Positions 1 to 64,000 of a stretch of DNA of 64,000 nt are shown here, piece by piece. Both the position numbers and the translations under genes were made by a program. Numbering within the stretch: the stretch's first letter is position 1; each line of letters opens with the position of its first letter. Origin of the DNA: Chloroflexota bacterium (GTDB lineage Bacteria > Chloroflexota > UBA11872 > VXNJ01); NCBI GenBank assembly GCA_965261345.1, contig OZ253449.1:1760001-1824000 (forward strand), written 5' to 3'. The notes under the pieces are model-generated. The model ran no database searches. It was not told the DNA's origin and was given only the letters and a program-made list of their open reading frames with translations.

Positions 1-230
1 TGGGCGCATGGTTGGAGGGTCGAGTAGAGGTCGGCGCCGCGCGCGAGGGCGCCGGCCTGCTCGAGAGCTTGCGGCTCGGCGTGCGGACCATTTCTGAGGG
101 CGGTGGCCGAACTGCCGACGATCTGGCCGGCGCGGACCACCAATGCACCAACGGCTGGACGCGGCGAAACCCGGCCCAGACTTTGCCGCCCGATGGCGGC
201 AGCGATGTTTAGGTAGTCAACCGGCTGCAA
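1..230 (-). CDS. ribD: RibD riboflavin biosynthesis deaminase(/reductase), N-terminal part; runs off the window edge and is not in the ORF track
   Basis: Manual minus-strand translation from TTG at 230: (M)QPVDYLNIAAAIGRQSLGRVSPRPAVGALVVRAGQIVGSSATALRNGPHAEPQALEQAGALARGADLYSTLQPCA. This has the HAE...PC zinc deaminase signature and matches the RibD pattern SPNPxVG...ARGAxLYxTLEPC. The start is uncertain. Confidence 0.85.
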   Translation of the reverse strand, partial: MQPVDYLNIAAAIGRQSLGRVSPRPAVGALVVRAGQIVGSSATALRNGPHAEPQALEQAGALARGADLYSTLQPCA

Positions 231-328
231 ATTGCAATTTGTTCCACTGGCCGCAGCAATGCGTCCAGCGGCCAATATCATCATCGCAGACGCTTTCCAA
301 CCGAAGTATCCTGATCCCCCCAGCCCGC

Positions 329-1009
329 ATGACAGCCCCCGGTCAATCACCCGAGCCAACCCGACCACCGGTGTTGGGCCTTACCGGCAATATTGCCACC
401 GGAAAGTCGTTGGTGGCGGCCCATCTGCGCGATCTGGGGGCGATCGTTATCGATTCCGATCTAGTCGTTCGGCGGCTCTATCGGCGGACCGACCCGGTCG
501 CCCGGGCGGTCGCCGCCCGATTCGGCCCCCACCTGTTGGGGCCTGCCGGGATCGACCGACAGGCGTTGGGCCAGATGGTTTTCGGTAACTCCGAGGCGCT
601 GACCGATCTGGAGGCGATAGTTCATCCCGCGGTGATCGCAGAAGTTGCCGGGGCGATTGCGCGTGCGCCGGCGGGCCAGCCGCACGTTATCGAGGCGATT
701 AAATTGGCAGAAAGTGGCAACGCCCTTTTGCTGGATGAGCTCTGGGTCTTAGACAGCCCGCGGACGGCCCAGATTGGGCGATTGGTCAGTTCGCGCGGTC
801 TCTCCCGGGAGCAGGTCCGCCTGCGGATCGATTCCCAGTCCTCGGCTGAAGACAAGCTTGCGCTGTTCGCGCGGCGGCGCCCCGGCACCAGGGCCCGCCT
901 GATAGAAAATGCCGGTTCAAGGCAGTCGCTTTTGGCTCTGGTCGGGCGGTCCTGGTGGAATTTTCTGTCAGCTCGTGGCGGGGCAGAACTGGGCCGCATT
1001 CAATCCTGA
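329..1009 (+). CDS. coaE: dephospho-CoA kinase
   Basis: LGLTGNIATGKS P-loop, IDSD, IDRQALG..VF, LEAIVHPAV, RIDSQ. ATG at 329 is preferred over 143. Confidence 0.92.
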   Translation: MTAPGQSPEPTRPPVLGLTGNIATGKSLVAAHLRDLGAIVIDSDLVVRRLYRRTDPVARAVAARFGPHLLGPAGIDRQALGQMVFGNSEALTDLEAIVHPAVIAEVAGAIARAPAGQPHVIEAIKLAESGNALLLDELWVLDSPRTAQIGRLVSSRGLSREQVRLRIDSQSSAEDKLALFARRRPGTRARLIENAGSRQSLLALVGRSWWNFLSARGGAELGRIQS

Positions 1010-2491
1010 TGCCGGTCCCTGGGCGAGGGTTGCGTAAGCGGCTTCGACCGCCGGTTGATGGTCGCCGACGACCAGGCTGACCCGCGTCCCGGAAATTCCG
1101 ATCAAGGCCGCCTTGGGACCGCCCTGCCAGATTGCCTCAGTTGGCGACACCACCTCGAAGCGGCCCTCGCCATACGCGTGATCTAGTCTGTTTTGGCTGA
1201 CGAAATCCAACATGGTGTGGTGGAAATCAGCGGCCGCCCGGGGGTCGGCGAACGCGGTCCGCAGAAGCAGCGCCGAATTTTGCCCGTTGCCAATCAACAC
1301 CAGGTGATCGTCCAACCAACCGATTGGTCCTGGCGTTCGCGAACCGCTGCGATTTGCAAACAAAACGCCGAGCGCGAATTGCCCCAGCGCGCCCTCGCCG
1401 GTTACCTGCCAGCAGGGTATTTCGGGGTCGCCGAAGTCGGCCAGATCGGAATCTGGTGCAATTTCCTGCCAGTCCCCCTGGCCAGTCGCCAGTAGCTGGG
1501 CGATTTGGGCAGTGCTCTGGGGCACCCGTTGGGGTTCGTAAAGGGCGTTGAGTGCTTCAATCCCGCCCCGCCCTAGGACCGCCAGTACGAATTGCGCACC
1601 GGTCTCATACGGGTAGATGAGCACGCTCTGCACGTATTGGCCGGCCCGGTCGAGCGGACCAGGCGGTGGGACCGGCGCGGCGAGCAGATCGGCAAGCTCG
1701 ACGAGTTGGGTAGCTGCCACGAGGCCGAAAACCGAGGCTTCGCCTTCAATGAGGGCCGAAAGTGCAAGTTGCCGATCGAATTGGAGCAACGGGATGGAGT
1801 TGGACAGGGTTGAAATGTCGAAATTGGATTGCTGCAGCGCGTGCACATACTCATGGGTGATGGTCAATAGGATCTGGGCCTCACGCGCCGGATCGGCAGA
1901 CTCAACGAGGTAGAGACGATCATCATCGGAAACATAAAACCCAAGGAGTTGCGCCGGAACCTGCTCGAGATAGACGTCGTCGAGCGATCGGCCGGGGGCC
2001 AGCACCCCCAGTGCCTGAAGGACCTGGTCGCGACTGACGACCTCGCCGGGGTCCTGCTCGGAAAGGTACGAGTTCACCAACTCGGTCGCCTCCTCCACCG
2101 TCACCACTAACGGCACCGGAGGGTTGCGTGAAAGTCCGCGCACGCTCTCGGCGGCCGCAACCGCAAGCAGGTAATTTCCAGACACCATCTGTTCGAAGTC
2201 ACTCGGCTCGGGTTCGCCCACGGCAGGGATGACCGTCGGCGTGGGTTCGGCGCCTCCCAGGACGGCCGTAGCGGTTGGCGCGTCCTCCAGCCGGTTCCCT
2301 GCCGGACCGGGTTCGGCCTCCTCAGGGATGACCGTCGGCGTCGGACCGACTTTGGTCGGCGCGGCAGCTGTCGCAATTGACGGCGGCGATTGCCCGGCAT
2401 CTTGGCAGCCGGCCAGCAGCAGCATCAGGAGGAGTGCCAGGCAGGCTGTCAATCGCGATAAGCACGGGGCCCGAACTGCAATCGGGGCGAT
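968..2491 (-). CDS. lipoprotein with a Pro/Thr-rich linker and a zincin-like HExxH metallopeptidase-like domain
   Basis: Lipobox LLAGC, PTPT linkers, and GFY...HEYVHALQ...ALIEGEA...YPYETG motifs. The start is placed at ATC 2491 after SD GGAGGTGA; the ORF track uses TTG 2452. Confidence 0.75.
   Translation of the reverse strand: MAPIAVRAPCLSRLTACLALLLMLLLAGCQDAGQSPPSIATAAAPTKVGPTPTVIPEEAEPGPAGNRLEDAPTATAVLGGAEPTPTVIPAVGEPEPSDFEQMVSGNYLLAVAAAESVRGLSRNPPVPLVVTVEEATELVNSYLSEQDPGEVVSRDQVLQALGVLAPGRSLDDVYLEQVPAQLLGFYVSDDDRLYLVESADPAREAQILLTITHEYVHALQQSNFDISTLSNSIPLLQFDRQLALSALIEGEASVFGLVAATQLVELADLLAAPVPPPGPLDRAGQYVQSVLIYPYETGAQFVLAVLGRGGIEALNALYEPQRVPQSTAQIAQLLATGQGDWQEIAPDSDLADFGDPEIPCWQVTGEGALGQFALGVLFANRSGSRTPGPIGWLDDHLVLIGNGQNSALLLRTAFADPRAAADFHHTMLDFVSQNRLDHAYGEGRFEVVSPTEAIWQGGPKAALIGISGTRVSLVVGDHQPAVEAAYATLAQGPASGLNAAQFCPATS
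2224..2341. repeat. 19-bp direct repeat CAGGGATGACCGTCGGCGT (2224-2242 and 2323-2341), an intragenic duplication encoding TPTVIP
   Basis: Exact copies 99 bp (33 codons) apart in the lipoprotein linker. Confidence 0.85.
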
Positions 2492-2611
2492 GACTCACCT
2501 CCAAGCCGGGCAGCGCGATAGCGGGAAATTATCGTAGGTGAGGCGGGCCGGTTTCCGGGGTTGGAAACCGGCGGTAACCTGGTTGAAATGCAAGCTGAAG
2601 CGCAGGTTTAG

Positions 2612-3313
2612 ATGACGTTCATGGATGCCTTTTCACGATCACATTCGCCCGATGGGGATCAGGCGGCCGACCTGGCGGGAGTGCGTGACCAATTGCTGCG
2701 GGCCGGGTTTGATGACCTGGTGCCGTCCGCGCTGCTGGACGCGCCGGCCGGCCTTGCCTATCGCCCGCAGGCCTGCGCCGCCCTCAACTGCCTGCTAAGC
2801 GCGCAGCGTATCGCCAATGCCCTCCAAAACGGGACCGACCGTGAAAAAACTCAGGCCGACGCGCTGGCTTTGTTAGTCCTTCTCGACCGCGCCCTCGATG
2901 CGGCCGGCCACTGGGTCGCGCTGGCAACCGAGCGATCGCAGCGGCGAGGAGCCTCTACTCTGGGGGACCCAAAGTTGACGGCTCGCCTCAGCCTGCTCGA
3001 CGCCGAAGCGGGGCGGACGGTGTCGCGATCCACGGAATGGATTTCGCAGGTCCGGTCAACCACCCGCGCCGCCCTGGAGGGCCGGCCGCCAACTTTCGGC
3101 TATGCGGGCGATCGGCTACAAATACGCCCCAGCCCGCCGTCTGGCCCGGGCGTCCGGTCGGTCAAAGCTGCGCTTGCATCGGTGCCGATCGGCCAGCTCG
3201 CCGGGCAGTGGACCGATCGGCTGGCGCAGGTACTGGCGGCAGTTCTCCGTTGCGGGGCGGAGCGGGTCGCCAGTCCACGTGGCCGCGCGGAGCTGGAATT
3301 TGACTGGGACTGA
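2612..3313 (+). CDS. hypothetical helical protein, possibly a degenerate HEPN-like fold
   Basis: 233-aa ATG ORF filling the gap before rplS; no clear family motif. Confidence 0.6.
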
Positions 3314-3410
3314 AAGCCCCGCCGTCTCCAAATCATTTAAAATTTTCACTAGCCGCTTACAGTACGCCGCAGACCTCTACCCGCCTCTACTACCCGCCTT
3401 AGCTATTGCC

Positions 3411-3764
3411 ATGCCTTCGATCATTGCCGACTTAGACCGAGAGCTGCTGCGTGCCGATATTCCGGATTTCGGGGTGGGCGACACGGTTCGCGTGCACAGC
3501 CTCGTCCGCGAAGGGCAACGCGAGCGCATCCAAGCCTTCGAGGGCGTGGTGATCAAGCGCCGCGGTGGCGGCCTCCAGGAGACGTTTACGGTTCGCCGAA
3601 TCTCCCATGCGGGAATAGGCGTCGAACGCTGTTTTCACCTGCATTCCCCGGTCATTGACCACCTCGATGTGGTGCGCCGTGGCCGGGTGCGACGGGCGAA
3701 ACTCTACTACTTGCGCGAACGCAAGGGCCGTGCCGCGCGGGTCCGCGAAGCTACTCGCCGCTGA
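3411..3764 (+). CDS. rplS: 50S ribosomal protein L19
   Basis: [59 protein letters not shown]; ATG at 3411. Confidence 0.98.
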
Positions 3765-3820
3765 TTGAAGATCTCCCAATTCAATTGAAAATTTGCCGGT
3801 AGCCGCGCGGGGCTAGTCGT

Positions 3821-4513
3821 TTGCCCCAGCCCACCGACGGGTGGATCGAATTGTCCGCTTCCCTGGCACCGCCGAACTTTGAGCGCCAATTGCTGGCCCG
3901 GGGAATCTCGCTCATTGCCGGGATCGATGAAGTCGGCCGCGGCGCCCTGGCCGGTCCGGTCTGTGCCGGCGCGGTGCTGTTAAACGCCCCGACCATCCTC
4001 AGCCGCTCGAAATTTTCCGGGGTAAGGGATTCCAAGCTCGTTCCGCGCCACCGCCGCGGCCCGCTTAGCCGCAACATTTGGAACCGGGCGGTTGCGGTTT
4101 CGCTGGGCTGGGTGGAGGCCCGCGAAATAGACGAGATCGGGATTGCCGCGGCCGTCCGCCGGGCAATGATCCTGGCGCTCGCCCAGCTGCGCCCCAGGCC
4201 ACAGGCGCTAATTACCGATGCCGTCGCGCTACGCGGTCCGGCGGTACCCGAATTGTTCTTTAGCTTCCCCAAGGCCGATCGCGACACGCTGAGCGTGGGG
4301 GCCGCCTCGATCTGCGCCAAGGTCGCCCGCGACGCGCATATGCAGCGCCTGGAATCCATGTTCCCGGACTACGGCTTTGGGCAGAATGTCGGCTATGGCA
4401 CCAGCGACCACCTGGCCGCAATCGCCGCCTACGGTCCCAGCCGGGCGCATCGTCTCTCCTTCGGCCCCTGTCGACCAAGGCTCACTGATCTCTCCGTTGC
4501 CGGTCCCAACTAG
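3821..4513 (+). CDS. rnhB: ribonuclease HII
   Basis: AGIDEVGRGALAGPV, DSK, AASICAKVARD, YGF..NVGYGT..H, HRLSF; the rplS-rnhB order is common. Confidence 0.95.
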   Translation: MPQPTDGWIELSASLAPPNFERQLLARGISLIAGIDEVGRGALAGPVCAGAVLLNAPTILSRSKFSGVRDSKLVPRHRRGPLSRNIWNRAVAVSLGWVEAREIDEIGIAAAVRRAMILALAQLRPRPQALITDAVALRGPAVPELFFSFPKADRDTLSVGAASICAKVARDAHMQRLESMFPDYGFGQNVGYGTSDHLAAIAAYGPSRAHRLSFGPCRPRLTDLSVAGPN

Positions 4514-4528
4514 ATTGCGGCCGGCCGT

Positions 4529-5125
4529 ATGGAACTGATCGCAGAGCTATCCGGCTGGGTTCTCTCGTGGGGCGAATCGCCGTTGAGTTGGGTGGCGCTG
4601 TTTCTGGTCTCATTCTGGGATTCCAGTTTCTTACCGGTTCCGCCCGACGCGCTGATGATCGTCCTGATCCTTGCCGATCCCAGGCTTGCGCTGCCGATCG
4701 CCGCCCTGGCTTCGATCGGATCATTGCTCGGTGCCGCGCTCGGCTACTGGATCGGGCTCAGGGGCGGCCGACCGCTGATTCACCGCCTAATCAACGAGCA
4801 GCGGCTTCGCTACGTGGAAATGAAATATCAGGAAAACGATATTTTGGCGATCATGCTTGCATGTTTTACCCCGTTACCGTACAAGGTTTTTGCGGTCGGG
4901 GCCGGTGTCTGCCAGATCAATTTCCGCCGCTTCATGCTGGTTTCGGCGGTAGGCCGGTCGACGCGATTTCTGGCGGTGGGACTGGCGTTGTTTTTTTTCG
5001 GCGACCAGATCCGCGAGCTGCTGGAAGACTACTCGGCGCCAATCGCGCTCGCCTTCCTGGTGATTTTTGCACTCGGGGTGTTCCTGATGCGTTGGATCTC
5101 CAACCGCGCCACCACGGCGGTTTAG
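4529..5125 (+). CDS. YqaA/DedA (VTT) family membrane protein
   Basis: SFWDSSFLPVPPDAL, GSLLGAALGYWIG, FTPLPYKVF, GRSTRF. Confidence 0.88.
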   Translation: MELIAELSGWVLSWGESPLSWVALFLVSFWDSSFLPVPPDALMIVLILADPRLALPIAALASIGSLLGAALGYWIGLRGGRPLIHRLINEQRLRYVEMKYQENDILAIMLACFTPLPYKVFAVGAGVCQINFRRFMLVSAVGRSTRFLAVGLALFFFGDQIRELLEDYSAPIALAFLVIFALGVFLMRWISNRATTAV

Positions 5126-5146
5126 CGGGAACCGGCCCGCCCGTAC

Positions 5147-6226
5147 TTAGAGCATCGGTAGCGGTTCGACCCGTTCGAGGTTCTTAACCGAGATCGCGGC
5201 CGCCAATTTGGAGCTTATCTGGCGGTAGGTGTCGACTAATCCATTGACGCCGAAGCGGGCAACCGGCCGCCCGTCGTCACCGCCCTGGCGAATTGTCGGG
5301 TCGAGCGGGAGTTCACCGAAGAAGGGGATCTCCATCAGCTCGGCGGCGCGCCGGGCTCCGCCGTGACCGAAGATCTCGATCCGCGAGCCATCGATTGGAT
5401 TTTGGAAGTACGACATGTTCTCGATCAGTCCAAGAATGTCGACGCTGAGGCGCTCGAACATTGCAATCGCCCGCCGCACGTCCTGCAAGGCCACTTCCTG
5501 GGGGGTCGAGACGATGACCGCTCCGGTCAGTGGAATCAGCTGCGCGAGCGAGAGCGAAGCATCGCCGGTACCTGGCGGAAGGTCGACTATCAGGTAATCG
5601 AGATCACCCCAGTCAACGTCGCCAATGAGCTGCTTGAGCGCCCCGGCGATCATTGGACCTCGCCAAATCACCGGGGTGTCGGGTTCGAGCATGAATCCCA
5701 ACGACATCAACTTGACGCCGAAGGATTCGATCGCCTGAATCTTGCCGCCGATCGCGGTCGGCGAAGCGTTAGCGCCCATCATCAATGGAATATTGGGGCC
5801 GTAGACGTCGGCGTCGAGCAATCCGACCGTGGCCCCCTGGTCGCGCAGGGCTACTGCCAGGTTGACCGCGGTGGTGCTTTTCCCGACTCCACCCTTACCC
5901 GATGCCACCGCCACCGCATTTTTGACGCCCGGCAAGGTGGAGGACGGCGTGGTGGAGCGCGATCCGACCTCGGCGGTCATCTCGATGTTGGCTCCGGCAA
6001 CCCAGCCCAAGCTGGCCAAGCCGGCCCGGACGCGGCTGTCAATCTCACCGCGCAGGGGGCAGGCCGGGGTGGTCAGGACCACCGTCAGCGACACGTCGTC
6101 GCCGGTCACCTTCACGTCACGAACCATGTTCAAGGTGACCAGATCTTTGTGGATTTCAGGGTCGTAGACGCCGCGCATGGCGTCGATGACCTGATCGACC
6201 CGTGATTGGTTGTCAGCGGCGGGCAT
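5147..6226 (-). CDS. mrp: Mrp/NBP35 (ApbC) Fe-S carrier ATPase with an N-terminal DUF59/MIP18 domain
   Basis: DPEIHKDLV..LTTPACP, VASGKGGVGKST, DADVYGP, WRGPM, DLPPGTGD; ATG at 6226. Confidence 0.93.
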   Translation of the reverse strand: MPAADNQSRVDQVIDAMRGVYDPEIHKDLVTLNMVRDVKVTGDDVSLTVVLTTPACPLRGEIDSRVRAGLASLGWVAGANIEMTAEVGSRSTTPSSTLPGVKNAVAVASGKGGVGKSTTAVNLAVALRDQGATVGLLDADVYGPNIPLMMGANASPTAIGGKIQAIESFGVKLMSLGFMLEPDTPVIWRGPMIAGALKQLIGDVDWGDLDYLIVDLPPGTGDASLSLAQLIPLTGAVIVSTPQEVALQDVRRAIAMFERLSVDILGLIENMSYFQNPIDGSRIEIFGHGGARRAAELMEIPFFGELPLDPTIRQGGDDGRPVARFGVNGLVDTYRQISSKLAAAISVKNLERVEPLPML

Positions 6227-6311
6227 GATTGTCAGCTCAGAATTTACAAGGTTTAGAAGAGGATATTCGATTTTATTGGGATGCCCGATAGCGGCGGGAT
6301 CGGATCGGGCG

Positions 6312-7094
6312 TTAGCCAATCGCCGCCGGAGGGGCGGAAAAAACCTGGCGAACCGTGCCGCTGGCGAATTCCGTCCGCCGGCCGTCAATTTCAAGCGCGA
6401 TTTTCCCTGCGGCCGTCAATTGGCATACGGTGCCGGTATACGAACGGCCGCCGGCCGCCAGTTGGATCCTTCGACCCAGGAGCGTGGATCGCTCGACCCA
6501 CTGATGATGCTGGTCGGCGGCCCCGGCGGGCAGCTCGGTCAGCAATTGGCCGAGCCGGCGGATCAACCGGGCACAGACATCGACGCGGTCGACCGGCCGG
6601 CCGAGCTGGTCGGCGGCCGAGGCGGCCGGGTAGGTCATTCCGGTCAGCCTGGCGGGGTCATTGTTGAGATTGGCGCCGATCCCGATCGCATGGCCGTCGC
6701 CGGCGCCTTCGATTAGGACGCCGCCGGCCTTGGCTCCCGCCAACATCACATCGTTGGGCCATTTAATACCCACTTCCCGGCAACCGACCGTCTCTAACGC
6801 CTGGCACAGGGCCAGACATCCGCAGCGGGCCAGGTCGGCCGCCGTGGCGCCGCTAAAGTGACCGGCGTAGGTCAGGGCGAGAGCCTGTCCGGGCGGCGTC
6901 TTCCAGGAAGCCCCGCGCCGTCCGCGTCCAGCTGACTGCGAGTCGGCAACTATTGCCAATTGACCTGAAAAGCCCTCGCGCAGACGCCCGAGCGCGACCT
7001 GGTTGGTCGAATCGACCCGCGACCTGTACACAATTTCGACTGGCAGATCGGCCAGTTGGCGGCCAAGCCGGCCGAAATCGAAGGCGCTGTCCAA
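6312..7094 (-). CDS. birA: biotin--[acetyl-CoA-carboxylase] ligase, no HTH domain
   Basis: DSTN, QSAGRGRRG..W, KWPNDV, KAGGVLIE, GIGAN. Confidence 0.92.
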   Translation of the reverse strand: MDSAFDFGRLGRQLADLPVEIVYRSRVDSTNQVALGRLREGFSGQLAIVADSQSAGRGRRGASWKTPPGQALALTYAGHFSGATAADLARCGCLALCQALETVGCREVGIKWPNDVMLAGAKAGGVLIEGAGDGHAIGIGANLNNDPARLTGMTYPAASAADQLGRPVDRVDVCARLIRRLGQLLTELPAGAADQHHQWVERSTLLGRRIQLAAGGRSYTGTVCQLTAAGKIALEIDGRRTEFASGTVRQVFSAPPAAIG

Positions 7095-7118
7095 AAGCCT
7101 GCGGCCGACCCGCCGCGG

Positions 7119-7805
7119 TTAGCGGTAATCCCAGACTTGCTTTAGTTCCTCGACGGTCATCTGCGGTTTCATCTTCGCCAGGATTCCGCCTTCGCGCTTT
7201 CGCACCTGCTCGACCGCCGCCGGGACCTGGTCGATGATCTCGCGCGGGATCTTGGTGACCCCGTTGCGGTCGCCATGCAGGATATCGCCCGGGCTTATCC
7301 AACAACCGGAAACCTGCACCGGTTCATTTACCGCGACCGTGGCCAAATTCCCGTGCGACACGCAGGTCCCGGCGGCGAAGAATTGGACCCCGCCGATTTC
7401 GGCGATTTCCGAAAGATCCCTGATCGCCCCGTCGGTTACCACCGCGATTGCGCCCAGCGATTTGACCGACGTGGCGTACATTTCGCCCCATTGGGAGGCC
7501 CGGGCCGGCCGGTCAGAGACGTCCTTGAATACGCAGATGACCGGTTTGGGCGAGTCCTCGATGGCCTGGAACAGCTGGAATCGCAAGTCGGTGCCCGAGT
7601 CGGCACCGTCGTCCACGCTGCGGATCGTGCAGGTGACCGCGTAGCCGCAGACTGGGTCCATCTCGGGGAAGTAACAGCCGATCTCCGGCCCAAGGTAACC
7701 TTCGTGCCGGGGACGCACGTTTAGCGGTTCGATGGCGTTGCAGATCGTCGGGCTGTCGGTGCTCGCCAATTTGGCCAAGAGGCCGGCTGGTAGGGGTTCG
7801 ATCAT
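7119..7805 (-). CDS. RraA family protein (HMG aldolase-like)
   Basis: PTICNA, GYAVT, WGEM, VTDGAIRD, PGDILHGDRNGV..IP. Confidence 0.88.
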   Translation of the reverse strand: MIEPLPAGLLAKLASTDSPTICNAIEPLNVRPRHEGYLGPEIGCYFPEMDPVCGYAVTCTIRSVDDGADSGTDLRFQLFQAIEDSPKPVICVFKDVSDRPARASQWGEMYATSVKSLGAIAVVTDGAIRDLSEIAEIGGVQFFAAGTCVSHGNLATVAVNEPVQVSGCWISPGDILHGDRNGVTKIPREIIDQVPAAVEQVRKREGGILAKMKPQMTVEELKQVWDYR

Positions 7806-7827
7806 TTTTGCTCCAATTGGTGCTTAA

Positions 7828-8712
7828 TTACCAATAATCCTCGGTAATGACTTGCGCGCCGCGCCCGGTCAGCAAATAGTCCAGCGGCTCCAGCGCCAAT
7901 TTGATATCGGTGATCATATCCGGATTGCCGCAGAGGTAGAAGGCGCTTTTGCCCGGCCCCAATCGGTCGCCCACGGCGGCCAGCTCCGATCTGGCCAGCT
8001 CGGGGGCCACGCGCCCGGTTGGATTGCATGCCAGCAGCAACCGGACGATGTCGTTGGCCCGGCCCCGCGAGAGATCGTCGGTAAAGTCGGGATCGCCGGT
8101 CGGACGCGAGACGGTCGGAATATAGGTCAGCCCCAATTCGGGGTCGGCGGCGAGGTCTTCCAGCTCCTGACGGTAGCCAAGTTCGCTGGCGTAGCTTACG
8201 CCGTGGATGACGGTCAGCCTGCGTTGCGGCCGGGTCCCCTGGTCTAGTTCGGCGCGCTGCTGGCGCGCCATTGCCACGAACGGTGCCAAGCCGGTCCCGG
8301 TGGCCACGCAGATTACTTCGTCCTCGGAGGTGCGCGGCAGGTCGAAGCGGCCGGCCGGCCCCATGTATAGCAGCTTGGCGCCGGGATTGCGGTGTTGCCA
8401 CATGGTCCCGGTGAAATAGCCCAGGCTCTTGCCGTCGGCGCCACCGTCGCGCACCAGGACAACGTAGAACTCAAGCTCGCTGCGATTCAATGGGGCCGAT
8501 GCAATCGAATACTGGCGTGGCCGCGGGTCATCTTCGGGTTGGTCCCAGAACGCCAGTTGGGCATATTGCCCGGGGCGAAATTTAAAGAATTGCTCGCCGT
8601 CACTGCGCGCGATCTTAAATATCGCCAGGTCCTCGCGGCCCACTTCCTCCCAGCTGGTAAGTTCGGCTTCCTGCATTCGTTCGCGCAGGTCGCGGCGTTG
8701 GCGGGCGGCCAT
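7828..8712 (-). CDS. fpr: ferredoxin/flavodoxin--NADP+ reductase
   Basis: FRPGQY, RQYSIAS, ATGTGLAPF, HGVS, YLCGNPDM, C-terminal EDYW. Confidence 0.85.
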   Translation of the reverse strand: MAARQRRDLRERMQEAELTSWEEVGREDLAIFKIARSDGEQFFKFRPGQYAQLAFWDQPEDDPRPRQYSIASAPLNRSELEFYVVLVRDGGADGKSLGYFTGTMWQHRNPGAKLLYMGPAGRFDLPRTSEDEVICVATGTGLAPFVAMARQQRAELDQGTRPQRRLTVIHGVSYASELGYRQELEDLAADPELGLTYIPTVSRPTGDPDFTDDLSRGRANDIVRLLLACNPTGRVAPELARSELAAVGDRLGPGKSAFYLCGNPDMITDIKLALEPLDYLLTGRGAQVITEDYW

Positions 8713-8714
8713 AT

Positions 8715-10121
8715 TTAAGCGGGAACTGAGCTGGAATTGACTTTTTCGGCCAGCGCTTCGGCTGGTTCAACCATGATTTCGGCCAGGGTGGGATGCAGGT
8801 GCGGGATGCGGGCAAAGTCGCCGACGGTCGCCCGGTAGTGCATCGCCACCACGGCCTCGTGGATCAGGTCGGGACCTTCGGGGCCCAGCACATGAACACC
8901 GAGGAGCTCACCGGTTCGGCCGTCGGCCACCATTTTGACCAGGCCCTTGTTCTGCCCCATGGTAAGGGCCTTGCCCTGGTCCTCGAACGATTCGGTTGCC
9001 ACGATGACCGATTCATAGCGCGCCCGCGCGGCCTTTTCGGTTAGTCCGACGGTGCCGACCGCCGGGTCGGTAAAAACCGCCTGCGGAACCACCCGCAGAT
9101 CAAACTGCTGCGGCGGCTTGCCGGCCACGTTGTCGCCGATGATCTGGCCCTGTTGGACTGCGGTGTGGACAACCTGCAGCGGTCCGACTTCGCGGCCGAT
9201 GCAATCGCCGGCGGCGTAAACGTTGGGGTTCGAGGTCTGCATGAAGGTGTTTACCAGGATCCAGCCGCGTTCGGTTTCCACCCCGGCCCGTTCCAGCCCC
9301 AGGCCGGCGATTGCGGGGCGCCGTCCCAGCGCCACCAGGATCTCGCTGGCCGAAAATCGCGCCGGACCGGCGCCGGTTTCGAGCTCGACCTGCTTGGCGC
9401 CGTCGGGCGAACGCGAAAACCGCGTGATACGAGTGCCGGTAACTATCCGTATGCCCTCGCGTTTCAGGTAAACGGCCAGTTGCCGGCCGATCGCCTCGTC
9501 TAGGCCCGAAAGCACGTGGTCGGAGCGCTGGACCACGGTGACCGCGACCCCCAGCCGCGAAAACAACTGGGCAAATTCAAGCGCCACCGCCCCGCCGCCG
9601 ATCACCAGCAGCGAGTCTGGCAGGGCATCGAGGGTCTGGGCCTGGTCGGAATCGATATAGCCGACCGCGGCCAGGCCCGGCAGCAGCGGAGTAGCGATCT
9701 CGGAACCGGTCGTTACCGCGAAGTAGTCGGCGCTAAGGACCCGGCCGTCGACCTGGATCGAACGCCGGTCGAGAAACGAACCCCGGCCCTTGATCATCTC
9801 CACGTTGGCCAGGTTTTCGGCCGAGACCTGGCGGTAGCTGGCAAACTCTTGCACCAGCGCGTCCTTGCGGGCCCTGACCGCCGGCCAGTCAATCGCCGGG
9901 GCCGAGCTGTTGATTCCCAATGAGGCCGCTTCACGCACCAGCTGGGCGATTTCGGCCGATCGCAGCAGGGTCTTGGTCGGCATGCAGCCACGCAGGATGC
10001 AAAGTCCGCCGAATCGGTCGGCGGCCTCGACTAGGGCGACTCGCAAACCGTTGGCGGACGCCGTGCTGGCCGCGTGATATCCCGCCGATCCGCCGCCAAT
10101 TACGATGAAGTCGTAATGCAG
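8715..10121 (-). CDS. class I pyridine nucleotide-disulfide oxidoreductase (dihydrolipoyl dehydrogenase family)
   Basis: GGLCILRGCMPTK redox disulfide, IGGGAVALE, AAGD, HPTLAE. The FAD motif YDFIVIGGGSAG lies in frame upstream of TTG 10046, so the start is placed at CTG (10121; 10145 or 10154 also possible). Confidence 0.88.
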   Translation of the reverse strand: MHYDFIVIGGGSAGYHAASTASANGLRVALVEAADRFGGLCILRGCMPTKTLLRSAEIAQLVREAASLGINSSAPAIDWPAVRARKDALVQEFASYRQVSAENLANVEMIKGRGSFLDRRSIQVDGRVLSADYFAVTTGSEIATPLLPGLAAVGYIDSDQAQTLDALPDSLLVIGGGAVALEFAQLFSRLGVAVTVVQRSDHVLSGLDEAIGRQLAVYLKREGIRIVTGTRITRFSRSPDGAKQVELETGAGPARFSASEILVALGRRPAIAGLGLERAGVETERGWILVNTFMQTSNPNVYAAGDCIGREVGPLQVVHTAVQQGQIIGDNVAGKPPQQFDLRVVPQAVFTDPAVGTVGLTEKAARARYESVIVATESFEDQGKALTMGQNKGLVKMVADGRTGELLGVHVLGPEGPDLIHEAVVAMHYRATVGDFARIPHLHPTLAEIMVEPAEALAEKVNSSSVPA

Positions 10122-10389
10122 CTTGCCGGGCTCCTCGGTTCGCAGGCCAGCCAGTGGCCAGGATTTTGTTGCTGGATTATCCCCGGCGCGGGCCCCCCGG
10201 GACCGCCGACCCTAGACTTTTTTAGGGCGGCAATGGTGGGCGTCAATTCCGTTCAGGTCCAAAGCCCGGTCCCTGCAACTTCCAACGGCCCGCCCGGGCC
10301 GATCGCCAACGCGTGGCCTAATTGACCTCCAATCTCCCCGGGTCGCCCGGTTTTCCGATCGCCGTGCCGCGGCCCCGGCGTCGCCCGGT

Positions 10390-11637
10390 TTGATACCTTC
10401 GGCCAACCAATGGCGGGCGCCCTGGATGCGCAACGCGCTCTCGGTGGTGGTCGGCATGTTTGCCACCTTTTTCGGCTACTCGTTCTTTGTTCCATTCCTG
10501 GCACTCTACTTCCAGGAGCTTGGCCTGAGCGTTGCCGAGTCGGCCGCCTGGGCGGGTTACACCGGGTTCGGTCAGGGCTTGGGTTTTGCGATTTCAGCGC
10601 CCCTTTGGGGAATGCTGGCCGATCGCATCGGGCGCAAACCGATGGTGGTGCGGGCTATGATCGCCTCCTCCGGCGGGTTTCTGCTGATTCCGTTATTCCA
10701 CAATCCGGTGGCGGTGTTTGTAATCATCCTGGTGCGTGGTTTTCTGGCCGGACCGGGCACCGCCGCAATGGCGCTTATCTCGGCCTCTACCCCGCCCCGG
10801 CAGATGGCGATGGTGGTGGGTTGGATCGAGGCCGCGCAGGTACTGGGAATCAGCCTGGGGCTAGCCGCCGGGGCTATCCTGGCCGCCAGCATAGGGATTG
10901 CCAACACGTTCCTTTTCGCCGGTGCCTTCGGCGTGCTGGGCGCCACGGTCGTACTGTTTGGCGCACAAGAAAAATTCGAGCGGCCGGCCAAGTACAGCGC
11001 CGCGCCAACCCAGGGCCTGCCGGCCCGCTTTGTCGGAAGCCTAAAACAGGCTCGCTCCACCCTGAACCCCACGCTGGGCTTCGCCTTCCTGGCGATGGGC
11101 GGGGTCTGGATGTCGCAGCAGGGGGTCGGATACATATTCATCCTGCAGGTTCAAACCATGGCCGACCCGAGCGTGGTCGCTCTCTATTCCGGTTTTATGC
11201 AGAGCGCTTTTTCGGTGGCCATGTTCGTCGGTGTGCTGCTGGCCAACCGGGCTGGTCACCGCTGGGGATACCGCAAGGTCCTTTTCCTGGGCATTGTGGC
11301 TGCCTCGGTGCTTTTTATCCCGCAGGGTCTGACCGGACAGATCTGGGTCTTTGCCCTGGCCCGGGCGGTCCAGGGTTTTTGTACCGGGTTGGTATCTCCG
11401 CTTGCACGGGCGCTGGTGGCGCTGGCCTCCAAACCGGAGGATCGCGGCACCGTATTCGGGCTCTCGGGGGTGTTTTCCGGAATGGGTGGGGCGATCGGGC
11501 CGTTGTTGTTCGGTTCGCTGCTGGCGGTCAACCTGGGAGTCGGGCCGGCGATTGCCCTGGCGGCGGTCTGCTACCTGCCAGCCGTTGTGGCCATCAATTG
11601 GCGAGGCGAAATCGACGCCCTGGCCACCCGCGGTTAG
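10390..11637 (+). CDS. MFS transporter, DHA1/MdtG-like
   Basis: PFLALY, APLWGMLADRIGRKPMVVR (motif A), about 12 hydrophobic segments. Confidence 0.9.
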   Translation: MIPSANQWRAPWMRNALSVVVGMFATFFGYSFFVPFLALYFQELGLSVAESAAWAGYTGFGQGLGFAISAPLWGMLADRIGRKPMVVRAMIASSGGFLLIPLFHNPVAVFVIILVRGFLAGPGTAAMALISASTPPRQMAMVVGWIEAAQVLGISLGLAAGAILAASIGIANTFLFAGAFGVLGATVVLFGAQEKFERPAKYSAAPTQGLPARFVGSLKQARSTLNPTLGFAFLAMGGVWMSQQGVGYIFILQVQTMADPSVVALYSGFMQSAFSVAMFVGVLLANRAGHRWGYRKVLFLGIVAASVLFIPQGLTGQIWVFALARAVQGFCTGLVSPLARALVALASKPEDRGTVFGLSGVFSGMGGAIGPLLFGSLLAVNLGVGPAIALAAVCYLPAVVAINWRGEIDALATRG

Positions 11638-11653
11638 CACCCCCCCCAACCCC

Positions 11654-12646
11654 CTAAGGGGCTTCTTCAGGTTCCTCCGGCCGGGCGTACCAGAATCGGC
11701 CGAATCGCCAATCTCGGCGGCGGGCCATGCCCTCGTCATCAACGGCGTTGGGGGCCGCGATCTCACGGGTGGCATCGACCGCCTGGCGCAATTGCGAGGA
11801 GAGGTAGTCGAGCAGATGCAGAGCCATCGCCTCAGCGGTGGCCGGTTCGACCGATGCCCCCATCGCGCGCTCGCCATGATGGGAGAGTACCAGGTGGCGA
11901 AGCTGCATCGCCAGTTCCGGTGACGTGCCTACTTCAGCACAGGCGCTAGCTACCCACGAATCGCAGATCGCAATGTGGCCGACCAGCGAGCCGGGCGCCG
12001 AATAGGCAAATTCGGTTCCGCGCGGGGTGAGTTCGACCAGTTTGCCCAAGTCGTGGAGGATGCACCCGGCGTATACGAGGTCGCGGTCCAGTTCCCGGTA
12101 TTGCTGGCAAAGGGTTGTGGCCAACGCCAACATTTCCAGCACGTGTTCGATCAACCCGCCCAGATAAGCGTGGTGGCGGCGCGAAGCGGCCGGCCACTGT
12201 TCGATTCCGGCCGCAACTTCGTCCCTTGCCAGCACCACACCGCAGACGGCCGCGATTTCCGGCGACGACTCGGCGATCCGGTCGATATAGCCGTCCAACT
12301 CGCCGAACATTTCCCGCCGATCGCGCGACGAAGTGACCACAAACTGATCGGCCACCGCCGGATCTTGAACCAATGCGATCGCCTCCAGCTTCAAGTTCAT
12401 TTGATCGCGGAAGGTATCGACCGACGCCCTGATCCCTACCGCTTTTCCGACCGGCAGTTCGAACGCCGTTTCCGGCGGCCTAAAGAAACGGGCCACGATG
12501 CTCAACTGGTCGGTGCCTTTGAGCTCGCCCTGCCAGTAGGGGTTGCCATTGCGGTCCTGTCGCCGCTCCGACCCGACCAGCAGCATGATTCCCTCGACCC
12601 TTCCACCCGATTGCATCTGGCCAACCTTTAAGCCATTGGCGCTCAT
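11654..12646 (-). CDS. YhaM/Cbf-like 3'-5' exoribonuclease (OB fold plus HD domain)
   Basis: RNGNPY OB domain, PAA..HHAYLGGLIEH, LHDLGK, LVGHI, HLVLSHHG, EA..LH.LD. Confidence 0.88.
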   Translation of the reverse strand: MSANGLKVGQMQSGGRVEGIMLLVGSERRQDRNGNPYWQGELKGTDQLSIVARFFRPPETAFELPVGKAVGIRASVDTFRDQMNLKLEAIALVQDPAVADQFVVTSSRDRREMFGELDGYIDRIAESSPEIAAVCGVVLARDEVAAGIEQWPAASRRHHAYLGGLIEHVLEMLALATTLCQQYRELDRDLVYAGCILHDLGKLVELTPRGTEFAYSAPGSLVGHIAICDSWVASACAEVGTSPELAMQLRHLVLSHHGERAMGASVEPATAEAMALHLLDYLSSQLRQAVDATREIAAPNAVDDEGMARRRDWRFGRFWYARPEEPEEAP

Positions 12647-13035
12647 CGCCGCCGCCAGCGGTCAATCCAGCCGGCCAACCGACCCGGCTCGGGGCGGTCG
12701 TCGATCGTGCGTCCTCGCCACATCTTGCCTCTTCTGCGCGAGCCGCCGCTCCGGCCGCGCCCGAGGGTGGAAACATAGGCGACAAAGATCATGAGTAAAC
12801 CGGCGGTCGCGCTTATCGGTACGATGAGCCGCATGAACGGAAACAGGGCCAGAAAAAGCGAGATCACTATCAAAACCGCGCCGGTGGTGGCCAGCTGCCG
12901 CGGGGATGAAATCCGATCGAGCACGAATCGACCCAGGCGGTCCAGTATGCCAACCGGCGGAGGTGTCCGTTCCGCCGATCCGCTGTCCCGCAGGATCTCG
13001 CGTACTTCATCTTCCCAGTCGCGCTTTTTGCCCAT
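12643..13035 (-). CDS. small two-TM hypothetical membrane protein
   Basis: N-terminal EVREIL, two hydrophobic helices, KMWRGR tail; ATGA overlap with the yhaM-like gene. An alternative GTG start lies at 13041. Confidence 0.7.
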   Translation of the reverse strand: MGKKRDWEDEVREILRDSGSAERTPPPVGILDRLGRFVLDRISSPRQLATTGAVLIVISLFLALFPFMRLIVPISATAGLLMIFVAYVSTLGRGRSGGSRRRGKMWRGRTIDDRPEPGRLAGWIDRWRRR

Positions 13036-13126
13036 GTTCACCGAGCCTTATCGAGATTCCCGCCGAGGCGACCGACGGCCCCCCACTGTTTGGCGCGATT
13101 TTTGCACGCCACCGCGGCCGCCGATG

Positions 13127-14527
13127 CTATGCCACCGCGGCCGGAATGCGGCGGTGGTAATCGGTGGCCTGCTGGTAGGCGTGGGCGATACGTAGCACCA
13201 TCGCATCGGAGAACTTTGACCCCGAGATCATCACGCTGGTGGGCAGCCCCTGCTCGTCGAAACCCGAAGGGATTGCCAGCGATGGCTGATGGGTGGCATT
13301 GAAAACTCCGGTAATCGCATCCATGCGAAGGTATTCGGTGATCAGGTCGGGGTTGTCAGATCGGCCCGCGGTGGTGTAGTTGGTGGGGGTAATGATCGCG
13401 TCAAAATCATCGAAAAACCGCTCGGCTTCGATCGTCAGCTGACGCCGCCGGTCGACAAGCTCAAGGTACCGGCTGGCCGGTGCGGTCGACGATTCAAGCA
13501 GGCGGGCCCGAACGTCCGCGGCAAGCAACCCGAATCGCTCCTCATCGCGCATCAGCGTCCGGAGACTGTGCGGCGCCTCGATCGCCGTCAGCTGTCGGTT
13601 GGGCTCGACCGCCGGGGCCGCCCAGGGGACTGGCACCCGGGCGATGATCGCACCCATTGATTCCCAGATCGCAATCGCCCGTTCCACGTTCTGGACTATC
13701 GCATCGGGCAGATCGTCGAAGAAATGTTCGGTCGGGACCGCCAGGCGGCGGCCGGCCACACCCATCCCGATCCCGGCGGCAAAGTCGGGCGATCCGACGT
13801 CCACACTGTAGGGATCGCGCCGATCGTGCCCGGCGAGCGCCGAGAGCATGATTGCGCAATCATGCGCCGAGCGCGCCAGCGGCCCCACCACGCCCTGGGT
13901 CGGGGTCAGCGCCAAGGCGCCGAATTTTGGGACCAATCCAAAGGTCGGTTTGTGGCCGCAAATTCCGCAGTGCGCGGCCGGGGTGCGAATCGAACCGCCG
14001 GCGTCGCTGCCGGTGCCCCCAAAGGCCATCCCGCTGGCGACCGCGACCGCGGTTCCGCCCGAGGACCCTCCCGATACGCGGGCCGGATCCCAGGGATTGG
14101 CTGGAGTCCCGAAATGACGGTTGATATTGCTGGCGCCAAACCCTAGTTCGTGCATATTGGCAAAACCCAGGATTACCGCCCCGGCGGCCTTGATTTGCGC
14201 TACCGGGCTGGAGTCCTCCCTGGCCGGAGTCTTGTCCAGAACGATCGATCCGCCGCTGTAGGCGTAGCCGGCCATCGCTTGGTTGTCTTTGAAAACGACC
14301 GGAATGCCGTGCAGCGGACCGAGCTCGCAACCATCGGATAGCTGCCGATCGCGCTCGGACGCCTCGGCCAGGGCCGCTTCCGGGCGCAGGGTGATGAACG
14401 CGTTCTGATGGGCCGGCAGCGCCTGATAACGATCAAGGCAGGCAGTTGCCAGTTCGGTCGAGGAAATCTGGCGATTGCGGATCATCCGGCTTGCCCGGGC
14501 AATGCTCAGGAAGTAGATCTGGTTCAA
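13127..14527 (-). CDS. amidase signature family protein
   Basis: GPLHGIP..KD, NPWD..GGSSGG, GSDAGGSIRTPA..G.KPT.G (Lys-cisSer-Ser triad). Confidence 0.92.
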   Translation of the reverse strand: MNQIYFLSIARASRMIRNRQISSTELATACLDRYQALPAHQNAFITLRPEAALAEASERDRQLSDGCELGPLHGIPVVFKDNQAMAGYAYSGGSIVLDKTPAREDSSPVAQIKAAGAVILGFANMHELGFGASNINRHFGTPANPWDPARVSGGSSGGTAVAVASGMAFGGTGSDAGGSIRTPAAHCGICGHKPTFGLVPKFGALALTPTQGVVGPLARSAHDCAIMLSALAGHDRRDPYSVDVGSPDFAAGIGMGVAGRRLAVPTEHFFDDLPDAIVQNVERAIAIWESMGAIIARVPVPWAAPAVEPNRQLTAIEAPHSLRTLMRDEERFGLLAADVRARLLESSTAPASRYLELVDRRRQLTIEAERFFDDFDAIITPTNYTTAGRSDNPDLITEYLRMDAITGVFNATHQPSLAIPSGFDEQGLPTSVMISGSKFSDAMVLRIAHAYQQATDYHRRIPAAVA

Positions 14528-14535
14528 GTTATCTC

Positions 14536-15936
14536 CTAGTCAAGGTGCGGTCGGGCCAGGTGCCATTCGGTCACATTCTGGAAGGCGTTGGCCGCCGCGA
14601 GCACTACGTCGTCGCGCCAGCGGGCTGCCGAAATCATCAAACCGATCGGCAATCGCTGGTGATCGAATCCACAGGGGACCGATATCGATGGCTGTCCGGT
14701 CTGGTCGAATATGCCGGTAAACGCCACGTCGCGCAGGTAACGCCGGGTGTCCGCGCCGTCGATCGGCCCGGCGGTGCGATGGCAGGTCGGGGTCAGCAAC
14801 AGGTCGTATTCGGAGAGCAGCAATTCGGATTCGCGGACGATGCGGGCGCGGCGATCGAGCATATCCTGGTAGTCGACCGCCGAAATCTGGGCCGCCGATC
14901 GGAGCCGGGCGCGTGAATCGGGCGAAACCGAATCGACGCGCCCGGGATCGGCCAACAGCTGCCGATGCACCCAGGCGGCCTCGGCCGGGACCATGGCGCT
15001 GTTATTGGCAAAAGCCGCTCCCGCCCAGGGGGTGGATACAGTCTGGACGGTGGCTCCAAGCCGGGCGAATTCGCCGATCGCCCGGTCGAACGCCGACTGC
15101 ACGTCAGGCGCAAGATCGGCAAAGTGGGGATCGTCGGGGACCGCAATTCGCCACGCGCTATCGAACCGGTCCAGCGAGTCCACGGTCGCCGGTCGGGGTC
15201 CGGGCGGGCAGTACGGATCGTGCGGGTCGTAGCCGGCAATTGCATCGAGCATGATCGCGCAGTCGCGGGCCGACCGGGCCATCGGCCCGGCGTGATCCAG
15301 GTTCACCGAGAGCGGGAAGACGCCGCGCTTGGAGACGAATCCGTAGGTGGGTTTGTGACCCGAAATTCCGCAAAGCGAAGCCGGCAGGCGAATGGATCCG
15401 CCGGTATCAGAGCCAAGCGCCAGCGGTGCGGCGCCGATCGCAACCGCCACCGCCGATCCCGACGACGACCCGCCGGGCACTCGATCGCGTTTCCACGGGT
15501 TGGGCGGCGTGCCAAAGTGCGGATTAACGCCGGTGACCCCGAAGGCGAATTCGTGCAGTACAGTCTTGCCCAGGATGATCGCCCCGGCTTCAATGAGGCG
15601 AGCGACAGCGTAGCTATCCTCGGTCGCCGGCGGGTCGTCAGCGCGGGTTGGCGAGGCGGCGGTAGTCACCATCCCGGCAATGTCGTAAAGATCCTTGGCG
15701 GCCACCACGATACCGCCCAGCGGTTTTTGAAGGTCCGAATCGGTCATCGCCGCCGCCCGGGCGAGCGCCGACTCCGACATCACGTCGAGCCAGGCGTTGG
15801 CGAACGCCGGCTGACCGGCTATGTGGTCAAGGTGCAATTGGACTAGCTCGACCGGAGAAATCCGGCTCCGCCGCAGCAAATCGCGCTGCTCGACAACGCC
15901 GGCAAACAAAATTGGATCGAGCATATTCACCGCCAC
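14536..15936 (-). CDS. amidase signature family protein
   Basis: KDLYD, GKTVLHEFAFG, NPW..PGGSSSGS, GSDTGGSIRLPA. Confidence 0.92.
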   Translation of the reverse strand: MAVNMLDPILFAGVVEQRDLLRRSRISPVELVQLHLDHIAGQPAFANAWLDVMSESALARAAAMTDSDLQKPLGGIVVAAKDLYDIAGMVTTAASPTRADDPPATEDSYAVARLIEAGAIILGKTVLHEFAFGVTGVNPHFGTPPNPWKRDRVPGGSSSGSAVAVAIGAAPLALGSDTGGSIRLPASLCGISGHKPTYGFVSKRGVFPLSVNLDHAGPMARSARDCAIMLDAIAGYDPHDPYCPPGPRPATVDSLDRFDSAWRIAVPDDPHFADLAPDVQSAFDRAIGEFARLGATVQTVSTPWAGAAFANNSAMVPAEAAWVHRQLLADPGRVDSVSPDSRARLRSAAQISAVDYQDMLDRRARIVRESELLLSEYDLLLTPTCHRTAGPIDGADTRRYLRDVAFTGIFDQTGQPSISVPCGFDHQRLPIGLMISAARWRDDVVLAAANAFQNVTEWHLARPHLD

Positions 15937-15950
15937 GCAAGGGTATCGGC

Positions 15951-15956
15951 ATTCTA
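15951..15956 (-). promoter_or_regulatory. putative -10 box TAGAAT for the amidase operon
   Basis: CCTAGAAT on the minus strand 14 nt upstream of GTG 15936; the same motif recurs at three other divergent intergenic sites. Confidence 0.55.
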
Positions 15957-15972
15957 GGAGTCAGTTGGTCCG

Positions 15973-16755
15973 ATGGCTGAATTAAACGGCCCACGCGCTG
16001 CGGCGGACCAGATTCGCTTGCATGTATTGCTGGCTCGCGCCGGGGCGGGGTCGCGTCGCGCCATGGAGGCGGCCATCCTGGCCGGCAGGGTTCGGGTCAA
16101 CGGCGTCCGGGTGCTGACCGGACGGATGGTCAATCCGCGAATGGACCTTATCGAATTGGATGGTCAAGCCGTTGGCGGGCGACCCGCGCGGCCGGTCTAT
16201 CTGCTGCTCAACAAGCCGCGCGGCGTAATAACGACGGCCCGCGACGAACGCGGGCGCGAGACCGTGCTAGATCTTGTCGATTGCCCCGAACGGGTGTTTC
16301 CGGTTGGCCGCCTGGACCGGCAGTCGGAAGGCCTGGTGCTGCTAACCAACGACGGTCCGCTGGCCAACCGATTGACCCATCCCCGCTACCAGCACCTGCG
16401 CCGTTATCAGGTGACGGTGGCGGGGACCCTGCGGCCGGGGGACCTGTACCGCCTGCGCAGCGGGATCGTCATCGGCGATCGGCGGACCTTGCCGGCCGAG
16501 GTCCGGGTTCGTGCGCGGTCGACTTCCCACACCGACCTGGACATGGTCTTGCGCGAGGGTCGCAATCGCCAAATCCGGCGGATGCTCGAATCCTGCGGGA
16601 AGCGAATCCTGCACCTGCGCCGGGTGGGGCTGGCCGGGTTGACCCTGGAGGGACTGGGGTCTGGACACTTTCGTTATCTGACCCGGCATGAGCGGACCGG
16701 ATTGCTCCGGATTGTCGGGTTGGACTGGTTCCCAAACCGGCACCACCCGGCTTGA
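15973..16755 (+). CDS. rRNA pseudouridine synthase, RluB/RsuA family
   Basis: S4 domain SRR...GRV.VNG, NKPRG, PVGRLDRQSEGL.LLTNDG, EGRNRQIRRM. Confidence 0.92.
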   Translation: MAELNGPRAAADQIRLHVLLARAGAGSRRAMEAAILAGRVRVNGVRVLTGRMVNPRMDLIELDGQAVGGRPARPVYLLLNKPRGVITTARDERGRETVLDLVDCPERVFPVGRLDRQSEGLVLLTNDGPLANRLTHPRYQHLRRYQVTVAGTLRPGDLYRLRSGIVIGDRRTLPAEVRVRARSTSHTDLDMVLREGRNRQIRRMLESCGKRILHLRRVGLAGLTLEGLGSGHFRYLTRHERTGLLRIVGLDWFPNRHHPA

Positions 16756-16757
16756 CG

Positions 16758-18782
16758 CTAGCTGGGAGCCCCCAGTACCGCGCGCAGCCGTAGCGGATCC
16801 GTTTCCGGCTGCTGGCACACGAATTGGCGGCAGACGTAGGCGGCCGGTCGACCGTTGACCGGCCCACGATCGGCCAGAAGCGGGACCGGAGAGTCCGACC
16901 CGACTGCGATCACCCGGTCGGCGCGCCAGTTTTGGCGCACCGCCGCGATCAACGCCCGGGTCAAGCAGTCCCCGGGGTCTCCCGCGATTGCAACCTGCTG
17001 GGCCTGCGGTTCCAGCCAGAGCATCGCCTGCAGCCACTTGGAAAATGCGGTTCCATGGCGAATGAAGGTTTCGCCCAGGCCCGGTATCGAGGCCGCGGCG
17101 CGCTCGCGCCAGACCGACTCGCCGGTGAGCCCCCAGATGCGCAGCATCAGGCGTGCCGCCATGGCGGCTCCAGAGGGAGTGGCATTGTCCTCGCGCCGCC
17201 GGGGGCGGACCACCAGGTCTGCCTGATCGTGGGCGGTGTCGCAGAGCCCGCCATCGGGATCGCCGAAACGCTCGATCATGGTTTCCGCCAAGGCGACGGC
17301 CCGATCGAACCAGCGATGGTCGAAATCGCTTTCATACAGGGTCAGCAGGGCGTCGGCCAATCCGGCGTAATCCTCGAGAAATCCGACTCCACTGGCCTGC
17401 CCGTCGGCCCAGGAATGCGAAAGGCGGTCATCTTGCAGTACTTGTTCAAGCAGGAACCGGGCGGCGCGTTGGGCTGCACCCAAGTAGGCCGGATCTGCGA
17501 GCGCGGCGCCGGCCTCGGCGAAGCTGGCCAGCATCATGGCGTTCCAGGAAGTTACCGCCTTGCGATCGGTGGCTGGCGGAACTCGGCGGGAGCGCGCGTC
17601 CAGCAGCACCCGGCGCGAGCGGTCAAGGAGCTCGGCCAGCTCACTTTCATCGAGTTGGCCGCGGTGAGTCCGAACCCCGCCTTCGGGCGGTTCGTGGAGG
17701 ATGTTGCGACCTTCAAAATTTCCGCCCAGGGTCACGTCGTAATAGCGGCAGAAATCCCCGGCATCTTCGCCCAGCAGCGACTCGACCTCGTCGAGATCCC
17801 ATACGTAGTACTTCCCTTCAACTCCCTCTGAATCGGCATCCTGGGCCGCGTAAAACCAGCCGTCGGACCCGGTCATTTCGGCCAGGATGTAGTCAAGGGT
17901 CTGCCGGGTAACTGACAGGTAGCGTGAATTCCCGGTCAGCTGCCAGGCGTGCAGGTAGCAACCGGCCAGCTGGGCGTTGTCGTAGAGCATTTTTTCAAAA
18001 TGCGGCACCAGCCAAACGGCGTCAACCGAGTAGCGGTGGAATCCACCGCGCAGTTGATCGAATATCCCGCCCCGAGCCATCTGGTCCAGCGAGCGCAGTG
18101 CGGTCGAACGCGCATCCTGGTCACCGCTCTGGGCCGAATAGCCAAGCAGGAAATCGATCGTCATCGCCATCGGGAATTTGGGATCGTCGCCCCAGCCGCC
18201 GTTTTCTAAATCGAAGCTGTTGCAGGCCGCCGCGGCGGCCTGGGCCAGCAGGTCGTTGGGCAAATCGGCCCCGCCCAGCTGCTCAAACTCACCCAGGCGA
18301 TCGAGCAGGCGGGCGGCTACGTCGTTTACCTCGCCGCGCCGTTCACGCCAGGAGGCGGCGATCTGTTCGAGCACCATCGCAAAGGAGGGCATCCCGTAGC
18401 GTGGCTGCGGGGGAAAGTAGGTCCCGCCAAAAAACGGCTCGCCGCTGGGTTTTAGAAATACACTCATCGGCCAACCGCCCTGCCCGGCGATGGCCATAAC
18501 CGCGTTCATGTAGATGGAGTCGACATCCGGGCGTTCTTCGCGATCGACCTTGATCGCGATGAAATCGGCGCCCAGCGCCGCCGCGATCGCCGGGTCCTCA
18601 AACGATTCGTGGGCCATAACGTGGCACCAGTGGCAGGCCGAATAACCAACGCTTAGAAAAATCGGCTTGTCCTGCGAAAGGGCGGCCGCGAATGCTTCCG
18701 GTCCCCATTCATACCAGGCGACCGGATTGTCGGCGTGCTGACGCAGATAGAGGCTTTTGGCGCGGGCGAGACGATTGGGCAC
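16758..18782 (-). CDS. thioredoxin-domain DUF255/YyaL (SPATA20-like) protein
   Basis: NRL....SLYLRQHADNPV.W, GYSACHWCHVMAHESFE, KVDREERPDVD, GGWP, VPHFEKMLYDNAQL. Confidence 0.93.
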   Translation of the reverse strand: MPNRLARAKSLYLRQHADNPVAWYEWGPEAFAAALSQDKPIFLSVGYSACHWCHVMAHESFEDPAIAAALGADFIAIKVDREERPDVDSIYMNAVMAIAGQGGWPMSVFLKPSGEPFFGGTYFPPQPRYGMPSFAMVLEQIAASWRERRGEVNDVAARLLDRLGEFEQLGGADLPNDLLAQAAAAACNSFDLENGGWGDDPKFPMAMTIDFLLGYSAQSGDQDARSTALRSLDQMARGGIFDQLRGGFHRYSVDAVWLVPHFEKMLYDNAQLAGCYLHAWQLTGNSRYLSVTRQTLDYILAEMTGSDGWFYAAQDADSEGVEGKYYVWDLDEVESLLGEDAGDFCRYYDVTLGGNFEGRNILHEPPEGGVRTHRGQLDESELAELLDRSRRVLLDARSRRVPPATDRKAVTSWNAMMLASFAEAGAALADPAYLGAAQRAARFLLEQVLQDDRLSHSWADGQASGVGFLEDYAGLADALLTLYESDFDHRWFDRAVALAETMIERFGDPDGGLCDTAHDQADLVVRPRRREDNATPSGAAMAARLMLRIWGLTGESVWRERAAASIPGLGETFIRHGTAFSKWLQAMLWLEPQAQQVAIAGDPGDCLTRALIAAVRQNWRADRVIAVGSDSPVPLLADRGPVNGRPAAYVCRQFVCQQPETDPLRLRAVLGAPS

Positions 18783-18855
18783 TATTGGGTTTGGCCATTA
18801 ATTTGCATGATGGAAGAATTTACCGGGCCATGTACCAGACCCAGGGTGATCGGTT

Positions 18856-19593
18856 ATCTCATACTTTGACCCGCCCGGCGTTTACGACCAGGCGGTCTTT
18901 CCCGCCGCCGGCCCCCAGCGACCATTCGTGGCCGCCAATTTTGTGATTTCCGCCGACGGATCTGCGCGCAAGCCGGGACCGGCCTATCGGCATTTCTCAG
19001 GCCCCGTCGACCGCCGTTCTTTCCGCCGCCTGCGAATCCACTTTGATGCCATCCTGCGGGGGGCCCGGACGCTGGAGATCAACCCGATTCGGGATCTTGC
19101 CAATCCGGCGATTCGTCGGGCGCTGGACGAACGCGGCCGGCGGATGCCGGTGGTCGTAGCGGTTAGCAATTCCGGCCAGATTCCAGATGAGGCCGGGCTG
19201 ATCCGCGGCGCCGACCCGCAGTTGCCGCCAATCTTGTGCGTACCCGAGAATGCCAAGGTTTCAGCAACGGTTGCCCGGGCCTGCCGGGTATGGCGCTTTT
19301 CCGGGCCCCGCCTGGACCTTGCCCGGGTGCTTGAACGCCTCGGACGCCAATGCGGAGTGCAACGAGTTCTCTGCGAGGGTGGACCGACGCTCCTGCGTGG
19401 GCTGCTCGATCAGGGCCTGCTCGACGAATTGCTGCTCACGATTGCGCCCTGCCTGCTGGGCGACCCGGACAAACTGACGCTGTTGGGTGGGCAGCTCCCG
19501 TTCACACCGACGACGGTGCCCGACCTGGAGCTGATCGCAGTGCGGTCCGAGGCCGACGAAGTCTTTTTGCGTTACCGGGTCCGCGCCGGTTGA
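18856..19593 (+). CDS. stand-alone RibD C-terminal (pyrimidine reductase/DHFR-like) protein
   Basis: RPFVAANFVISADG, DAILRGART, LCEGGPTL..LLDELLLTIAP, EVFLRYR. The start is placed at ATC 18856 after GGTGATC; the ORF track uses GTG 18928. Confidence 0.8.
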   Translation: MSYFDPPGVYDQAVFPAAGPQRPFVAANFVISADGSARKPGPAYRHFSGPVDRRSFRRLRIHFDAILRGARTLEINPIRDLANPAIRRALDERGRRMPVVVAVSNSGQIPDEAGLIRGADPQLPPILCVPENAKVSATVARACRVWRFSGPRLDLARVLERLGRQCGVQRVLCEGGPTLLRGLLDQGLLDELLLTIAPCLLGDPDKLTLLGGQLPFTPTTVPDLELIAVRSEADEVFLRYRVRAG

Positions 19594-19597
19594 CCGG

Positions 19598-20410
19598 TTA
19601 CGGGTCGGTTGACCCGAATCGCTCAAGCGCGTTGTCGTATATCACGCACCGCAGCACTGCCAGGTAAGTTAGCACCAGCACCGAAGCCAAGCTGGCCACA
19701 ACCTGGGCCAACACCCCGAGCACGCCTCCATCGGACGAGATAAGGGAGGTAAAGATCGTCGCGGCGATGCTTGCCATCCAGTACATGAAGATTTCAGCGC
19801 CGGTGGCGCGGGCCAGGCGGAGCGACTCGCGCAGCAGATCGCGCAGGTCGAATCCGGTATCAACCAGCAGCGGGACGAAGTAGAAGCTGACGAAAACGAA
19901 TGCGATAAAAACGCCAAGGCCAAGCATCGCGGCCAGGATTCCCAGGGTCGGCGTGATCTGTCCGGCCGCCCACGCCACTGCGGCGGCAAGGCCCAGCAAC
20001 GCCAGCCAGAGAAGCACGAAGAGCGCGATTTGCAGCGATCGCCGTTCGATCGCCGCCAACCCCGCGCGCAGGTCGACCCGGTCGCCGCGATAGGACGCCA
20101 AGGCGTTGTACGTTATTCCAACCTCCAGGACCAGTCCGATTACGAAAAGGGCAATCAGGATCAGCGCCATGGATTTGGCGTAATCACCCAGTTCGTCGAG
20201 CAGCAGTCCGCCCGCGCCTTGGTCGCCGCCGGCAATGGCCGGTACCGCGGGGGCGAGCACCTCAGAGAGTGCGAAGCTGATTACGGTGCCTACCAGCATC
20301 CAAACCACCAGGAATGGGTTGTCGGAAAAAATCCCGTAGGCGACCCGGGCAAACGACCAGAAGCTCCAGGGTATGTCCCCAGGGCGCCTAGACTCTAATT
20401 CGTCGTTCAA
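19598..20410 (-). CDS. multi-pass hypothetical membrane protein
   Basis: About 6 hydrophobic segments with an ESLRL...IF pattern typical of glycerophosphoryl-diester membrane-domain-like proteins. Confidence 0.65.
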   Translation of the reverse strand: MNDELESRRPGDIPWSFWSFARVAYGIFSDNPFLVVWMLVGTVISFALSEVLAPAVPAIAGGDQGAGGLLLDELGDYAKSMALILIALFVIGLVLEVGITYNALASYRGDRVDLRAGLAAIERRSLQIALFVLLWLALLGLAAAVAWAAGQITPTLGILAAMLGLGVFIAFVFVSFYFVPLLVDTGFDLRDLLRESLRLARATGAEIFMYWMASIAATIFTSLISSDGGVLGVLAQVVASLASVLVLTYLAVLRCVIYDNALERFGSTDP

Positions 20411-20446
20411 ATGTGGGTATGCTTCCGGCGGGCAGGTTGACGAAAA

Positions 20447-20452
20447 ATTCTA
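20447..20452 (-). promoter_or_regulatory. putative -10 box TAGAAT
   Basis: CCTAGAAT on the minus strand upstream of the 20410 gene. Confidence 0.5.
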
Positions 20453-20456
20453 GGTT

Positions 20457-20780
20457 TTGACAGAACTTTCGACAGTGCCGGATCATAACCCGTCAGCCGT
20501 TCGACTGGCTGCAAGCGACAACGTCGCCACCCTGGTGAGGCCGGCCAAAGCCGGCGAAACGGTGGCGGTGATCGATGCGCGCGCGCACCGCGTCGTGGCC
20601 CGCGAGGACATTCCGTTCGGTTTCAAGATCGCAATTTCACCGATCGGGACCGGCGAAATGGTGGTCAAGTACGGGTCTCCAATCGGGCAGGCCACCCGAC
20701 CGATCGATGCCGGCCAGCTGGTGCATGTCCACAATCTGGCCGGCCTCCGGGCCGGCGGCGACCATCGGCGGCCGGCCTGA
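20457..20780 (+). CDS. UxaA-family SAF-domain subunit
   Basis: DNVAT, IPFGFKIA, VVKYG.PIG.A..I.AG..VHVHN. An alternative GTG start lies at 20475. Confidence 0.88.
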   Translation: MTELSTVPDHNPSAVRLAASDNVATLVRPAKAGETVAVIDARAHRVVAREDIPFGFKIAISPIGTGEMVVKYGSPIGQATRPIDAGQLVHVHNLAGLRAGGDHRRPA

Positions 20781-21958
20781 GCGCCGAGTTTGCCGGGTTC
20801 GCCCGCCCCGATGGATCAGTGGGAACCCGCAATCACGTGCTGATCCTGCCCGGTGGTTGGGAGTGCCAGCAGATCGTGAACATGGTTGAGGGCACGGTAA
20901 CTCCCAACTCGCCCGATCTTGGCATCGGCCGGATCCGACCTGACCGCGAGACCATTACTCGGATGCAGACCGGTCTGGCGCTCAACCCCAACGTCTACGG
21001 GGTGATCGTGGTGGCTGGCCTGGGTGGCATAAATGATGAACTTCTAAACGGCCAACTGGCCGCTGACGTCTGCCGCGAGGCCGGAAAACCGTTTGAGATC
21101 GTAGAACACGACGGGTGGCAGGCAATTGCCCACGGCGGCCAGTTGGCCGCCCGAATGGTCCATGCCGCATCTGCCCTGCAGCGGATCACGGTTCCGGCCA
21201 GCGCTCTCACCGTGGGGGTCAAGTGCGGCGGCTCGGACCCGACCTCGGGCCTCGCCGGAAATCCCGCCGTGGGTCGGATGTTCGACCGCGTGGTGGAGGC
21301 GGGTGGCACCGCCTTGTTCTCCGAAACGACCGAGCTGATCGGCGCCGAGCACGAACTGGCCAAGCGCTGCGTTTCCGAGGCCGTGCGGACCGAGTTGCTT
21401 GACCTGATCTCCGCCCACGAACAAATGGGGCGCTCGGTCGGGCAGGACATCCGCTCCATTAATCCGGGGCCGGCCAACATCGAGGCGGGGATAAGCACGC
21501 TTGAAGAGAAAAGCTTGGGGGCGATTCACAAGGCTGGCAGCGCTCCCCTACAGGGTGTCCTTGACTGGGCTCAACGCCCCGCCGGGAAGGGCCTGTACTT
21601 CATGCACAGCTCAGCCAGCAGTTACAAAGTCGTCCTTCCCGGCATGGCCGGGGCCGGCTGCAACTTGGTCTTTTTCCAGTTTGGCGGCGGCGGATCGCGG
21701 CGGCGGACCCTTACCGGCGGTGAGGGCATTGTGGCGCCGCAGGTCTGGGTGACCGGCAACCCGCGCACCGCTCAAAATATTCCCGATGGAATTGACTTTT
21801 CGGCCGGCGGGGCGATCATCGCCGGCCGAAAAGTCGCTGAGCTGGGCGATGAATTGTTCGAGCTGGTGCTCTCAATCGCCTCCGGGCAGCTGGCGCGGAC
21901 TGAAATGCTCCGCTTTTTCGATCCGGTGCAATATCACCTCCCCGGCCCCAACTTTTAA
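20777..21958 (+). CDS. UxaA-family hydrolase/dehydratase large subunit (altronate dehydratase/SuyB-like)
   Basis: F.GF.RPDGSVGTRNHV, NPNVYG, KCGGSDPTSGLAGNPAVG, SETTELIGAEH, NPGPANIEAGISTLEEKSLGA..K.G. The start is placed at CTG 20777 (CTGA overlap). Confidence 0.88.
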   Translation: MSAEFAGFARPDGSVGTRNHVLILPGGWECQQIVNMVEGTVTPNSPDLGIGRIRPDRETITRMQTGLALNPNVYGVIVVAGLGGINDELLNGQLAADVCREAGKPFEIVEHDGWQAIAHGGQLAARMVHAASALQRITVPASALTVGVKCGGSDPTSGLAGNPAVGRMFDRVVEAGGTALFSETTELIGAEHELAKRCVSEAVRTELLDLISAHEQMGRSVGQDIRSINPGPANIEAGISTLEEKSLGAIHKAGSAPLQGVLDWAQRPAGKGLYFMHSSASSYKVVLPGMAGAGCNLVFFQFGGGGSRRRTLTGGEGIVAPQVWVTGNPRTAQNIPDGIDFSAGGAIIAGRKVAELGDELFELVLSIASGQLARTEMLRFFDPVQYHLPGPNF

Positions 21959-23508
21959 GGGCCGGCGCAGCAATATTCCAATTGGCCGAGCGCGCCATCG
22001 CCGGCCCGGAGGCTCGCTGCCGCGTGGGGAACCAGGTCGGGTAGGTCGGCCGCGATAACTCCAAGCGGACCGATCCGGGCCAGGGCCAGCTGCCCGCTGC
22101 GGGCATGCAGGTAGGAGCCGAGCCGAGCCGCATCCCAGGTTGAACGGCCCTGGGCCAGCAGGCCGGCGATGATTCCGGTCAGCACGTCACCGGATCCGGC
22201 GGTGGCCAGCGCCGGGCAGATCAGTGGGATGATGCAGTAATGCCCATCCGGCCGGGCAATGATCGTGCCGGCGCCCTTGAGCACAACCACCGCACCCGAC
22301 CGGGCGGCGGCGGTGCGGGCGGATCCCAGTCGGTCGGCATTGACCCGATCAACTGCGATCGCTAGCAACCGGGCCATCTCGCCGGGGTGTGGGGTCAGTA
22401 CCATCGGGCAATCCGGGCTGGCGATCGGCGCCGCACCCGTCAGCGGGGCGACGAGGGTCAGCCCGTCGGCATCGAGCACCAGCGGCTGGCGGCGAACTCG
22501 GTTGCCCAGCAGCCCGGTTAGGAATCGGCGGGGGCCGCTTCCCAGCGACAGCCCAGGACCGACCGCCAGGGCACTGGCGCGCGCGAGCAAGCCGCCAATT
22601 TCAATGACGGCCTGCTCGCTGATGGAGCCGTCGGACCCGGGCAGCAGTGTGTAGGTGGGCCCGGCCATCCGGGCCGCGGTGGCGGCCACGACCGGCTCGA
22701 TCGCGGCCAGTTCGACGTACCCGGCGCCCGCCCGCTGCGCCCCGGCGCAGACCAGGCCGGCTGCTCCACGATATTGCCGCGATCCCGATATTGCCACCAC
22801 CCGGCCGAAGGTCCCCTTATGACCGTCCGGCGGCCGTGCCGGCAAAAGCGCCAGGGCGTCCGCGTCGGTCAACGCCATGCCCTCGCCGACCGATCCGAGG
22901 CCGATGTCGGTGTCAACTATTCGACCGGCGTTGGGGCGGGCCGGAAATTGAAGGACTCCCAGTTTGCACGGTCCGGCGGCAATTGTCAGATCGGCGGTGA
23001 AGGCCTCTGGGTCACTCTCGCCGGTCTGGGCGCAGACTCCCGACGGCTGGTCGATGGCGATGCGATAGGCGGTTGAACCGGCGACCGCGGCTAGGATTTT
23101 TTGCACCGGCCCGCGCAGCGGCGGGGCCGACCCGATCCCCAGCAGGCCGTCCAATATGAAGTCGCAACCGACGGCCAGGTCGCCGGCCCGAGCGGCATCT
23201 TCAGCGTAGGTAGCGCCCGGGATTTCGCCGGCCAACCGGATCGCCTGCGGGTTGGGGCGCGAACAGAGCAGGTCCACCCGACAGCCGCGCGCGGCCAGCC
23301 GGCGCGCCACAATCAGGCCGTCACCGCCGTTGGATCCCGGACCGATCAGGCAAAGGACGCGCCGCCCGGGCAGGTCCGGCCGATTCCGCATGATGGCGCC
23401 AAAGATTGCCGCACCGGCCCGCTCCATCAGCGCCGTCGCGGTCGTTCCGGTGGCCAGCGCCGACCCTTCAGCGGTGCGCATCTCGGCCACCGTGCAGACC
23501 GCGGTCAC
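21955..23508 (-). CDS. nnr: bifunctional NAD(P)H-hydrate epimerase/dehydratase
   Basis: LMERAG, GPGSNGGDG, DGLLGIG, HKGTFG, GPGL, DADGL, TPHPGEM.RL, LKGAGT, ATAGSGDVLTG. Confidence 0.93.
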   Translation of the reverse strand: MTAVCTVAEMRTAEGSALATGTTATALMERAGAAIFGAIMRNRPDLPGRRVLCLIGPGSNGGDGLIVARRLAARGCRVDLLCSRPNPQAIRLAGEIPGATYAEDAARAGDLAVGCDFILDGLLGIGSAPPLRGPVQKILAAVAGSTAYRIAIDQPSGVCAQTGESDPEAFTADLTIAAGPCKLGVLQFPARPNAGRIVDTDIGLGSVGEGMALTDADALALLPARPPDGHKGTFGRVVAISGSRQYRGAAGLVCAGAQRAGAGYVELAAIEPVVAATAARMAGPTYTLLPGSDGSISEQAVIEIGGLLARASALAVGPGLSLGSGPRRFLTGLLGNRVRRQPLVLDADGLTLVAPLTGAAPIASPDCPMVLTPHPGEMARLLAIAVDRVNADRLGSARTAAARSGAVVVLKGAGTIIARPDGHYCIIPLICPALATAGSGDVLTGIIAGLLAQGRSTWDAARLGSYLHARSGQLALARIGPLGVIAADLPDLVPHAAASLRAGDGALGQLEYCCAGP

Positions 23509-23891
23509 GGGCCGACCCCGGAGGTGATGCCCACCACTTGGGCGATTGCCAACTTGTCGGTGTGGGTCATGCTGACCTCGAGGACCGTAATTCCGAGCAC
23601 CTGGGCCCGCCGCTTGGCCGCGCCGTGCAGACGCACCAAGGGTTTGCCGCGATCGTCGCTGTATATTTCCATTTCCGGGAAATAGATTCCTCTTAGGCCT
23701 GTGCCGAGGGCCTTGGAGATCGCCTCCTTGGCGGCGAATCGGGCGGCCAGTTCGGGAACCCGGCCACGACAGTATTCGACTTCGGCAACGGTAAAGATCT
23801 TGCGCAGGAAGCGCCCCTGATGCCGTTCCAACAGTGCTCCGACGCGCTTGATTTCCACTGCATCAATCCCGGCCACCAAACTCAACGTCAC
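23505..23891 (-). CDS. acpS: holo-ACP synthase
   Basis: GIDAVEI.R, FT..E, AARFAAKEAISKALGTG, GKP, SMTH. Confidence 0.94.
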   Translation of the reverse strand: MTLSLVAGIDAVEIKRVGALLERHQGRFLRKIFTVAEVEYCRGRVPELAARFAAKEAISKALGTGLRGIYFPEMEIYSDDRGKPLVRLHGAAKRRAQVLGITVLEVSMTHTDKLAIAQVVGITSGVGP

Positions 23892-24161
23892 CTAGGCGAC
23901 GATCGCAAAGCCTGAGTATTCGCGTGGGTGCAGGTCGACCGAGCCAACCTGCGCGACCAGGGCCAGGGTCGGGCCCTGCCGGGCCCGACGTTCGAGCCGG
24001 TCAAGGTCGCAATCGCGCCCACAGGCCGTGATTTCGACCGTCCCGTCGGGCAGGTTCCGTACGAATCCGCTCAGCCCCAGGGCGCGTGCACGAGTCTGGA
24101 TAAACTGGCGATAACCGACCTGTTGGACCCGCCCCGAAACTACGAATTTTCGAGTTGTCAA
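23892..24161 (-). CDS. acyP: acylphosphatase
   Basis: VSGRVQQVGYR, GFVRNLPDGTVE, QGP..A.V; start at TTG 24161. Confidence 0.9.
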   Translation of the reverse strand: MTTRKFVVSGRVQQVGYRQFIQTRARALGLSGFVRNLPDGTVEITACGRDCDLDRLERRARQGPTLALVAQVGSVDLHPREYSGFAIVA

Positions 24162-24171
24162 TGGTATCGAG

Positions 24172-25230
24172 CTATTCGCCCAGGCCCAGGGGCAACTGGC
24201 CCGATTCATTTCGCCGGCGGATGTTTGACGGTTCGATTCCCATGTGTTCGAACGCCCGCCGGGTGGCCATCCGACCGCGCGGAGTGCGGGCCAGGTATCC
24301 GATCTGCAACAGGTAGGGTTCGTGGTAATCCTCGATCGTGGCGGTGTCCTCTGATAGCGACGCCGCAATCGTGCCGACCCCGACCGGCCCGCCGTCATAT
24401 TTGCCGATGATGGTGGAAAGTATCCGGCGGTCCATCTCGTCTAGTCCCTGATGATCGATATCGAGCATGGCCAGGGCCTGGTCGGTCAGATCGGCGGTTA
24501 TCTTTCCGTCGCCAACTACCTGGCAATAGTCGCGGACCCGCCGAAGCAAGCGATTGCAGACTCGCGCGGTGCCCCGCGACCGGGTGGCGATCATTCCGGC
24601 CGCCGCCGAATCGATGGACACTCTGAGCAGGCGGGCCGAGCGGACTATGATCGATTCGCATTCGGCTGCAGAGTAATAGTCGAGTCGATAGGTCTCGCCG
24701 AAGCGGTCGCGCAAGGGCGCTGACAGCAGCCCCATACGGGTCGTCGCGCCGACCAGGGTGAACGGTTCGATCGCAATCCGATAGGTGCGCTGGGCGGCGC
24801 CCGATCCTCGGCCAGTCACTAGATCCAACTGGCCGTCCTCCATCGCCGGATAGAGGATTTCCTCCACCATCTTGGACAGGCGGTGGATCTCGTCAATGAA
24901 CAGGATGTCGCCGGTCCGCAGGCTGTTTAGCAGCGCCGCCAGGTCGCCGGGGCGTCCCAGAGCGGGGCCCGAGCTGACACGAATATTGGACTCGGTCTGG
25001 GTTGCGATGATGTAGGCCAGTGACGTTTTACCCAGCCCCGGTGGCCCCGCTAGGAGCACGTGGTCGGTGGTATCGCCGCGGCTGCGCGCGGCCCCTATGA
25101 GGATTTTTAGGCGCGTTTTGACCCGCGCCTGGCCGATGAATTCGTCGTCGTCTAGCGAACGCGGTCGCAGCGCCTGTTCGAACTGCTTGTCCGGGGCGTC
25201 CTGCTCGGGCGCAACTACCGAATCGGGCAT
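24172..25230 (-). CDS. ruvB: Holliday junction branch migration ATPase RuvB
   Basis: LRP, GPPGLGKT, FIDEIHRL, LYPAMED, GATTR.G, PLRDRFG, RTPRGR. Confidence 0.97.
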   Translation of the reverse strand: MPDSVVAPEQDAPDKQFEQALRPRSLDDDEFIGQARVKTRLKILIGAARSRGDTTDHVLLAGPPGLGKTSLAYIIATQTESNIRVSSGPALGRPGDLAALLNSLRTGDILFIDEIHRLSKMVEEILYPAMEDGQLDLVTGRGSGAAQRTYRIAIEPFTLVGATTRMGLLSAPLRDRFGETYRLDYYSAAECESIIVRSARLLRVSIDSAAAGMIATRSRGTARVCNRLLRRVRDYCQVVGDGKITADLTDQALAMLDIDHQGLDEMDRRILSTIIGKYDGGPVGVGTIAASLSEDTATIEDYHEPYLLQIGYLARTPRGRMATRRAFEHMGIEPSNIRRRNESGQLPLGLGE

Positions 25231-25385
25231 GCCCCATCGATTGCAGCTAGCAGGCTAGATCCCCTTCATCGAACGCCGTCGCGATTCGCGGGCCTTTATC
25301 GACTTGCCCGGCATCAGCCGGTTGCGTCCCCTGGCCAATATCAATGCTATTTCAACCTAGGACGCCAACCAAGCGGTCGCCCAGG

Positions 25386-25976
25386 CTAGATTAGCGCCGC
25401 CAATGCGGCCCGTATTTGGTCCTCCACGCTCATCTCGGGCTCGACCCCGCGGGCGAGCGCGTCGGCGGCCGCGGCGCGCGAATATCCGAGACTTTCCAGC
25501 GCCGCCAGCGCCTCGTGCGAATCTGAATCCGGCACTCCGGCCGGCCGGATTCCGCCGAATTCGACCTCCGACAGCTTGCCCTTGAGGTCGACGACGATTC
25601 GCGAAGCGGCCCGCGCCCCAACTCCCGAGACCGTGCGCAAGGTCTTCTCGTCCTCGTTGTTTACGGCGGCCGCGATGCGCTGCGGCGAGAGCTCGGAAAT
25701 TATCCGCTGGCCCAACCGGGGCCCCACCCGGGGAACGGTCAGGAGGAACTCAAACACCTTGAGCTCGCCAACGTCGGCGAACCCGAAGAGCTCGGGGCCC
25801 GAACCGCCCATGATGAGATGGGTGGGGAATTCGAGTTCGTGCTTGGGTTCGGCTCTTTCCAGCAGGCGGCGGCTGGCGGCAATCCTCAGGGTGATTCCCA
25901 GACCTTTAACCGCCACCTCCAGAAATGAGTTCTCGGAGTCGCGGGAGAAGACCGTGCCTTGTACCCGGCGGATCAT
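25386..25976 (-). CDS. ruvA: Holliday junction DNA-binding protein RuvA
   Basis: MI...G, LFGF, two HhH motifs (VPRVGPR, VSGVGAR.A.RI), AL.SLGYS. Confidence 0.92.
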   Translation of the reverse strand: MIRRVQGTVFSRDSENSFLEVAVKGLGITLRIAASRRLLERAEPKHELEFPTHLIMGGSGPELFGFADVGELKVFEFLLTVPRVGPRLGQRIISELSPQRIAAAVNNEDEKTLRTVSGVGARAASRIVVDLKGKLSEVEFGGIRPAGVPDSDSHEALAALESLGYSRAAAADALARGVEPEMSVEDQIRAALAALI

Positions 25977-26470
25977 CCGACGCGGCGGCTCAGTCCGCGT
26001 TCGATGTCGCGGTTGTGGATGTGACAGATTGCCGCCGCCACCGCGTCGGCGGCGTGACTTGGTTCGATCAGGTACTCAACCCGCAGGATCGCCTTTAGCA
26101 GTTGTTGGACATCGGACTTGGAGGCGTTGCCGGACCCTGTCACCGCCGATTTGATTTCGGCCGGCGAGTACTCGGCCACCCGAAGCCCATGTTTCTTGGC
26201 GGCCAGAATAACCACCCCGCAGGCACAAAAGGTTGCCGACGCAGTTGTTACATTGCGGGCAAATGTCTGTCGTTCAAGCGCCAGGTCGGTTACCAGGTTG
26301 GCCCCCAGCAGCTCGTTTATGGCGGCGTCGATGGCCTCCAGGCGCGACCCCAGGTCGGCGCCGCGTGGCGGGCGCACCGCCCCGGCGGAAACGAGCCGCG
26401 GCTGACTGTCGCCACTGACCAAACCCCAGCCAAGATTGGCGGTTCCCGGGTCGATACCTAGCGTGAGCAT
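25973..26470 (-). CDS. ruvC: crossover junction endodeoxyribonuclease RuvC
   Basis: LGIDPG...GWG, YSP.EIK.AVTG.G.A.K, AADA.A.AICH; ATG at 26470. Confidence 0.95.
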   Translation of the reverse strand: MLTLGIDPGTANLGWGLVSGDSQPRLVSAGAVRPPRGADLGSRLEAIDAAINELLGANLVTDLALERQTFARNVTTASATFCACGVVILAAKKHGLRVAEYSPAEIKSAVTGSGNASKSDVQQLLKAILRVEYLIEPSHAADAVAAAICHIHNRDIERGLSRRVG

Positions 26471-26471
26471 C

Positions 26472-27224
26472 TCAACCGGCTGCGAAATCTGCCACCAGTT
26501 CATCGGAGAGCTCAAGGTTTGACTCGACCTTGCCAACGTCCTCAAGGTCCTCTAGGGCGTCGATGAGGCGGAGAACGGCGCTGGCGGCCCGATCGTCGAC
26601 GAGGATCGGATTGGTGGCCACGCGGACGATCTCAGCTTCTGTGATATCCAATCCGGAGGCGACCAATTCGGTGCGCACGCTGGCCAGATCGGCCGGTTGG
26701 GTCAGTACCAGGATGCTGCCATCATTCCGTTCAACATCCTCGGCCCCGGCTTCGACCGCATCGGCAAATACCTGATCGAAATCCAGCCCCTGATCGTCCA
26801 ACAGGATCTGCCCGCGGTTCTCAAAAAGCCAGGCAACCGATGCTGTGTCGGCCATCCGTCCGCCGCCCGATTCCAACGCGTTGCGGATTTGCGCAACCGA
26901 ACGGTTGCGGTTGTCGGTAATAACGTCGATTAGCAACGCTACCCCTCCTTGGGCATACCCAGCGTAGGTGATCTCCTCCATATTGGCGGCCTCGCCGCCG
27001 CCCGCTCCGCGAACGATCGCCCGCTCGATGTTGGCGTTGGGCATGTTTATGGATTTGGCCCGCTGAACCACCATCGCCAACCGGTTATTGCCGTCTATTG
27101 ACTCGCCGCCGGTGCGGGCCGCGATCATTATTTCGCGGGCCAATTTTGAAAACAGCTGGCCGCGTTTGGCGTCATTGGCGCCCTTTTTGCGCTTGATCGT
27201 CGACCATTTAGAGTGCCCAGACAT
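26472..27224 (-). CDS. yebC: YebC/PmpR family protein
   Basis: MSGHSKWSTIKRKKG..DAKRG, TDNRNR, LEDLEDV; yebC-ruvC-ruvA-ruvB order. Confidence 0.96.
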   Translation of the reverse strand: MSGHSKWSTIKRKKGANDAKRGQLFSKLAREIMIAARTGGESIDGNNRLAMVVQRAKSINMPNANIERAIVRGAGGGEAANMEEITYAGYAQGGVALLIDVITDNRNRSVAQIRNALESGGGRMADTASVAWLFENRGQILLDDQGLDFDQVFADAVEAGAEDVERNDGSILVLTQPADLASVRTELVASGLDITEAEIVRVATNPILVDDRAASAVLRLIDALEDLEDVGKVESNLELSDELVADFAAG

Positions 27225-27331
27225 AACTGCCAATTGCTCCCGAAGCTAAAAAGTCGACATCCCTAATGCAAGTTTATGGCGGCCGCCAGTTGGCACAATT
27301 GGTCGATCGAAAAACGCGGAGGTAATGCGAA

Positions 27332-27871
27332 TTGAATGAATCGACGTTGCCGCTGCTGATCATCCTGCCGTCGGGCGCGCTGCTGGTGTACACCTTCGCC
27401 ACCTTGGCCAATCCGTTCGCCGCCCAGCGGCGCGGCGACCAGGTCTTCTACGTCCGATTGGGTTTCATGCAGCGGATACTGGTTCTGCGCTGGTACGTGC
27501 TGGCAATTTTGGCCATCAACAGCGTCGCCGCCCTGCCCGGCCTGGAAGCCCTCAATTCCAACCAATACGGCATCTATTCGTTCGTCATTCTGCTCGGAAC
27601 GATCCTGGTTCTGATGCTGCCGATGCGCTACGTATTTTTCAAGGAAGGGATGGCAATCGGCGCCGGCCGCCTGCGCCACTGGGCCGAATTTGAGTCCTAC
27701 AAATACACCTCCGCCGGGGCCAAACTCAATCCCGCGGCGGGCAAACGCGGCCAGATGCTCTACCTGAGCGATGTGCAGCGCCGCGCGCTGCATCCAACCC
27801 TGGAGCGATTCCTGGGTGACGGAAGAGGAGCGATCGCTCCTCGCACCCGCCAGCGCCGAACCCCTAATTAA
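27332..27871 (+). CDS. hypothetical 3-TM membrane protein with a C-terminal PH-like beta domain
   Basis: SD GGAGGT before TTG, three hydrophobic segments, then EG.....W..FESY. Confidence 0.65.
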   Translation: MNESTLPLLIILPSGALLVYTFATLANPFAAQRRGDQVFYVRLGFMQRILVLRWYVLAILAINSVAALPGLEALNSNQYGIYSFVILLGTILVLMLPMRYVFFKEGMAIGAGRLRHWAEFESYKYTSAGAKLNPAAGKRGQMLYLSDVQRRALHPTLERFLGDGRGAIAPRTRQRRTPN

Positions 27872-29478
27872 TGCGCCCGGCCGGCGCCCGATCCCTCGTC
27901 GATCTGCGAACAAATCGAGTGGGCTAGGCTGCGCATTCGTTCGACCGCCTGCGAGGTTACCTGGTCCGGATCGTAGCGGGCGCGCGTGAATTGATCGGCG
28001 GCGCTCTGGACCAGAGTGGTTTCGATTCCCAGTTGCGATACCAGGCGGGCGCCAAATTCGCGCGCGGTTTGATCTCCCAAACGGGTCAGATCGGCCCGTT
28101 CGGCGTGGGCGATTACCTGGTTGAAGGCCTGCCACAGCAGGTCCAGGTTGCTCTGCGGACGCCGCTGGCGGGTTGAGGTTCTGGTCTGATTGCGGGCGGC
28201 CAGCGAGGCGGTTGCCGCACGGGCCGCGGCCCGGCCCAGCACAAATGGCGCCAATGCCAATCCGGCCAGCAGCCGCCACAGGAACGCCAGCAACCGTGAA
28301 AGCAATTGGCGGTAGCGCGAATCCTTGCCCGGCCGGCCACTGGCAAACGAGCGCCGGTAGAGCCAAAAGAGCGCGGCCATCAGCAACACCGCGGCGAATA
28401 TGCCCTGAAGATAGACCAGCGTGATCGAGTCGATGCTCTGGCCAAACATCTGCATTTCGCCGCCCGCACTCTCGGATACGAGGGCATCGTCGACCCCGCT
28501 AAAGAGGAGTCCGAATAAGTAACTCCCCAGCGCCAGTGCCAGGAAGACCGGCAGCGTGACCAATTGCCAGATCAGCACCACGCCCTTGAGCAGGTAGCCA
28601 CCGAAGTACTCCATATTGGGAATTAGAAACACCGGCAGGAAGCTGGCCAGCAGCAGGCCCAGGCCGATGACCAGAGCGCTGGTGCGCAGCCAGACCGAAG
28701 CAATCGAATCCGAGACTTGGGTACCGGCTTCAGACCAGGTGGACAGATTGCGGGTGTATGAGACGTAGCTGAGGGTAATGAACATGAGCAGGTAGTAGGA
28801 GAAAAGCGCCGGAAGCTGCAGAAACGCTGGCACCAGCTGGGTATCCTTTCCGCCGATCGCCGCTGGCAACAGGATCAGTCCGGCGGCGATGATCGCGAGC
28901 ATGACCGCCGCCGCCAGTGCCGCGATCCGGATGTTATCGACCGCCTTGCCCCGATCAATCGTGAGCGCGCGCGCAGCCTGCCAGACATAGAACGCCGCGG
29001 TATCGCGGGGCGGCGGCTGCGAGTTTTCACGATAGCAGAGCGAATTAATTGAGGCGGCCATGCTGGCTGCGATCGCCCAGCTGGCCGAGAGCAACCCCAA
29101 TAACAACAGCGACTCGATTGAAAAGACCAGCCCCCCGAGGGCGCCCAGGATGGCCAGCGGATCGGTTCCGATGTCGAACCCGACGAAGGCGCCCGAAAGG
29201 ATTCGGATCACGGCCAACGTCGGCAGGGTGAAGGCCACCCAATCGCGCCAGGTAATCGGAGTCCTCACATCGCGATCGGCAATCGCGGTCATGTGCAGGC
29301 GCAGGCCGAATAGCGCGGTGGTGGCGATCGCCAGGGTCCAGGCAAAGACCGGCTGCCCGGTCAGCTGCCACGTTAAGAACGCGAAATTGAGCATGAAAAT
29401 GGCCGCCAACCCGGTCAGCAGGCCTGTCAGTATGTAGCGTTCAAGATGCCGGTCGGAGCCGGCGACCCCAGTTTGCAT
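27868..29478 (-). CDS. DUF4129-type multi-pass membrane protein
   Basis: About 10-12 TM segments and C-terminal R...QTAREF...F..ARY; follows MoxR-DUF58. Confidence 0.8.
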   Translation of the reverse strand: MQTGVAGSDRHLERYILTGLLTGLAAIFMLNFAFLTWQLTGQPVFAWTLAIATTALFGLRLHMTAIADRDVRTPITWRDWVAFTLPTLAVIRILSGAFVGFDIGTDPLAILGALGGLVFSIESLLLLGLLSASWAIAASMAASINSLCYRENSQPPPRDTAAFYVWQAARALTIDRGKAVDNIRIAALAAAVMLAIIAAGLILLPAAIGGKDTQLVPAFLQLPALFSYYLLMFITLSYVSYTRNLSTWSEAGTQVSDSIASVWLRTSALVIGLGLLLASFLPVFLIPNMEYFGGYLLKGVVLIWQLVTLPVFLALALGSYLFGLLFSGVDDALVSESAGGEMQMFGQSIDSITLVYLQGIFAAVLLMAALFWLYRRSFASGRPGKDSRYRQLLSRLLAFLWRLLAGLALAPFVLGRAAARAATASLAARNQTRTSTRQRRPQSNLDLLWQAFNQVIAHAERADLTRLGDQTAREFGARLVSQLGIETTLVQSAADQFTRARYDPDQVTSQAVERMRSLAHSICSQIDEGSGAGRAH

Positions 29479-30676
29479 AGTCCTCCCGGTCGGTGGCCGC
29501 GTAGGCGGTCAATTGAATCTGTTCGGCCCGGGCAACCGCGTCCCGGCAGTTCTCGGGGTCGGAATATATCACCACCACTTTGTGGCCCGATCGTTGCATT
29601 CTTTTCAGCATCGGCAGGTGGTCGGTGCGGCCGCCGGAGAAGAGCACGATGGTGGAGCCAAAGGTCAGTCTTGATATCTGCGCCCGCACCTGTTCGGCAA
29701 GGTCTCCGCGGGGCAGCATTGCCGATCGCGCCAGGACCTCGAGGACGAGCATGAGATGGCGTCGCCCCTGGCCGACCGGCGTCCCGGGATTGGCCAATTT
29801 GCGGCTGCGCATGGCGCGTTGGGCCTGCGGCCGCGAGAGCAGTTCGTTGCGATCTAGGCCGTTGACGATTAGGCCGACCGATTGGCGTTGCCCGATCAGG
29901 GCGTTGGCAAATGAAGCCGCGCCGGTGATTGAAAGCTCGCTGGCGTACTGCGCCCAGCTGGCCGAGTAGTCGTTCGGATTCAGGTCAACCACCAGCAACA
30001 CCTCGTGGCGGACGGCCGGTTGCAGTTGGCGCACCAGCAGCTGCCCGCGCGCCGCTGAGGCCTTCCAGTTGATCAGCCGCGGACTGTCACTGGAGGTGTA
30101 TTCGCGAACTCCGGCCACCCGCGTCGGATCCTCATAGAGCCGGATTGGAGAGCGCTGGGTACCCAGCGGCGAGGACGATGGCAATGCCAGCTCGGAAATT
30201 GGGATGATCCGCGGAAATACGTATTTGCGCTGTCCGGCCCTGACCTGACGCTGCTGGCGGTAGATGCCGAACACATCGCCGAAGGCAATGTCGAGTGGTC
30301 CCAGCAGATAGACGCCGCGCTGGCCGGCGGTGAGCTCGTAGGTGTAGGTTCGTTTGGATCGCGGCGGGAGGGCGATTGCGATGTTGAGCGGGTCGCGATG
30401 GCCCAGCTCGATCGGCAGCTGCTCCTGCAGATTCATCCAGGGAATCGGCACCCAGTTGCGGTTTTCGACCATCAGCTCGACGGTGGATTTTTCGCCCAGA
30501 AACGAGCGCTTTTGAAAAGTACGGGTCACCCCGATGCCGGCGCCGGCCAGTCGGATCCAGAGCAGATTGGCCGCGTACAACCCGATGAACAGATAGGCGA
30601 GCAGGAAGAACGCCGAGAGCCGCGAGGCCAGCGCCACCACCACCAAGGCGAGCGCCACCGTCGCGGCGGCGGCCAT
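29441..30676 (-). CDS. DUF58 domain protein (MoxR partner)
   Basis: RG.Y.LGP....GD.FG, V.PRI, GVREY...DS.R.INWKASAARGQL.VR. Confidence 0.9.
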   Translation of the reverse strand: MAAAATVALALVVVALASRLSAFFLLAYLFIGLYAANLLWIRLAGAGIGVTRTFQKRSFLGEKSTVELMVENRNWVPIPWMNLQEQLPIELGHRDPLNIAIALPPRSKRTYTYELTAGQRGVYLLGPLDIAFGDVFGIYRQQRQVRAGQRKYVFPRIIPISELALPSSSPLGTQRSPIRLYEDPTRVAGVREYTSSDSPRLINWKASAARGQLLVRQLQPAVRHEVLLVVDLNPNDYSASWAQYASELSITGAASFANALIGQRQSVGLIVNGLDRNELLSRPQAQRAMRSRKLANPGTPVGQGRRHLMLVLEVLARSAMLPRGDLAEQVRAQISRLTFGSTIVLFSGGRTDHLPMLKRMQRSGHKVVVIYSDPENCRDAVARAEQIQLTAYAATDREDYANWGRRLRPAS

Positions 30677-31635
30677 TATTCGGCGGCCATTGGCGCCAGA
30701 TCCACCGGTGCTGAGCCAAGCACCTGTTCGACCACATGACTGGCGGTCGTTCCGCGCACTATCGAATCGGGTTGCAGCAGAAGGCGGTGGGTGAGGATGT
30801 AGGGCGCGACCGCCTTCACATCGTCGGGGGCTACGAAGGATTCGCCGGCCAGAGCGGCTTGCGCCTGGCTGGCCTGGAATAGTGCCAGCGCCGCTCGAGT
30901 GCTGGCGCCGATCGCGACGGCGGGATGGTTGCGCAGCCGGGTTACCAGTTCGACGATGTAGACGGCCACCGATTGCTCGACATGGACCTCTCCGACCTGT
31001 CCCTGAAGAGCTAGTAGCTGATCGATTTCGGCCACTGGCGCCAGCGATTCGATCGGATGGCCTTGGCGTTGCCCGTAGAGGATTTCCACCTCTTCGGACT
31101 GGCTTGGATAGCCCAGGGCGGTGCGCATGAAGAATCGGTCGAGCTGCGCCTCGGGCAGCGGAAACGTGCCCTCGTATTCAACCGGATTCTGGGTCGCCAG
31201 CACCATGAACGGGTCGGGCAGGCGGCGGGTCTCCCCTTCGATCGAGATCTGGCCCTCGCCCATGCACTCGAGCATTGCCGCCTGGGTTCGGGGGGTGGCG
31301 CGGTTGACCTCGTCGGCCAACAGGATGTTGGTGAACACCGGTCCCGGACGGTAGTCGAAGCGCAGGCTGGCCGAATCAAAAACCGCCACGCCGGTTATGT
31401 CGTTGGGCAAAAGGTCGGGGGTAAATTGAATCCTTCTGAAGTCGCCGCCAAGGGATATCGCCAGCGCCCTGGCGAACATCGTCTTGCCGGTTCCGGGTAC
31501 GTCCTCTAGCAGTACGTGCCCGCGGCAGAGGAGCGCGATAAGTACTCTTTCAATCTCAGCCCTCTTGCCGATGATTACCTTGGCAACGTTGTCGCTAACA
31601 AGCTGCGTGAATTGCTGAAAATCTTGCGGATTCAA
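30676..31635 (-). CDS. MoxR family AAA+ ATPase
   Basis: [60 protein letters not shown]. Confidence 0.96.
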   Translation of the reverse strand: MNPQDFQQFTQLVSDNVAKVIIGKRAEIERVLIALLCRGHVLLEDVPGTGKTMFARALAISLGGDFRRIQFTPDLLPNDITGVAVFDSASLRFDYRPGPVFTNILLADEVNRATPRTQAAMLECMGEGQISIEGETRRLPDPFMVLATQNPVEYEGTFPLPEAQLDRFFMRTALGYPSQSEEVEILYGQRQGHPIESLAPVAEIDQLLALQGQVGEVHVEQSVAVYIVELVTRLRNHPAVAIGASTRAALALFQASQAQAALAGESFVAPDDVKAVAPYILTHRLLLQPDSIVRGTTASHVVEQVLGSAPVDLAPMAAE

Positions 31636-31707
31636 AAGTGACTCATTCGGTTGCGCTCATCCCGGGCCGAAAAAGGTTCAACAAATGCCCTCCCGGACGC
31701 CCCGACG

Positions 31708-33264
31708 TTGACTGACAACCAGGCGTCTTCGTCGGCCGAGCGCCAACTCGAATGCGATCTTCTGATCGTCGGAACGGGTCTGGCGGGCCTGGTTACGGCA
31801 CTGGCGGCGGCACCGCATCTGCGAGTCCTCATTATCACCAAGTCGAGCGCCGACGAATCCAATACCTATTACGCCCAGGGCGGGATCGCCGCTGCGATCG
31901 GAGTCGATGATTCGCCCGAGCAGCACTACCGCGACACCATCAACGTCGGGGCTGAAATCTCCAACCGCTCGGCGGTCCGGGCATTGGTCGACAGCGCCCG
32001 CGCGGCGATCGCCGACCTGGTCAATCACGGGGTTGCCTTCGACACCCAGGGTCAGGAGCTGGCACGTGGCCTGGAGGCGGCCCATTCGGTCCCGCGAATA
32101 CTCCATTCGGGCGGGGCGGCCACCGGATTGGCGATCTCGACCGCGTTGCTGGCGGCGGCTCGCGCCGGTGGAATCGAGATAGTCGAATACGCGCAGATGC
32201 TCGATCTACTGTTGACCGACGGACAGTGCTCCGGCGCTCGGGTTCTGCTGACCACCACGGGCGAGCAGCTCCGCTGCCGGGCCCCGGTGACGGTGCTGGC
32301 CACCGGCGGGGCCGGACAGTTGTATTCACGCACCTCCAATCCGGAAGTTGCCACCGGCGACGGCGTAGCCGCGGCCCTACGTGCCGGGACGACCGTCACC
32401 AATCTGGAATTTATGCAATTTCATCCAACCGCCCTGGCAATCGCCGGACGCCCGGCGCACCTTCTCTCGGAAGCCCTACGCGGGCGGGGTGCCCAAATCA
32501 TCGACCGGTTGGGGCAACACTTCTTGCAGGATGCCGATCCACGCGGCGAGTTGGCGCCGCGCGACATCGTGGCCCGGGCCATCGCCCATCGCCTGGCCCG
32601 GCTCGGAGCCGGCTCGGTGCTGCTCGATGCGTCCAAGCTTGCCGGCGACCCGCCCTCACGACAGTTCCCGCTGCTTTGGCGATCGGTTAACGAATTCGGG
32701 ATCGACATCGACCGCGAACCGGTTCCGGTGGCCCCGGTGGCTCACTACTTGATCGGCGGGATTCGCACCGACGACTTTGGGCGTACCAGCCTGCCGGGCC
32801 TGTACGCCGCCGGTGAGTCGGCCTCAACCGGCGCCCACGGGGCCAACCGGTTGGCCTCAAACTCGTTGCTCGAGGCGGTGGTTTTTGCCCGTCGGGTGGC
32901 CGACCAGGTTATCAACGATGCCGATTGGCAGGATCGGCAGGTTACCGGCGCGCGCGCGGTTGCCGTGGGGAGCAGCCCAATCCCGATCGATCGATCGGCG
33001 CTCCAGAAGGTAATGTGGAATGATGTCGGGATATTTCGCAGCGGAAACGGGCTCCTAAATGCCTTCGATCGACTCTCGGCCATGGCGGCAACCCCTCCGA
33101 CCTCCACTCCCGACGGATGCGAGGACGCCAATTTGGCTCTGGTGGGCATGATGATGGCCCGGGCCGCCCTGGACCGGACCGAAAGCAGAGGGACCCACTA
33201 TCGCCGCGATTACCCCGCCACTGATCGCGGGCAGGCGATTGCCAACTCCTGGCGACTCGGATGA
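31708..33264 (+). CDS. nadB: L-aspartate oxidase
   Basis: GTGLAG, SNTYYAQGGIAA, EAAHS..RI.H, QFHPT, SEALRG.G, ELAPRDIV, HGANRLASNSLLE, ESRG.H.R. Start is TTG 31708 or 31651. Confidence 0.95.
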   Translation: MTDNQASSSAERQLECDLLIVGTGLAGLVTALAAAPHLRVLIITKSSADESNTYYAQGGIAAAIGVDDSPEQHYRDTINVGAEISNRSAVRALVDSARAAIADLVNHGVAFDTQGQELARGLEAAHSVPRILHSGGAATGLAISTALLAAARAGGIEIVEYAQMLDLLLTDGQCSGARVLLTTTGEQLRCRAPVTVLATGGAGQLYSRTSNPEVATGDGVAAALRAGTTVTNLEFMQFHPTALAIAGRPAHLLSEALRGRGAQIIDRLGQHFLQDADPRGELAPRDIVARAIAHRLARLGAGSVLLDASKLAGDPPSRQFPLLWRSVNEFGIDIDREPVPVAPVAHYLIGGIRTDDFGRTSLPGLYAAGESASTGAHGANRLASNSLLEAVVFARRVADQVINDADWQDRQVTGARAVAVGSSPIPIDRSALQKVMWNDVGIFRSGNGLLNAFDRLSAMAATPPTSTPDGCEDANLALVGMMMARAALDRTESRGTHYRRDYPATDRGQAIANSWRLG

Positions 33265-34175
33265 ACGGCGTGCATGCTTTCGGGGCGGCGAGCATGGGAG
33301 GGCCGGCCGATGCCGTTAGGTCCTGCGGGCTTGACCCGGATGAGACCTTGCCGTTCCTGCGGCAGATCCTAAGCGAAGATGTTGGCGGCGGCGACATTAC
33401 CTCCAACGCCGTGATACCGTCCGCCGCCAGCGGGGAATTTGCGGTCGTGGCCAAATCCCAGGGAACCCTGGCCGGCGTCCCGCTGGCGGCGGCGATTTTC
33501 TGGATCCAGGACCGGCGGTTGGAGATTGAACTGCCGATCGCCGACGGCGCCTCGGTCAAAAGCGGGGATATCCTGCTGACAGTGGCTGGTTCGGTGCGCT
33601 CGATCCTGGCGGCCGAACGGGTGGCGCTCAACCTGCTGGGCCGGCTTTCAGGGATCGCCAGCCTCACCGCCCGCTTCGTGGCTCAGGTCGCCGCCAGCCG
33701 GGCCCGGGTGCTCGATACGCGGAAGACCGGGTTGGGCACGCGGATGCTTGACAAGTACGCGGTGCGCTGCGGCGGTGGGACCAATCATCGGATCGGGCTC
33801 TTCGACGCGGTCCTGGTAAAGGACAACCACATTGCCGCATCCGGTTCGATCGCCGCCGCAGTGGCCCGCCTGCGGGCGGGCGGGCGGGAAGCTAAGAGCA
33901 TTGAGGTGGAGTGCGACACGATCGACCAGGTCGCCCAATGCCTGGAGTTGGGGGTTGGCCGGATCCTGCTCGACAACATGGACACTGGTCAGATGGCGAC
34001 GGCGGTCAGGATGAACCGGCGACGGTCCGAGCTGGAGGCATCCGGCAGAATCAACCTGCAGACCGCGGCGGCGGTTGCCGCCAGCGGCGTGGACTACCTA
34101 TCGGTGGGAGCGATCACCCACTCGGCGCCGGCTCTTGACGTGGGCTTGAACGCCCTTCCAGGGCCAGCATCCTGA
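33261..34175 (+). CDS. nadC: quinolinate phosphoribosyltransferase
   Basis: ED...GD.TS, ERVALN, DTRKT, KYAV..GGG.NHR.GL.D...KDNH, EVE, LLDNM, EASG. Confidence 0.96.
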   Translation: MNGVHAFGAASMGGPADAVRSCGLDPDETLPFLRQILSEDVGGGDITSNAVIPSAASGEFAVVAKSQGTLAGVPLAAAIFWIQDRRLEIELPIADGASVKSGDILLTVAGSVRSILAAERVALNLLGRLSGIASLTARFVAQVAASRARVLDTRKTGLGTRMLDKYAVRCGGGTNHRIGLFDAVLVKDNHIAASGSIAAAVARLRAGGREAKSIEVECDTIDQVAQCLELGVGRILLDNMDTGQMATAVRMNRRRSELEASGRINLQTAAAVAASGVDYLSVGAITHSAPALDVGLNALPGPAS

Positions 34176-34659
34176 CCTTGAGCTGCGACCCCAGCCGGTA
34201 TCCGCCAATCCCACCGCCGGCTGGCAACACGCGGTGGCAGGGCACCAGCGGCGGGGCGGGATTGGCCCCCACGGCGTTGCCGACCGCCCGAGCGTAACCG
34301 CGCGGCAGACCCAGCGCCGCGGCCAGCTGCGAATAGCTGACGGTTGTACCGGGTCCGACCTTTAGCAGCTCCGCCCAGACCCGTTTCTGAAAATCGGTCC
34401 CCAGCAGGTCGAATTCGAGCGGGAGGGGCGCCCGGCCGTCCAGGAATCGACCGATCGCGGAAAGCCCGCGGGCGGCTTGGGCCGGGCAGTCGGCCCGACC
34501 GACCAGCGCCGCGGCAAGGCGGTCGATGATCGGTTGCGGCTCCCGCTGGGCGAATTCGATGGCGGTGATTCCGCCCGCGCTGGCGGCGACGCCACACCAC
34601 CCCCAATCGGGCCAGTGGTTGATCGCAACCCCTGAAGGTAGATCCGAACTGGGCATCAA
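34114..34659 (-). CDS. ogt: methylated-DNA--protein-cysteine methyltransferase
   Basis: GTDFQ..VW, SY.QLA, RAVG.A.GANP, PCHRV active site, GGY. Confidence 0.92.
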   Translation of the reverse strand: MMPSSDLPSGVAINHWPDWGWCGVAASAGGITAIEFAQREPQPIIDRLAAALVGRADCPAQAARGLSAIGRFLDGRAPLPLEFDLLGTDFQKRVWAELLKVGPGTTVSYSQLAAALGLPRGYARAVGNAVGANPAPPLVPCHRVLPAGGGIGGYRLGSQLKVRMLALEGRSSPRQEPAPSG

Positions 34660-34691
34660 AACCTCTGCCCCGGCGGCGGAGCGGTCGATCT

Positions 34692-35633
34692 TTAGGCCGC
34701 CGTAGCTCCGGGAACCGGGACCGAATCGAGGATGTCGCCCACGGTGGCACGGGTGTCCAGGTTGCGGATGCGGGCCGCCGGCGACACGATCAAGCGGTGC
34801 GCCAATACCGCCGCCGCCAGGTATTTGACATCGTCGGGAATCACGTAGTCGCGGCCCCGGAAGTCGGCTAAAGTCTGTGAACCGCGGAACAGCGCCAACA
34901 CCGCGCGGGTGCTGCCGCCCAAATACAGGTCGGGATGCGAACGGGTGCTGCGAACGACATCGACCAAGTATTCGCGCACACGCTGATCGACGTAGACATC
35001 GCGGATCGCCGTCTGCGCGGCTTGCAGCTCATCCGCGGTTACAACCTGGCCGATCTCTTCGATCGGACTGCGGTGCAACTGCGACTCGATGATGTCCAGT
35101 TCGGCCTGGCGGTCGGCGTAGCCCAGGGTGATGCGCATGAAAAAACGGTCAAGCTGTGACTCGGGCAGCGGGAAGGTGCCTTCGTATTCGATCGGGTTTT
35201 CGGTCGCCATTACCAAAAAGGGATTGGGCAATTTATAGGACGTTCCGTCGACGGTGACCTGACGTTCGTCCATCGCCTCGAGCAGCGCCGCCTGGGTCTT
35301 GGGGGTCGCTCGATTGACCTCGTCGGCGAGCACGATCTGGGCGTGGATTGGCCCTGGTCGGAATTCGAATTCCTGGTTTTTCTGATTGAATATCGAGACG
35401 CCGGATATATCCGATGGGAGCATGTCAGGGGTAAATTGCACCCGCGAAAAGGTGCTCCCGATGGACTGGGCGAAGGCTTTTGCCAATGTCGTTTTCCCGA
35501 CCCCGGGTACGTCTTCAATCAGGACGTGACCTTGGCTGATTAATGCCACCAAGACAAGTTCAACCTCGGCTTTCTTGCCCAAAATCACCTTTTCGACGTT
35601 GGCGATCACGCGACCGGCGATGTCAGACTGCAA
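34692..35633 (-). CDS. MoxR family AAA+ ATPase (second paralogue)
   Basis: [56 protein letters not shown]. Confidence 0.96.
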
Positions 35634-35671
35634 GCTCTTTAGCCGTTTCCATTTGTAGTCGGGGCCGCGCG

Positions 35672-35677
35672 ATTCTA
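35672..35677 (-). promoter_or_regulatory. putative -10 box TAGAAT for the moxR-ogt unit
   Basis: CCTAGAAT on the minus strand about 40 nt upstream of the start. Confidence 0.5.
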
Positions 35678-35747
35678 GGGGCCGCTGGCCCGCGGGACGC
35701 CGGCCAAGTTCCCTCGATCGGGAATTTAGCCACTCGCTGCGCGACGC

Positions 35748-36380
35748 TCAAGCGGTTGCCGGCGGATCGAATTCTTCCAGCGCGCGGCGGCAATGGGCGC
35801 GATAGCTGGTAAATCGCGAACCGGGTTCGAACGGTGGTTCGTCGGCCTCGACGGCGCTCAACCCATCCTCGCCGGCCAAGAGTAGGACCCTCGCCTTTAG
35901 CAGCGCGTAGGCTGATTCCGGATGTTTTTCTCGCAGGTAGGCAAACACCGAGCCGGCGGTCCGCTCAAACCGGGCGACTACGCCGGGGTCGCGAACGAAC
36001 ATTTCGATCTGCCTAAGCGGGCGGCGCCAACCCTTGCCCATGCGGAAGTCGAGCTGGTCGAGAACGATTCCGGATTCGCCCAGGATCGCACGCAGCTTGA
36101 AGGCCAATTCGTCAAGGGTAAGTGCTTCGACGTCGGTCTGTCGGGCGCGGGCTTCCTCGGCGAGGGCAACCCAGTCGACCTGTACGTCCGGATAGAGCGA
36201 GGCGAACTCTTCACTCAGCTGAGGGGTAATCGTTGGATCGGCGCCCAGGTAGGCCAGGTGGCGGGGTGCCCCCGATGGGCTCGCGGGGTCGTCGGCGATG
36301 ATCCAGGCCACCCGAATCGATTTTTCATAACCGTTGGGCAGGGTCCGCTGCTCGCGGTACCAGACGATTCGCGCCCGCAT
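35748..36380 (-). CDS. hypothetical protein immediately downstream of infC
   Basis: Natural-looking soluble ORF. Start is ATG 36380 after GAGG, or ATG 36434 overlapping infC. Confidence 0.7.
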   Translation of the reverse strand: MRARIVWYREQRTLPNGYEKSIRVAWIIADDPASPSGAPRHLAYLGADPTITPQLSEEFASLYPDVQVDWVALAEEARARQTDVEALTLDELAFKLRAILGESGIVLDQLDFRMGKGWRRPLRQIEMFVRDPGVVARFERTAGSVFAYLREKHPESAYALLKARVLLLAGEDGLSAVEADEPPFEPGSRFTSYRAHCRRALEEFDPPATA

Positions 36381-36405
36381 CTTGCGCCTCAATTCCGCCG
36401 ATCGG

Positions 36406-36951
36406 CTAGTTGTTCCTCCGCGCCATTGCGCCACGGCTGGGGCCCGGCACCAATATCACCGCGAACGAACCATTGCTCTCAGCCGCGATCGGGTTTTCAA
36501 CGTGCCCGACATCGTCGAGTTTGGTAACCACCTTGTTTAACAATTCGGCCGCCAGCTCGGGGTATACACGTTCACGGCCGCGCATCCGCACAGTGGCCTT
36601 AACCTTGGCGCCAGCGCTTAGAAACTTGGACATGCGCCGCAATTTGGTGTCGATGTCCTGGTCTGAGGTCACCGGTCGAAAGCGAACTTCCTTCACGTCG
36701 CCGGACCGCTGGTTCTTGCGGTTGCTTCGATCTTTCCGCTCTTGCCGATAACGGTACTTGCCGTAATCGAGAAATTTAGCGACCGGCGGCGAGGCATTGG
36801 GCGCCACCTCCACCAGGTCAAGCCCTTTCTGGCGGGCCAACGATAAAGCGTTGATGGTTGGCATCACGCCTAATTTCTGGTTTTGGTCATCAATTAATAG
36901 GACTTCGCGGTGCATGATGCTGTCGTTTATGCGAAGTTCCTTCGAACTCAT
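36406..36951 (-). CDS. infC: translation initiation factor IF-3 (divergent)
   Basis: RIN..I, LDLVEVAPNASPPV, DYGKY.Y, KEVRFRP, K..RGRE; AGGAG upstream of an ATG start. Confidence 0.95.
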   Translation of the reverse strand: MSSKELRINDSIMHREVLLIDDQNQKLGVMPTINALSLARQKGLDLVEVAPNASPPVAKFLDYGKYRYRQERKDRSNRKNQRSGDVKEVRFRPVTSDQDIDTKLRRMSKFLSAGAKVKATVRMRGRERVYPELAAELLNKVVTKLDDVGHVENPIAAESNGSFAVILVPGPSRGAMARRNN

Positions 36952-37139
36952 GCTCGTGGGGTGCTCCTAATTCCTTAAACCTTCCGCGGCCAAGGGCCGT
37001 CATTGAATATCCCATATTGGCGAAAATACCAGACGATTGCCAGTGGACCGAACAAAAATAGAGATCGACGCTCGATCGAAAACTTAAAGTCACGCAACTG
37101 GGCAGCGCGTTTATTGGACCAAATGTCGATTTACGCATT

Positions 37140-39488
37140 TTGCGTGGCCGGCCGCGGCATGATTCAGGCGGCAAGCCTGGTTTGGCGATGAAGTCGCTCC
37201 AGGCCTCGCTGCGACGTGGGATACCCAATAACACCTCGACCAACGTCGTTAGCATAACGACCCCGTTGCGGCGCAAGCGCCTGGGTGCGCTCAACCTCCT
37301 GGTGGAGGGCGCTAACCCGTCGATGCGCCATACCTTCGGTAACTCCCTAGTTTCGGCATACTATCGCCAAAGCGGCGAATCGATCGAAGCCAACGTGGCC
37401 CTGGCGACCCGCACCGCTTTGTCGGCCGCCGAAGGCCAGCGGCGCGAGGATGACCGGTCCGAACTCGGGTTTTCGCTGGCGATCGCTACCGATCAGATGC
37501 TGCACATATTTCAGTTGCCGCCGGCACTGGCCTTTTTTGTTCGGGGCGGGCAGGCCGCTCTGCTTCCGCCCACGGGGCCCGGCGCCGCGGCGCTGGGGCG
37601 GGTCGATCGAAGCGTGGAGCATTACTCGACAGCGCTTGAACCCGACGATGTTGTGGTGCTGGTTAATTCGTCGGCTGGGGCAGCGGTATCGAACCACGAG
37701 GTCAGTTCCCTGTATTCGCGCCGGCAATCGGCCATGTCGCCCGTGCAATTGGTTCTGCTGCTGCGGCGCCGCGGGGTTACCGATTGTGACGTTATGGTCC
37801 TGCATTCGCCCACACTGCCGCCGCCACCGGCCGCCAGGCCCGAAATGCGGCAGCGGTTGGTGCCCGAATGGCGGCGGCGGCCGGTGGCCGAAAGGGTCCA
37901 CCCGGGCATCGAGGACGCGGATCCGGTCGAATTGCTGCTCGCCGACGAAGCGCGTGCGGTCGTGGTTGGAGCCCGCGCCGAGCGAACTTCCGGTGTCCGC
38001 ACGCCAGGTCGTTTGAATGCCCTTGCCAATCCCGGTGCTCGGGCGCGCGGTGCCCGGTCGGGTTCGGGGTGGTCGCCGATCACCAGGATCCGGCGGCTGT
38101 TGTTTGGTGAACCGCGACCGATCGCGGTGGAGGATTCGTACGTTGCCGAATTGGCCAGCCGGAACCGCGTGGACAGCTCGGCCGAACAGCCGGTGCGCGA
38201 CCTTTTTGAGGAATTGCCGGGTACCGACGTTGAATCTACGTTCGGTGGCCTCAGCAGCGAGACGCTCGCGCGGCGACGAAACCCCGGACGCCGGCTTGGA
38301 CTGGGCGCCGCGCTTTTTGTCCTGGCGTTTGCGGTCTTATTGCTGGTCGTGCTCATTACCGGGTTGCGAACCCCGAACGAGTCGGCCGTGCCAAGCCCGT
38401 TCCAACCGGTAGTTTCCAGCCCCGCTCCGGCGGCGGTCGAGGGGGTGGGCGGTGGACAGGGGTTCACCCGCGCGCAGGAAATCCTCGCCGACGCCGGTGG
38501 TCAAACCGACGACGGCCAGGCCTTGGTATTGCTGCTGGAAGCCCAGAGCCAAGCGCGCCTGGCTGCCGACCTGGGCGCCAGCCAGGCTGATGTCGATGCC
38601 CTCCTGGCGCAAATAGCTCAGGAGCAGGACCGGCGCAACCGCGTATACCGGCTGGCCACCAGCCGAACTTTGGGCGACCTGGGTGGTGATATTGGCCGCG
38701 CCCGCGGCAATCAGCTGGAGGCGGTTGGCGGGGTTTATTACGTTCTCTCCGGTGCCGGCAACGAGCTCATCGAGATCGCTGAACCGGGCGTCGCCCAGGT
38801 GGCGCAACTGGACGGAACGGCCATCGCTGGCCAGGAGCTGACAGCGCTGGTGGCGCGCCCGCTGGGGTTGCTGTTGATCTCGGCTCAGGGCACGATCCTA
38901 AACATCGAACCCGACACAACCCCTGCCCGTCTGGTGGTCCTGGATCCCTCTGCCTGGAGCGGATTTGTCGATGTCGACAACTTCCAAAACAACCTCTACC
39001 GGCTGCAGCCGGAACTCAACCAGATCTTCAAATACACGCCGACGACGCTTGGCTATGAACTTGAACCGGTCGATTTCTTCGAACAACCGACCGACATCGG
39101 GTCGGCAATCGACATGGCAATCGACGGCGACATATATCTGCTGTTGGCCGACAACACGATCAAACGGTTACGCGTCGGCCAACAAATTACGTTTGAAGTG
39201 TCGGGCATCGACAAACCCCTAACCGGGGCTGCACTCATTTATACTGATCAGCGCCTCGAGAGCGTTTACGTGGTTGACGCAGGGTTCAACCGAATCGTTG
39301 AATTGGACAAACGGGCCGGACGTGAAGGTGAGTTTAAGCGCCAGTTCCTCTACACCGGCGCCGACGACTTCTTTGCCGATATCCGTGGAATCTGGGTGGA
39401 CGAGGTCGCCGGAGTGATGGTGGTGCTGGGGTCGGACTCGCTGCGCGAGTTCGTCCTGCCGCCTTTGGCGACCGCGCCGGGCAGCTAG
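37140..39488 (+). CDS. large single-pass membrane protein: degenerate PP2C-like N-domain, disordered linker, TM helix, C-terminal beta-propeller
   Basis: LEPDDVVVL.N, a TM segment LGLGAALFVLAFAVLLLVVLITGL, and propeller-like repeats NNLY.L...NQIFKY, DMAIDGDIYLL, VYVVD...NRIV. The start is uncertain; the frame is open from 37062. Confidence 0.7.
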   Translation: MRGRPRHDSGGKPGLAMKSLQASLRRGIPNNTSTNVVSITTPLRRKRLGALNLLVEGANPSMRHTFGNSLVSAYYRQSGESIEANVALATRTALSAAEGQRREDDRSELGFSLAIATDQMLHIFQLPPALAFFVRGGQAALLPPTGPGAAALGRVDRSVEHYSTALEPDDVVVLVNSSAGAAVSNHEVSSLYSRRQSAMSPVQLVLLLRRRGVTDCDVMVLHSPTLPPPPAARPEMRQRLVPEWRRRPVAERVHPGIEDADPVELLLADEARAVVVGARAERTSGVRTPGRLNALANPGARARGARSGSGWSPITRIRRLLFGEPRPIAVEDSYVAELASRNRVDSSAEQPVRDLFEELPGTDVESTFGGLSSETLARRRNPGRRLGLGAALFVLAFAVLLLVVLITGLRTPNESAVPSPFQPVVSSPAPAAVEGVGGGQGFTRAQEILADAGGQTDDGQALVLLLEAQSQARLAADLGASQADVDALLAQIAQEQDRRNRVYRLATSRTLGDLGGDIGRARGNQLEAVGGVYYVLSGAGNELIEIAEPGVAQVAQLDGTAIAGQELTALVARPLGLLLISAQGTILNIEPDTTPARLVVLDPSAWSGFVDVDNFQNNLYRLQPELNQIFKYTPTTLGYELEPVDFFEQPTDIGSAIDMAIDGDIYLLLADNTIKRLRVGQQITFEVSGIDKPLTGAALIYTDQRLESVYVVDAGFNRIVELDKRAGREGEFKRQFLYTGADDFFADIRGIWVDEVAGVMVVLGSDSLREFVLPPLATAPGS

Positions 39489-39500
39489 CCTTCCCACCGG

Positions 39501-39571
39501 AGCAGGCAGCGGGAATCGAACCCGCCTCTCAACCTTGGGAAGGTCGCGTTCTACCAATGAACTATGCCTGC
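39501..39571 (-). tRNA. tRNA-Gly, anticodon CCC; CCA not encoded
   Basis: Minus strand GCAGGCATAGTTCATTGGTAGAACGCGACCTTCCCAAGGTTGAGAGGCGGGTTCGATTCCCGCTGCCTGCT folds as a cloverleaf with acceptor stem GCAGGCA/TGCCTGC, a T-loop GTTCGATT and a U discriminator; it is followed by CCG. Confidence 0.97.
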
Positions 39572-39589
39572 CGGATACTTGTGGGAAAA

Positions 39590-39595
39590 ATTCTA
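39590..39595 (-). promoter_or_regulatory. putative -10 box TAGAAT for tRNA-Gly
   Basis: CCTAGAAT 18 nt upstream of the tRNA 5' end. Confidence 0.6.
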
Positions 39596-39708
39596 GGGTT
39601 TTTCGCCGCGTCTGGACCGCCCCCGGCAATTTTCCAGGTCAGCCACGACAACCCTGCCGGCGCTCCGGCCTCGGGAATGTTTTTGCGCGCCGTTGCAAGG
39701 TTTCTCTA

Positions 39709-41466
39709 ATGCTCAAACGCGATGCGACTTGTGGTTCGCTAGGTAGCGCCCACGTTGGCTCCAGCGCCACCCTGGGCGGATGGGTTCACCGCCGCCGCGA
39801 TCATGGCGGCCTCGTATTTATCGACTTGCGAGACCGCTACGGTCTCACCCAGGTGGTATTCGACCCAAGTTCAAATCCAAAAGCACACGCGGCCGCCGCC
39901 CGCCTGCGCAGCGAATGGGTGGTCCTAGTCCACGGCCAGGTCGCGGCGCGCCCGCCGGGAACTGCCAACCCCGATCTGGTGACCGGGCAGATCGAGCTGC
40001 ACGCCGAACGGTTGGAAATCGTGAACCCGGCCGAAACTCCCCCGTTTGCCATCGACGACGAGTCGGCCGCCAGCCCCGAGCTGCGTATGCGTTACCGCTA
40101 TCTTGACCTGCGACAGCGCGCGCAACGCGAAGTGCTTGAACTACGTCACCGGATAGTCAAACGAATGCGCGATTTTCTCGACCAGCGCCAATTTCTGGAG
40201 ATCGAGACGCCGTTACTGATCAAGTCCACGCCGGAGGGCGCGCGCGATTTCGTAGTTCCCTCGCGCCAGCACAACGGGAGTTTTTACGCACTGCCGCAAT
40301 CGCCGCAGCAAATGAAGCAGATTCTCATGATCGCCGGATTGGATCGTTACTTCCAAATTGCCAAGTGCTTTCGCGACGAGGATCCGCGGGCCGATCGAAG
40401 CCTTGAATTTACTCAGCTGGACATTGAAATGGCGTTCGTTGACGGCGAGGACGTGATGGGCCTGGTTGAGGAGCTCTATCGCCAGGTCATTGGCGAATTG
40501 TCAAGCAGGCGGCTGCCGGACAAGCCATTTACGCGAATCGATTACTACGAGTGCCTGGAGCGGTTTGGCAGCGATGCCCCGGACCTGCGCATCCCGATGG
40601 AGATCTGTGACCTAACCGACCTGACGGCCGACTGCGGATTTCGGGCCTTCGGCGCGGCGACGGCGGCCGGCGGCCGCGTGCGCGGTTTGCGGTTGCCGGG
40701 CTGTGCGGCCTATTCGCGCCGCCAGCTGGACGAATTGACCGAACTTGCCCAATCCGCTGGGGCCCTAGGGGTCGTGTGGTTAGCGCACCGTGAAGCCGGC
40801 TACTGGGGCCCCCTGGCGCGGGTTCTTCAGCCGTCCGAATTAGAACTGATTGCCGACCGGCTCTCGCTCGAGCGGGGCGATCTGGCGGCGATCGTGGCCG
40901 ATTCCGACGCCGTGACCGGCCCGGTCCTTGGATCGCTGCGCGAGCGGATCGGGCAACGCCTGGGCATGCGGGACCCCGATCAGCTCGCCTTTTGTTGGGT
41001 GACCGGCTTCCCGCTGCTTGAGCGCCAAGGTGATGGATTTACGTTTTCGCACAATCCGTTCTGCGGAATGCCGGCGGGTAGCGAGCACCTGCTGGATACC
41101 GATCCGGCGGCAGCGCCCTCGCTTCAGTACGATTTGGTCTGCAACGGGTGGGAGCTGGGTGGCGGATCGATTCGGATCCACGATCCCAAGCTGCAGCGCA
41201 AGGTCTTCGGTCTGCTCGGATATTCCGAGGACGCGATCGAATCCAATTTCGGACCGATGTTGCGGGCGTTCGATTTCGGCGTTCCGCCGCACGGTGGGAT
41301 TGCCACCGGTATCGACCGCTTGGTCATGCTGCTGGCCGGGCGTGATTCGATTCGCGACGTGGTCGCTTTCCCCAAGACTCAGGATGGCGTGGATCTGGCG
41401 CAGGCCGCCCCCGGAGAAATTTCGACCGTCCAGCTCAATGAATTGGGTTTACTGATCAGGGACTAG
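39709..41466 (+). CDS. aspS: aspartate--tRNA ligase, probably non-discriminating (Asp/Asn)
   Basis: GWVHRRRDHGGLVFIDLRD, STPEGARDF, ALPQSPQ, CFRDED.RADR, PPHGG.A.G.DR. The His (RDH) and Gly (PPG) positions are typical of ND-AspRS. ATG at 39709. Confidence 0.97.
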   Translation: MLKRDATCGSLGSAHVGSSATLGGWVHRRRDHGGLVFIDLRDRYGLTQVVFDPSSNPKAHAAAARLRSEWVVLVHGQVAARPPGTANPDLVTGQIELHAERLEIVNPAETPPFAIDDESAASPELRMRYRYLDLRQRAQREVLELRHRIVKRMRDFLDQRQFLEIETPLLIKSTPEGARDFVVPSRQHNGSFYALPQSPQQMKQILMIAGLDRYFQIAKCFRDEDPRADRSLEFTQLDIEMAFVDGEDVMGLVEELYRQVIGELSSRRLPDKPFTRIDYYECLERFGSDAPDLRIPMEICDLTDLTADCGFRAFGAATAAGGRVRGLRLPGCAAYSRRQLDELTELAQSAGALGVVWLAHREAGYWGPLARVLQPSELELIADRLSLERGDLAAIVADSDAVTGPVLGSLRERIGQRLGMRDPDQLAFCWVTGFPLLERQGDGFTFSHNPFCGMPAGSEHLLDTDPAAAPSLQYDLVCNGWELGGGSIRIHDPKLQRKVFGLLGYSEDAIESNFGPMLRAFDFGVPPHGGIATGIDRLVMLLAGRDSIRDVVAFPKTQDGVDLAQAAPGEISTVQLNELGLLIRD

Positions 41467-41486
41467 GCACGATCGCCGCGGTTGGT

Positions 41487-41492
41487 CATAAT
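41487..41492 (+). promoter_or_regulatory. putative -10 box CATAAT of the 6S RNA
   Basis: Lies 6 nt upstream of the first base of the 6S closing stem. Confidence 0.55.
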
Positions 41493-41498
41493 TTGGCC

Positions 41499-41680
41499 GA
41501 CAGGGTTCTCGACGCCGTACGATACCGTGTCAGCCCCAGATCGGTTCCAACAGCTCTTAAAAGGGAGCTTGGCTGGTGGCGGGGACGGCTTTTCGCAGTT
41601 GTTTCCGTCGGCCGCGGGCACCCACCTGGTAACCCGGGGACTGTTGGGGCGCACGCCGGCGGCGGTGGTGAACCCTGTCT
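41499..41680 (+). ncRNA. ssrS: 6S RNA
   Basis: About 182-nt rod. Closing stem GACAGGGTTC (41499-41508)/GAACCCTGTC (41670-41679); inner stems GCCCCAG/TTGGGGC and CGGTTCC/GGGACTG; central bubble flanked by GGGAGC (41563) and GGCACCCACCTG (41617), as in Firmicutes-type 6S; lies downstream of aspS. Confidence 0.88.
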
Positions 41681-41799
41681 TATGTTCGGCTCGGCCGCGG
41701 GGCAATCCTTTTCTCCCGCCGCTGCGTATATAAATACATGCGGGGCCCAATCCATTACCAGTCTGCCCAGGCCGATCTTGGACTAAGAAAACTAGCCTG

Positions 41800-42450
41800 A
41801 TGATCAACTACGGCCGGATCGCGGCCTCAAAAGCAGCTTCCGCAAGCGCGGTCGACCCGGCCGCGATCGAGCGGGTATCACGCACCCAGGATGCCGAGCT
41901 CGCGGCCAGGATCTTGGAGCGTGACGGAGCAGCCCTGGCCGAACTGTACGACCGCCTGGCCGGTTTGCTGCACGCGCTGGCCCGCCAGCGGGTTCCGCCC
42001 GAGGTCGCCGACGAGATCGTCCAGGACACCTTCGTGCGGGTCTGGCGCCGAATCTCAACCTTTGATCCCGAACGGGGCCGGTTGGATTCCTGGGTGCTGC
42101 GGATCGGGCGCAACCTGACCTTTGACGAACTGCGGCGGATGCGCAGCCGGCCGCAGACCGTACCCGGCGATTGGTACCGGGGCGAGAACGATATCGATGA
42201 GAACGCGATTGATCCGGCGGCGGCGCTAGTCGGCGCGCAATTGCGGGCGAGAGTGCGTTCTGCCTGTTCACAGTTGCCGGCCGAGCAGGCCAAGGTAATC
42301 GAGCTGGCCTACTTCCAAGGCCACACTCAATCCGAAATTTCCGGGATTCTGCAAATCCCGTTGGGGACCGTTAAGTCGCGCACGCGGGCCGCGCTCATGG
42401 CGCTGCGCGACCGACTCCCCGACCTGGCCAAGCTTCCGTCAGGGTCCTGA
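41800..42450 (+). CDS. ECF RNA polymerase sigma factor, SigK-like
   Basis: ALAELYDR, EIVQDTF.RVWR....FDPERG...SW..RI.RN..D.LR, LAYFQGHTQSEI...L.IPLGTVKSR.R. Confidence 0.92.
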   Translation: MINYGRIAASKAASASAVDPAAIERVSRTQDAELAARILERDGAALAELYDRLAGLLHALARQRVPPEVADEIVQDTFVRVWRRISTFDPERGRLDSWVLRIGRNLTFDELRRMRSRPQTVPGDWYRGENDIDENAIDPAAALVGAQLRARVRSACSQLPAEQAKVIELAYFQGHTQSEISGILQIPLGTVKSRTRAALMALRDRLPDLAKLPSGS

Positions 42451-42452
42451 GC

Positions 42453-43238
42453 ATGCCACCAGAGTTCGACCGCCAACGGATCGAGGAACTCCTCGCGGCG
42501 CGGGCATTGGGCTGCATCGATGCCGAGGACGCCCGCATGCTCGAGGCGATCCTGGCCGAGAATCCCGGCCTTGAGCGGGAGCTGTCCGAGCTGGAGGAAA
42601 CCGCCAGTCTACTCAGCTTTGGCCTTGACCCCTCTCATCCGAATCCCGAAGTGCGGCGGCGGGTGCTTGCCACCTGCGGCTGCCAGGTCGAAGCCTGGTG
42701 GAATCGTCTGGCCAACCTGCGCTGGTTCCCGGCGATGGCGACTACCTCGGCGGTGACCGCTTCGGTGCTGGTGGCGGTATTTGCCACCTCGAACGTCCTC
42801 AATTCGGAAATCGAGGGTCTGCAGACCCAGGTGGCCAGCGACAGCAGCAGCTGGCAGGTGCTCGAGCGCGAGTGCTCGGCCCTGGCTCAGTCCGAAGGAG
42901 GCGGGGTGTTGCTGGAGGGGCAGGGTCCGGCGGCGGACGCGCGCGGATGTCTTTTGATGACCTCGAATCCGCGCCAGGCGATGCTCTTCGTCTCGGGGCT
43001 CGACACGGTGGCGGTCGACGGCCACTCGTTCCGCGTTTGGCTGGGCGACGGCAACCGCGCCGACCTCTCCTACGGCGGGTCCTGTCCGGCCTGGCGCTCG
43101 GGCCGGGCGGTGGTGACTCTAAATACGGTCGCGCCGATCAATTCCTACCAGGACTTGGTGCTTACCGTCGAACCGGCCTCCCACACTGGTGACGAACCGA
43201 TCGGTGAGCCGGTACTGTGGGCCGATTTGAAGGTATAG
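42453..43238 (+). CDS. anti-sigma factor, RskA-like
   Basis: ELL.A.ALG...E N-domain, one TM helix, C-terminal VWL...LTVEP....P.GEPVL; coupled to the sigma gene. Confidence 0.85.
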   Translation: MPPEFDRQRIEELLAARALGCIDAEDARMLEAILAENPGLERELSELEETASLLSFGLDPSHPNPEVRRRVLATCGCQVEAWWNRLANLRWFPAMATTSAVTASVLVAVFATSNVLNSEIEGLQTQVASDSSSWQVLERECSALAQSEGGGVLLEGQGPAADARGCLLMTSNPRQAMLFVSGLDTVAVDGHSFRVWLGDGNRADLSYGGSCPAWRSGRAVVTLNTVAPINSYQDLVLTVEPASHTGDEPIGEPVLWADLKV

Positions 43239-43245
43239 GCGGAAT

Positions 43246-43266
43246 CGGGCGCCGAACGCGCGCCCG
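43246..43266. terminator. GC hairpin between convergent genes (possible bidirectional terminator, no U tract)
   Basis: CGGGCGC-7-nt loop-GCGCCCG. Confidence 0.35.
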
Positions 43267-45078
43267 CTAGCTGGATCGCGCCAGTGCCTCGGTCATTTCG
43301 GCATCGGCCAGCTCAAATCCGATCTCATACATCCGGCGGTAGTGGCCATGCTGGGCCAGCAGTTGCTCGTGCGTCCCGCGTTCGATTATTTGGCCCGCAT
43401 CGACGACCAGGATCTGATCGGCGTTCTGGATGGTCGAGAGGCGGTGGGCGATGACGATCGAGGTTCGTCCCTCGATCAACTTGGCCAGGGCCGATTGCAC
43501 CAGTACTTCGGTTTTGGTGTCGACCGAGGATGTGGCTTCGTCGAGCACCAAGATGCACGGGTCGATTAGCAGCGCTCGCGCAAACGAGAGCAGTTGTCGC
43601 TGGCCCACCGAAAGCTGGCTGCCGCGTTCGTTTACATAAGTGTCATAACCATAATCCATGGCCAAGATCGACTCGTGCAGGTTGGCGGTCTTGGCCGCAG
43701 CGATTACTTCCTCGCGCGAGGCTCCGGGCCGTCCGTAGGCGATGTTCTGGTGGATGGTGCCCCTAAACAGGAACGGGTCCTGCAGTACCAGGCCCATCTG
43801 CGAGCGCAGGGACCGCTGGGTGACTGTGCGCACATCGTATCCGTCAACTCGAATCGATCCCGAGGAGATGTCGTAAAACCGGTAGAGCAGGTTGACCATG
43901 GTGGTCTTGCCCGCCCCGGTGGCACCGACCAAGGCGAATGTCTGTCCCGGCTCGATCGCAAACGAGACCTTGTGGAGAACCGGTTGATCGGGCAGGTAGG
44001 AAAAATCCACCTGGTCGAAATCAACCCGACCGGATATGGCCGGCAGTTCAATCGCATCGCTGCGGTCCTTGACCAATTCCTCGGTTTCAATGATGCCGAA
44101 TATGCGTTCGGCCGAGGCCATCGCCGCCTGGAGTAGGTCAAAACGCACGCCGATCTCCTGGATTGGGCCGAAAAGCCGCTGCACATAAAGCAGGAACGTT
44201 ACGACCACCCCCAACTGCAGGGCACCTTCACCAAGCACCAGCGAGCCGCCGTAAACCAGCACCGCGGCAATTGCGACGGCCGCCAGAATATCGGTTACCG
44301 GGATGATGGTTACCCCGATCAATCGCGCTTTTCGGTGGGCGTCCAGTGTCTTCTGGGTAACCAGACCGAAAAGGCGTTCGTTCTCGCGCTCGCGGGTAAA
44401 GGATTTGGTGGTGCGGATACCCAGTATGCTCTCGGCCAGATTGGCGTTGGTTTCCGAGAGCAGGGCCCGGACCCAGCGATAGGCGCGCGCCGCATGAATC
44501 CGGAACAGCGCACCGAAAATGGCCAGCAACGGCATGACCGCAAACGCTACCAGCGCCAGCTGCCACGACAGGCTGAGCATGATGATAAATACGCCGCACA
44601 CCGTGATCAGGTCCACGACCGTCCAGACCAGCCCTTCGGTCATGACCTCGTTGAGGGTGTAGACGTCGCCCAGAAAGCGCGAGAGGATGGACCCGGAATT
44701 GGTGCGGTCAAAGAATCCCAGCGAGAGTCGTTGAATCTTGTTAAACATCTCCATCCGGATCTGGTACATCATCGACTGGCCGATGTTGCCGGTCGTCCAG
44801 ACCATTAATCCGGCCGCGACCGAGGCCGCGGTCGCCAGGAATAAATAGGCCAGCGACATTTGCCCGAGCAGGACGACATCACTGGCGGCGATGCCGCGGT
44901 CGATCGCCACCCCAACCACAATCGGCTGAATCATATTGGCAACCGTAATGACCGCCCCGAGCGTGCCAGCCAGCATCACGCGCCGCGGTCTGGCGAGGGT
45001 ATAGGCGAACATTCGGCGAAAGAGCCCGGCATTAAACGGTGCTCGCGCCCGCTCGATATCGTGCCGGTAGTGGATCAC
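43267..45078 (-). CDS. ABC exporter subunit (TMD+NBD) with canonical Walker B and H-switch
   Basis: GATGAGKT, LSVGQRQ, LDEATS, IAHR. Confidence 0.93.
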   Translation of the reverse strand: MIHYRHDIERARAPFNAGLFRRMFAYTLARPRRVMLAGTLGAVITVANMIQPIVVGVAIDRGIAASDVVLLGQMSLAYLFLATAASVAAGLMVWTTGNIGQSMMYQIRMEMFNKIQRLSLGFFDRTNSGSILSRFLGDVYTLNEVMTEGLVWTVVDLITVCGVFIIMLSLSWQLALVAFAVMPLLAIFGALFRIHAARAYRWVRALLSETNANLAESILGIRTTKSFTRERENERLFGLVTQKTLDAHRKARLIGVTIIPVTDILAAVAIAAVLVYGGSLVLGEGALQLGVVVTFLLYVQRLFGPIQEIGVRFDLLQAAMASAERIFGIIETEELVKDRSDAIELPAISGRVDFDQVDFSYLPDQPVLHKVSFAIEPGQTFALVGATGAGKTTMVNLLYRFYDISSGSIRVDGYDVRTVTQRSLRSQMGLVLQDPFLFRGTIHQNIAYGRPGASREEVIAAAKTANLHESILAMDYGYDTYVNERGSQLSVGQRQLLSFARALLIDPCILVLDEATSSVDTKTEVLVQSALAKLIEGRTSIVIAHRLSTIQNADQILVVDAGQIIERGTHEQLLAQHGHYRRMYEIGFELADAEMTEALARSS

Positions 45079-46814
45079 CGGCGGATCGGTTGGGCGATCG
45101 CCTGCAGGCGAAAGATCTCGGCGTAGAGCCGATCGAGTTCCAGCAGCTCCGCATGGGTGCCGCGCTCGGTGATCTGTCCGTCCTCCAGCACCAGGATCTC
45201 GTCGGCGGCGCGCACCGAAGACACTCGCTGCGACACGATCAGCGAGGTCCGTCCCGCCAGCTGACGGTCGATGCTCATCTGGATCAGGCGTTCGGTCTCG
45301 GTGTCAACCGACGAGGTTGAATCGTCCATCGCCAGGATCGGCGCGTCCATCACCAGCGCCCGGGCGATTGTTACCCGTTGCCGCTGCCCGCCCGAAAGTC
45401 CCACCCCGCGTTCCCCGACGACAGTTTCGTAGGTTTCGGGCAGGGTGTCGATGAACCGTGAGGCTTGGGCCTGGCTGGCGGCCGACCGCACCGACTGCGG
45501 GTCGAGGTCGGGTCGCGCAAAGGCGATGTTTTTGCTTACGGTGTTGGTGAAAAGATAGGGGTCCTGGGCCACTGAAGAAATGTGCCAGCGCAATTCTTTG
45601 GCGTCGAAATCGGAAATCGGTCGCTGCCCGACTAGGATCTGACCGCGTTGTGGCTGGTAGTGGGCCTGCAGGAGATTGAGCAGGGTGGTCTTGCCGGATG
45701 CGGTCGGGCCGATAATGCCGATCGTGCCGCCGGCGCGCACGTTGAACGAGACTCCCTTAATGATCCAGTCGGACCCCGGCGAATAGCGGAACCAGACGTC
45801 ATCGAAGGCGACTGCGAGACCCTCGCGCGGGCGGTCTGGCGGCGGCGACTCCTCGACCACAGGCGGGCTGCGGTCAATGATTTCAAATATTCGTTCGGCG
45901 GCCACTATTCCGTTGATCATCCGCTGCACGAACGCTCCCAGCATCCGGGTGGGCTGGATAAGCGCCCCCATGTAGATGTTGAATGAGATCACGTCGCCGA
46001 TGCTGGCCTCGCCAGCGCCAACCAGTGAAAATCCATACCAGATCAGGACCACGGTTCCGATCGAGGACATAAAGAAAAGCACCGGCAGAAAGATCGCGAA
46101 ATAGCGAATCGTGCCGAGGATCTTTTGCACCAGGACTTCAACTTCGCCCTCGAACCGCTCAATCTCGCGGTCCTCCTGGGCGAAGGACTTAACAACCCGG
46201 ATGCCATTTAGGGATTCGGTCAGCACGTCGGTAAGGATCGAACGCTGGCGCATCACCGCCTGCCACTGGTAGCGGAATCGGCGCCCGAAATACAAGGTCC
46301 AGGCAATCATCAGTGGCAGCATGACCAGGGTTGCCAGGGCCAGTTTGAAGTTGATCGTAAGCATCAACGCGGCAAAGAAGGCGTACTTGCCCACCGATTC
46401 CGAGACCAGCAAAAAGCTCATCGCACCACCCTGGCTGGCAGATTGCACATCCGAGATGCCGCGTGTGATCAGGTCGCCCGAATTGTTGCGATCAAAGTAG
46501 CTGAAAGGCATCCGGTTGAGCGCCGCGAAATAGGCATTGCGCACGTCACGCGCAACCAATTGCGCGCCGTAGTGATTGGAGAATCCAAAAACGGCGGCAA
46601 ACAGTCCACGCAGCACCCACAGCCCTCCCGCCAGCACGGCGAACCGAACTAGGGCGGCGGTATCGTTGGACGCAATCCCTGAATCAATCGCCTCGGCGAT
46701 TGCCCGCGGAGCAAACCCTTCGGCGACGATCGATAGCGCCAGCGCGACCGCCGCCACCGCCCAGATCAATTGATGCTGACGGGCGAGCCGCAGCAGGCGC
46801 AGGGTTGCTTTCAG
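45075..46814 (-). CDS. ABC exporter subunit (TMD+NBD) with degenerate Walker B and switch; heterodimer partner
   Basis: GPTASGKT, LSGGQRQ, MDDSTS (E to D), VSQR (H to Q). The start is placed at CTG 46814 after AAGGA; the ORF track uses TTG 46769. Confidence 0.92.
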   Translation of the reverse strand: MKATLRLLRLARQHQLIWAVAAVALALSIVAEGFAPRAIAEAIDSGIASNDTAALVRFAVLAGGLWVLRGLFAAVFGFSNHYGAQLVARDVRNAYFAALNRMPFSYFDRNNSGDLITRGISDVQSASQGGAMSFLLVSESVGKYAFFAALMLTINFKLALATLVMLPLMIAWTLYFGRRFRYQWQAVMRQRSILTDVLTESLNGIRVVKSFAQEDREIERFEGEVEVLVQKILGTIRYFAIFLPVLFFMSSIGTVVLIWYGFSLVGAGEASIGDVISFNIYMGALIQPTRMLGAFVQRMINGIVAAERIFEIIDRSPPVVEESPPPDRPREGLAVAFDDVWFRYSPGSDWIIKGVSFNVRAGGTIGIIGPTASGKTTLLNLLQAHYQPQRGQILVGQRPISDFDAKELRWHISSVAQDPYLFTNTVSKNIAFARPDLDPQSVRSAASQAQASRFIDTLPETYETVVGERGVGLSGGQRQRVTIARALVMDAPILAMDDSTSSVDTETERLIQMSIDRQLAGRTSLIVSQRVSSVRAADEILVLEDGQITERGTHAELLELDRLYAEIFRLQAIAQPIRR

Positions 46815-46939
46815 CGCGGCGGATCCTTACATTAAGGAACGGTAATTGGGACGGTGCGCCACCGTCACGGCGAGGCGCAATATCGATTATCCCGCCCTGG
46901 ACGGGTGGCGCGGACGGACCGCTTCTCTTACGATTTGCC

Positions 46940-48808
46940 ATGACCCTGCCCAGTCACCCGGCCGAAAGCGGCATCGATCCGGCGCACATCAGTGCGTTGC
47001 CAGCCAGCCCCGGCGTCTACTTGTTCCGCGATTCGGACGGGACCGTCATATATGTCGGCAAGGCCGCTTCATTGCGGGCGCGGGTTCGCTCCTACTTTGG
47101 CTCGCGGCGCGGCTACACGCAGAAGAACCTGGCCTTGATCGAACGGATCGCCGGGGTCGAGGTGGTTGTTGGAGCAACCGAGGCCGAGGCGCTGCTGCTC
47201 GAGAGCAACCTAGTCAAACGGTACAAGCCCCGTTTCAATATCGCCCTCCGCGACGACAAGTCGTTTCTCTACATAAAGATTTCGGTCGGCGAGAAGTTCC
47301 CGAGGGTCTCCACCACACGTCGCGTTCTCGATGACGGCGCCCGCTATTTCGGTCCCTATGCGAACGCCAAGTCGCTTCGGCGGACCCTCAAATTGATCAA
47401 CAAATTGTTCCCGTTCCGGACCTGTGCCTTGGACATGGATCGCCTGTGGGATCGGCCGTGCCTCAAATTCCACATCGATTTGTGCAACGGTCCGTGCATC
47501 CGTGCGGTCGAGCCGGCCGAATACGCCGAGGTAATCGACTCGACGATCCGATTTCTGCGCGGCCGCACCGAACCGCTGGTTGCCGACCTGCGTGGGCAGA
47601 TGCGCGCCGCCGCCGCCGCGCAACATTACGAGGCCGCCGCCTTGGCCCGTGATCGCCTGGCGGCGATAGAGAGGGTCATGGCCGGCCAAAGGGCAATCGA
47701 TGACCGGGCCGGAGATATCGACGCTATTGGAATCGCGCGCGAGAAGCGCCAGGGGCTGGGGTTCGTGCTCAATGTGCGGGCGGGCCGAATCGTCGGCAAC
47801 AATTCGTTTGGCTTTGATCTGGCCGGGACCGAAGAGATTGGCGACATCGCCGGCGAGTTCGTGCGTGAGTACTATGCCCGGGCGGCCGACCTGCCCTCTC
47901 TGATCCTGCTTCCGGCGGTGATTGGCGAGCCCGGAATGGTTACCGCCGCGCTGAGCGCCAAGGCCCGGCGCAAGGTTTCCATCCTGGTTCCCAAACGCGG
48001 CGCCCGCCGCCAGTTGTTGGAGATGGCGACCAAGAATGCCGAGGAATCCCTGCGGATAGACCAACGCGCCCGTGGCAACTCGCGCCGCCGCCTGCGGACC
48101 GCGCTTGACCAGATCGGCGAGGTTCTGGCCCTGCGCCGATTGCCGCGCCGGATCGAATGCTTCGACGTATCGCACCTGCAGGGGTCCAACGTTGTGGCGT
48201 CGATGGTGGTCTTCGTCGATGGTCTGCCGCAGAAATCACAGTACCGGCGGTTTCGCATCAAGGGCGATTGGGGCAACGACGATTTCGCCTCGATGCGCGA
48301 GGTCATTTCGCGCCGCTTTGCCCGATTGGGGTCGCCCGGCGCGGCAACCGCAGGGCGAGGGCGCTCGGGTTTTACCGATCCGCCCGACCTGTTGGTCGTC
48401 GATGGTGGACGCGGACAGTTGAGCGCGGCCCTCAAGGGGCTCACCGACCAGCGTCAGATCGCTCTGCCGGTTGTGGCCCTGGCCAAGCGCGAAGAGGAGC
48501 TCTTTACAACAACCGCTTTGCGGCCGATCCGAATGCCGGCCAATTCAGATGGTCTCCACCTGCTGCAGCGTATTCGCGACGAGGCCCATCGGTTCGCGAT
48601 CAGCTACCACTCCAAGCTGCGCAGCCGCGGCGGACGCCGTTCGCAACTCGACGAAGTTCCCGGAATAGGCCCGGTCCGGCGCCGCCAGCTCATCAGGCAC
48701 TTTGGCTCACTGGCCGCAGTGCGCTCGGCCAGCGTCGAGGATCTGGCCAAGGCACCCGGGATTGGGCGATCCACCGCCGAGTCGATCCTGGCCGCGCTGG
48801 CCCCCTAG
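46940..48808 (+). CDS. uvrC: excinuclease ABC subunit C
   Basis: PGVY.F..IYVGKA..LR.RV.SYF, EALLLE.NL.K, RIECFD.S, PDL..VDGG.GQ, RDEAHRFA, C-terminal HhH; ATG at 46940. Confidence 0.97.
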   Translation: MTLPSHPAESGIDPAHISALPASPGVYLFRDSDGTVIYVGKAASLRARVRSYFGSRRGYTQKNLALIERIAGVEVVVGATEAEALLLESNLVKRYKPRFNIALRDDKSFLYIKISVGEKFPRVSTTRRVLDDGARYFGPYANAKSLRRTLKLINKLFPFRTCALDMDRLWDRPCLKFHIDLCNGPCIRAVEPAEYAEVIDSTIRFLRGRTEPLVADLRGQMRAAAAAQHYEAAALARDRLAAIERVMAGQRAIDDRAGDIDAIGIAREKRQGLGFVLNVRAGRIVGNNSFGFDLAGTEEIGDIAGEFVREYYARAADLPSLILLPAVIGEPGMVTAALSAKARRKVSILVPKRGARRQLLEMATKNAEESLRIDQRARGNSRRRLRTALDQIGEVLALRRLPRRIECFDVSHLQGSNVVASMVVFVDGLPQKSQYRRFRIKGDWGNDDFASMREVISRRFARLGSPGAATAGRGRSGFTDPPDLLVVDGGRGQLSAALKGLTDQRQIALPVVALAKREEELFTTTALRPIRMPANSDGLHLLQRIRDEAHRFAISYHSKLRSRGGRRSQLDEVPGIGPVRRRQLIRHFGSLAAVRSASVEDLAKAPGIGRSTAESILAALAP

Positions 48809-48814
48809 GCCGGG

Positions 48815-49831
48815 CTAGTCCAGCTTTACCGCCTCGCCGCTGCGGCCCGACTGGTAGGCGGCCATTACGATCTGCAGATTGCGGTAGCCGGCGGCGAACG
48901 AAACCGGAGGCGGTCCTCCACTTTCCAGCGCGTCGGCGTATTCGGCGAATATGCCTTCAAAACCATAGTCCCAACCGGATCCGCCGGGCAGGCTCACCGC
49001 TTCGACGTTCTCGCCGCGCCGGATCGTAATCGGGCTCTCACCGCCGCGTTCAAACCGCATTACGCCTTCGCGTCCGTGCACCTCTGTCACCGGCAGCGCG
49101 CCGCCACCGGCCCAACCCTGGTTAATGATTGAGCGTGAGCCGTTAGTGTGGGCCAATTGGATCAGCCCGAGGTCCTCAACGTCGATATCGTGCACGAAGG
49201 TCCCAACCCCGGCATAGACCGAACTGGCCGGCGAACCCATGAAAGCCTCGGCTAGATAGAGCTGATGGTAGGCGTTGTCGATGACCGCGCCGCCGCCGCC
49301 GCGCGCCGCCTTGGATCGCCAGGTCGGATCGTAGCCAATCGCACCCTGGTAGTGGTCTCCGGAAAAATGCTCACAGCGATAGAGATAAGGGTCGCCGATC
49401 GCTCCGCTGGCGATTACCTCACGCGCCCGAACGTTGATCGGCTGCCAGAGGTAGTTGTGAATGATGCAGGCCGGCCGGCCGGCGCGTTCCACCGCGGCCA
49501 CCATCCGGTCGGCTTGGGCCATGCTGGTGGCCATCGGCTTCTCCATTAGCACCGCCTTGCCGGCGGCGGTCGCATCAAGCAGCGAACGCAGGTGCAGGAA
49601 ATGCGGAAGCGCCATATCGACCAGCTCAACCTCGTCGAGCGCCAGCAGGTCGCTCCACTCGGTAAACCGCCGGTTGGCGGGAACGTTGAGGAGGTCGCCG
49701 ATCAGGTCACGACGGACCGGCGTGGTGTCGCTTACCGCCACCACCTCGAATCGGTTCGCCAGTTCGGCAAACACCGGTGCGTGGCCATCCTCAATGATTC
49801 GCCCGCAGCCGATTATTCCGACTCTAATCAT
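48815..49831 (-). CDS. Gfo/Idh/MocA oxidoreductase
   Basis: GIIGCGRI, EKPMA, WR....GGGA.ID...H. Confidence 0.9.
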   Translation of the reverse strand: MIRVGIIGCGRIIEDGHAPVFAELANRFEVVAVSDTTPVRRDLIGDLLNVPANRRFTEWSDLLALDEVELVDMALPHFLHLRSLLDATAAGKAVLMEKPMATSMAQADRMVAAVERAGRPACIIHNYLWQPINVRAREVIASGAIGDPYLYRCEHFSGDHYQGAIGYDPTWRSKAARGGGGAVIDNAYHQLYLAEAFMGSPASSVYAGVGTFVHDIDVEDLGLIQLAHTNGSRSIINQGWAGGGALPVTEVHGREGVMRFERGGESPITIRRGENVEAVSLPGGSGWDYGFEGIFAEYADALESGGPPPVSFAAGYRNLQIVMAAYQSGRSGEAVKLD

Positions 49832-49880
49832 CTAGCCGGCACCGGGTCGTTGATCGGGCTCTGCGGCCTGGCACGGGTGG

Positions 49881-50732
49881 TCAATGGTTATCGCCGCCGA
49901 TATCAAATTTGAGCACTTCCCGCAGGTAGCGGGTGTTGTTGGCCAAGCTCTCCCGCGGAGTGGTTTGACTGCGGTCCAATTCGATCGTTAGCCAGCCGTC
50001 GTAATCGGCCTCGCGCAGAACCTGAACAAACCCCGGCGTGTCGACGATCCCTTCGCCTAGCTCGGAAAAGAACGCCAATGTCGGCGCCCGGCCCTCCTGC
50101 TGTTTGTTGGCCTCCGGGGTTTCCAATTCGGGCGAATAGTCCTTGATGTGGACGTAACTGATGATCGAAGCGTAGCGCTCGCACAGGGCCACCGGGTCGG
50201 CGCCGGCCTTGGCGATGTGGGCCGGGTCGAGAACCATCTTGACCTTGTCGGTATCGACCATGTCAAAAATCCGGTGGATCTCGCTCTCCTCCTGCACGGG
50301 AGTGGCCCAGTGCGGGTGGATGCCGGCGACTACTCCCATCTCCAGGCAGCGTTCGCCGATCTCATTGGCCACCGTCGCCATGGTTTGGAACTGCTGTTTG
50401 CTGGTGCCTTCGGGCAGGTGCGGCGCGGACGGCCCCAGGACGAGGCGGTCGGCCCCCATCGATGCCAGAAAATCGGCGATCCGCATGTTCCATTCGATCG
50501 TCGCCGCTTCCTCGCCGGCGGCCCAGAAGCGTGCGCCCCCGTAGAGGGCCGTCAAACGCACGCCGGCGTCGTTGAATTTGGCCTGCAATTCATCCTCGCG
50601 GCCGGCGAAATCGTCGACGACGCCGGCGAACGTCTCGGCCCCGCGGTAGCCGAATTCGGATATTTCCTTGAGCGCCAGATCCAGTTCTTGGCGCCAGGTT
50701 ATCTGGTGCACGGAGAGTCGAAAGGTGGCCAT
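49881..50732 (-). CDS. sugar phosphate isomerase/epimerase (xylose-isomerase-like TIM barrel, IolE-like)
   Basis: HPH, LDPAH, YVHIKD, ELGEG.VD, YDGWL.IE.D. Confidence 0.85.
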   Translation of the reverse strand: MATFRLSVHQITWRQELDLALKEISEFGYRGAETFAGVVDDFAGREDELQAKFNDAGVRLTALYGGARFWAAGEEAATIEWNMRIADFLASMGADRLVLGPSAPHLPEGTSKQQFQTMATVANEIGERCLEMGVVAGIHPHWATPVQEESEIHRIFDMVDTDKVKMVLDPAHIAKAGADPVALCERYASIISYVHIKDYSPELETPEANKQQEGRAPTLAFFSELGEGIVDTPGFVQVLREADYDGWLTIELDRSQTTPRESLANNTRYLREVLKFDIGGDNH

Positions 50733-50803
50733 GGCGAGTTTGATCCTTCTTCCAGGTTGCAGTCAGGACTGATTGAATTTAATTTTAGTTGCGACGCCGT
50801 TGG

Positions 50804-51775
50804 TCAGGCCCAGTAGGCCTCGCCGGCGGGTTCGAAAACAGTGGCTTGGCGCAGGACGTCGATTCCTTTTTCCAGACCCTCTTTGGGCGACATCAGGCTG
50901 TCTTCGTGCTCAATCGAGAGCGCACCGTCATAACCTATGAGCCGCAATTCGGACACGATCGCCTTCCAGTCCTCAACGCCGTGGCCGTATCCGATCGAGC
51001 GAAAGATCCAGGACCGTTCGATCTCGCGGGTGTAGGACTTGGTGTCTAGCACACCGGTGCGATCGGCGTTCTGCGGATCTACCTTTACGTCCTTGGCATG
51101 GAAATGAAACATCGCTCCGGCCCGGCCGACCGCCCGGATGGCGGTGGGGATGTCCATCCCTTGCCACCAGAAATGCGAAGGGTCGAAGTTGGCACCGATC
51201 CCCTCGCCGACCGAATCGCGCAGCAGCAGCAGGGTGTCGATGTTGTAGACACAGAATCCCGGGTGGGCCTCAAGCGCGATTTTGGCGACGCCGTGGTCGG
51301 CGGCAAATGCGGTCTGCTCCTTCCAGAACGGGACAAGCACCTCGTCCCACTGATAGGCAAGAATCGCCGGATAGTCGGGCGGCCAGGCGCAGGTGACCCA
51401 ATTCGGGTAGGTCGCCCCGGGCGAGTCGCCGGGGCAGCCGGAGAATGTGATCACGGTGTCCAGGCCCAGCTTTTCGGCCAGCAGGATGGCGTTGCGCTGG
51501 TCGGCAAGGTGGCCTGCGGCCAACTCCCGGTTCGGATGAATGGGATTGCCGTGCATCGACAGGGCCGAGAGCTCCAGGCCGGAATCGGCCAGCACCTGCG
51601 AGAACTCGGCAAATTTTTCATCGCTGGCGAGGAGTTCGGCGGCGTCGCAATGGGCATTGCCCGGATATCCGCCGCAACCCAATTCGATTGATCCGCATCC
51701 GACGTCGCGCAGATAGCCGGCCACTTGGGCCAGCGGCCGGTCGGAGAACAGGACCGCAAAGACTCCGATTTTCAC
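50804..51775 (-). CDS. sugar phosphate isomerase/epimerase (xylose-isomerase-like TIM barrel)
   Basis: HGNPIHP, FSGCPGD, PNW, LEAHPG, NFDPSH..WQG, HFHAKD, SIEHED; SD GGGGAGGT before GTG 51775. Confidence 0.9.
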   Translation of the reverse strand: MKIGVFAVLFSDRPLAQVAGYLRDVGCGSIELGCGGYPGNAHCDAAELLASDEKFAEFSQVLADSGLELSALSMHGNPIHPNRELAAGHLADQRNAILLAEKLGLDTVITFSGCPGDSPGATYPNWVTCAWPPDYPAILAYQWDEVLVPFWKEQTAFAADHGVAKIALEAHPGFCVYNIDTLLLLRDSVGEGIGANFDPSHFWWQGMDIPTAIRAVGRAGAMFHFHAKDVKVDPQNADRTGVLDTKSYTREIERSWIFRSIGYGHGVEDWKAIVSELRLIGYDGALSIEHEDSLMSPKEGLEKGIDVLRQATVFEPAGEAYWA

Positions 51776-51814
51776 TGTGGAATACCTCCCCAAAGAATCA
51801 TTTGGAAATATGGC

Positions 51815-53017
51815 CTAGTAGGCAATTTGAACCCGTGCCCCATCCATGGCCGCCGAATTGGCGATCGCCTCGCAGATTACGTCGGCCTTGTAGCCATCCT
51901 CAAAGGTCGCCCCCCACGGCGCAACGTCCTTGTCGTTGGCAACGCAATCGAGGAAATGACACAGCTCGTGGACGAACGTGTGCTCCCAACCGATCATGTG
52001 GCCCTGTGGCCACCAGTTGGTCCAGTAGGGGTGGTGCTGCTCGGAAACCATCACCGTGGCAAAGCCGTTGGCATTGGCGGGTTCGGAGTCTCCCGAATAG
52101 ACTTTGAGCTCGTTGAGCCGCTGGATGTCGAAGGCGATCGAACCCTTGGAGCCGTTGATCTCGAAAATGTTCCCGTTCTTGTTGCCATAAGCGTAGCGAG
52201 TGGCCTCCAGGGTTCCGATCGCCCCGCACTCGAATTCGACCAAGGCAAGATAGGCGTCATCTACCGTCACTGGCGCCATCCGGTCGGGACTGTCGGGGTC
52301 GGGACGCTGTTCTACGAACGTCTTTAGCATCCCGTTAACCGCTTTGGGTTCGCCGACCAGAAATCGCGCCAGGTCGATCGTATGGGCCCCCAGATCTCCC
52401 AAGCTGCCCGATCCCGCCTGTCCGATATCGAGTCGCCAGACCCGGGGGGCGCTTGCGTCCACCAGCCATTCCTGGAGATAGAACCCGCGAAAGTGGCGGA
52501 CCTCGCCGACCAATCCCTCCGCGATGAGCTGGCGGGCCAGGACGATCGCCGGCACGAAGCGATAGTTGAAGGCGGTCATGTGTTTGATGCCGGCCTTTTC
52601 GGCGGCCTGCCACATCTCTCGCGATTCGGCCGAATTGCGCCCCAGCGGCTTCTCCGAGATCACGTGTTTGCCGGCCGCGATAGCGGCCATATTGGCTTCA
52701 TAGTGCAGGTTGTTGGGGCCCGAATTGTCGACCACCTCAACCCTTGGATCGGAAATTACCTGCATCCAATCGGTTGCGTGACTGGCGAACCCATAGCGTC
52801 GGGCGGCCTCGGCGACCGCCTCCGGATTGCGCCCTGCCACCGCTTGGAGAACCGGGATCGCCGGAGGTGGATACATCATGTAGGGAATCTTTTTGTATCC
52901 GTTTGAGTGGGCCTTGCCCATGAAGGCATAGCCGAGCATCCCGATCCCGATCTCGGGGACCTCGCTCCCGTCGCTGACTACCGCCTGCGAATGAAATCCG
53001 CCTGTGTCCGTGGCCAT
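51815..53017 (-). CDS. Gfo/Idh/MocA oxidoreductase, levoglucosan/glycoside 3-dehydrogenase-like
   Basis: GYAFMGKAHS, EKPL, AFNYR, YLQEW, WR....AGSG.LGD...H, EATR, HPY...WWP.GH.IGWEH. Confidence 0.88.
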   Translation of the reverse strand: MATDTGGFHSQAVVSDGSEVPEIGIGMLGYAFMGKAHSNGYKKIPYMMYPPPAIPVLQAVAGRNPEAVAEAARRYGFASHATDWMQVISDPRVEVVDNSGPNNLHYEANMAAIAAGKHVISEKPLGRNSAESREMWQAAEKAGIKHMTAFNYRFVPAIVLARQLIAEGLVGEVRHFRGFYLQEWLVDASAPRVWRLDIGQAGSGSLGDLGAHTIDLARFLVGEPKAVNGMLKTFVEQRPDPDSPDRMAPVTVDDAYLALVEFECGAIGTLEATRYAYGNKNGNIFEINGSKGSIAFDIQRLNELKVYSGDSEPANANGFATVMVSEQHHPYWTNWWPQGHMIGWEHTFVHELCHFLDCVANDKDVAPWGATFEDGYKADVICEAIANSAAMDGARVQIAY

Positions 53018-53153
53018 TGGCAGTCCTACCCGTCGTTGCTACTTAAATATTTTTTCGGATTTGGGTGCGCCCAGCGCATTCGCGCCAGCGAACTGGTTTC
53101 ATAGTACGCATTGCCGGCGCCGCACCGATCGCCCGAATGACCGGGCGGCGGTC

Positions 53154-54488
53154 CTATCCGAGCGCCCGCCAAGCGAGTCGCCGGCCCAGATAATCGCCGA
53201 TCTCCGGGACCGGGATGCGGTCCTGGGCAAGCGAATCGCGATCGCGCACGGTCACGCAGCCGTCTTCTAGCGAATCGAAATCAACGGTGATGCAATACGG
53301 CGTGCCGGCCTCATCCTGCCGTCGGTAGCGTCGTCCGATCGCCCCGGACTCGTCGTAAAAAATCGGCCATTGATAGCACAACTCGGACTGGATTGTCTTT
53401 GCCAGTTCCTGTAGCGGCGCCCGTTTGATTAACGGAAAGACCGCAGCCTTAAATGGGGCCAGTCGCGGATCCAGCGCCAGCAGGGTTCTGCGGTCCTGGC
53501 CGCCCTTGGCGTTGGCGACCGTTTCCTCGCGGTAGGCCGACGCCAGGAAAGCGAGCACGCACCGGTCCACCCCGGCCGACGGCTCGATGACCCAAGGCGT
53601 CAGGTGCTCCCCCTTGGTTTCGTCAAAGATCGACAGCTTGACGCCGGAAGCGTCGGCATGGGCGCGCAGGTCGAAATCCGAGCGCCGGGCGATCCCTTCG
53701 AGTTCGTCCCAACCGAACGGAAATCTAAATTCCAGGTCGGATGTGCCGTGCGAATAGTGCGAAAGTTCGTCAGCCGCGTGGGCCCGGACCCTCAGGTCGC
53801 CGGCATCCACACCGTAGTCAAGATACCAGCGTCGACGACGATCGACCCAATATTCAAACCAGTGCGCGTCGTCGCCAGGCTCGCAGAAAAACTCCAGCTC
53901 CATCTGTTCGAATTCGCGGGTGCGGAAGATGAAGTTGCCGGTAGTGATCTCGTTGCGAAAAGCCTTGCCGATCTGGGCGATTCCGAACGGCAGGCGCAGG
54001 CGCGAGGTTGAGAGCACATTGCGGAAATTTACAAAAATCGCTTGGGCAGTCTCCGGCCGCAAGTAGGCGATGTCGGCTTCGTCTTCTAGCGGTCCGACGA
54101 AGGTCTTAAACATGGTGTTGAAGTTGCGCGGCGCCGAAACGGTCCCGCCGCAGTTGGAGCAGCGTCCGTCGGTTAAGTGGTCTTGGCGCAGACGCGCATT
54201 GCAGTCGGAACATTCGACCAGCGGGTCGGAGAAATTGTCCAGGTGCCCCGAGGCCTGCCAGACCGCCGGGGACATTAAAACAGCGGCGTTGATCCCGACC
54301 ACGTTCTGGCGGGCGATGACTATTTCGCGCCACCATGCTTCCTTGACATTGCGGACCAGCTCGGCCCCCAGCGGTCCGTAGTCCCAGGTGCTTTCGAAGC
54401 CTCCATAAATCTCGGAGGAAGGAAAAACAAATCCGCGCCGCTTGGCCAATGCCACCAGCGCGTCCATATTGGGTTCGGAACTGCTCAT
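53154..54488 (-). CDS. glyQS: glycine--tRNA ligase, alpha2 (single-subunit) type
   Basis: KRRGFVFPSSEIYGG, YLRPETAQ, IGKAFRNEIT, FRTREFEQME, ELEGIA.R, IEPSAG.DR, IGRRYRRQDE; ATG at 54488. Confidence 0.96.
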   Translation of the reverse strand: MSSSEPNMDALVALAKRRGFVFPSSEIYGGFESTWDYGPLGAELVRNVKEAWWREIVIARQNVVGINAAVLMSPAVWQASGHLDNFSDPLVECSDCNARLRQDHLTDGRCSNCGGTVSAPRNFNTMFKTFVGPLEDEADIAYLRPETAQAIFVNFRNVLSTSRLRLPFGIAQIGKAFRNEITTGNFIFRTREFEQMELEFFCEPGDDAHWFEYWVDRRRRWYLDYGVDAGDLRVRAHAADELSHYSHGTSDLEFRFPFGWDELEGIARRSDFDLRAHADASGVKLSIFDETKGEHLTPWVIEPSAGVDRCVLAFLASAYREETVANAKGGQDRRTLLALDPRLAPFKAAVFPLIKRAPLQELAKTIQSELCYQWPIFYDESGAIGRRYRRQDEAGTPYCITVDFDSLEDGCVTVRDRDSLAQDRIPVPEIGDYLGRRLAWRALG

Positions 54489-54517
54489 AGGCGCCTGGGC
54501 AAACATCTCGGATGTCT

Positions 54518-55279
54518 CTAATTCCCCGAGATTATCGGCGCCATCCCCGAAGACCTTAATTGGCGGCCCAGATTGGCGGTCAAAACCTGGTCGAGCAATC
54601 CCGCCAACTCGCGCTCGAAATTGGCGTCCAGCAGTAGCCGATCGCCATCGCCAATCTGGGCGTTTGCCATGTAGCGCAGGGCCTTTAGCGCCGCCAAACT
54701 CATTGGCACGGCCAAGACGGTGGTCGCACATTGCGGGCACAGCGCCCCACCGGACTGTGGTCCGAACCAAAGTCGGTCCGGATCTAGGTGACGATTGCAG
54801 TCGGCACAATCGCCAAGCTCAAGCCCCAGACCCAAGCGCGCTAGGGCGAGCAGCTCAAATTGCCAAAGCTGAGGGCCGATCCGTTCACGCTGGGCAATCA
54901 ACGCCAGCGCTTTGGCGGCAAGCGCAAATAGCCCGGGGTCGGGATCGTTCGCCGCGGTCCCCATGCGCAGGATTTCAACCACTCGCGCGGCGGCGGCAAA
55001 CCGCTGCCCGGCGCCAGAGAGTTGCGGCCACGCGGCGACCGAACGGGCGGCGGTGATCACATCGAGCGAGCGGGTCTTTACCAATTCAATTTCGACGGTC
55101 GCAAAGAGTTGCAGGTGACCGGCCAGGCGCGACCGCGGTCGGCGGGCGGCCCGCGCAACCGCGTTGAATCGGCCCGCGTTGCGGGCAAAAAGGAACACCA
55201 GGCGATCGGCTTCGCCAAGGTCGCGCAAACCAATTACGATTGCCGCATCGCTGTATGCTGGTCCGGATCGATTCATCAA
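54518..55279 (-). CDS. recO: DNA repair protein RecO
   Basis: GEADR, A..ARRP.SR..G, FEL..L..LG, CxxC...GG.LCxxC. Confidence 0.92.
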   Translation of the reverse strand: MMNRSGPAYSDAAIVIGLRDLGEADRLVFLFARNAGRFNAVARAARRPRSRLAGHLQLFATVEIELVKTRSLDVITAARSVAAWPQLSGAGQRFAAAARVVEILRMGTAANDPDPGLFALAAKALALIAQRERIGPQLWQFELLALARLGLGLELGDCADCNRHLDPDRLWFGPQSGGALCPQCATTVLAVPMSLAALKALRYMANAQIGDGDRLLLDANFERELAGLLDQVLTANLGRQLRSSGMAPIISGN

Positions 55280-55320
55280 AGTTTCAAATCGACCGGGGCT
55301 TGGGCCGGGCCAACATCAAC

Positions 55321-56637
55321 TCAGGCGGCCCGCGGACTTCCCGACTCGCTAGAGTCCGGATCGGACCCGCCTTGCGGTTTGACCCGCAGCTGGCGAATCC
55401 GGTTGTTCTCGACCTGGGCGACCTCTACCGCAACGCCGTCGATTACCAAGGATTCACCGTCGTTGGGGACGTGACCCAAACTCAGGAACACCAATCCGGC
55501 CACGGTGTCGGCGTCGACCGCGCTCAACTCGATTCCGGTCTGTTCGGCCAATTCGCTCAGCCGCACTCGCCCGTCGACTAGGAATGCGCCTTCGCTGTCG
55601 GTGGAAATCTCGATGGGATCCAGGTCGGTTTCATCGCGGATGTCGCCGACGATGCATTCGATGATGTCCTCCATGGTGACCAGACCGGCGGTGTCACCGT
55701 ACTCATCGATCGCAATGGCCATGTGTGTCCGCCCGGCCTGCAACTCGCCTAGCAAATCATCAACCATCTTGGTTTCGGGCACGAAAAAGGCTGGTTGTGA
55801 TAGCTGATGCACCGGCTTTTGGCCGGTGCCCTCGACCACCAGGGCGGCGGCGATTTGGCGCACTGATACCACCCCGGTGATGTTGTCGTGGTCGCCGGCG
55901 TATACCGGGAGCCTGGAAAATCCGTGACTAAGGGCCAGTTCGAGAGCTTCCGAGGCGCTCAAATTGCCATCCACCATGACCATGTCTGGGCGCGGGGTCA
56001 TGATGTGGCGAACCTGTTCGCGTGAAATATCCAACACGCCCTGGATCATGTCGACGTCCTCTTCCGAGATCGCCTCCTGTCGCTCCGAGGCGGCGATGAT
56101 CTCGCGCAATTCGCCCAATTCGCCGATCTCATCGGCTTCCTGGTGGTGGCCGAATATGGCCAGAATGCGATTGGCCAGCCAATCGGCCAAACCGGCCGGC
56201 GGGGCCAGCGCGGTCAGCAGCAGGGTCAGCGGCCGGGCCTGCGCCAGCGCAAGAGATTCCCCCCAGCGCCGGCCAGCGCGGCGGGCCAGGCGCGCCGCCA
56301 GGGCGATGTGGGCAAATGCCACCAGCAGCGTCAGCAGGCCGATGGCCAGTGGGAATGGCACGCCTGCGCGGGCAATCTCCGGGGCCAGCGCGCCCGCCGC
56401 CAGCGCCGCCGAGGCGGTGGCGGCCAATAGCGCCAGCGAGACGATTAGGGAGGCTCGCCTACTGTCGTCTTCCAGCATTTTGCCAATGGCGCGGGCGGAC
56501 TTGCTGCCGCCGTCGGCCAATTCGCGCAACCGGGACGGCCGCATCGAGAGCATCGCGGCTTCGACCGCGGAACCGTATCCGGCCAGCGCCGTCAACAGAA
56601 TGACACCGGCTAGGCCGGCCCAACTAGAAGGCTCCAC
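55321..56637 (-). CDS. hemolysin/CNNM family protein (DUF21-CBS-CorC)
   Basis: SA.E.A, IMTPR, FSRLPVY, FVPETK, DEYG.TAGLVTMED..E.IVG.I.DE.D, TVAG. Confidence 0.92.
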   Translation of the reverse strand: MEPSSWAGLAGVILLTALAGYGSAVEAAMLSMRPSRLRELADGGSKSARAIGKMLEDDSRRASLIVSLALLAATASAALAAGALAPEIARAGVPFPLAIGLLTLLVAFAHIALAARLARRAGRRWGESLALAQARPLTLLLTALAPPAGLADWLANRILAIFGHHQEADEIGELGELREIIAASERQEAISEEDVDMIQGVLDISREQVRHIMTPRPDMVMVDGNLSASEALELALSHGFSRLPVYAGDHDNITGVVSVRQIAAALVVEGTGQKPVHQLSQPAFFVPETKMVDDLLGELQAGRTHMAIAIDEYGDTAGLVTMEDIIECIVGDIRDETDLDPIEISTDSEGAFLVDGRVRLSELAEQTGIELSAVDADTVAGLVFLSLGHVPNDGESLVIDGVAVEVAQVENNRIRQLRVKPQGGSDPDSSESGSPRAA

Positions 56638-56730
56638 TAAGTGGAACCATACTCCCTAATACCGCGTCGCGTTCGGGCGAACACGCAAAGCTCCGAGCCT
56701 TCTTTTCGTCTGTTGTCGCAATTGCCAGAG

Positions 56731-57669
56731 TCAGATGAACAGGGCGCTGACTGATTCGTGCAAGTGTATGCGCCGGATCGCCTCGGCCAGCAGACCGGCA
56801 GTCGAACACACCGTCAGTTTTGGATGCCGGAACTGGACCGGAATCGTATCCGATACCAGGACGCTTGCAATCTTGTCAGATTCGAAAAGGTGGTTGATCT
56901 TGGGCGTAAAGTCCGCGTGGACCGCGGCCGCGTGCACCTGGGAGGCTCCATTGGCCAGTAGCAAGTCGGCAGCGGCCAGCAGCGAACCGCCGGTGGAGAT
57001 GATGTCATCAACGAGGATGCAGGTGCGCCCCGCGACATCTCCGACCAGCGATATTGGGGTGACCTCCTCGCCTGAATTTCGCTTTTTGAAGGTCACGAAG
57101 AGGTCCTCGGCCTGCATGCGCCGCGAGAAGTCTTCGGCGCGGGCGACCCCGCCGGCATCGGTGGAACCGACCGCGGCGGCGCGGTCATAGCCCTGGTCGC
57201 GCAATGACTGCGCCAGCAGTCCGGCCGCCCGCAGGTGGTCGACCGGGATGTCGAAGAACCCCTCGATGGCAGCCGCGTGGAGATCGATCGTAACAACCCG
57301 CGAAATCCCCGAGACCTGCAGCAAGTTGGCGACCAATTTGGCCGAAATCGGCTCGCGCCCGGCGGTTTTTTTCTCCTGCCGCGCATATCCGTAGTAGGGG
57401 ATTACGGCGGTGATTCGATCGGCCGATGCGCGCCGCAGGGCATCGACCATGATGAGCAACTCCATCAGGTGGTTGTTGACTGGGACGCACGTCGACTGGA
57501 CCACATAGGCGTCATAGCCGCGCACGTTCTCCTCAATCTGGATTTTGGTCTCGCGGTTGGGAAACGAACTCACCGCCGCGTTCCCGAGCGGAATCCCCAA
57601 ATCGGCGCAGATCGCGCTGGCCAGCGCGGTATTGGAAGATCCGGCGAAAACTTTCAGATTTCCGGTCAT
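56731..57669 (-). CDS. prs: ribose-phosphate pyrophosphokinase
   Basis: ENVRG, LMELLIM.DA, PYYGYARQ, REPISAKL, DLH, DDIISTGG; ATG at 57669. Confidence 0.96.
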   Translation of the reverse strand: MTGNLKVFAGSSNTALASAICADLGIPLGNAAVSSFPNRETKIQIEENVRGYDAYVVQSTCVPVNNHLMELLIMVDALRRASADRITAVIPYYGYARQEKKTAGREPISAKLVANLLQVSGISRVVTIDLHAAAIEGFFDIPVDHLRAAGLLAQSLRDQGYDRAAAVGSTDAGGVARAEDFSRRMQAEDLFVTFKKRNSGEEVTPISLVGDVAGRTCILVDDIISTGGSLLAAADLLLANGASQVHAAAVHADFTPKINHLFESDKIASVLVSDTIPVQFRHPKLTVCSTAGLLAEAIRRIHLHESVSALFI

Positions 57670-57821
57670 CGGCGCTGCCTGGGGTCTCCCGATTTCGTCA
57701 TGCTGATGGGCGATCGCGCGATGAACCCGATTGGGCGGCCGCAAGGCCGCACGGCAAATCGGCGACGGAAAAAAGTCTATTCGCAACGGCAACCGCGGTT
57801 GGCGTGATAATCGATGCGCCT

Positions 57822-59195
57822 ATGCCCACCGCCAAGCGCATCCGCGATCCCGTACACGGCCTTATCCGCTTCGAGGCCGAATCCGAGGTCGACCAATTGG
57901 CCTGGCAACTGCTGGACGCACCGGAGGTGCAGCGGCTTCGCGCGATCAAGCAGCTGGGATTTTTGCACCTGGTGTTCCCTGGCGCAACCCATACTCGCTT
58001 TGCTCATTCGATCGGGGTTTACTTCGTCGCCCGCAAGCTGCTTGACATCATCGCCCGGCAGCTGGGACCGGCTGACTTTGACGCGGACCGCGCCAGGGTG
58101 GCGGCACTTTCCGCCCTGCTCCATGATGTAGGCCACGGCCCGCTCTCGCACGTATTTGAAAAGGCCGAACACTCGGTGCTCGGAACCGGTGTCCACGAGC
58201 GATGGTCGGTTCGGGTAATTACCGGCGACACCGCAGTCTTCTCGATTCTGGAGCGGGCGACGCCCGGTTTGGCCCGGCAGGTGGCTGATGAGCTTAGCGG
58301 GAAGGGCCCGCGGGACATCTATTCGGCGGTGGTTGCTTCGCATTTTGATGCCGACCGACTCGATTACCTGGAGCGCGACCGGCAGATGACCGGATTGGCC
58401 TCGGCTTCAATCGATTTGACTTGGTTGCTAGACAGTTTGCGGGTCGAGGACCTGCCCGACCGATGGGGCGGGGGAGCCGGCTTGGTGCTGGCGCCAAAGG
58501 GATTGCGGGCGGCCGAGGAATACCTCCTGGCCAGGATCAATCTCTACCGTCAGATCTATTTGCACAAGACCTCGCGCGGGGCCGAGTTGATGATGGCGGC
58601 GCTGGCCGGGCGATTGGCCGGACTGATCAGCGATGGCCGCGCGGCCGCCAGCGGGCTAGCCGCGGGCCACCCGCTGTTGGCCCACTTCGGCGGGAGGGCG
58701 TCACTGTCCAGCTTTCTGGCGCTGGACGATGAGGTGCTCGGCGGCGCGCTGGCCGACCTGGAACACTCCGATGACGCCCAGTTGGCCGAGCTAGCGTCGC
58801 GCCTGCGCCGCCGCCGCATCTACAAGTGTTTTGATGTCGGCCAGCGAATCCGCAGGCCGGGTGGGCCGGAGCTGAGCAATTTTGCGGCCCTGCTCAGAGC
58901 ACGCGCCGGTTCGATGGGCTTAACCGAGGACCTGACGCTGCTTACCGATGCGGCCCGCGTGGACGCGATTTCCTCGTTTGGCCAGCATGGACCACGTTCG
59001 CAGCGACCGGTCCTGGTTAGAGCCTCGCCGGATGGGCCGCCGGTGGCGATCGTCGATGTCTCGCCGCTGGTGGCGGCGATCGCACCCGAGGAGGTGATGC
59101 GTTTCTACGTTCCCACCGATGAGCATCGCGAGGCAATCTGGCAACTTTGGCGGCAAACGATGCACCGCACCCAAGATGGCCAGGTGCCCGCCTAG
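57822..59195 (+). CDS. HD-domain phosphohydrolase, SAMHD1/YdhJ-like (dNTP triphosphohydrolase family)
   Basis: RDPVHG, QRLR.I.QLG, FPGATHTRF.HS.G, LLHD.GH.P.SH.FE, DADR.DYL.RD, Y.HKT. Confidence 0.88.
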   Translation: MPTAKRIRDPVHGLIRFEAESEVDQLAWQLLDAPEVQRLRAIKQLGFLHLVFPGATHTRFAHSIGVYFVARKLLDIIARQLGPADFDADRARVAALSALLHDVGHGPLSHVFEKAEHSVLGTGVHERWSVRVITGDTAVFSILERATPGLARQVADELSGKGPRDIYSAVVASHFDADRLDYLERDRQMTGLASASIDLTWLLDSLRVEDLPDRWGGGAGLVLAPKGLRAAEEYLLARINLYRQIYLHKTSRGAELMMAALAGRLAGLISDGRAAASGLAAGHPLLAHFGGRASLSSFLALDDEVLGGALADLEHSDDAQLAELASRLRRRRIYKCFDVGQRIRRPGGPELSNFAALLRARAGSMGLTEDLTLLTDAARVDAISSFGQHGPRSQRPVLVRASPDGPPVAIVDVSPLVAAIAPEEVMRFYVPTDEHREAIWQLWRQTMHRTQDGQVPA

Positions 59196-59926
59196 ATCAG
59201 GAGAGTGCCCAGCCCGCCCCAGATGACCGTGTATTTGAAAGCGTTGCCCAGAAAGGCGGCCAGCCCATAACGCCAGAACGGGTAGCGTACCGTGCCGGCA
59301 ATGATCCCGATCACGTCAAAAAACGGATTGGGAACTGCGGCAAAACCGACGATGATTGCATCCGCCAGCCAGGGGCTCGACCGCATTATCCGCGACACCC
59401 TTCGGATCCAGCCAGAATCGGCCAACAGAGCCGCGCTGGAGCGTCCCAGTAGGTAGCCTACGCCCTCGCCCAGGGTTTGCCCGGCGGCGGCGGCCAATCC
59501 GACCGCTAAGGGGTCATTTAGTGAGGACCCCAAGGCGATTATGGTGAGCGCGGTGGGCGCTGGCAGGATTACCGTCGAGGCGCCGATTAGGGCGACCAGG
59601 AACGCGGCCAGAACTACCGGTCCTTCGAATTGCTCGACCAAGTCGACGAATATCCAGGCGAGCATCGCCACCTCGACGATGAGGAGGATGGCGACCAGCT
59701 GTCCGACCAACGGCCAATCGAGTCGCAATCGCCACCGGCCGAGTGCGCCGGCGCATGCCAGCAACCCCAGGCCCAACAGGACCAGGTAACCGGGCGCGAC
59801 CGCGCGCAATGGCTGCCGCAGTACCCACGAGGCAACCAGAATCAGGCCGATGGTCGCAACCACCGCGACGAACTGCCGGCGACTCAACGCGGGCGCGGTC
59901 TTGCTGACCGGAGTCGTAACTTCCAT
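59192..59926 (-). CDS. VTT/DedA-domain membrane protein
   Basis: STVILPAP, G..LGE..GY.LGR, PNPFFD..GI.AG; ATG at 59926. Confidence 0.82.
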   Translation of the reverse strand: MEVTTPVSKTAPALSRRQFVAVVATIGLILVASWVLRQPLRAVAPGYLVLLGLGLLACAGALGRWRLRLDWPLVGQLVAILLIVEVAMLAWIFVDLVEQFEGPVVLAAFLVALIGASTVILPAPTALTIIALGSSLNDPLAVGLAAAAGQTLGEGVGYLLGRSSAALLADSGWIRRVSRIMRSSPWLADAIIVGFAAVPNPFFDVIGIIAGTVRYPFWRYGLAAFLGNAFKYTVIWGGLGTLLI

Positions 59927-59939
59927 CGCCCTATCCGAC

Positions 59940-61058
59940 CTAGAGAAACTGCGAACGCCGGCTGGCGTTGAGTAGAGCGAGCACCTCGGGTATCTGCTGG
60001 GCGGAGTCCCGCGCGCACACCAATATCGCATCGCCGGCTTCGACCACCACCACGTCGTCTAACCCTACGACCGCGACCAGGGCCGACTCGGCGTCCACCA
60101 GGCAGCGCTGGCTGTTGACAAACAATGGGGTCTGGCCCGGTCTGCCGGCCAGCTGGTTGTCGCCGGCTGCCTCAACCCGTCGGGAGACCTTGTAAACGCC
60201 CTCCCAGGTGCCGATATCGGCCCAGGCGAAGTCGGCCGGGACGGTGTAAACGTTATCTGCTTTTTCCATCACGACGGTATCGATCGCCTCGACCGTAAGT
60301 TGCGACCAGACTTTTGCCAACGCGTGTTCTGGTTGTCCGAGGCGGAATGACTCGGTCAGCTGGTGCATGGCGATGGCCAGGTGCGGAGCGTGGATGGAGA
60401 AGGCCGCCAGCAGCGCATCGGTTGTAAAGGCGAAATAGTTGCAGTTCCAGAAATGCCGGCCACCAGCAAAGAACGCCTCGGCGGTGGGCCGATCGGGTTT
60501 TTCCACGAATGCGGTGGTCTCATGAACCGCAACGCCGTTGAAGGTGCCGGCCGGGTCGCCCAGCTCGATATAACCCATCCCGGTGTCGGGTCTGGATGGA
60601 CGGATCCCGATCGTGAGCAAGCCGCGAAATTTCCGGGCAGCCGCCGCCGCCGCCCTAAGCGATTGCCGAAAGGCCTCGTCATCCCCGACGAAGTGGTCTG
60701 ATCCCACGGTTATCAGGGTCGGGTTGCGAGCCTTGGTTGCCGTCAGTGCGGCAGCGGCGGCGATCGCCGGGGCGGTGCCCTTGCCGGACGGCTCGGCGAT
60801 GATCTGGGTGCGATCAATTTCCGGCAGCTGGACGGCGATCTGATCGGCCTGGGAGGCGCTGGTGACCACCAATATCTGCTCCGGGCTGGTGAGCGGTGCC
60901 ACCCGTTCGAAGGTCTGACGAAGCAGACTCAATTTCCCGTCAAAGCTAAGCAGCTGTTTAGGTTTTTGGCGGCGTGACTTGGGCCACAGCCTGGTACCCG
61001 AACCGCCGGCAATGATCGCCAGGAACGGGGCGGAATCAGATTCAGGCGATTCCGGCAA
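59940..61058 (-). CDS. manC: mannose-1-phosphate guanylyltransferase
   Basis: AGGSGTRLWP.SR..PKQ, EP..K.TAPAI, SDH, TG.GYI, FVEKP, ID..VMEK, W.D.G.W. Confidence 0.92.
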   Translation of the reverse strand: MPESPESDSAPFLAIIAGGSGTRLWPKSRRQKPKQLLSFDGKLSLLRQTFERVAPLTSPEQILVVTSASQADQIAVQLPEIDRTQIIAEPSGKGTAPAIAAAAALTATKARNPTLITVGSDHFVGDDEAFRQSLRAAAAAARKFRGLLTIGIRPSRPDTGMGYIELGDPAGTFNGVAVHETTAFVEKPDRPTAEAFFAGGRHFWNCNYFAFTTDALLAAFSIHAPHLAIAMHQLTESFRLGQPEHALAKVWSQLTVEAIDTVVMEKADNVYTVPADFAWADIGTWEGVYKVSRRVEAAGDNQLAGRPGQTPLFVNSQRCLVDAESALVAVVGLDDVVVVEAGDAILVCARDSAQQIPEVLALLNASRRSQFL

Positions 61059-62319
61059 GTTGTTCGTTTAAGGGGTCTTGGTAGGTCGAGACCGATCCAG
61101 TAAGGATTTGGTCGATGGTGACGCTGGCACCAGCGATCCCGGACTCGATTACGGCTAGCACGGTTGCCAGGGCGCTGCGGCCCTGCGTGATCCCGACCTC
61201 GGGTTGCGAGCCGGAGAGAATGCAGTCGCCCAGCTCCCAATATTCGGACGCGGTTATTCGAGCGTCGATCGCATTGAATCCCAGTTCGATTCGGCCGATC
61301 CGGGAGCCGCCGAATAGTCGTGCCGTGGTGTCGGGCAATTCGAAATCCGGAACCAGGTCCAGGACCGCTTCACCGGAAATCTCACCGTGGCCGGATCTTG
61401 GCGTTACCCGTATGGGATGGCCGGAGCGGTCTTCGGGGCATTCGATCATCCCGCCTTCCAGATAGATGCGGCGGAGCCGCATCCGCTCGCCGCCGCCGAC
61501 CCCCAGGCCCATCGTCCACTGACCGCCGGCCCCGGACTTGAAGCGGAGCAGGGCAAATCCGGAATCGATGCCGTCGGACCGATAGCTGCCGTGGACGGTT
61601 CGATTGGAAAGCTGGTAAAACTCGGCCAGATTGCCGCTCAACCCTTGCCAGTCGCGCTCCGGCTCCAGAACCCCCGACCAGGCCGCAACCGATTCCAGCG
61701 GACCCATGAAATATTCGAATATGTCGGCGTGGTGGACCCCGACGTCGAGCAGCACCCCACCCTCGGCTCGGGTGGAACGCCACGGCGTTATCACGACCGC
61801 TCCGCCGCCGGACAGGGTGGTGTCGAGCATCATCTGCGGGGCGCCAAGGACACCGGAGTCAACCAGCGCCCGGACGAGGCGGTTGAGTGGATCGCGGCGG
61901 TAATTTTCAGCCACTGAGAGGACCGTTTCGCTTCCAGCAGCCGCAGCTAGAAAATCGGCGGCGGCGATCGTTAGGGCCACCGGTTTTTCGACTTGCACGT
62001 TGATCCCCGCGCGCAGGGCATCGGCGGCAACCGTGTGGTGCGATGCCGGCGTCGTTACGACGTCAACTGCGTCCGGCGCTTCGGTTTTGGCCAATTCCCC
62101 AAATTCCTGGTACACCCGCGGACGAATGCCCAGTAGCTGCTCGGCCAATTCCGCCGCCGCCGCTCCGGCTTCCGGAAACGGGTCGCAGACGGCGGTCAGC
62201 GAAAACGGGCAGATTCCGGCATCAACCAACTGGGCCAGGCCATGCAGGTGCCGCCGACCCATCCCGCCACAACCGACGAGGACCAGCTTCAGATCATTGG
62301 ACTCGCTGTTGATGACCAA
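61042..62319 (-). CDS. Gfo/Idh/MocA oxidoreductase
   Basis: VGCGGMG.RH, EKPVA, AENYRRDP, GG.LLD.GVH. Confidence 0.88.
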   Translation of the reverse strand: MVINSESNDLKLVLVGCGGMGRRHLHGLAQLVDAGICPFSLTAVCDPFPEAGAAAAELAEQLLGIRPRVYQEFGELAKTEAPDAVDVVTTPASHHTVAADALRAGINVQVEKPVALTIAAADFLAAAAGSETVLSVAENYRRDPLNRLVRALVDSGVLGAPQMMLDTTLSGGGAVVITPWRSTRAEGGVLLDVGVHHADIFEYFMGPLESVAAWSGVLEPERDWQGLSGNLAEFYQLSNRTVHGSYRSDGIDSGFALLRFKSGAGGQWTMGLGVGGGERMRLRRIYLEGGMIECPEDRSGHPIRVTPRSGHGEISGEAVLDLVPDFELPDTTARLFGGSRIGRIELGFNAIDARITASEYWELGDCILSGSQPEVGITQGRSALATVLAVIESGIAGASVTIDQILTGSVSTYQDPLNEQLAGIA

Positions 62320-62390
62320 TTAGTCGCACAGCAAGATGATTTGGCGACTGCGCCAATCCGCCCGCTTGATGGGCAATTCCATATAGATCT

Positions 62391-63077
62391 TTAGGAAGCG
62401 CTGAAGATGCCTTGGCCGGGTTGGGTGCCTTCGTAAGTAATCGTGCCGCCTTCGGGCACGTCCACCGCGAAACCCTCTTCCCAGAGTTCGCCCTCGATGG
62501 CCACCTTTGCCAGTGGTTGGCCGGCAGCGCCCCACTGGACATAATGGTGCATATAGGTCCAGTCCAGAACGTCGGGCGCTTCATTGTACAAGCCTAGTTC
62601 GCCTGCGGTCGGGTCTGGCGGAGCCAGGGCGCCGTCCATGAAGACTTCGGTTTCGGTATTGGCGCCCGGACCGTAGCCGACGGTCAGGATTTCACCGGGC
62701 TGGAGCTTGAAGTTGCCCGGGATCTCCCATTCGGAACCGTTTGCGGCCAGGGTCCAATAAAACATTGTGTCCTGGGCGGAATTGCGATTTTCGATCACGA
62801 TCTTGGAGTCGGGACCGGCAAAATTGATCGAGGCGATAACCAAACGACCGGGGGCAAGTCCGAGACGCGCCCGCTCATCGGGAATTCCACCGGGTTGGCC
62901 CTGTCGGACCTCGGTCCCACCTTCAATGTTCTGACCTTCGGTCCAACCCTGTAGGCCGGGTTGGTCCGGCGCGCCGGACGGTTCCCCATCGCCGCACGCG
63001 GCAAGCAGGGCGCTAGCGCTGACCAATCCCAGCGCCGAGGCCGAAAAACTGAGGAATCTTCTTCTACTTAACTGCAT
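62391..63077 (-). CDS. Tat-exported lipoprotein with a lamin-tail-like beta domain
   Basis: SD AAGGAGG; SRRRFL twin-arginine motif plus LLAAC lipobox; I.I.N...L.PGE.L.V...GELGLY...YVQWG. Confidence 0.72.
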   Translation of the reverse strand: MQLSRRRFLSFSASALGLVSASALLAACGDGEPSGAPDQPGLQGWTEGQNIEGGTEVRQGQPGGIPDERARLGLAPGRLVIASINFAGPDSKIVIENRNSAQDTMFYWTLAANGSEWEIPGNFKLQPGEILTVGYGPGANTETEVFMDGALAPPDPTAGELGLYNEAPDVLDWTYMHHYVQWGAAGQPLAKVAIEGELWEEGFAVDVPEGGTITYEGTQPGQGIFSAS

Positions 63078-63217
63078 CGTCCCCTCCTTGGATTTAAAAA
63101 TCAGATGGAAAATGAATGAGGTATCGGCTGTTTGACAATTATCGACCGGCTCCAACCTAGCGCGTTGATAGCTTACCGAGCGCCGGCCCGCGCCGGGAGT
63201 GGGGGGCTGCGGTGGGC

Positions 63218-64000
63218 TTAGCCCTTGACCGCGCCGGCCAATAGACCGCGCATGAACAACCTGCCCAGCAGGAAGTAAAAAAGCAGGGTGGGCAGGCTAA
63301 CTATTAGCGCTGCAGCAAACTGTACGTTGTATTCGACAAAAAACGAGTTTGAGGTATTTACGACGCCGACCATTACCGGGGCGTCCTTGGGGTTGCTCAG
63401 GATGGTGAGCGAGAGCAGATAGTCGTTCCAGATTGCGGTAAATTGCCAGATCAAGACGACGGCGAAAGCCGGCGCTGCGATCGGGAACATGACGTGCCGA
63501 TATACCCCGAAGAACCCGGCGCCGTCAACCCGGGCGGCCTCGATCAGATCGTTAGGCACCGAGACGAAATAAGCCCTAAATATCAAGGCGGTAATCGGAA
63601 TCCCGAAGATTGTGTGGGTAAGAATCAGACCGGGAATGGTGCCGTAGAAGGTGCAGATCTTAAACGGTTCGGTGAAATCGGCGGAGAGAAAAATACAGGG
63701 GGCTTTGATCTGGGTCAGGGTGAGCACCAGCGGGATCAGGATGCCCTGATAGGGGAGAAAGAGACCAAACAGCACCAGCAGGAATACGACGTTGGAATAG
63801 CGGAACCGCCACTTGGCAAACACGTATCCGTTGATTGATCCCAGGAACGACGAGATTATGGCCGCCGGGATCGTCACTTTGGCGCTGGCGATCATGTTGG
63901 TTTGAACCGCCAGCCATCCGCGCTCGAAAGATTCGAGCGAGAGCCCGGTGGAGGGCGGCTGCCACATCGAGGAAGGGTGCACTTCGCTAAAGGGCTTGAG
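63218..64000 (-). CDS. carbohydrate ABC transporter permease (5' part outside the window)
   Basis: EAA motif VPNDLIEAARVDGAG, FTAIWNDYL, GLLAGAVKG. Confidence 0.93.
   Translation of the reverse strand, partial: LKPFSEVHPSSMWQPPSTGLSLESFERGWLAVQTNMIASAKVTIPAAIISSFLGSINGYVFAKWRFRYSNVVFLLVLFGLFLPYQGILIPLVLTLTQIKAPCIFLSADFTEPFKICTFYGTIPGLILTHTIFGIPITALIFRAYFVSVPNDLIEAARVDGAGFFGVYRHVMFPIAAPAFAVVLIWQFTAIWNDYLLSLTILSNPKDAPVMVGVVNTSNSFFVEYNVQFAAALIVSLPTLLFYFLLGRLFMRGLLAGAVKG

Follow-up and report, generated by a model that had tools for sequence, protein, structure and literature searches.

Five genes in a 64,000-nucleotide stretch of the genome of an uncultured Chloroflexota bacterium (the window), together with about 2% of the genes of the whole 2.4 Mb genome (G000), are probably translated from near-cognate start codons, a trait that appears to be inherited within the family and for which initiation factor IF3 is a candidate cause; we give this reading a probability of about 60%. 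Bacterial start-codon choice is regarded as nearly fixed, and ATG, GTG or TTG is taken for granted by gene-calling programs and in most annotation. Comparison of G000 with the genomes G002 and G011, the latter from a second genus, shows at the level of genomic DNA that genes of this lineage need near-cognate starts and that start columns are near-cognate far above chance. CTG would be the commonest of these starts, followed by ATT and ATC and then by ACG and ATA, all presumably decoded by an initiator tRNA(CAU) of the usual kind. The trait would have been inherited across the family (two genera), with some sites conserved and others lately switched to or from ATG, GTG or TTG, and the initiation machinery of the lineage may be more tolerant of near-cognate codons than its E. 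coli counterpart.

A preliminary description of the window had proposed ATC or CTG starts at 2491-, about 10121-, 18856+, 20777+ and 46814-. All five sites are present, no usable ATG, GTG or TTG lies upstream of the conserved N-terminal sequence in these genes, and the position at which the orthologues start holds CTG or ATC in 5/5. The first gene encodes a predicted lipoprotein with the lipobox LAGC (968..2491, minus strand), with the proposed ATC at 2491-2489 and the first canonical codon, a TTG, at 2452. An 8-mer Shine-Dalgarno (SD) sequence, GGAGGTGA (2502-2495, minus strand), precedes it, its GGAGG separated from the ATC by 6 nt, and an SD as long as this is found at 0.01% of 16,942 internal near-cognate codons. 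An in-frame TGA stands one codon before the ATC (TGA-GTC-ATC), a profile search matched no Pfam family to this gene, and the G002 orthologue starts at an ATG that precedes the column of G000's first TTG by 9 codons. The second gene, for a pyridine nucleotide-disulfide oxidoreductase (8715..10121, minus strand), has CTG at 10121-10119 behind an SD-like GAGGAG (10136-10131) and its first canonical TTG at 10046. Position 1 of the Pyr_redox_2 profile falls 2 residues past the CTG, so that 23 Pyr_redox_2 residues, the GxGxxG motif (GGGSAG) among them, are upstream of that TTG. The arrangement GGAG-N9-CTG is conserved in 6/6 genomes of the genus, while at six loci of other genera the same column is ATG in five and TTG in one.

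The third gene encodes a RibD_C-domain reductase (18856..19593, plus strand), with the proposed ATC at 18856-18858, an in-frame TGA (18847-18849) 2 codons ahead of it and the first canonical codon, GTG, at 18928. The RibD_C profile starts only 2 residues before this GTG, so Pfam alone would tolerate the GTG; the 23-codon extension, however, is 70% identical to G002, with 6, 4 and 12 differences at codon positions 1, 2 and 3, which in the alignment is a substitution pattern of coding type, and in G002 an ATG precedes the aligned block by 3 codons. The fourth gene, for the large subunit of a split galactarate/altronate-dehydratase-like enzyme (20777..21958, plus strand), has CTG at 20777-20779 and its first GTG at 20819. 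Its CTG overlaps the TGA (20778-20780) of a SAF-domain gene (20457-20780) as CTGA, the codon aligned with it in G002 is an ATG with a similar stop overlap (ATGA), and the GD_AH_second model starts 8 residues ahead of the first GTG. The fifth gene, for an ABC exporter with ABC_membrane and ABC_tran domains (45075..46814, minus strand), has CTG at 46814-46812, an in-frame TAA at 46829-46827 and its first canonical TTG at 46769. G000, G002 and G011 share the CTG at one alignment column, their upstream stops lying 4, 1 and 14 codons away, respectively, and conservation with G011 extends to the N-terminal block (A-L-K...LRLL); since Pfam ABC_membrane begins past the TTG, the evidence for this start is conservation and not the domain model.

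Beyond the window, a Pfam or NCBIfam model begins upstream of the first canonical codon in 12 of the 16 curated genome-wide candidates tested: UvrA, ValS, CysS, CNNM, an ABC ATPase, an SBD_N kinase, two GMC oxidoreductases, a Glycos_trans_3N protein, PanC, GltD and Zwf. By the same measure two of the five window genes, the oxidoreductase and the dehydratase subunit, have such a model, and a search for conserved N-termini beyond the first ATG, GTG or TTG, which the preliminary description had recommended, thus found them in 14 of 21 G000 proteins. No such model start was obtained for the reductase (2 residues), the exporter, the lipoprotein (no family) and the 4/16 curated candidates that failed the Pfam check, namely MurJ, LGT, UDG and a PALP protein. 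In UvrA the CTG coincides with profile position 1, and GGAG-N9-CTG is conserved in 2/2 genomes for uvrA; in gltD, ACG occupies the Met position in 3/3 genomes from two genera.

Orthologous start codons in relatives, another comparison recommended at the outset, gave a quantitative and unbiased answer. Among 910 confident canonical orthologous starts compared between G000 and a congener, we retained the cases in which the partner codon is non-canonical and no canonical codon lies within 6 codons downstream (n = 18). The partner was near-cognate (CTG, ATT, ATC or ACG) in 15/18 of these start switches, against an internal share of 0.373, that is 37% expected (P = 8.6e-5); the codons were CTG in 7, ATT in 3, ACG in 3, ATC in 2 and others in 3. 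When a canonical codon was nearby, only 33/114 partners were near-cognate. In 281 orthologue pairs, the first canonical codon was preceded by 8 or more aligned codons in 26 cases for G000 versus 28 for G011, and G011 has ATC where G000 and G002 are canonical in AcnX (ATG) and GatA (GTG/ATG). These data support near-cognate starts that are real and heritable, as read from the genomes, throughout G000 and in the second genus too. An unbiased window test for aligned near-cognate columns close to alignment starts, which are poor proxies for true starts, gave no enrichment (8/19 vs 7.6 expected).

As CTG, ACG, ATT and ATC are each one base from ATG and the genomes are metagenome-assembled, one may ask whether the sites are sequencing or assembly errors at ATG, pseudogenes or products of an altered genetic code, an explanation that we consider extremely unlikely. 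Identical codons recur in independent genomes, 6/18 start switches have GTG or TTG, and not ATG, as the counterpart, AAG and AGG were never seen, and CTG, a transversion from ATG, is the commonest. Assembly error, which the preliminary description had named as a possible refutation, also finds no sign in the DNA contigs compared (runs X1-X6): an independently assembled 69-kb contig (X1), possibly from the source sample, has 0 differing letters over the 18.6 kb from 2400 to 21000. A strain about 99% identical (runs X5/X6) carries a 1-nt insertion adjoining the ATC codon of the lipoprotein gene, and no substitution at 2489-2491 is present among the matches listed. Reassignment of a stop codon was ruled out, as all three stops are in use without avoidance at the ends of 1982 called genes (TGA 769, TAG 702, TAA 511) and no suppressor tRNA was found among 48 tRNAs.

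Some sites touch or overlap an upstream stop or gene, as in the CTGA of the dehydratase gene, the TGAtCTG of the UDG gene and gltD, which lies over the end of the upstream gene; moreover, raw candidates #18, #34, #37, #46 and #48 are fragments of longer G002 genes, and an IS3-type orfB also turned up. Translation might then enter from the upstream ORF by restart or coupling, or through frameshift junctions or split genes, and the start codon would be unneeded. We judge this very unlikely, because 8/19 curated sites, including those of the lipoprotein, oxidoreductase, reductase and exporter genes, lead off after divergent intergenic regions, several sites have an in-frame stop 1-7 codons before them, and the start-column codons are specifically near-cognate. 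The share of sites within 20 nt of an upstream stop is the same as for canonical starts (6/19 vs 134/435), and over the divergent, within-20-nt and farther classes the near-cognate sites number 8, 6 and 5 of 19 against 121, 134 and 180 of 435 canonical ones. Translational coupling was rejected on these contexts.

How many genes have near-cognate starts can be given only as an estimate, about 2%. Masking reduced the raw candidates from 197 to 114 of 1492, the raw counts being inflated because overlapping genes and non-coding DNA are also conserved. A mixture model assigned about 61 of the 114 to coding sequence, with a per-gene log-likelihood ratio above 2 in only 28, and manual reading split the curated set into 18 convincing and 12 plausible cases. 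Shine-Dalgarno use is weak alongside the near-cognate starts, and an SD motif is present at only 4/18 curated sites. The density first described for the window, five of about 60 genes, stands as a count but exceeds the genome-wide estimate and is a local high, as expected when a window is chosen for looking dense. A Rhizobium control pair gave 0 cases among only 36 reference starts; a 2% rate would predict 0.7. Published start-codon rates derive from annotation that seldom considers near-cognates and do not offer a like-for-like comparison.

The most specific candidate for a cause is the face of the IF3 N-terminal domain that would hold the initiator-tRNA elbow (R25, R20, G31 and Q33). R25 touches this elbow. 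The IF3 of G000, encoded by infC (36406..36951, minus strand), aligns without gaps to E. coli chain 8jsg_A over the N-terminal domain (query position i is E. coli i+7), its L18, K26 and K59 corresponding to E. coli R25, Q33 and R66; the altered IF3 first noticed in the window is thus borne out as R25L, Q33K and R66K. R25 is replaced by L, M or H in 18/18 family genomes, whereas it is retained in 12/12 sister-family genomes and in 75/75 other loci compared. Across the family both R25 and R20 are lost, in this lineage G31 and Q33 are changed too, and R66K is common to family and sister family. The genus of G000 (g1) has K33 and K66 with L25, and genera g2-g5 have H, L or M at position 25 with S or A at 33. 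Among 99 other IF3s surveyed, L25 occurs in 33, all 33 with R or K at position 33, and loss of R25 and R20 with no basic residue at 33, the form of g2-g5, occurs in 0/99. Since L25 and K33 covary, also in other Chloroflexota, a causal role of IF3 is unproven; in G000's genus the factor may be a compensated swap that is functionally normal, and the link is weaker there than in the sister genera of the family. The C-terminal residues Y75, R99, D106, R131 and E134, which we take to be fidelity sites, are conserved in G000's IF3. In E. coli, the IF3 triple mutant R25A/Q33A/R66A raised AUU starts about 5-fold and AUA starts 1.5-2-fold, as given in the available text of Singh et al. 2022 (PMC9723500). 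The family's IF3 is altered at these three positions as well, although the laboratory mutants are alanines, whereas in the natural proteins position 25 is L, H or M, position 33 is K, S or A and position 66 is K.

Autoregulation of infC through a non-canonical start of its own does not fit G000: there, as in 5 further genomes of the genus, infC begins with ATG 12 nt after AGGAG, unlike the near-cognate infC starts known elsewhere. In G002 and in 11/11 genomes of other family genera infC begins with ATA, with AAGGAG ahead of it in G002, G011 and the other genera examined. The other initiation components look ordinary: an alteration in the three G-C pairs of the initiator tRNA or in IF1, to which the preliminary description had pointed, was not found, the anti-SD and S9 tail are unremarkable, RsmD and KsgA are present, and the initiator tRNA is 99-100% identical across the family and its sister family.

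Such ordinary components, and the membership of L25/K33 in a covarying class represented by 33/33 L25 IF3s of other lineages, would also be expected if the machinery and the rate were both usual. On that account, bacteria that are little studied, grow slowly and are poor in SDs would commonly have near-cognate starts at percent level, overlooked by gene callers, the codons acting as gene-specific throttles or arising by drift, with the IF3 changes neutral or compensated; a like-for-like rate from other bacteria comes only from the 36-start Rhizobium control, which had no power. Initiation at CUG, AUU, AUC and AUA in E. coli is reported at 1-2% of the AUG level (10.1101/063800), which might suffice for low-demand genes. 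We hold this account to be somewhat unlikely, because essential single-copy genes (valS, cysS, uvrA, panC) are affected, at least 14 genes are domain-verified in a 2.4-Mb genome whereas the sources available give 2 confirmed cases for E. coli and 4 for Deinococcus deserti, and the IF3 form of g2-g5 has no match in the survey. In addition, TTG accounts for 83/435 confident starts genome-wide (19%), compared with 4.35% of annotated starts in model genomes as given in the same source (10.1101/063800).

A wider reading, rather unlikely as a whole, would make this a Chloroflexota family with a naturally relaxed start-codon checkpoint. Its ancestor would have lost the IF3 arginines R25 and R20 that grip the initiator-tRNA elbow; CTG, ATH and ACG starts would since have accumulated and still be turning over, aminoacyl-tRNA synthetase and DNA-repair genes included, and the genes bearing them might form a set with output tied to the IF3 level. 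The subclade of G000 would then have been re-tuned through a move of infC from ATA to ATG, A792G in the 16S 790 loop and a change at base 1 of the initiator tRNA. Of the loosened initiation first suggested for the lineage, the heritable near-cognate starts, the high TTG use and the altered IF3 hold, while IF3 as their cause does not yet follow.

In model genomes ATG, GTG and TTG make up 99.95% of annotated starts, and the available part of that source gives only infC and pcnB as confirmed exceptions in E. coli (10.1101/063800). The AUU starts of these two genes, and the ATA or ATT infC starts of many bacteria, are likewise near-cognate, have an SD ahead and are read by the initiator tRNA; the E. 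coli pair, however, are described as isolated regulatory exceptions, whereas here dozens of genes, housekeeping ones included, would be involved, with CTG foremost. In D. deserti and relatives, dnaA (ATC), rpsL (CTG), Deide_03051 (CTG) and infC (ATA) have starts that the authors termed unusual (Baudet et al., PMC2830850). The likeness extends to essential conserved genes at ATC or CTG, conservation in relatives and discovery through N-termini upstream of canonical codons. The four D. deserti genes have N-terminal peptides in the text of that report available, whereas our at least 14 domain-verified genes (about 2% estimated) are argued from sequence alone and come with an IF3 change. Chloroplasts, too, have bacterial-type translation, and some of their genes have reportedly retained non-AUG starts over evolutionary time, although the system there is that of an organelle with a small gene set (PMC9845219).

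If near-cognate starts do serve about 2% of genes, among them valS, cysS, uvrA and panC, standard pipelines would truncate or mis-start these genes group-wide, and protein families and metabolic calls would be distorted. In addition, the lineage would offer a natural parallel to the laboratory IF3 fidelity mutants, in which the role of the IF3 N-terminal domain in start selection could be tested with evolved R25L/Q33K versus R25H/Q33S, and the covariation of L25 with R or K at 33 across other Chloroflexota would be a testable structural prediction on the IF3-tRNA elbow contact.

Within the window, the dozen or so TTG starts of the preliminary description agree with roughly 8-12 genes that, in our judgement, have TTG at the alignment start. 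In an acylphosphatase-like gene (23892..24161, minus strand; name from that description) the TTG at 24161 is the alignment start and the G002 column holds ATG, and in a MoxR-like gene, named in the same way (30676..31635, minus strand), the TTG lies one codon past the alignment start in G000 and G002 alike.

The preliminary description had proposed CTG or ATC starts for five window genes. Near-cognate starts are here CTG, ATC, ATT, ATA or ACG in place of the canonical ATG, GTG and TTG. We inspected each site on its own strand, tabulating codons from the upstream in-frame stop onward, and each of the five was borne out by orthologue columns, Pfam models or conservation. For the CTG at 10121 (−), the Pyr_redox_2 model begins 2 residues past that codon, and the first TTG comes downstream of the FAD-binding GGGSAG motif. 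The arrangement GGAG-N9-CTG is kept in 6/6 genomes of the genus despite differing residues in between, and in other genera of the family, six loci show ATG (five) or TTG (one) in the same column. Judged by these alignments, we regard this gene as decisive: it would alone settle the case for a near-cognate start.

The CTG at 20777 (+) overlaps the stop of a SAF-domain gene as CTGA, and its column is ATG in the congener G002, where the two genes overlap likewise (ATGA). The CTG at 46814 (−), with stops close upstream, is CTG in the same column of the genome under study, of G002 and of G011, a genome from another genus of the family. The ATC at 18856 (+) lies two codons after a TGA, with the first GTG 23 codons on; this 23-codon block is conserved with G002, with 6/4/12 differences at codon positions 1/2/3, mainly third, and the G002 ATG start stands three codons ahead of it, while Pfam alone is compatible with the GTG. 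The ATC at 2491 (−) is 6 nt downstream of the 8-mer GGAGGTGA, which is rare in the genome, and the ATG start of the G002 orthologue corresponds to a position nine codons upstream of the first TTG. Misassembled ATG codons would be another explanation; this was countered by an independently assembled 69-kb contig from run X1, possibly the source sample, which is identical across 2400-21000.

Variation around these genes was also seen. At 2423-2491, in a strain from another study (~99% identical; runs X5 and X6), one nucleotide is inserted between the SD and the ATC, three are deleted at 2423, and the proposed N-terminal extension carries two non-synonymous changes. The gene at 13127-14527 (−) starts with TTG; its G002 orthologue carries Ile at the corresponding codon and lacks any canonical codon over the 25 codons before it and the 12 after it; from this alignment it is likely a further ATH start in the congener. 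At 34692-35747 (−), the alignment with G002 (82% identity) runs from 24 codons upstream of the TTG at 35633 through an Arg-rich stretch, which may reflect a sixth near-cognate start or else out-of-frame conservation.

We extended the comparison to the whole genome (2.39 Mb, a single contig, G+C 61-66%), using 1982 genes called crudely by codon usage and stop-to-stop translations aligned to the full G002 genome and to 680 kb of G011. All three stop codons are in use, and the tRNA set holds neither a suppressor nor an additional initiator. Among 1492 good pairs with G002, 197 genes have an alignment that begins 8 or more codons before any canonical codon is reached. We rejected this raw count as a tally, given that overlapping genes conserved in other frames (differences at codon positions 1/2/3 of 1012/714/906), RNA genes and mobile elements all inflate it, and corrected it by masking positions covered by another gene and by a codon-position likelihood. 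After masking, 114 genes remain, with differences of 839/727/1335, compared with 9104/6639/19173 in gene bodies; a mixture model estimates ~61 coding extensions, and the log-likelihood ratio of the single gene exceeds 2 in 28. Manual reading of 50 candidates with a positive ratio left 18 convincing and 12 plausible; the others were dismissed as pieces of longer genes, as mobile elements or RNA genes, or as genes whose ordinary ATG start is preceded by a conserved leader. In one of two such false candidates, at offsets 1558226 (−) and 1587947 (+), the conserved 'extension' holds the tRNA T-arm sequence GGTTCAAATCC and is therefore due to an RNA gene upstream; the other is an IS3-type orfB, a gene that normally lacks its own start, its product being made by frameshifting. 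Between the genome under study and G011, raw upstream-extension counts were symmetric (26 versus 28 in 281 reciprocal-best pairs).

The expectation that conserved N-termini would reach beyond the first canonical codon throughout the genome held in the domain-model check: a Pfam or NCBIfam model begins upstream of that codon in 12/16 candidates which, with the window genes at 10121 and 20777, makes 14 domain-verified genes. In UvrA, a CTG occupies profile position 1 and the first canonical codon comes 114 codons in; in PanC, another of the 12, an ATT stands at residue 1. The model extends upstream by 15 residues in ValS, 10 in CysS, 42 in a CNNM protein, 12 in an ABC ATPase, 9 in an SBD_N kinase, 11 and 12 in two GMC oxidoreductases, 12 in a Glycos_trans_3N protein, 21 in GltD and 34 in Zwf. 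MurJ, LGT, UDG and one PALP protein were the four that failed.

In a start-switch test, run in both directions between the genome under study and G002, each confident canonical start of one was compared with the codon in the same column of the other. Out of 910 partners, 18 were non-canonical with no canonical codon within 6 codons downstream (6 in the genome under study, 12 in G002): CTG 7, ATT 3, ACG 3, ATC 2, and CGA, GCA and GCC once each. Near-cognates account for 15/18, compared with 0.373 of the codons that align to internal ATG, GTG or TTG (P=8.6e-5); where a canonical codon stood nearby, near-cognates made up only 33/114. Mutational decay of start codons does not fit this spectrum, because AAG and AGG are absent and CTG, a transversion from ATG, is the most frequent. 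Translational coupling was rejected as a general cause. A looser test, counting near-cognate columns near alignment starts, gave no signal (8/19 observed, 7.6 expected). In gltD, the Met position is an ACG in each of the three genomes, G011 reading TGA-tct-aca-ACG-ggt-aaa, that is, (M)GKASGFLE. We put the probability that the near-cognate starts are real at about 0.9.

Since 18/910 lineage-specific cases (2.0% over both genomes) are joined by about a dozen sites conserved in the genome under study and G002, including uvrA, cysS and the window genes at 10121 and 46814, we estimate that near-cognate codons start ~2% of genes, within a range from ~0.7% (domain-verified only) to 4% (mixture). The density in the window, 5 of ~60 genes, exceeds this, as expected for a stretch flagged for looking dense. 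For comparison, annotated starts are ATG 81.8%, GTG 13.8% and TTG 4.35%, with two confirmed exceptions in E. coli, in the accessible part of that source (10.1101/063800), and the part available on D. deserti describes four near-cognate-start genes, termed unwonted (PMC2830850). The rate is probably well above that of ordinary bacteria, the published figures resting on annotation or small proteomic sets rather than on a start-switch test. A control pair of plasmids, Rhizobium etli p42e and R. johnstonii pRL11 (200 kb each), was too similar (median 90% amino-acid identity) and broken in synteny; with 75 pairs and 36 reference starts, at which there were 0 cases, it had no power.

Near-cognate starts also occur in the second genus. 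In G011, AcnX has an ATC at profile position 1, GatA an ATC in place of the GTG or ATG start of the other two genomes, and NuoG a start upstream of Fer2_4; TopA is ambiguous. The heavy TTG use noted earlier was reproduced as well, with 83 TTG among confident canonical starts of the genome under study, next to 293 ATG and 59 GTG; infA and rpsI start with TTG. SD use is weak despite a 16S tail ending in the standard anti-SD GGATCACCTCCTTT: an SD match of at least 4 nt at 4-11 nt precedes ~18% of the 293 confident ATG starts against a background of 5.8%, and ~82% have none. This was too weak for an SD-based genome-wide scan for starts, which we discarded. An SD motif is present at 4/18 curated near-cognate sites.

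The preliminary description had placed an altered IF3 behind these starts. The alteration stands: the N-terminal domain aligns without gaps to E. coli IF3 and carries R25L, Q33K, R66K, R20M, G31N and C65A (E. coli numbering). In the accessible text of Singh et al. (PMC9723500), R25, Q33 and R66 contact the initiator-tRNA elbow, R25 is termed invariant, and a triple alanine mutant of the three raises AUU starts ~5-fold and AUA starts 1.5-2-fold. In 18/18 family genomes G31, Q33 and R25 are missing, with L, M or H taking the place of R25, and 17/18 also lack R20; all four are kept in 12/12 genomes of the sister family, a related family of the same order, and R66K is common to both. The link to start codons is weakened by covariation in a survey of 120 IF3 homologues, 99-101 of them from outside the family, with Roseiflexaceae and Dehalococcoidia among the names on those from other lineages (P0020-P0120). 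L25 occurs in 33 outside-family proteins, position 33 there being always basic (R 25, K 8), and R25 in 66, with mostly Q at 33; none of the outside-family proteins surveyed combines a non-R25 with a non-basic 33. This suggests that the arginine in contact with the elbow can shift from position 25 to 33, and since every outside L25 has R or K at 33, L25/K33 of the genus may be a compensated swap. The remaining genera of the family pair H, L, M or F at 25 with S or A at 33, a combination unique in the survey. Overall, the proposal of loosened start-codon discrimination is partly supported; that IF3 causes these starts is a specific, testable hypothesis, which we hold to be rather doubtful. Among the papers listed by literature searches, most of them judged from the listing itself, none links near-cognate starts across a lineage to a naturally occurring variant of IF3.

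The start of infC itself differs within the genus. In the genome under study (36936-36966, −) and 5/6 other genus genomes, an ATG stands 12 nt after AGGAG, and the old start position holds ACG or AAA; in G002 and throughout the remaining genera of the family (G011 among them), the ATA is kept, 4-6 nt after AAGGAG. Going by the window and loci L234-L251, the usual non-canonical infC start is lost in this subclade, where the switch to ATG would abolish classical start-codon-based autoregulation of IF3.

Other initiation components were considered as causes. RsmD was present in 57/57 genomes and KsgA in 30/31, and the S9 tail is normal. RsmB (TIGR00563) matched in 0/31 genomes of the order, both families included, while control genomes matched 13/14 and 14/14; PF01189 (RsmB/RsmF) had no match in the genome under study, and by these searches the order as a whole seems to lack the m5C967 and m5C1407 methyltransferases. 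We rejected RsmB absence as the cause, as it is common to both families and, in the part of the source available, RsmB loss has little effect on most start codons (PMC3643588).

Outside the window, the universally conserved 16S 790 loop (1008300-1008312 of the genome; 2253-2265 of locus L001) reads GGAUUAGGUACCC, A792G in E. coli numbering, beside a stem with a compensated A784G/U798C pair. This loop belongs to the IF3/50S contact surface. Of the order genomes, 7/57 show exactly this pattern, namely 6/7 of the genus and one of the sister family. As a family-level cause A792G is ruled out, because the genus of G011 uses near-cognate starts without it.

The initiator tRNA(CAU) has its three anticodon-stem G-C pairs intact, and its co-evolution was rejected as an explanation, bases 2-75 being 99-100% identical in both families. 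The usual initiator tRNA has a C-A mismatch at 1:72; here (genome positions 1009514-1009588, outside the window) the first base is T, which allows 1:72 to pair as U-A instead. BLAST matches covering bases 1-75 came only from the genus and two sister-family genomes, those elsewhere beginning at base 2.
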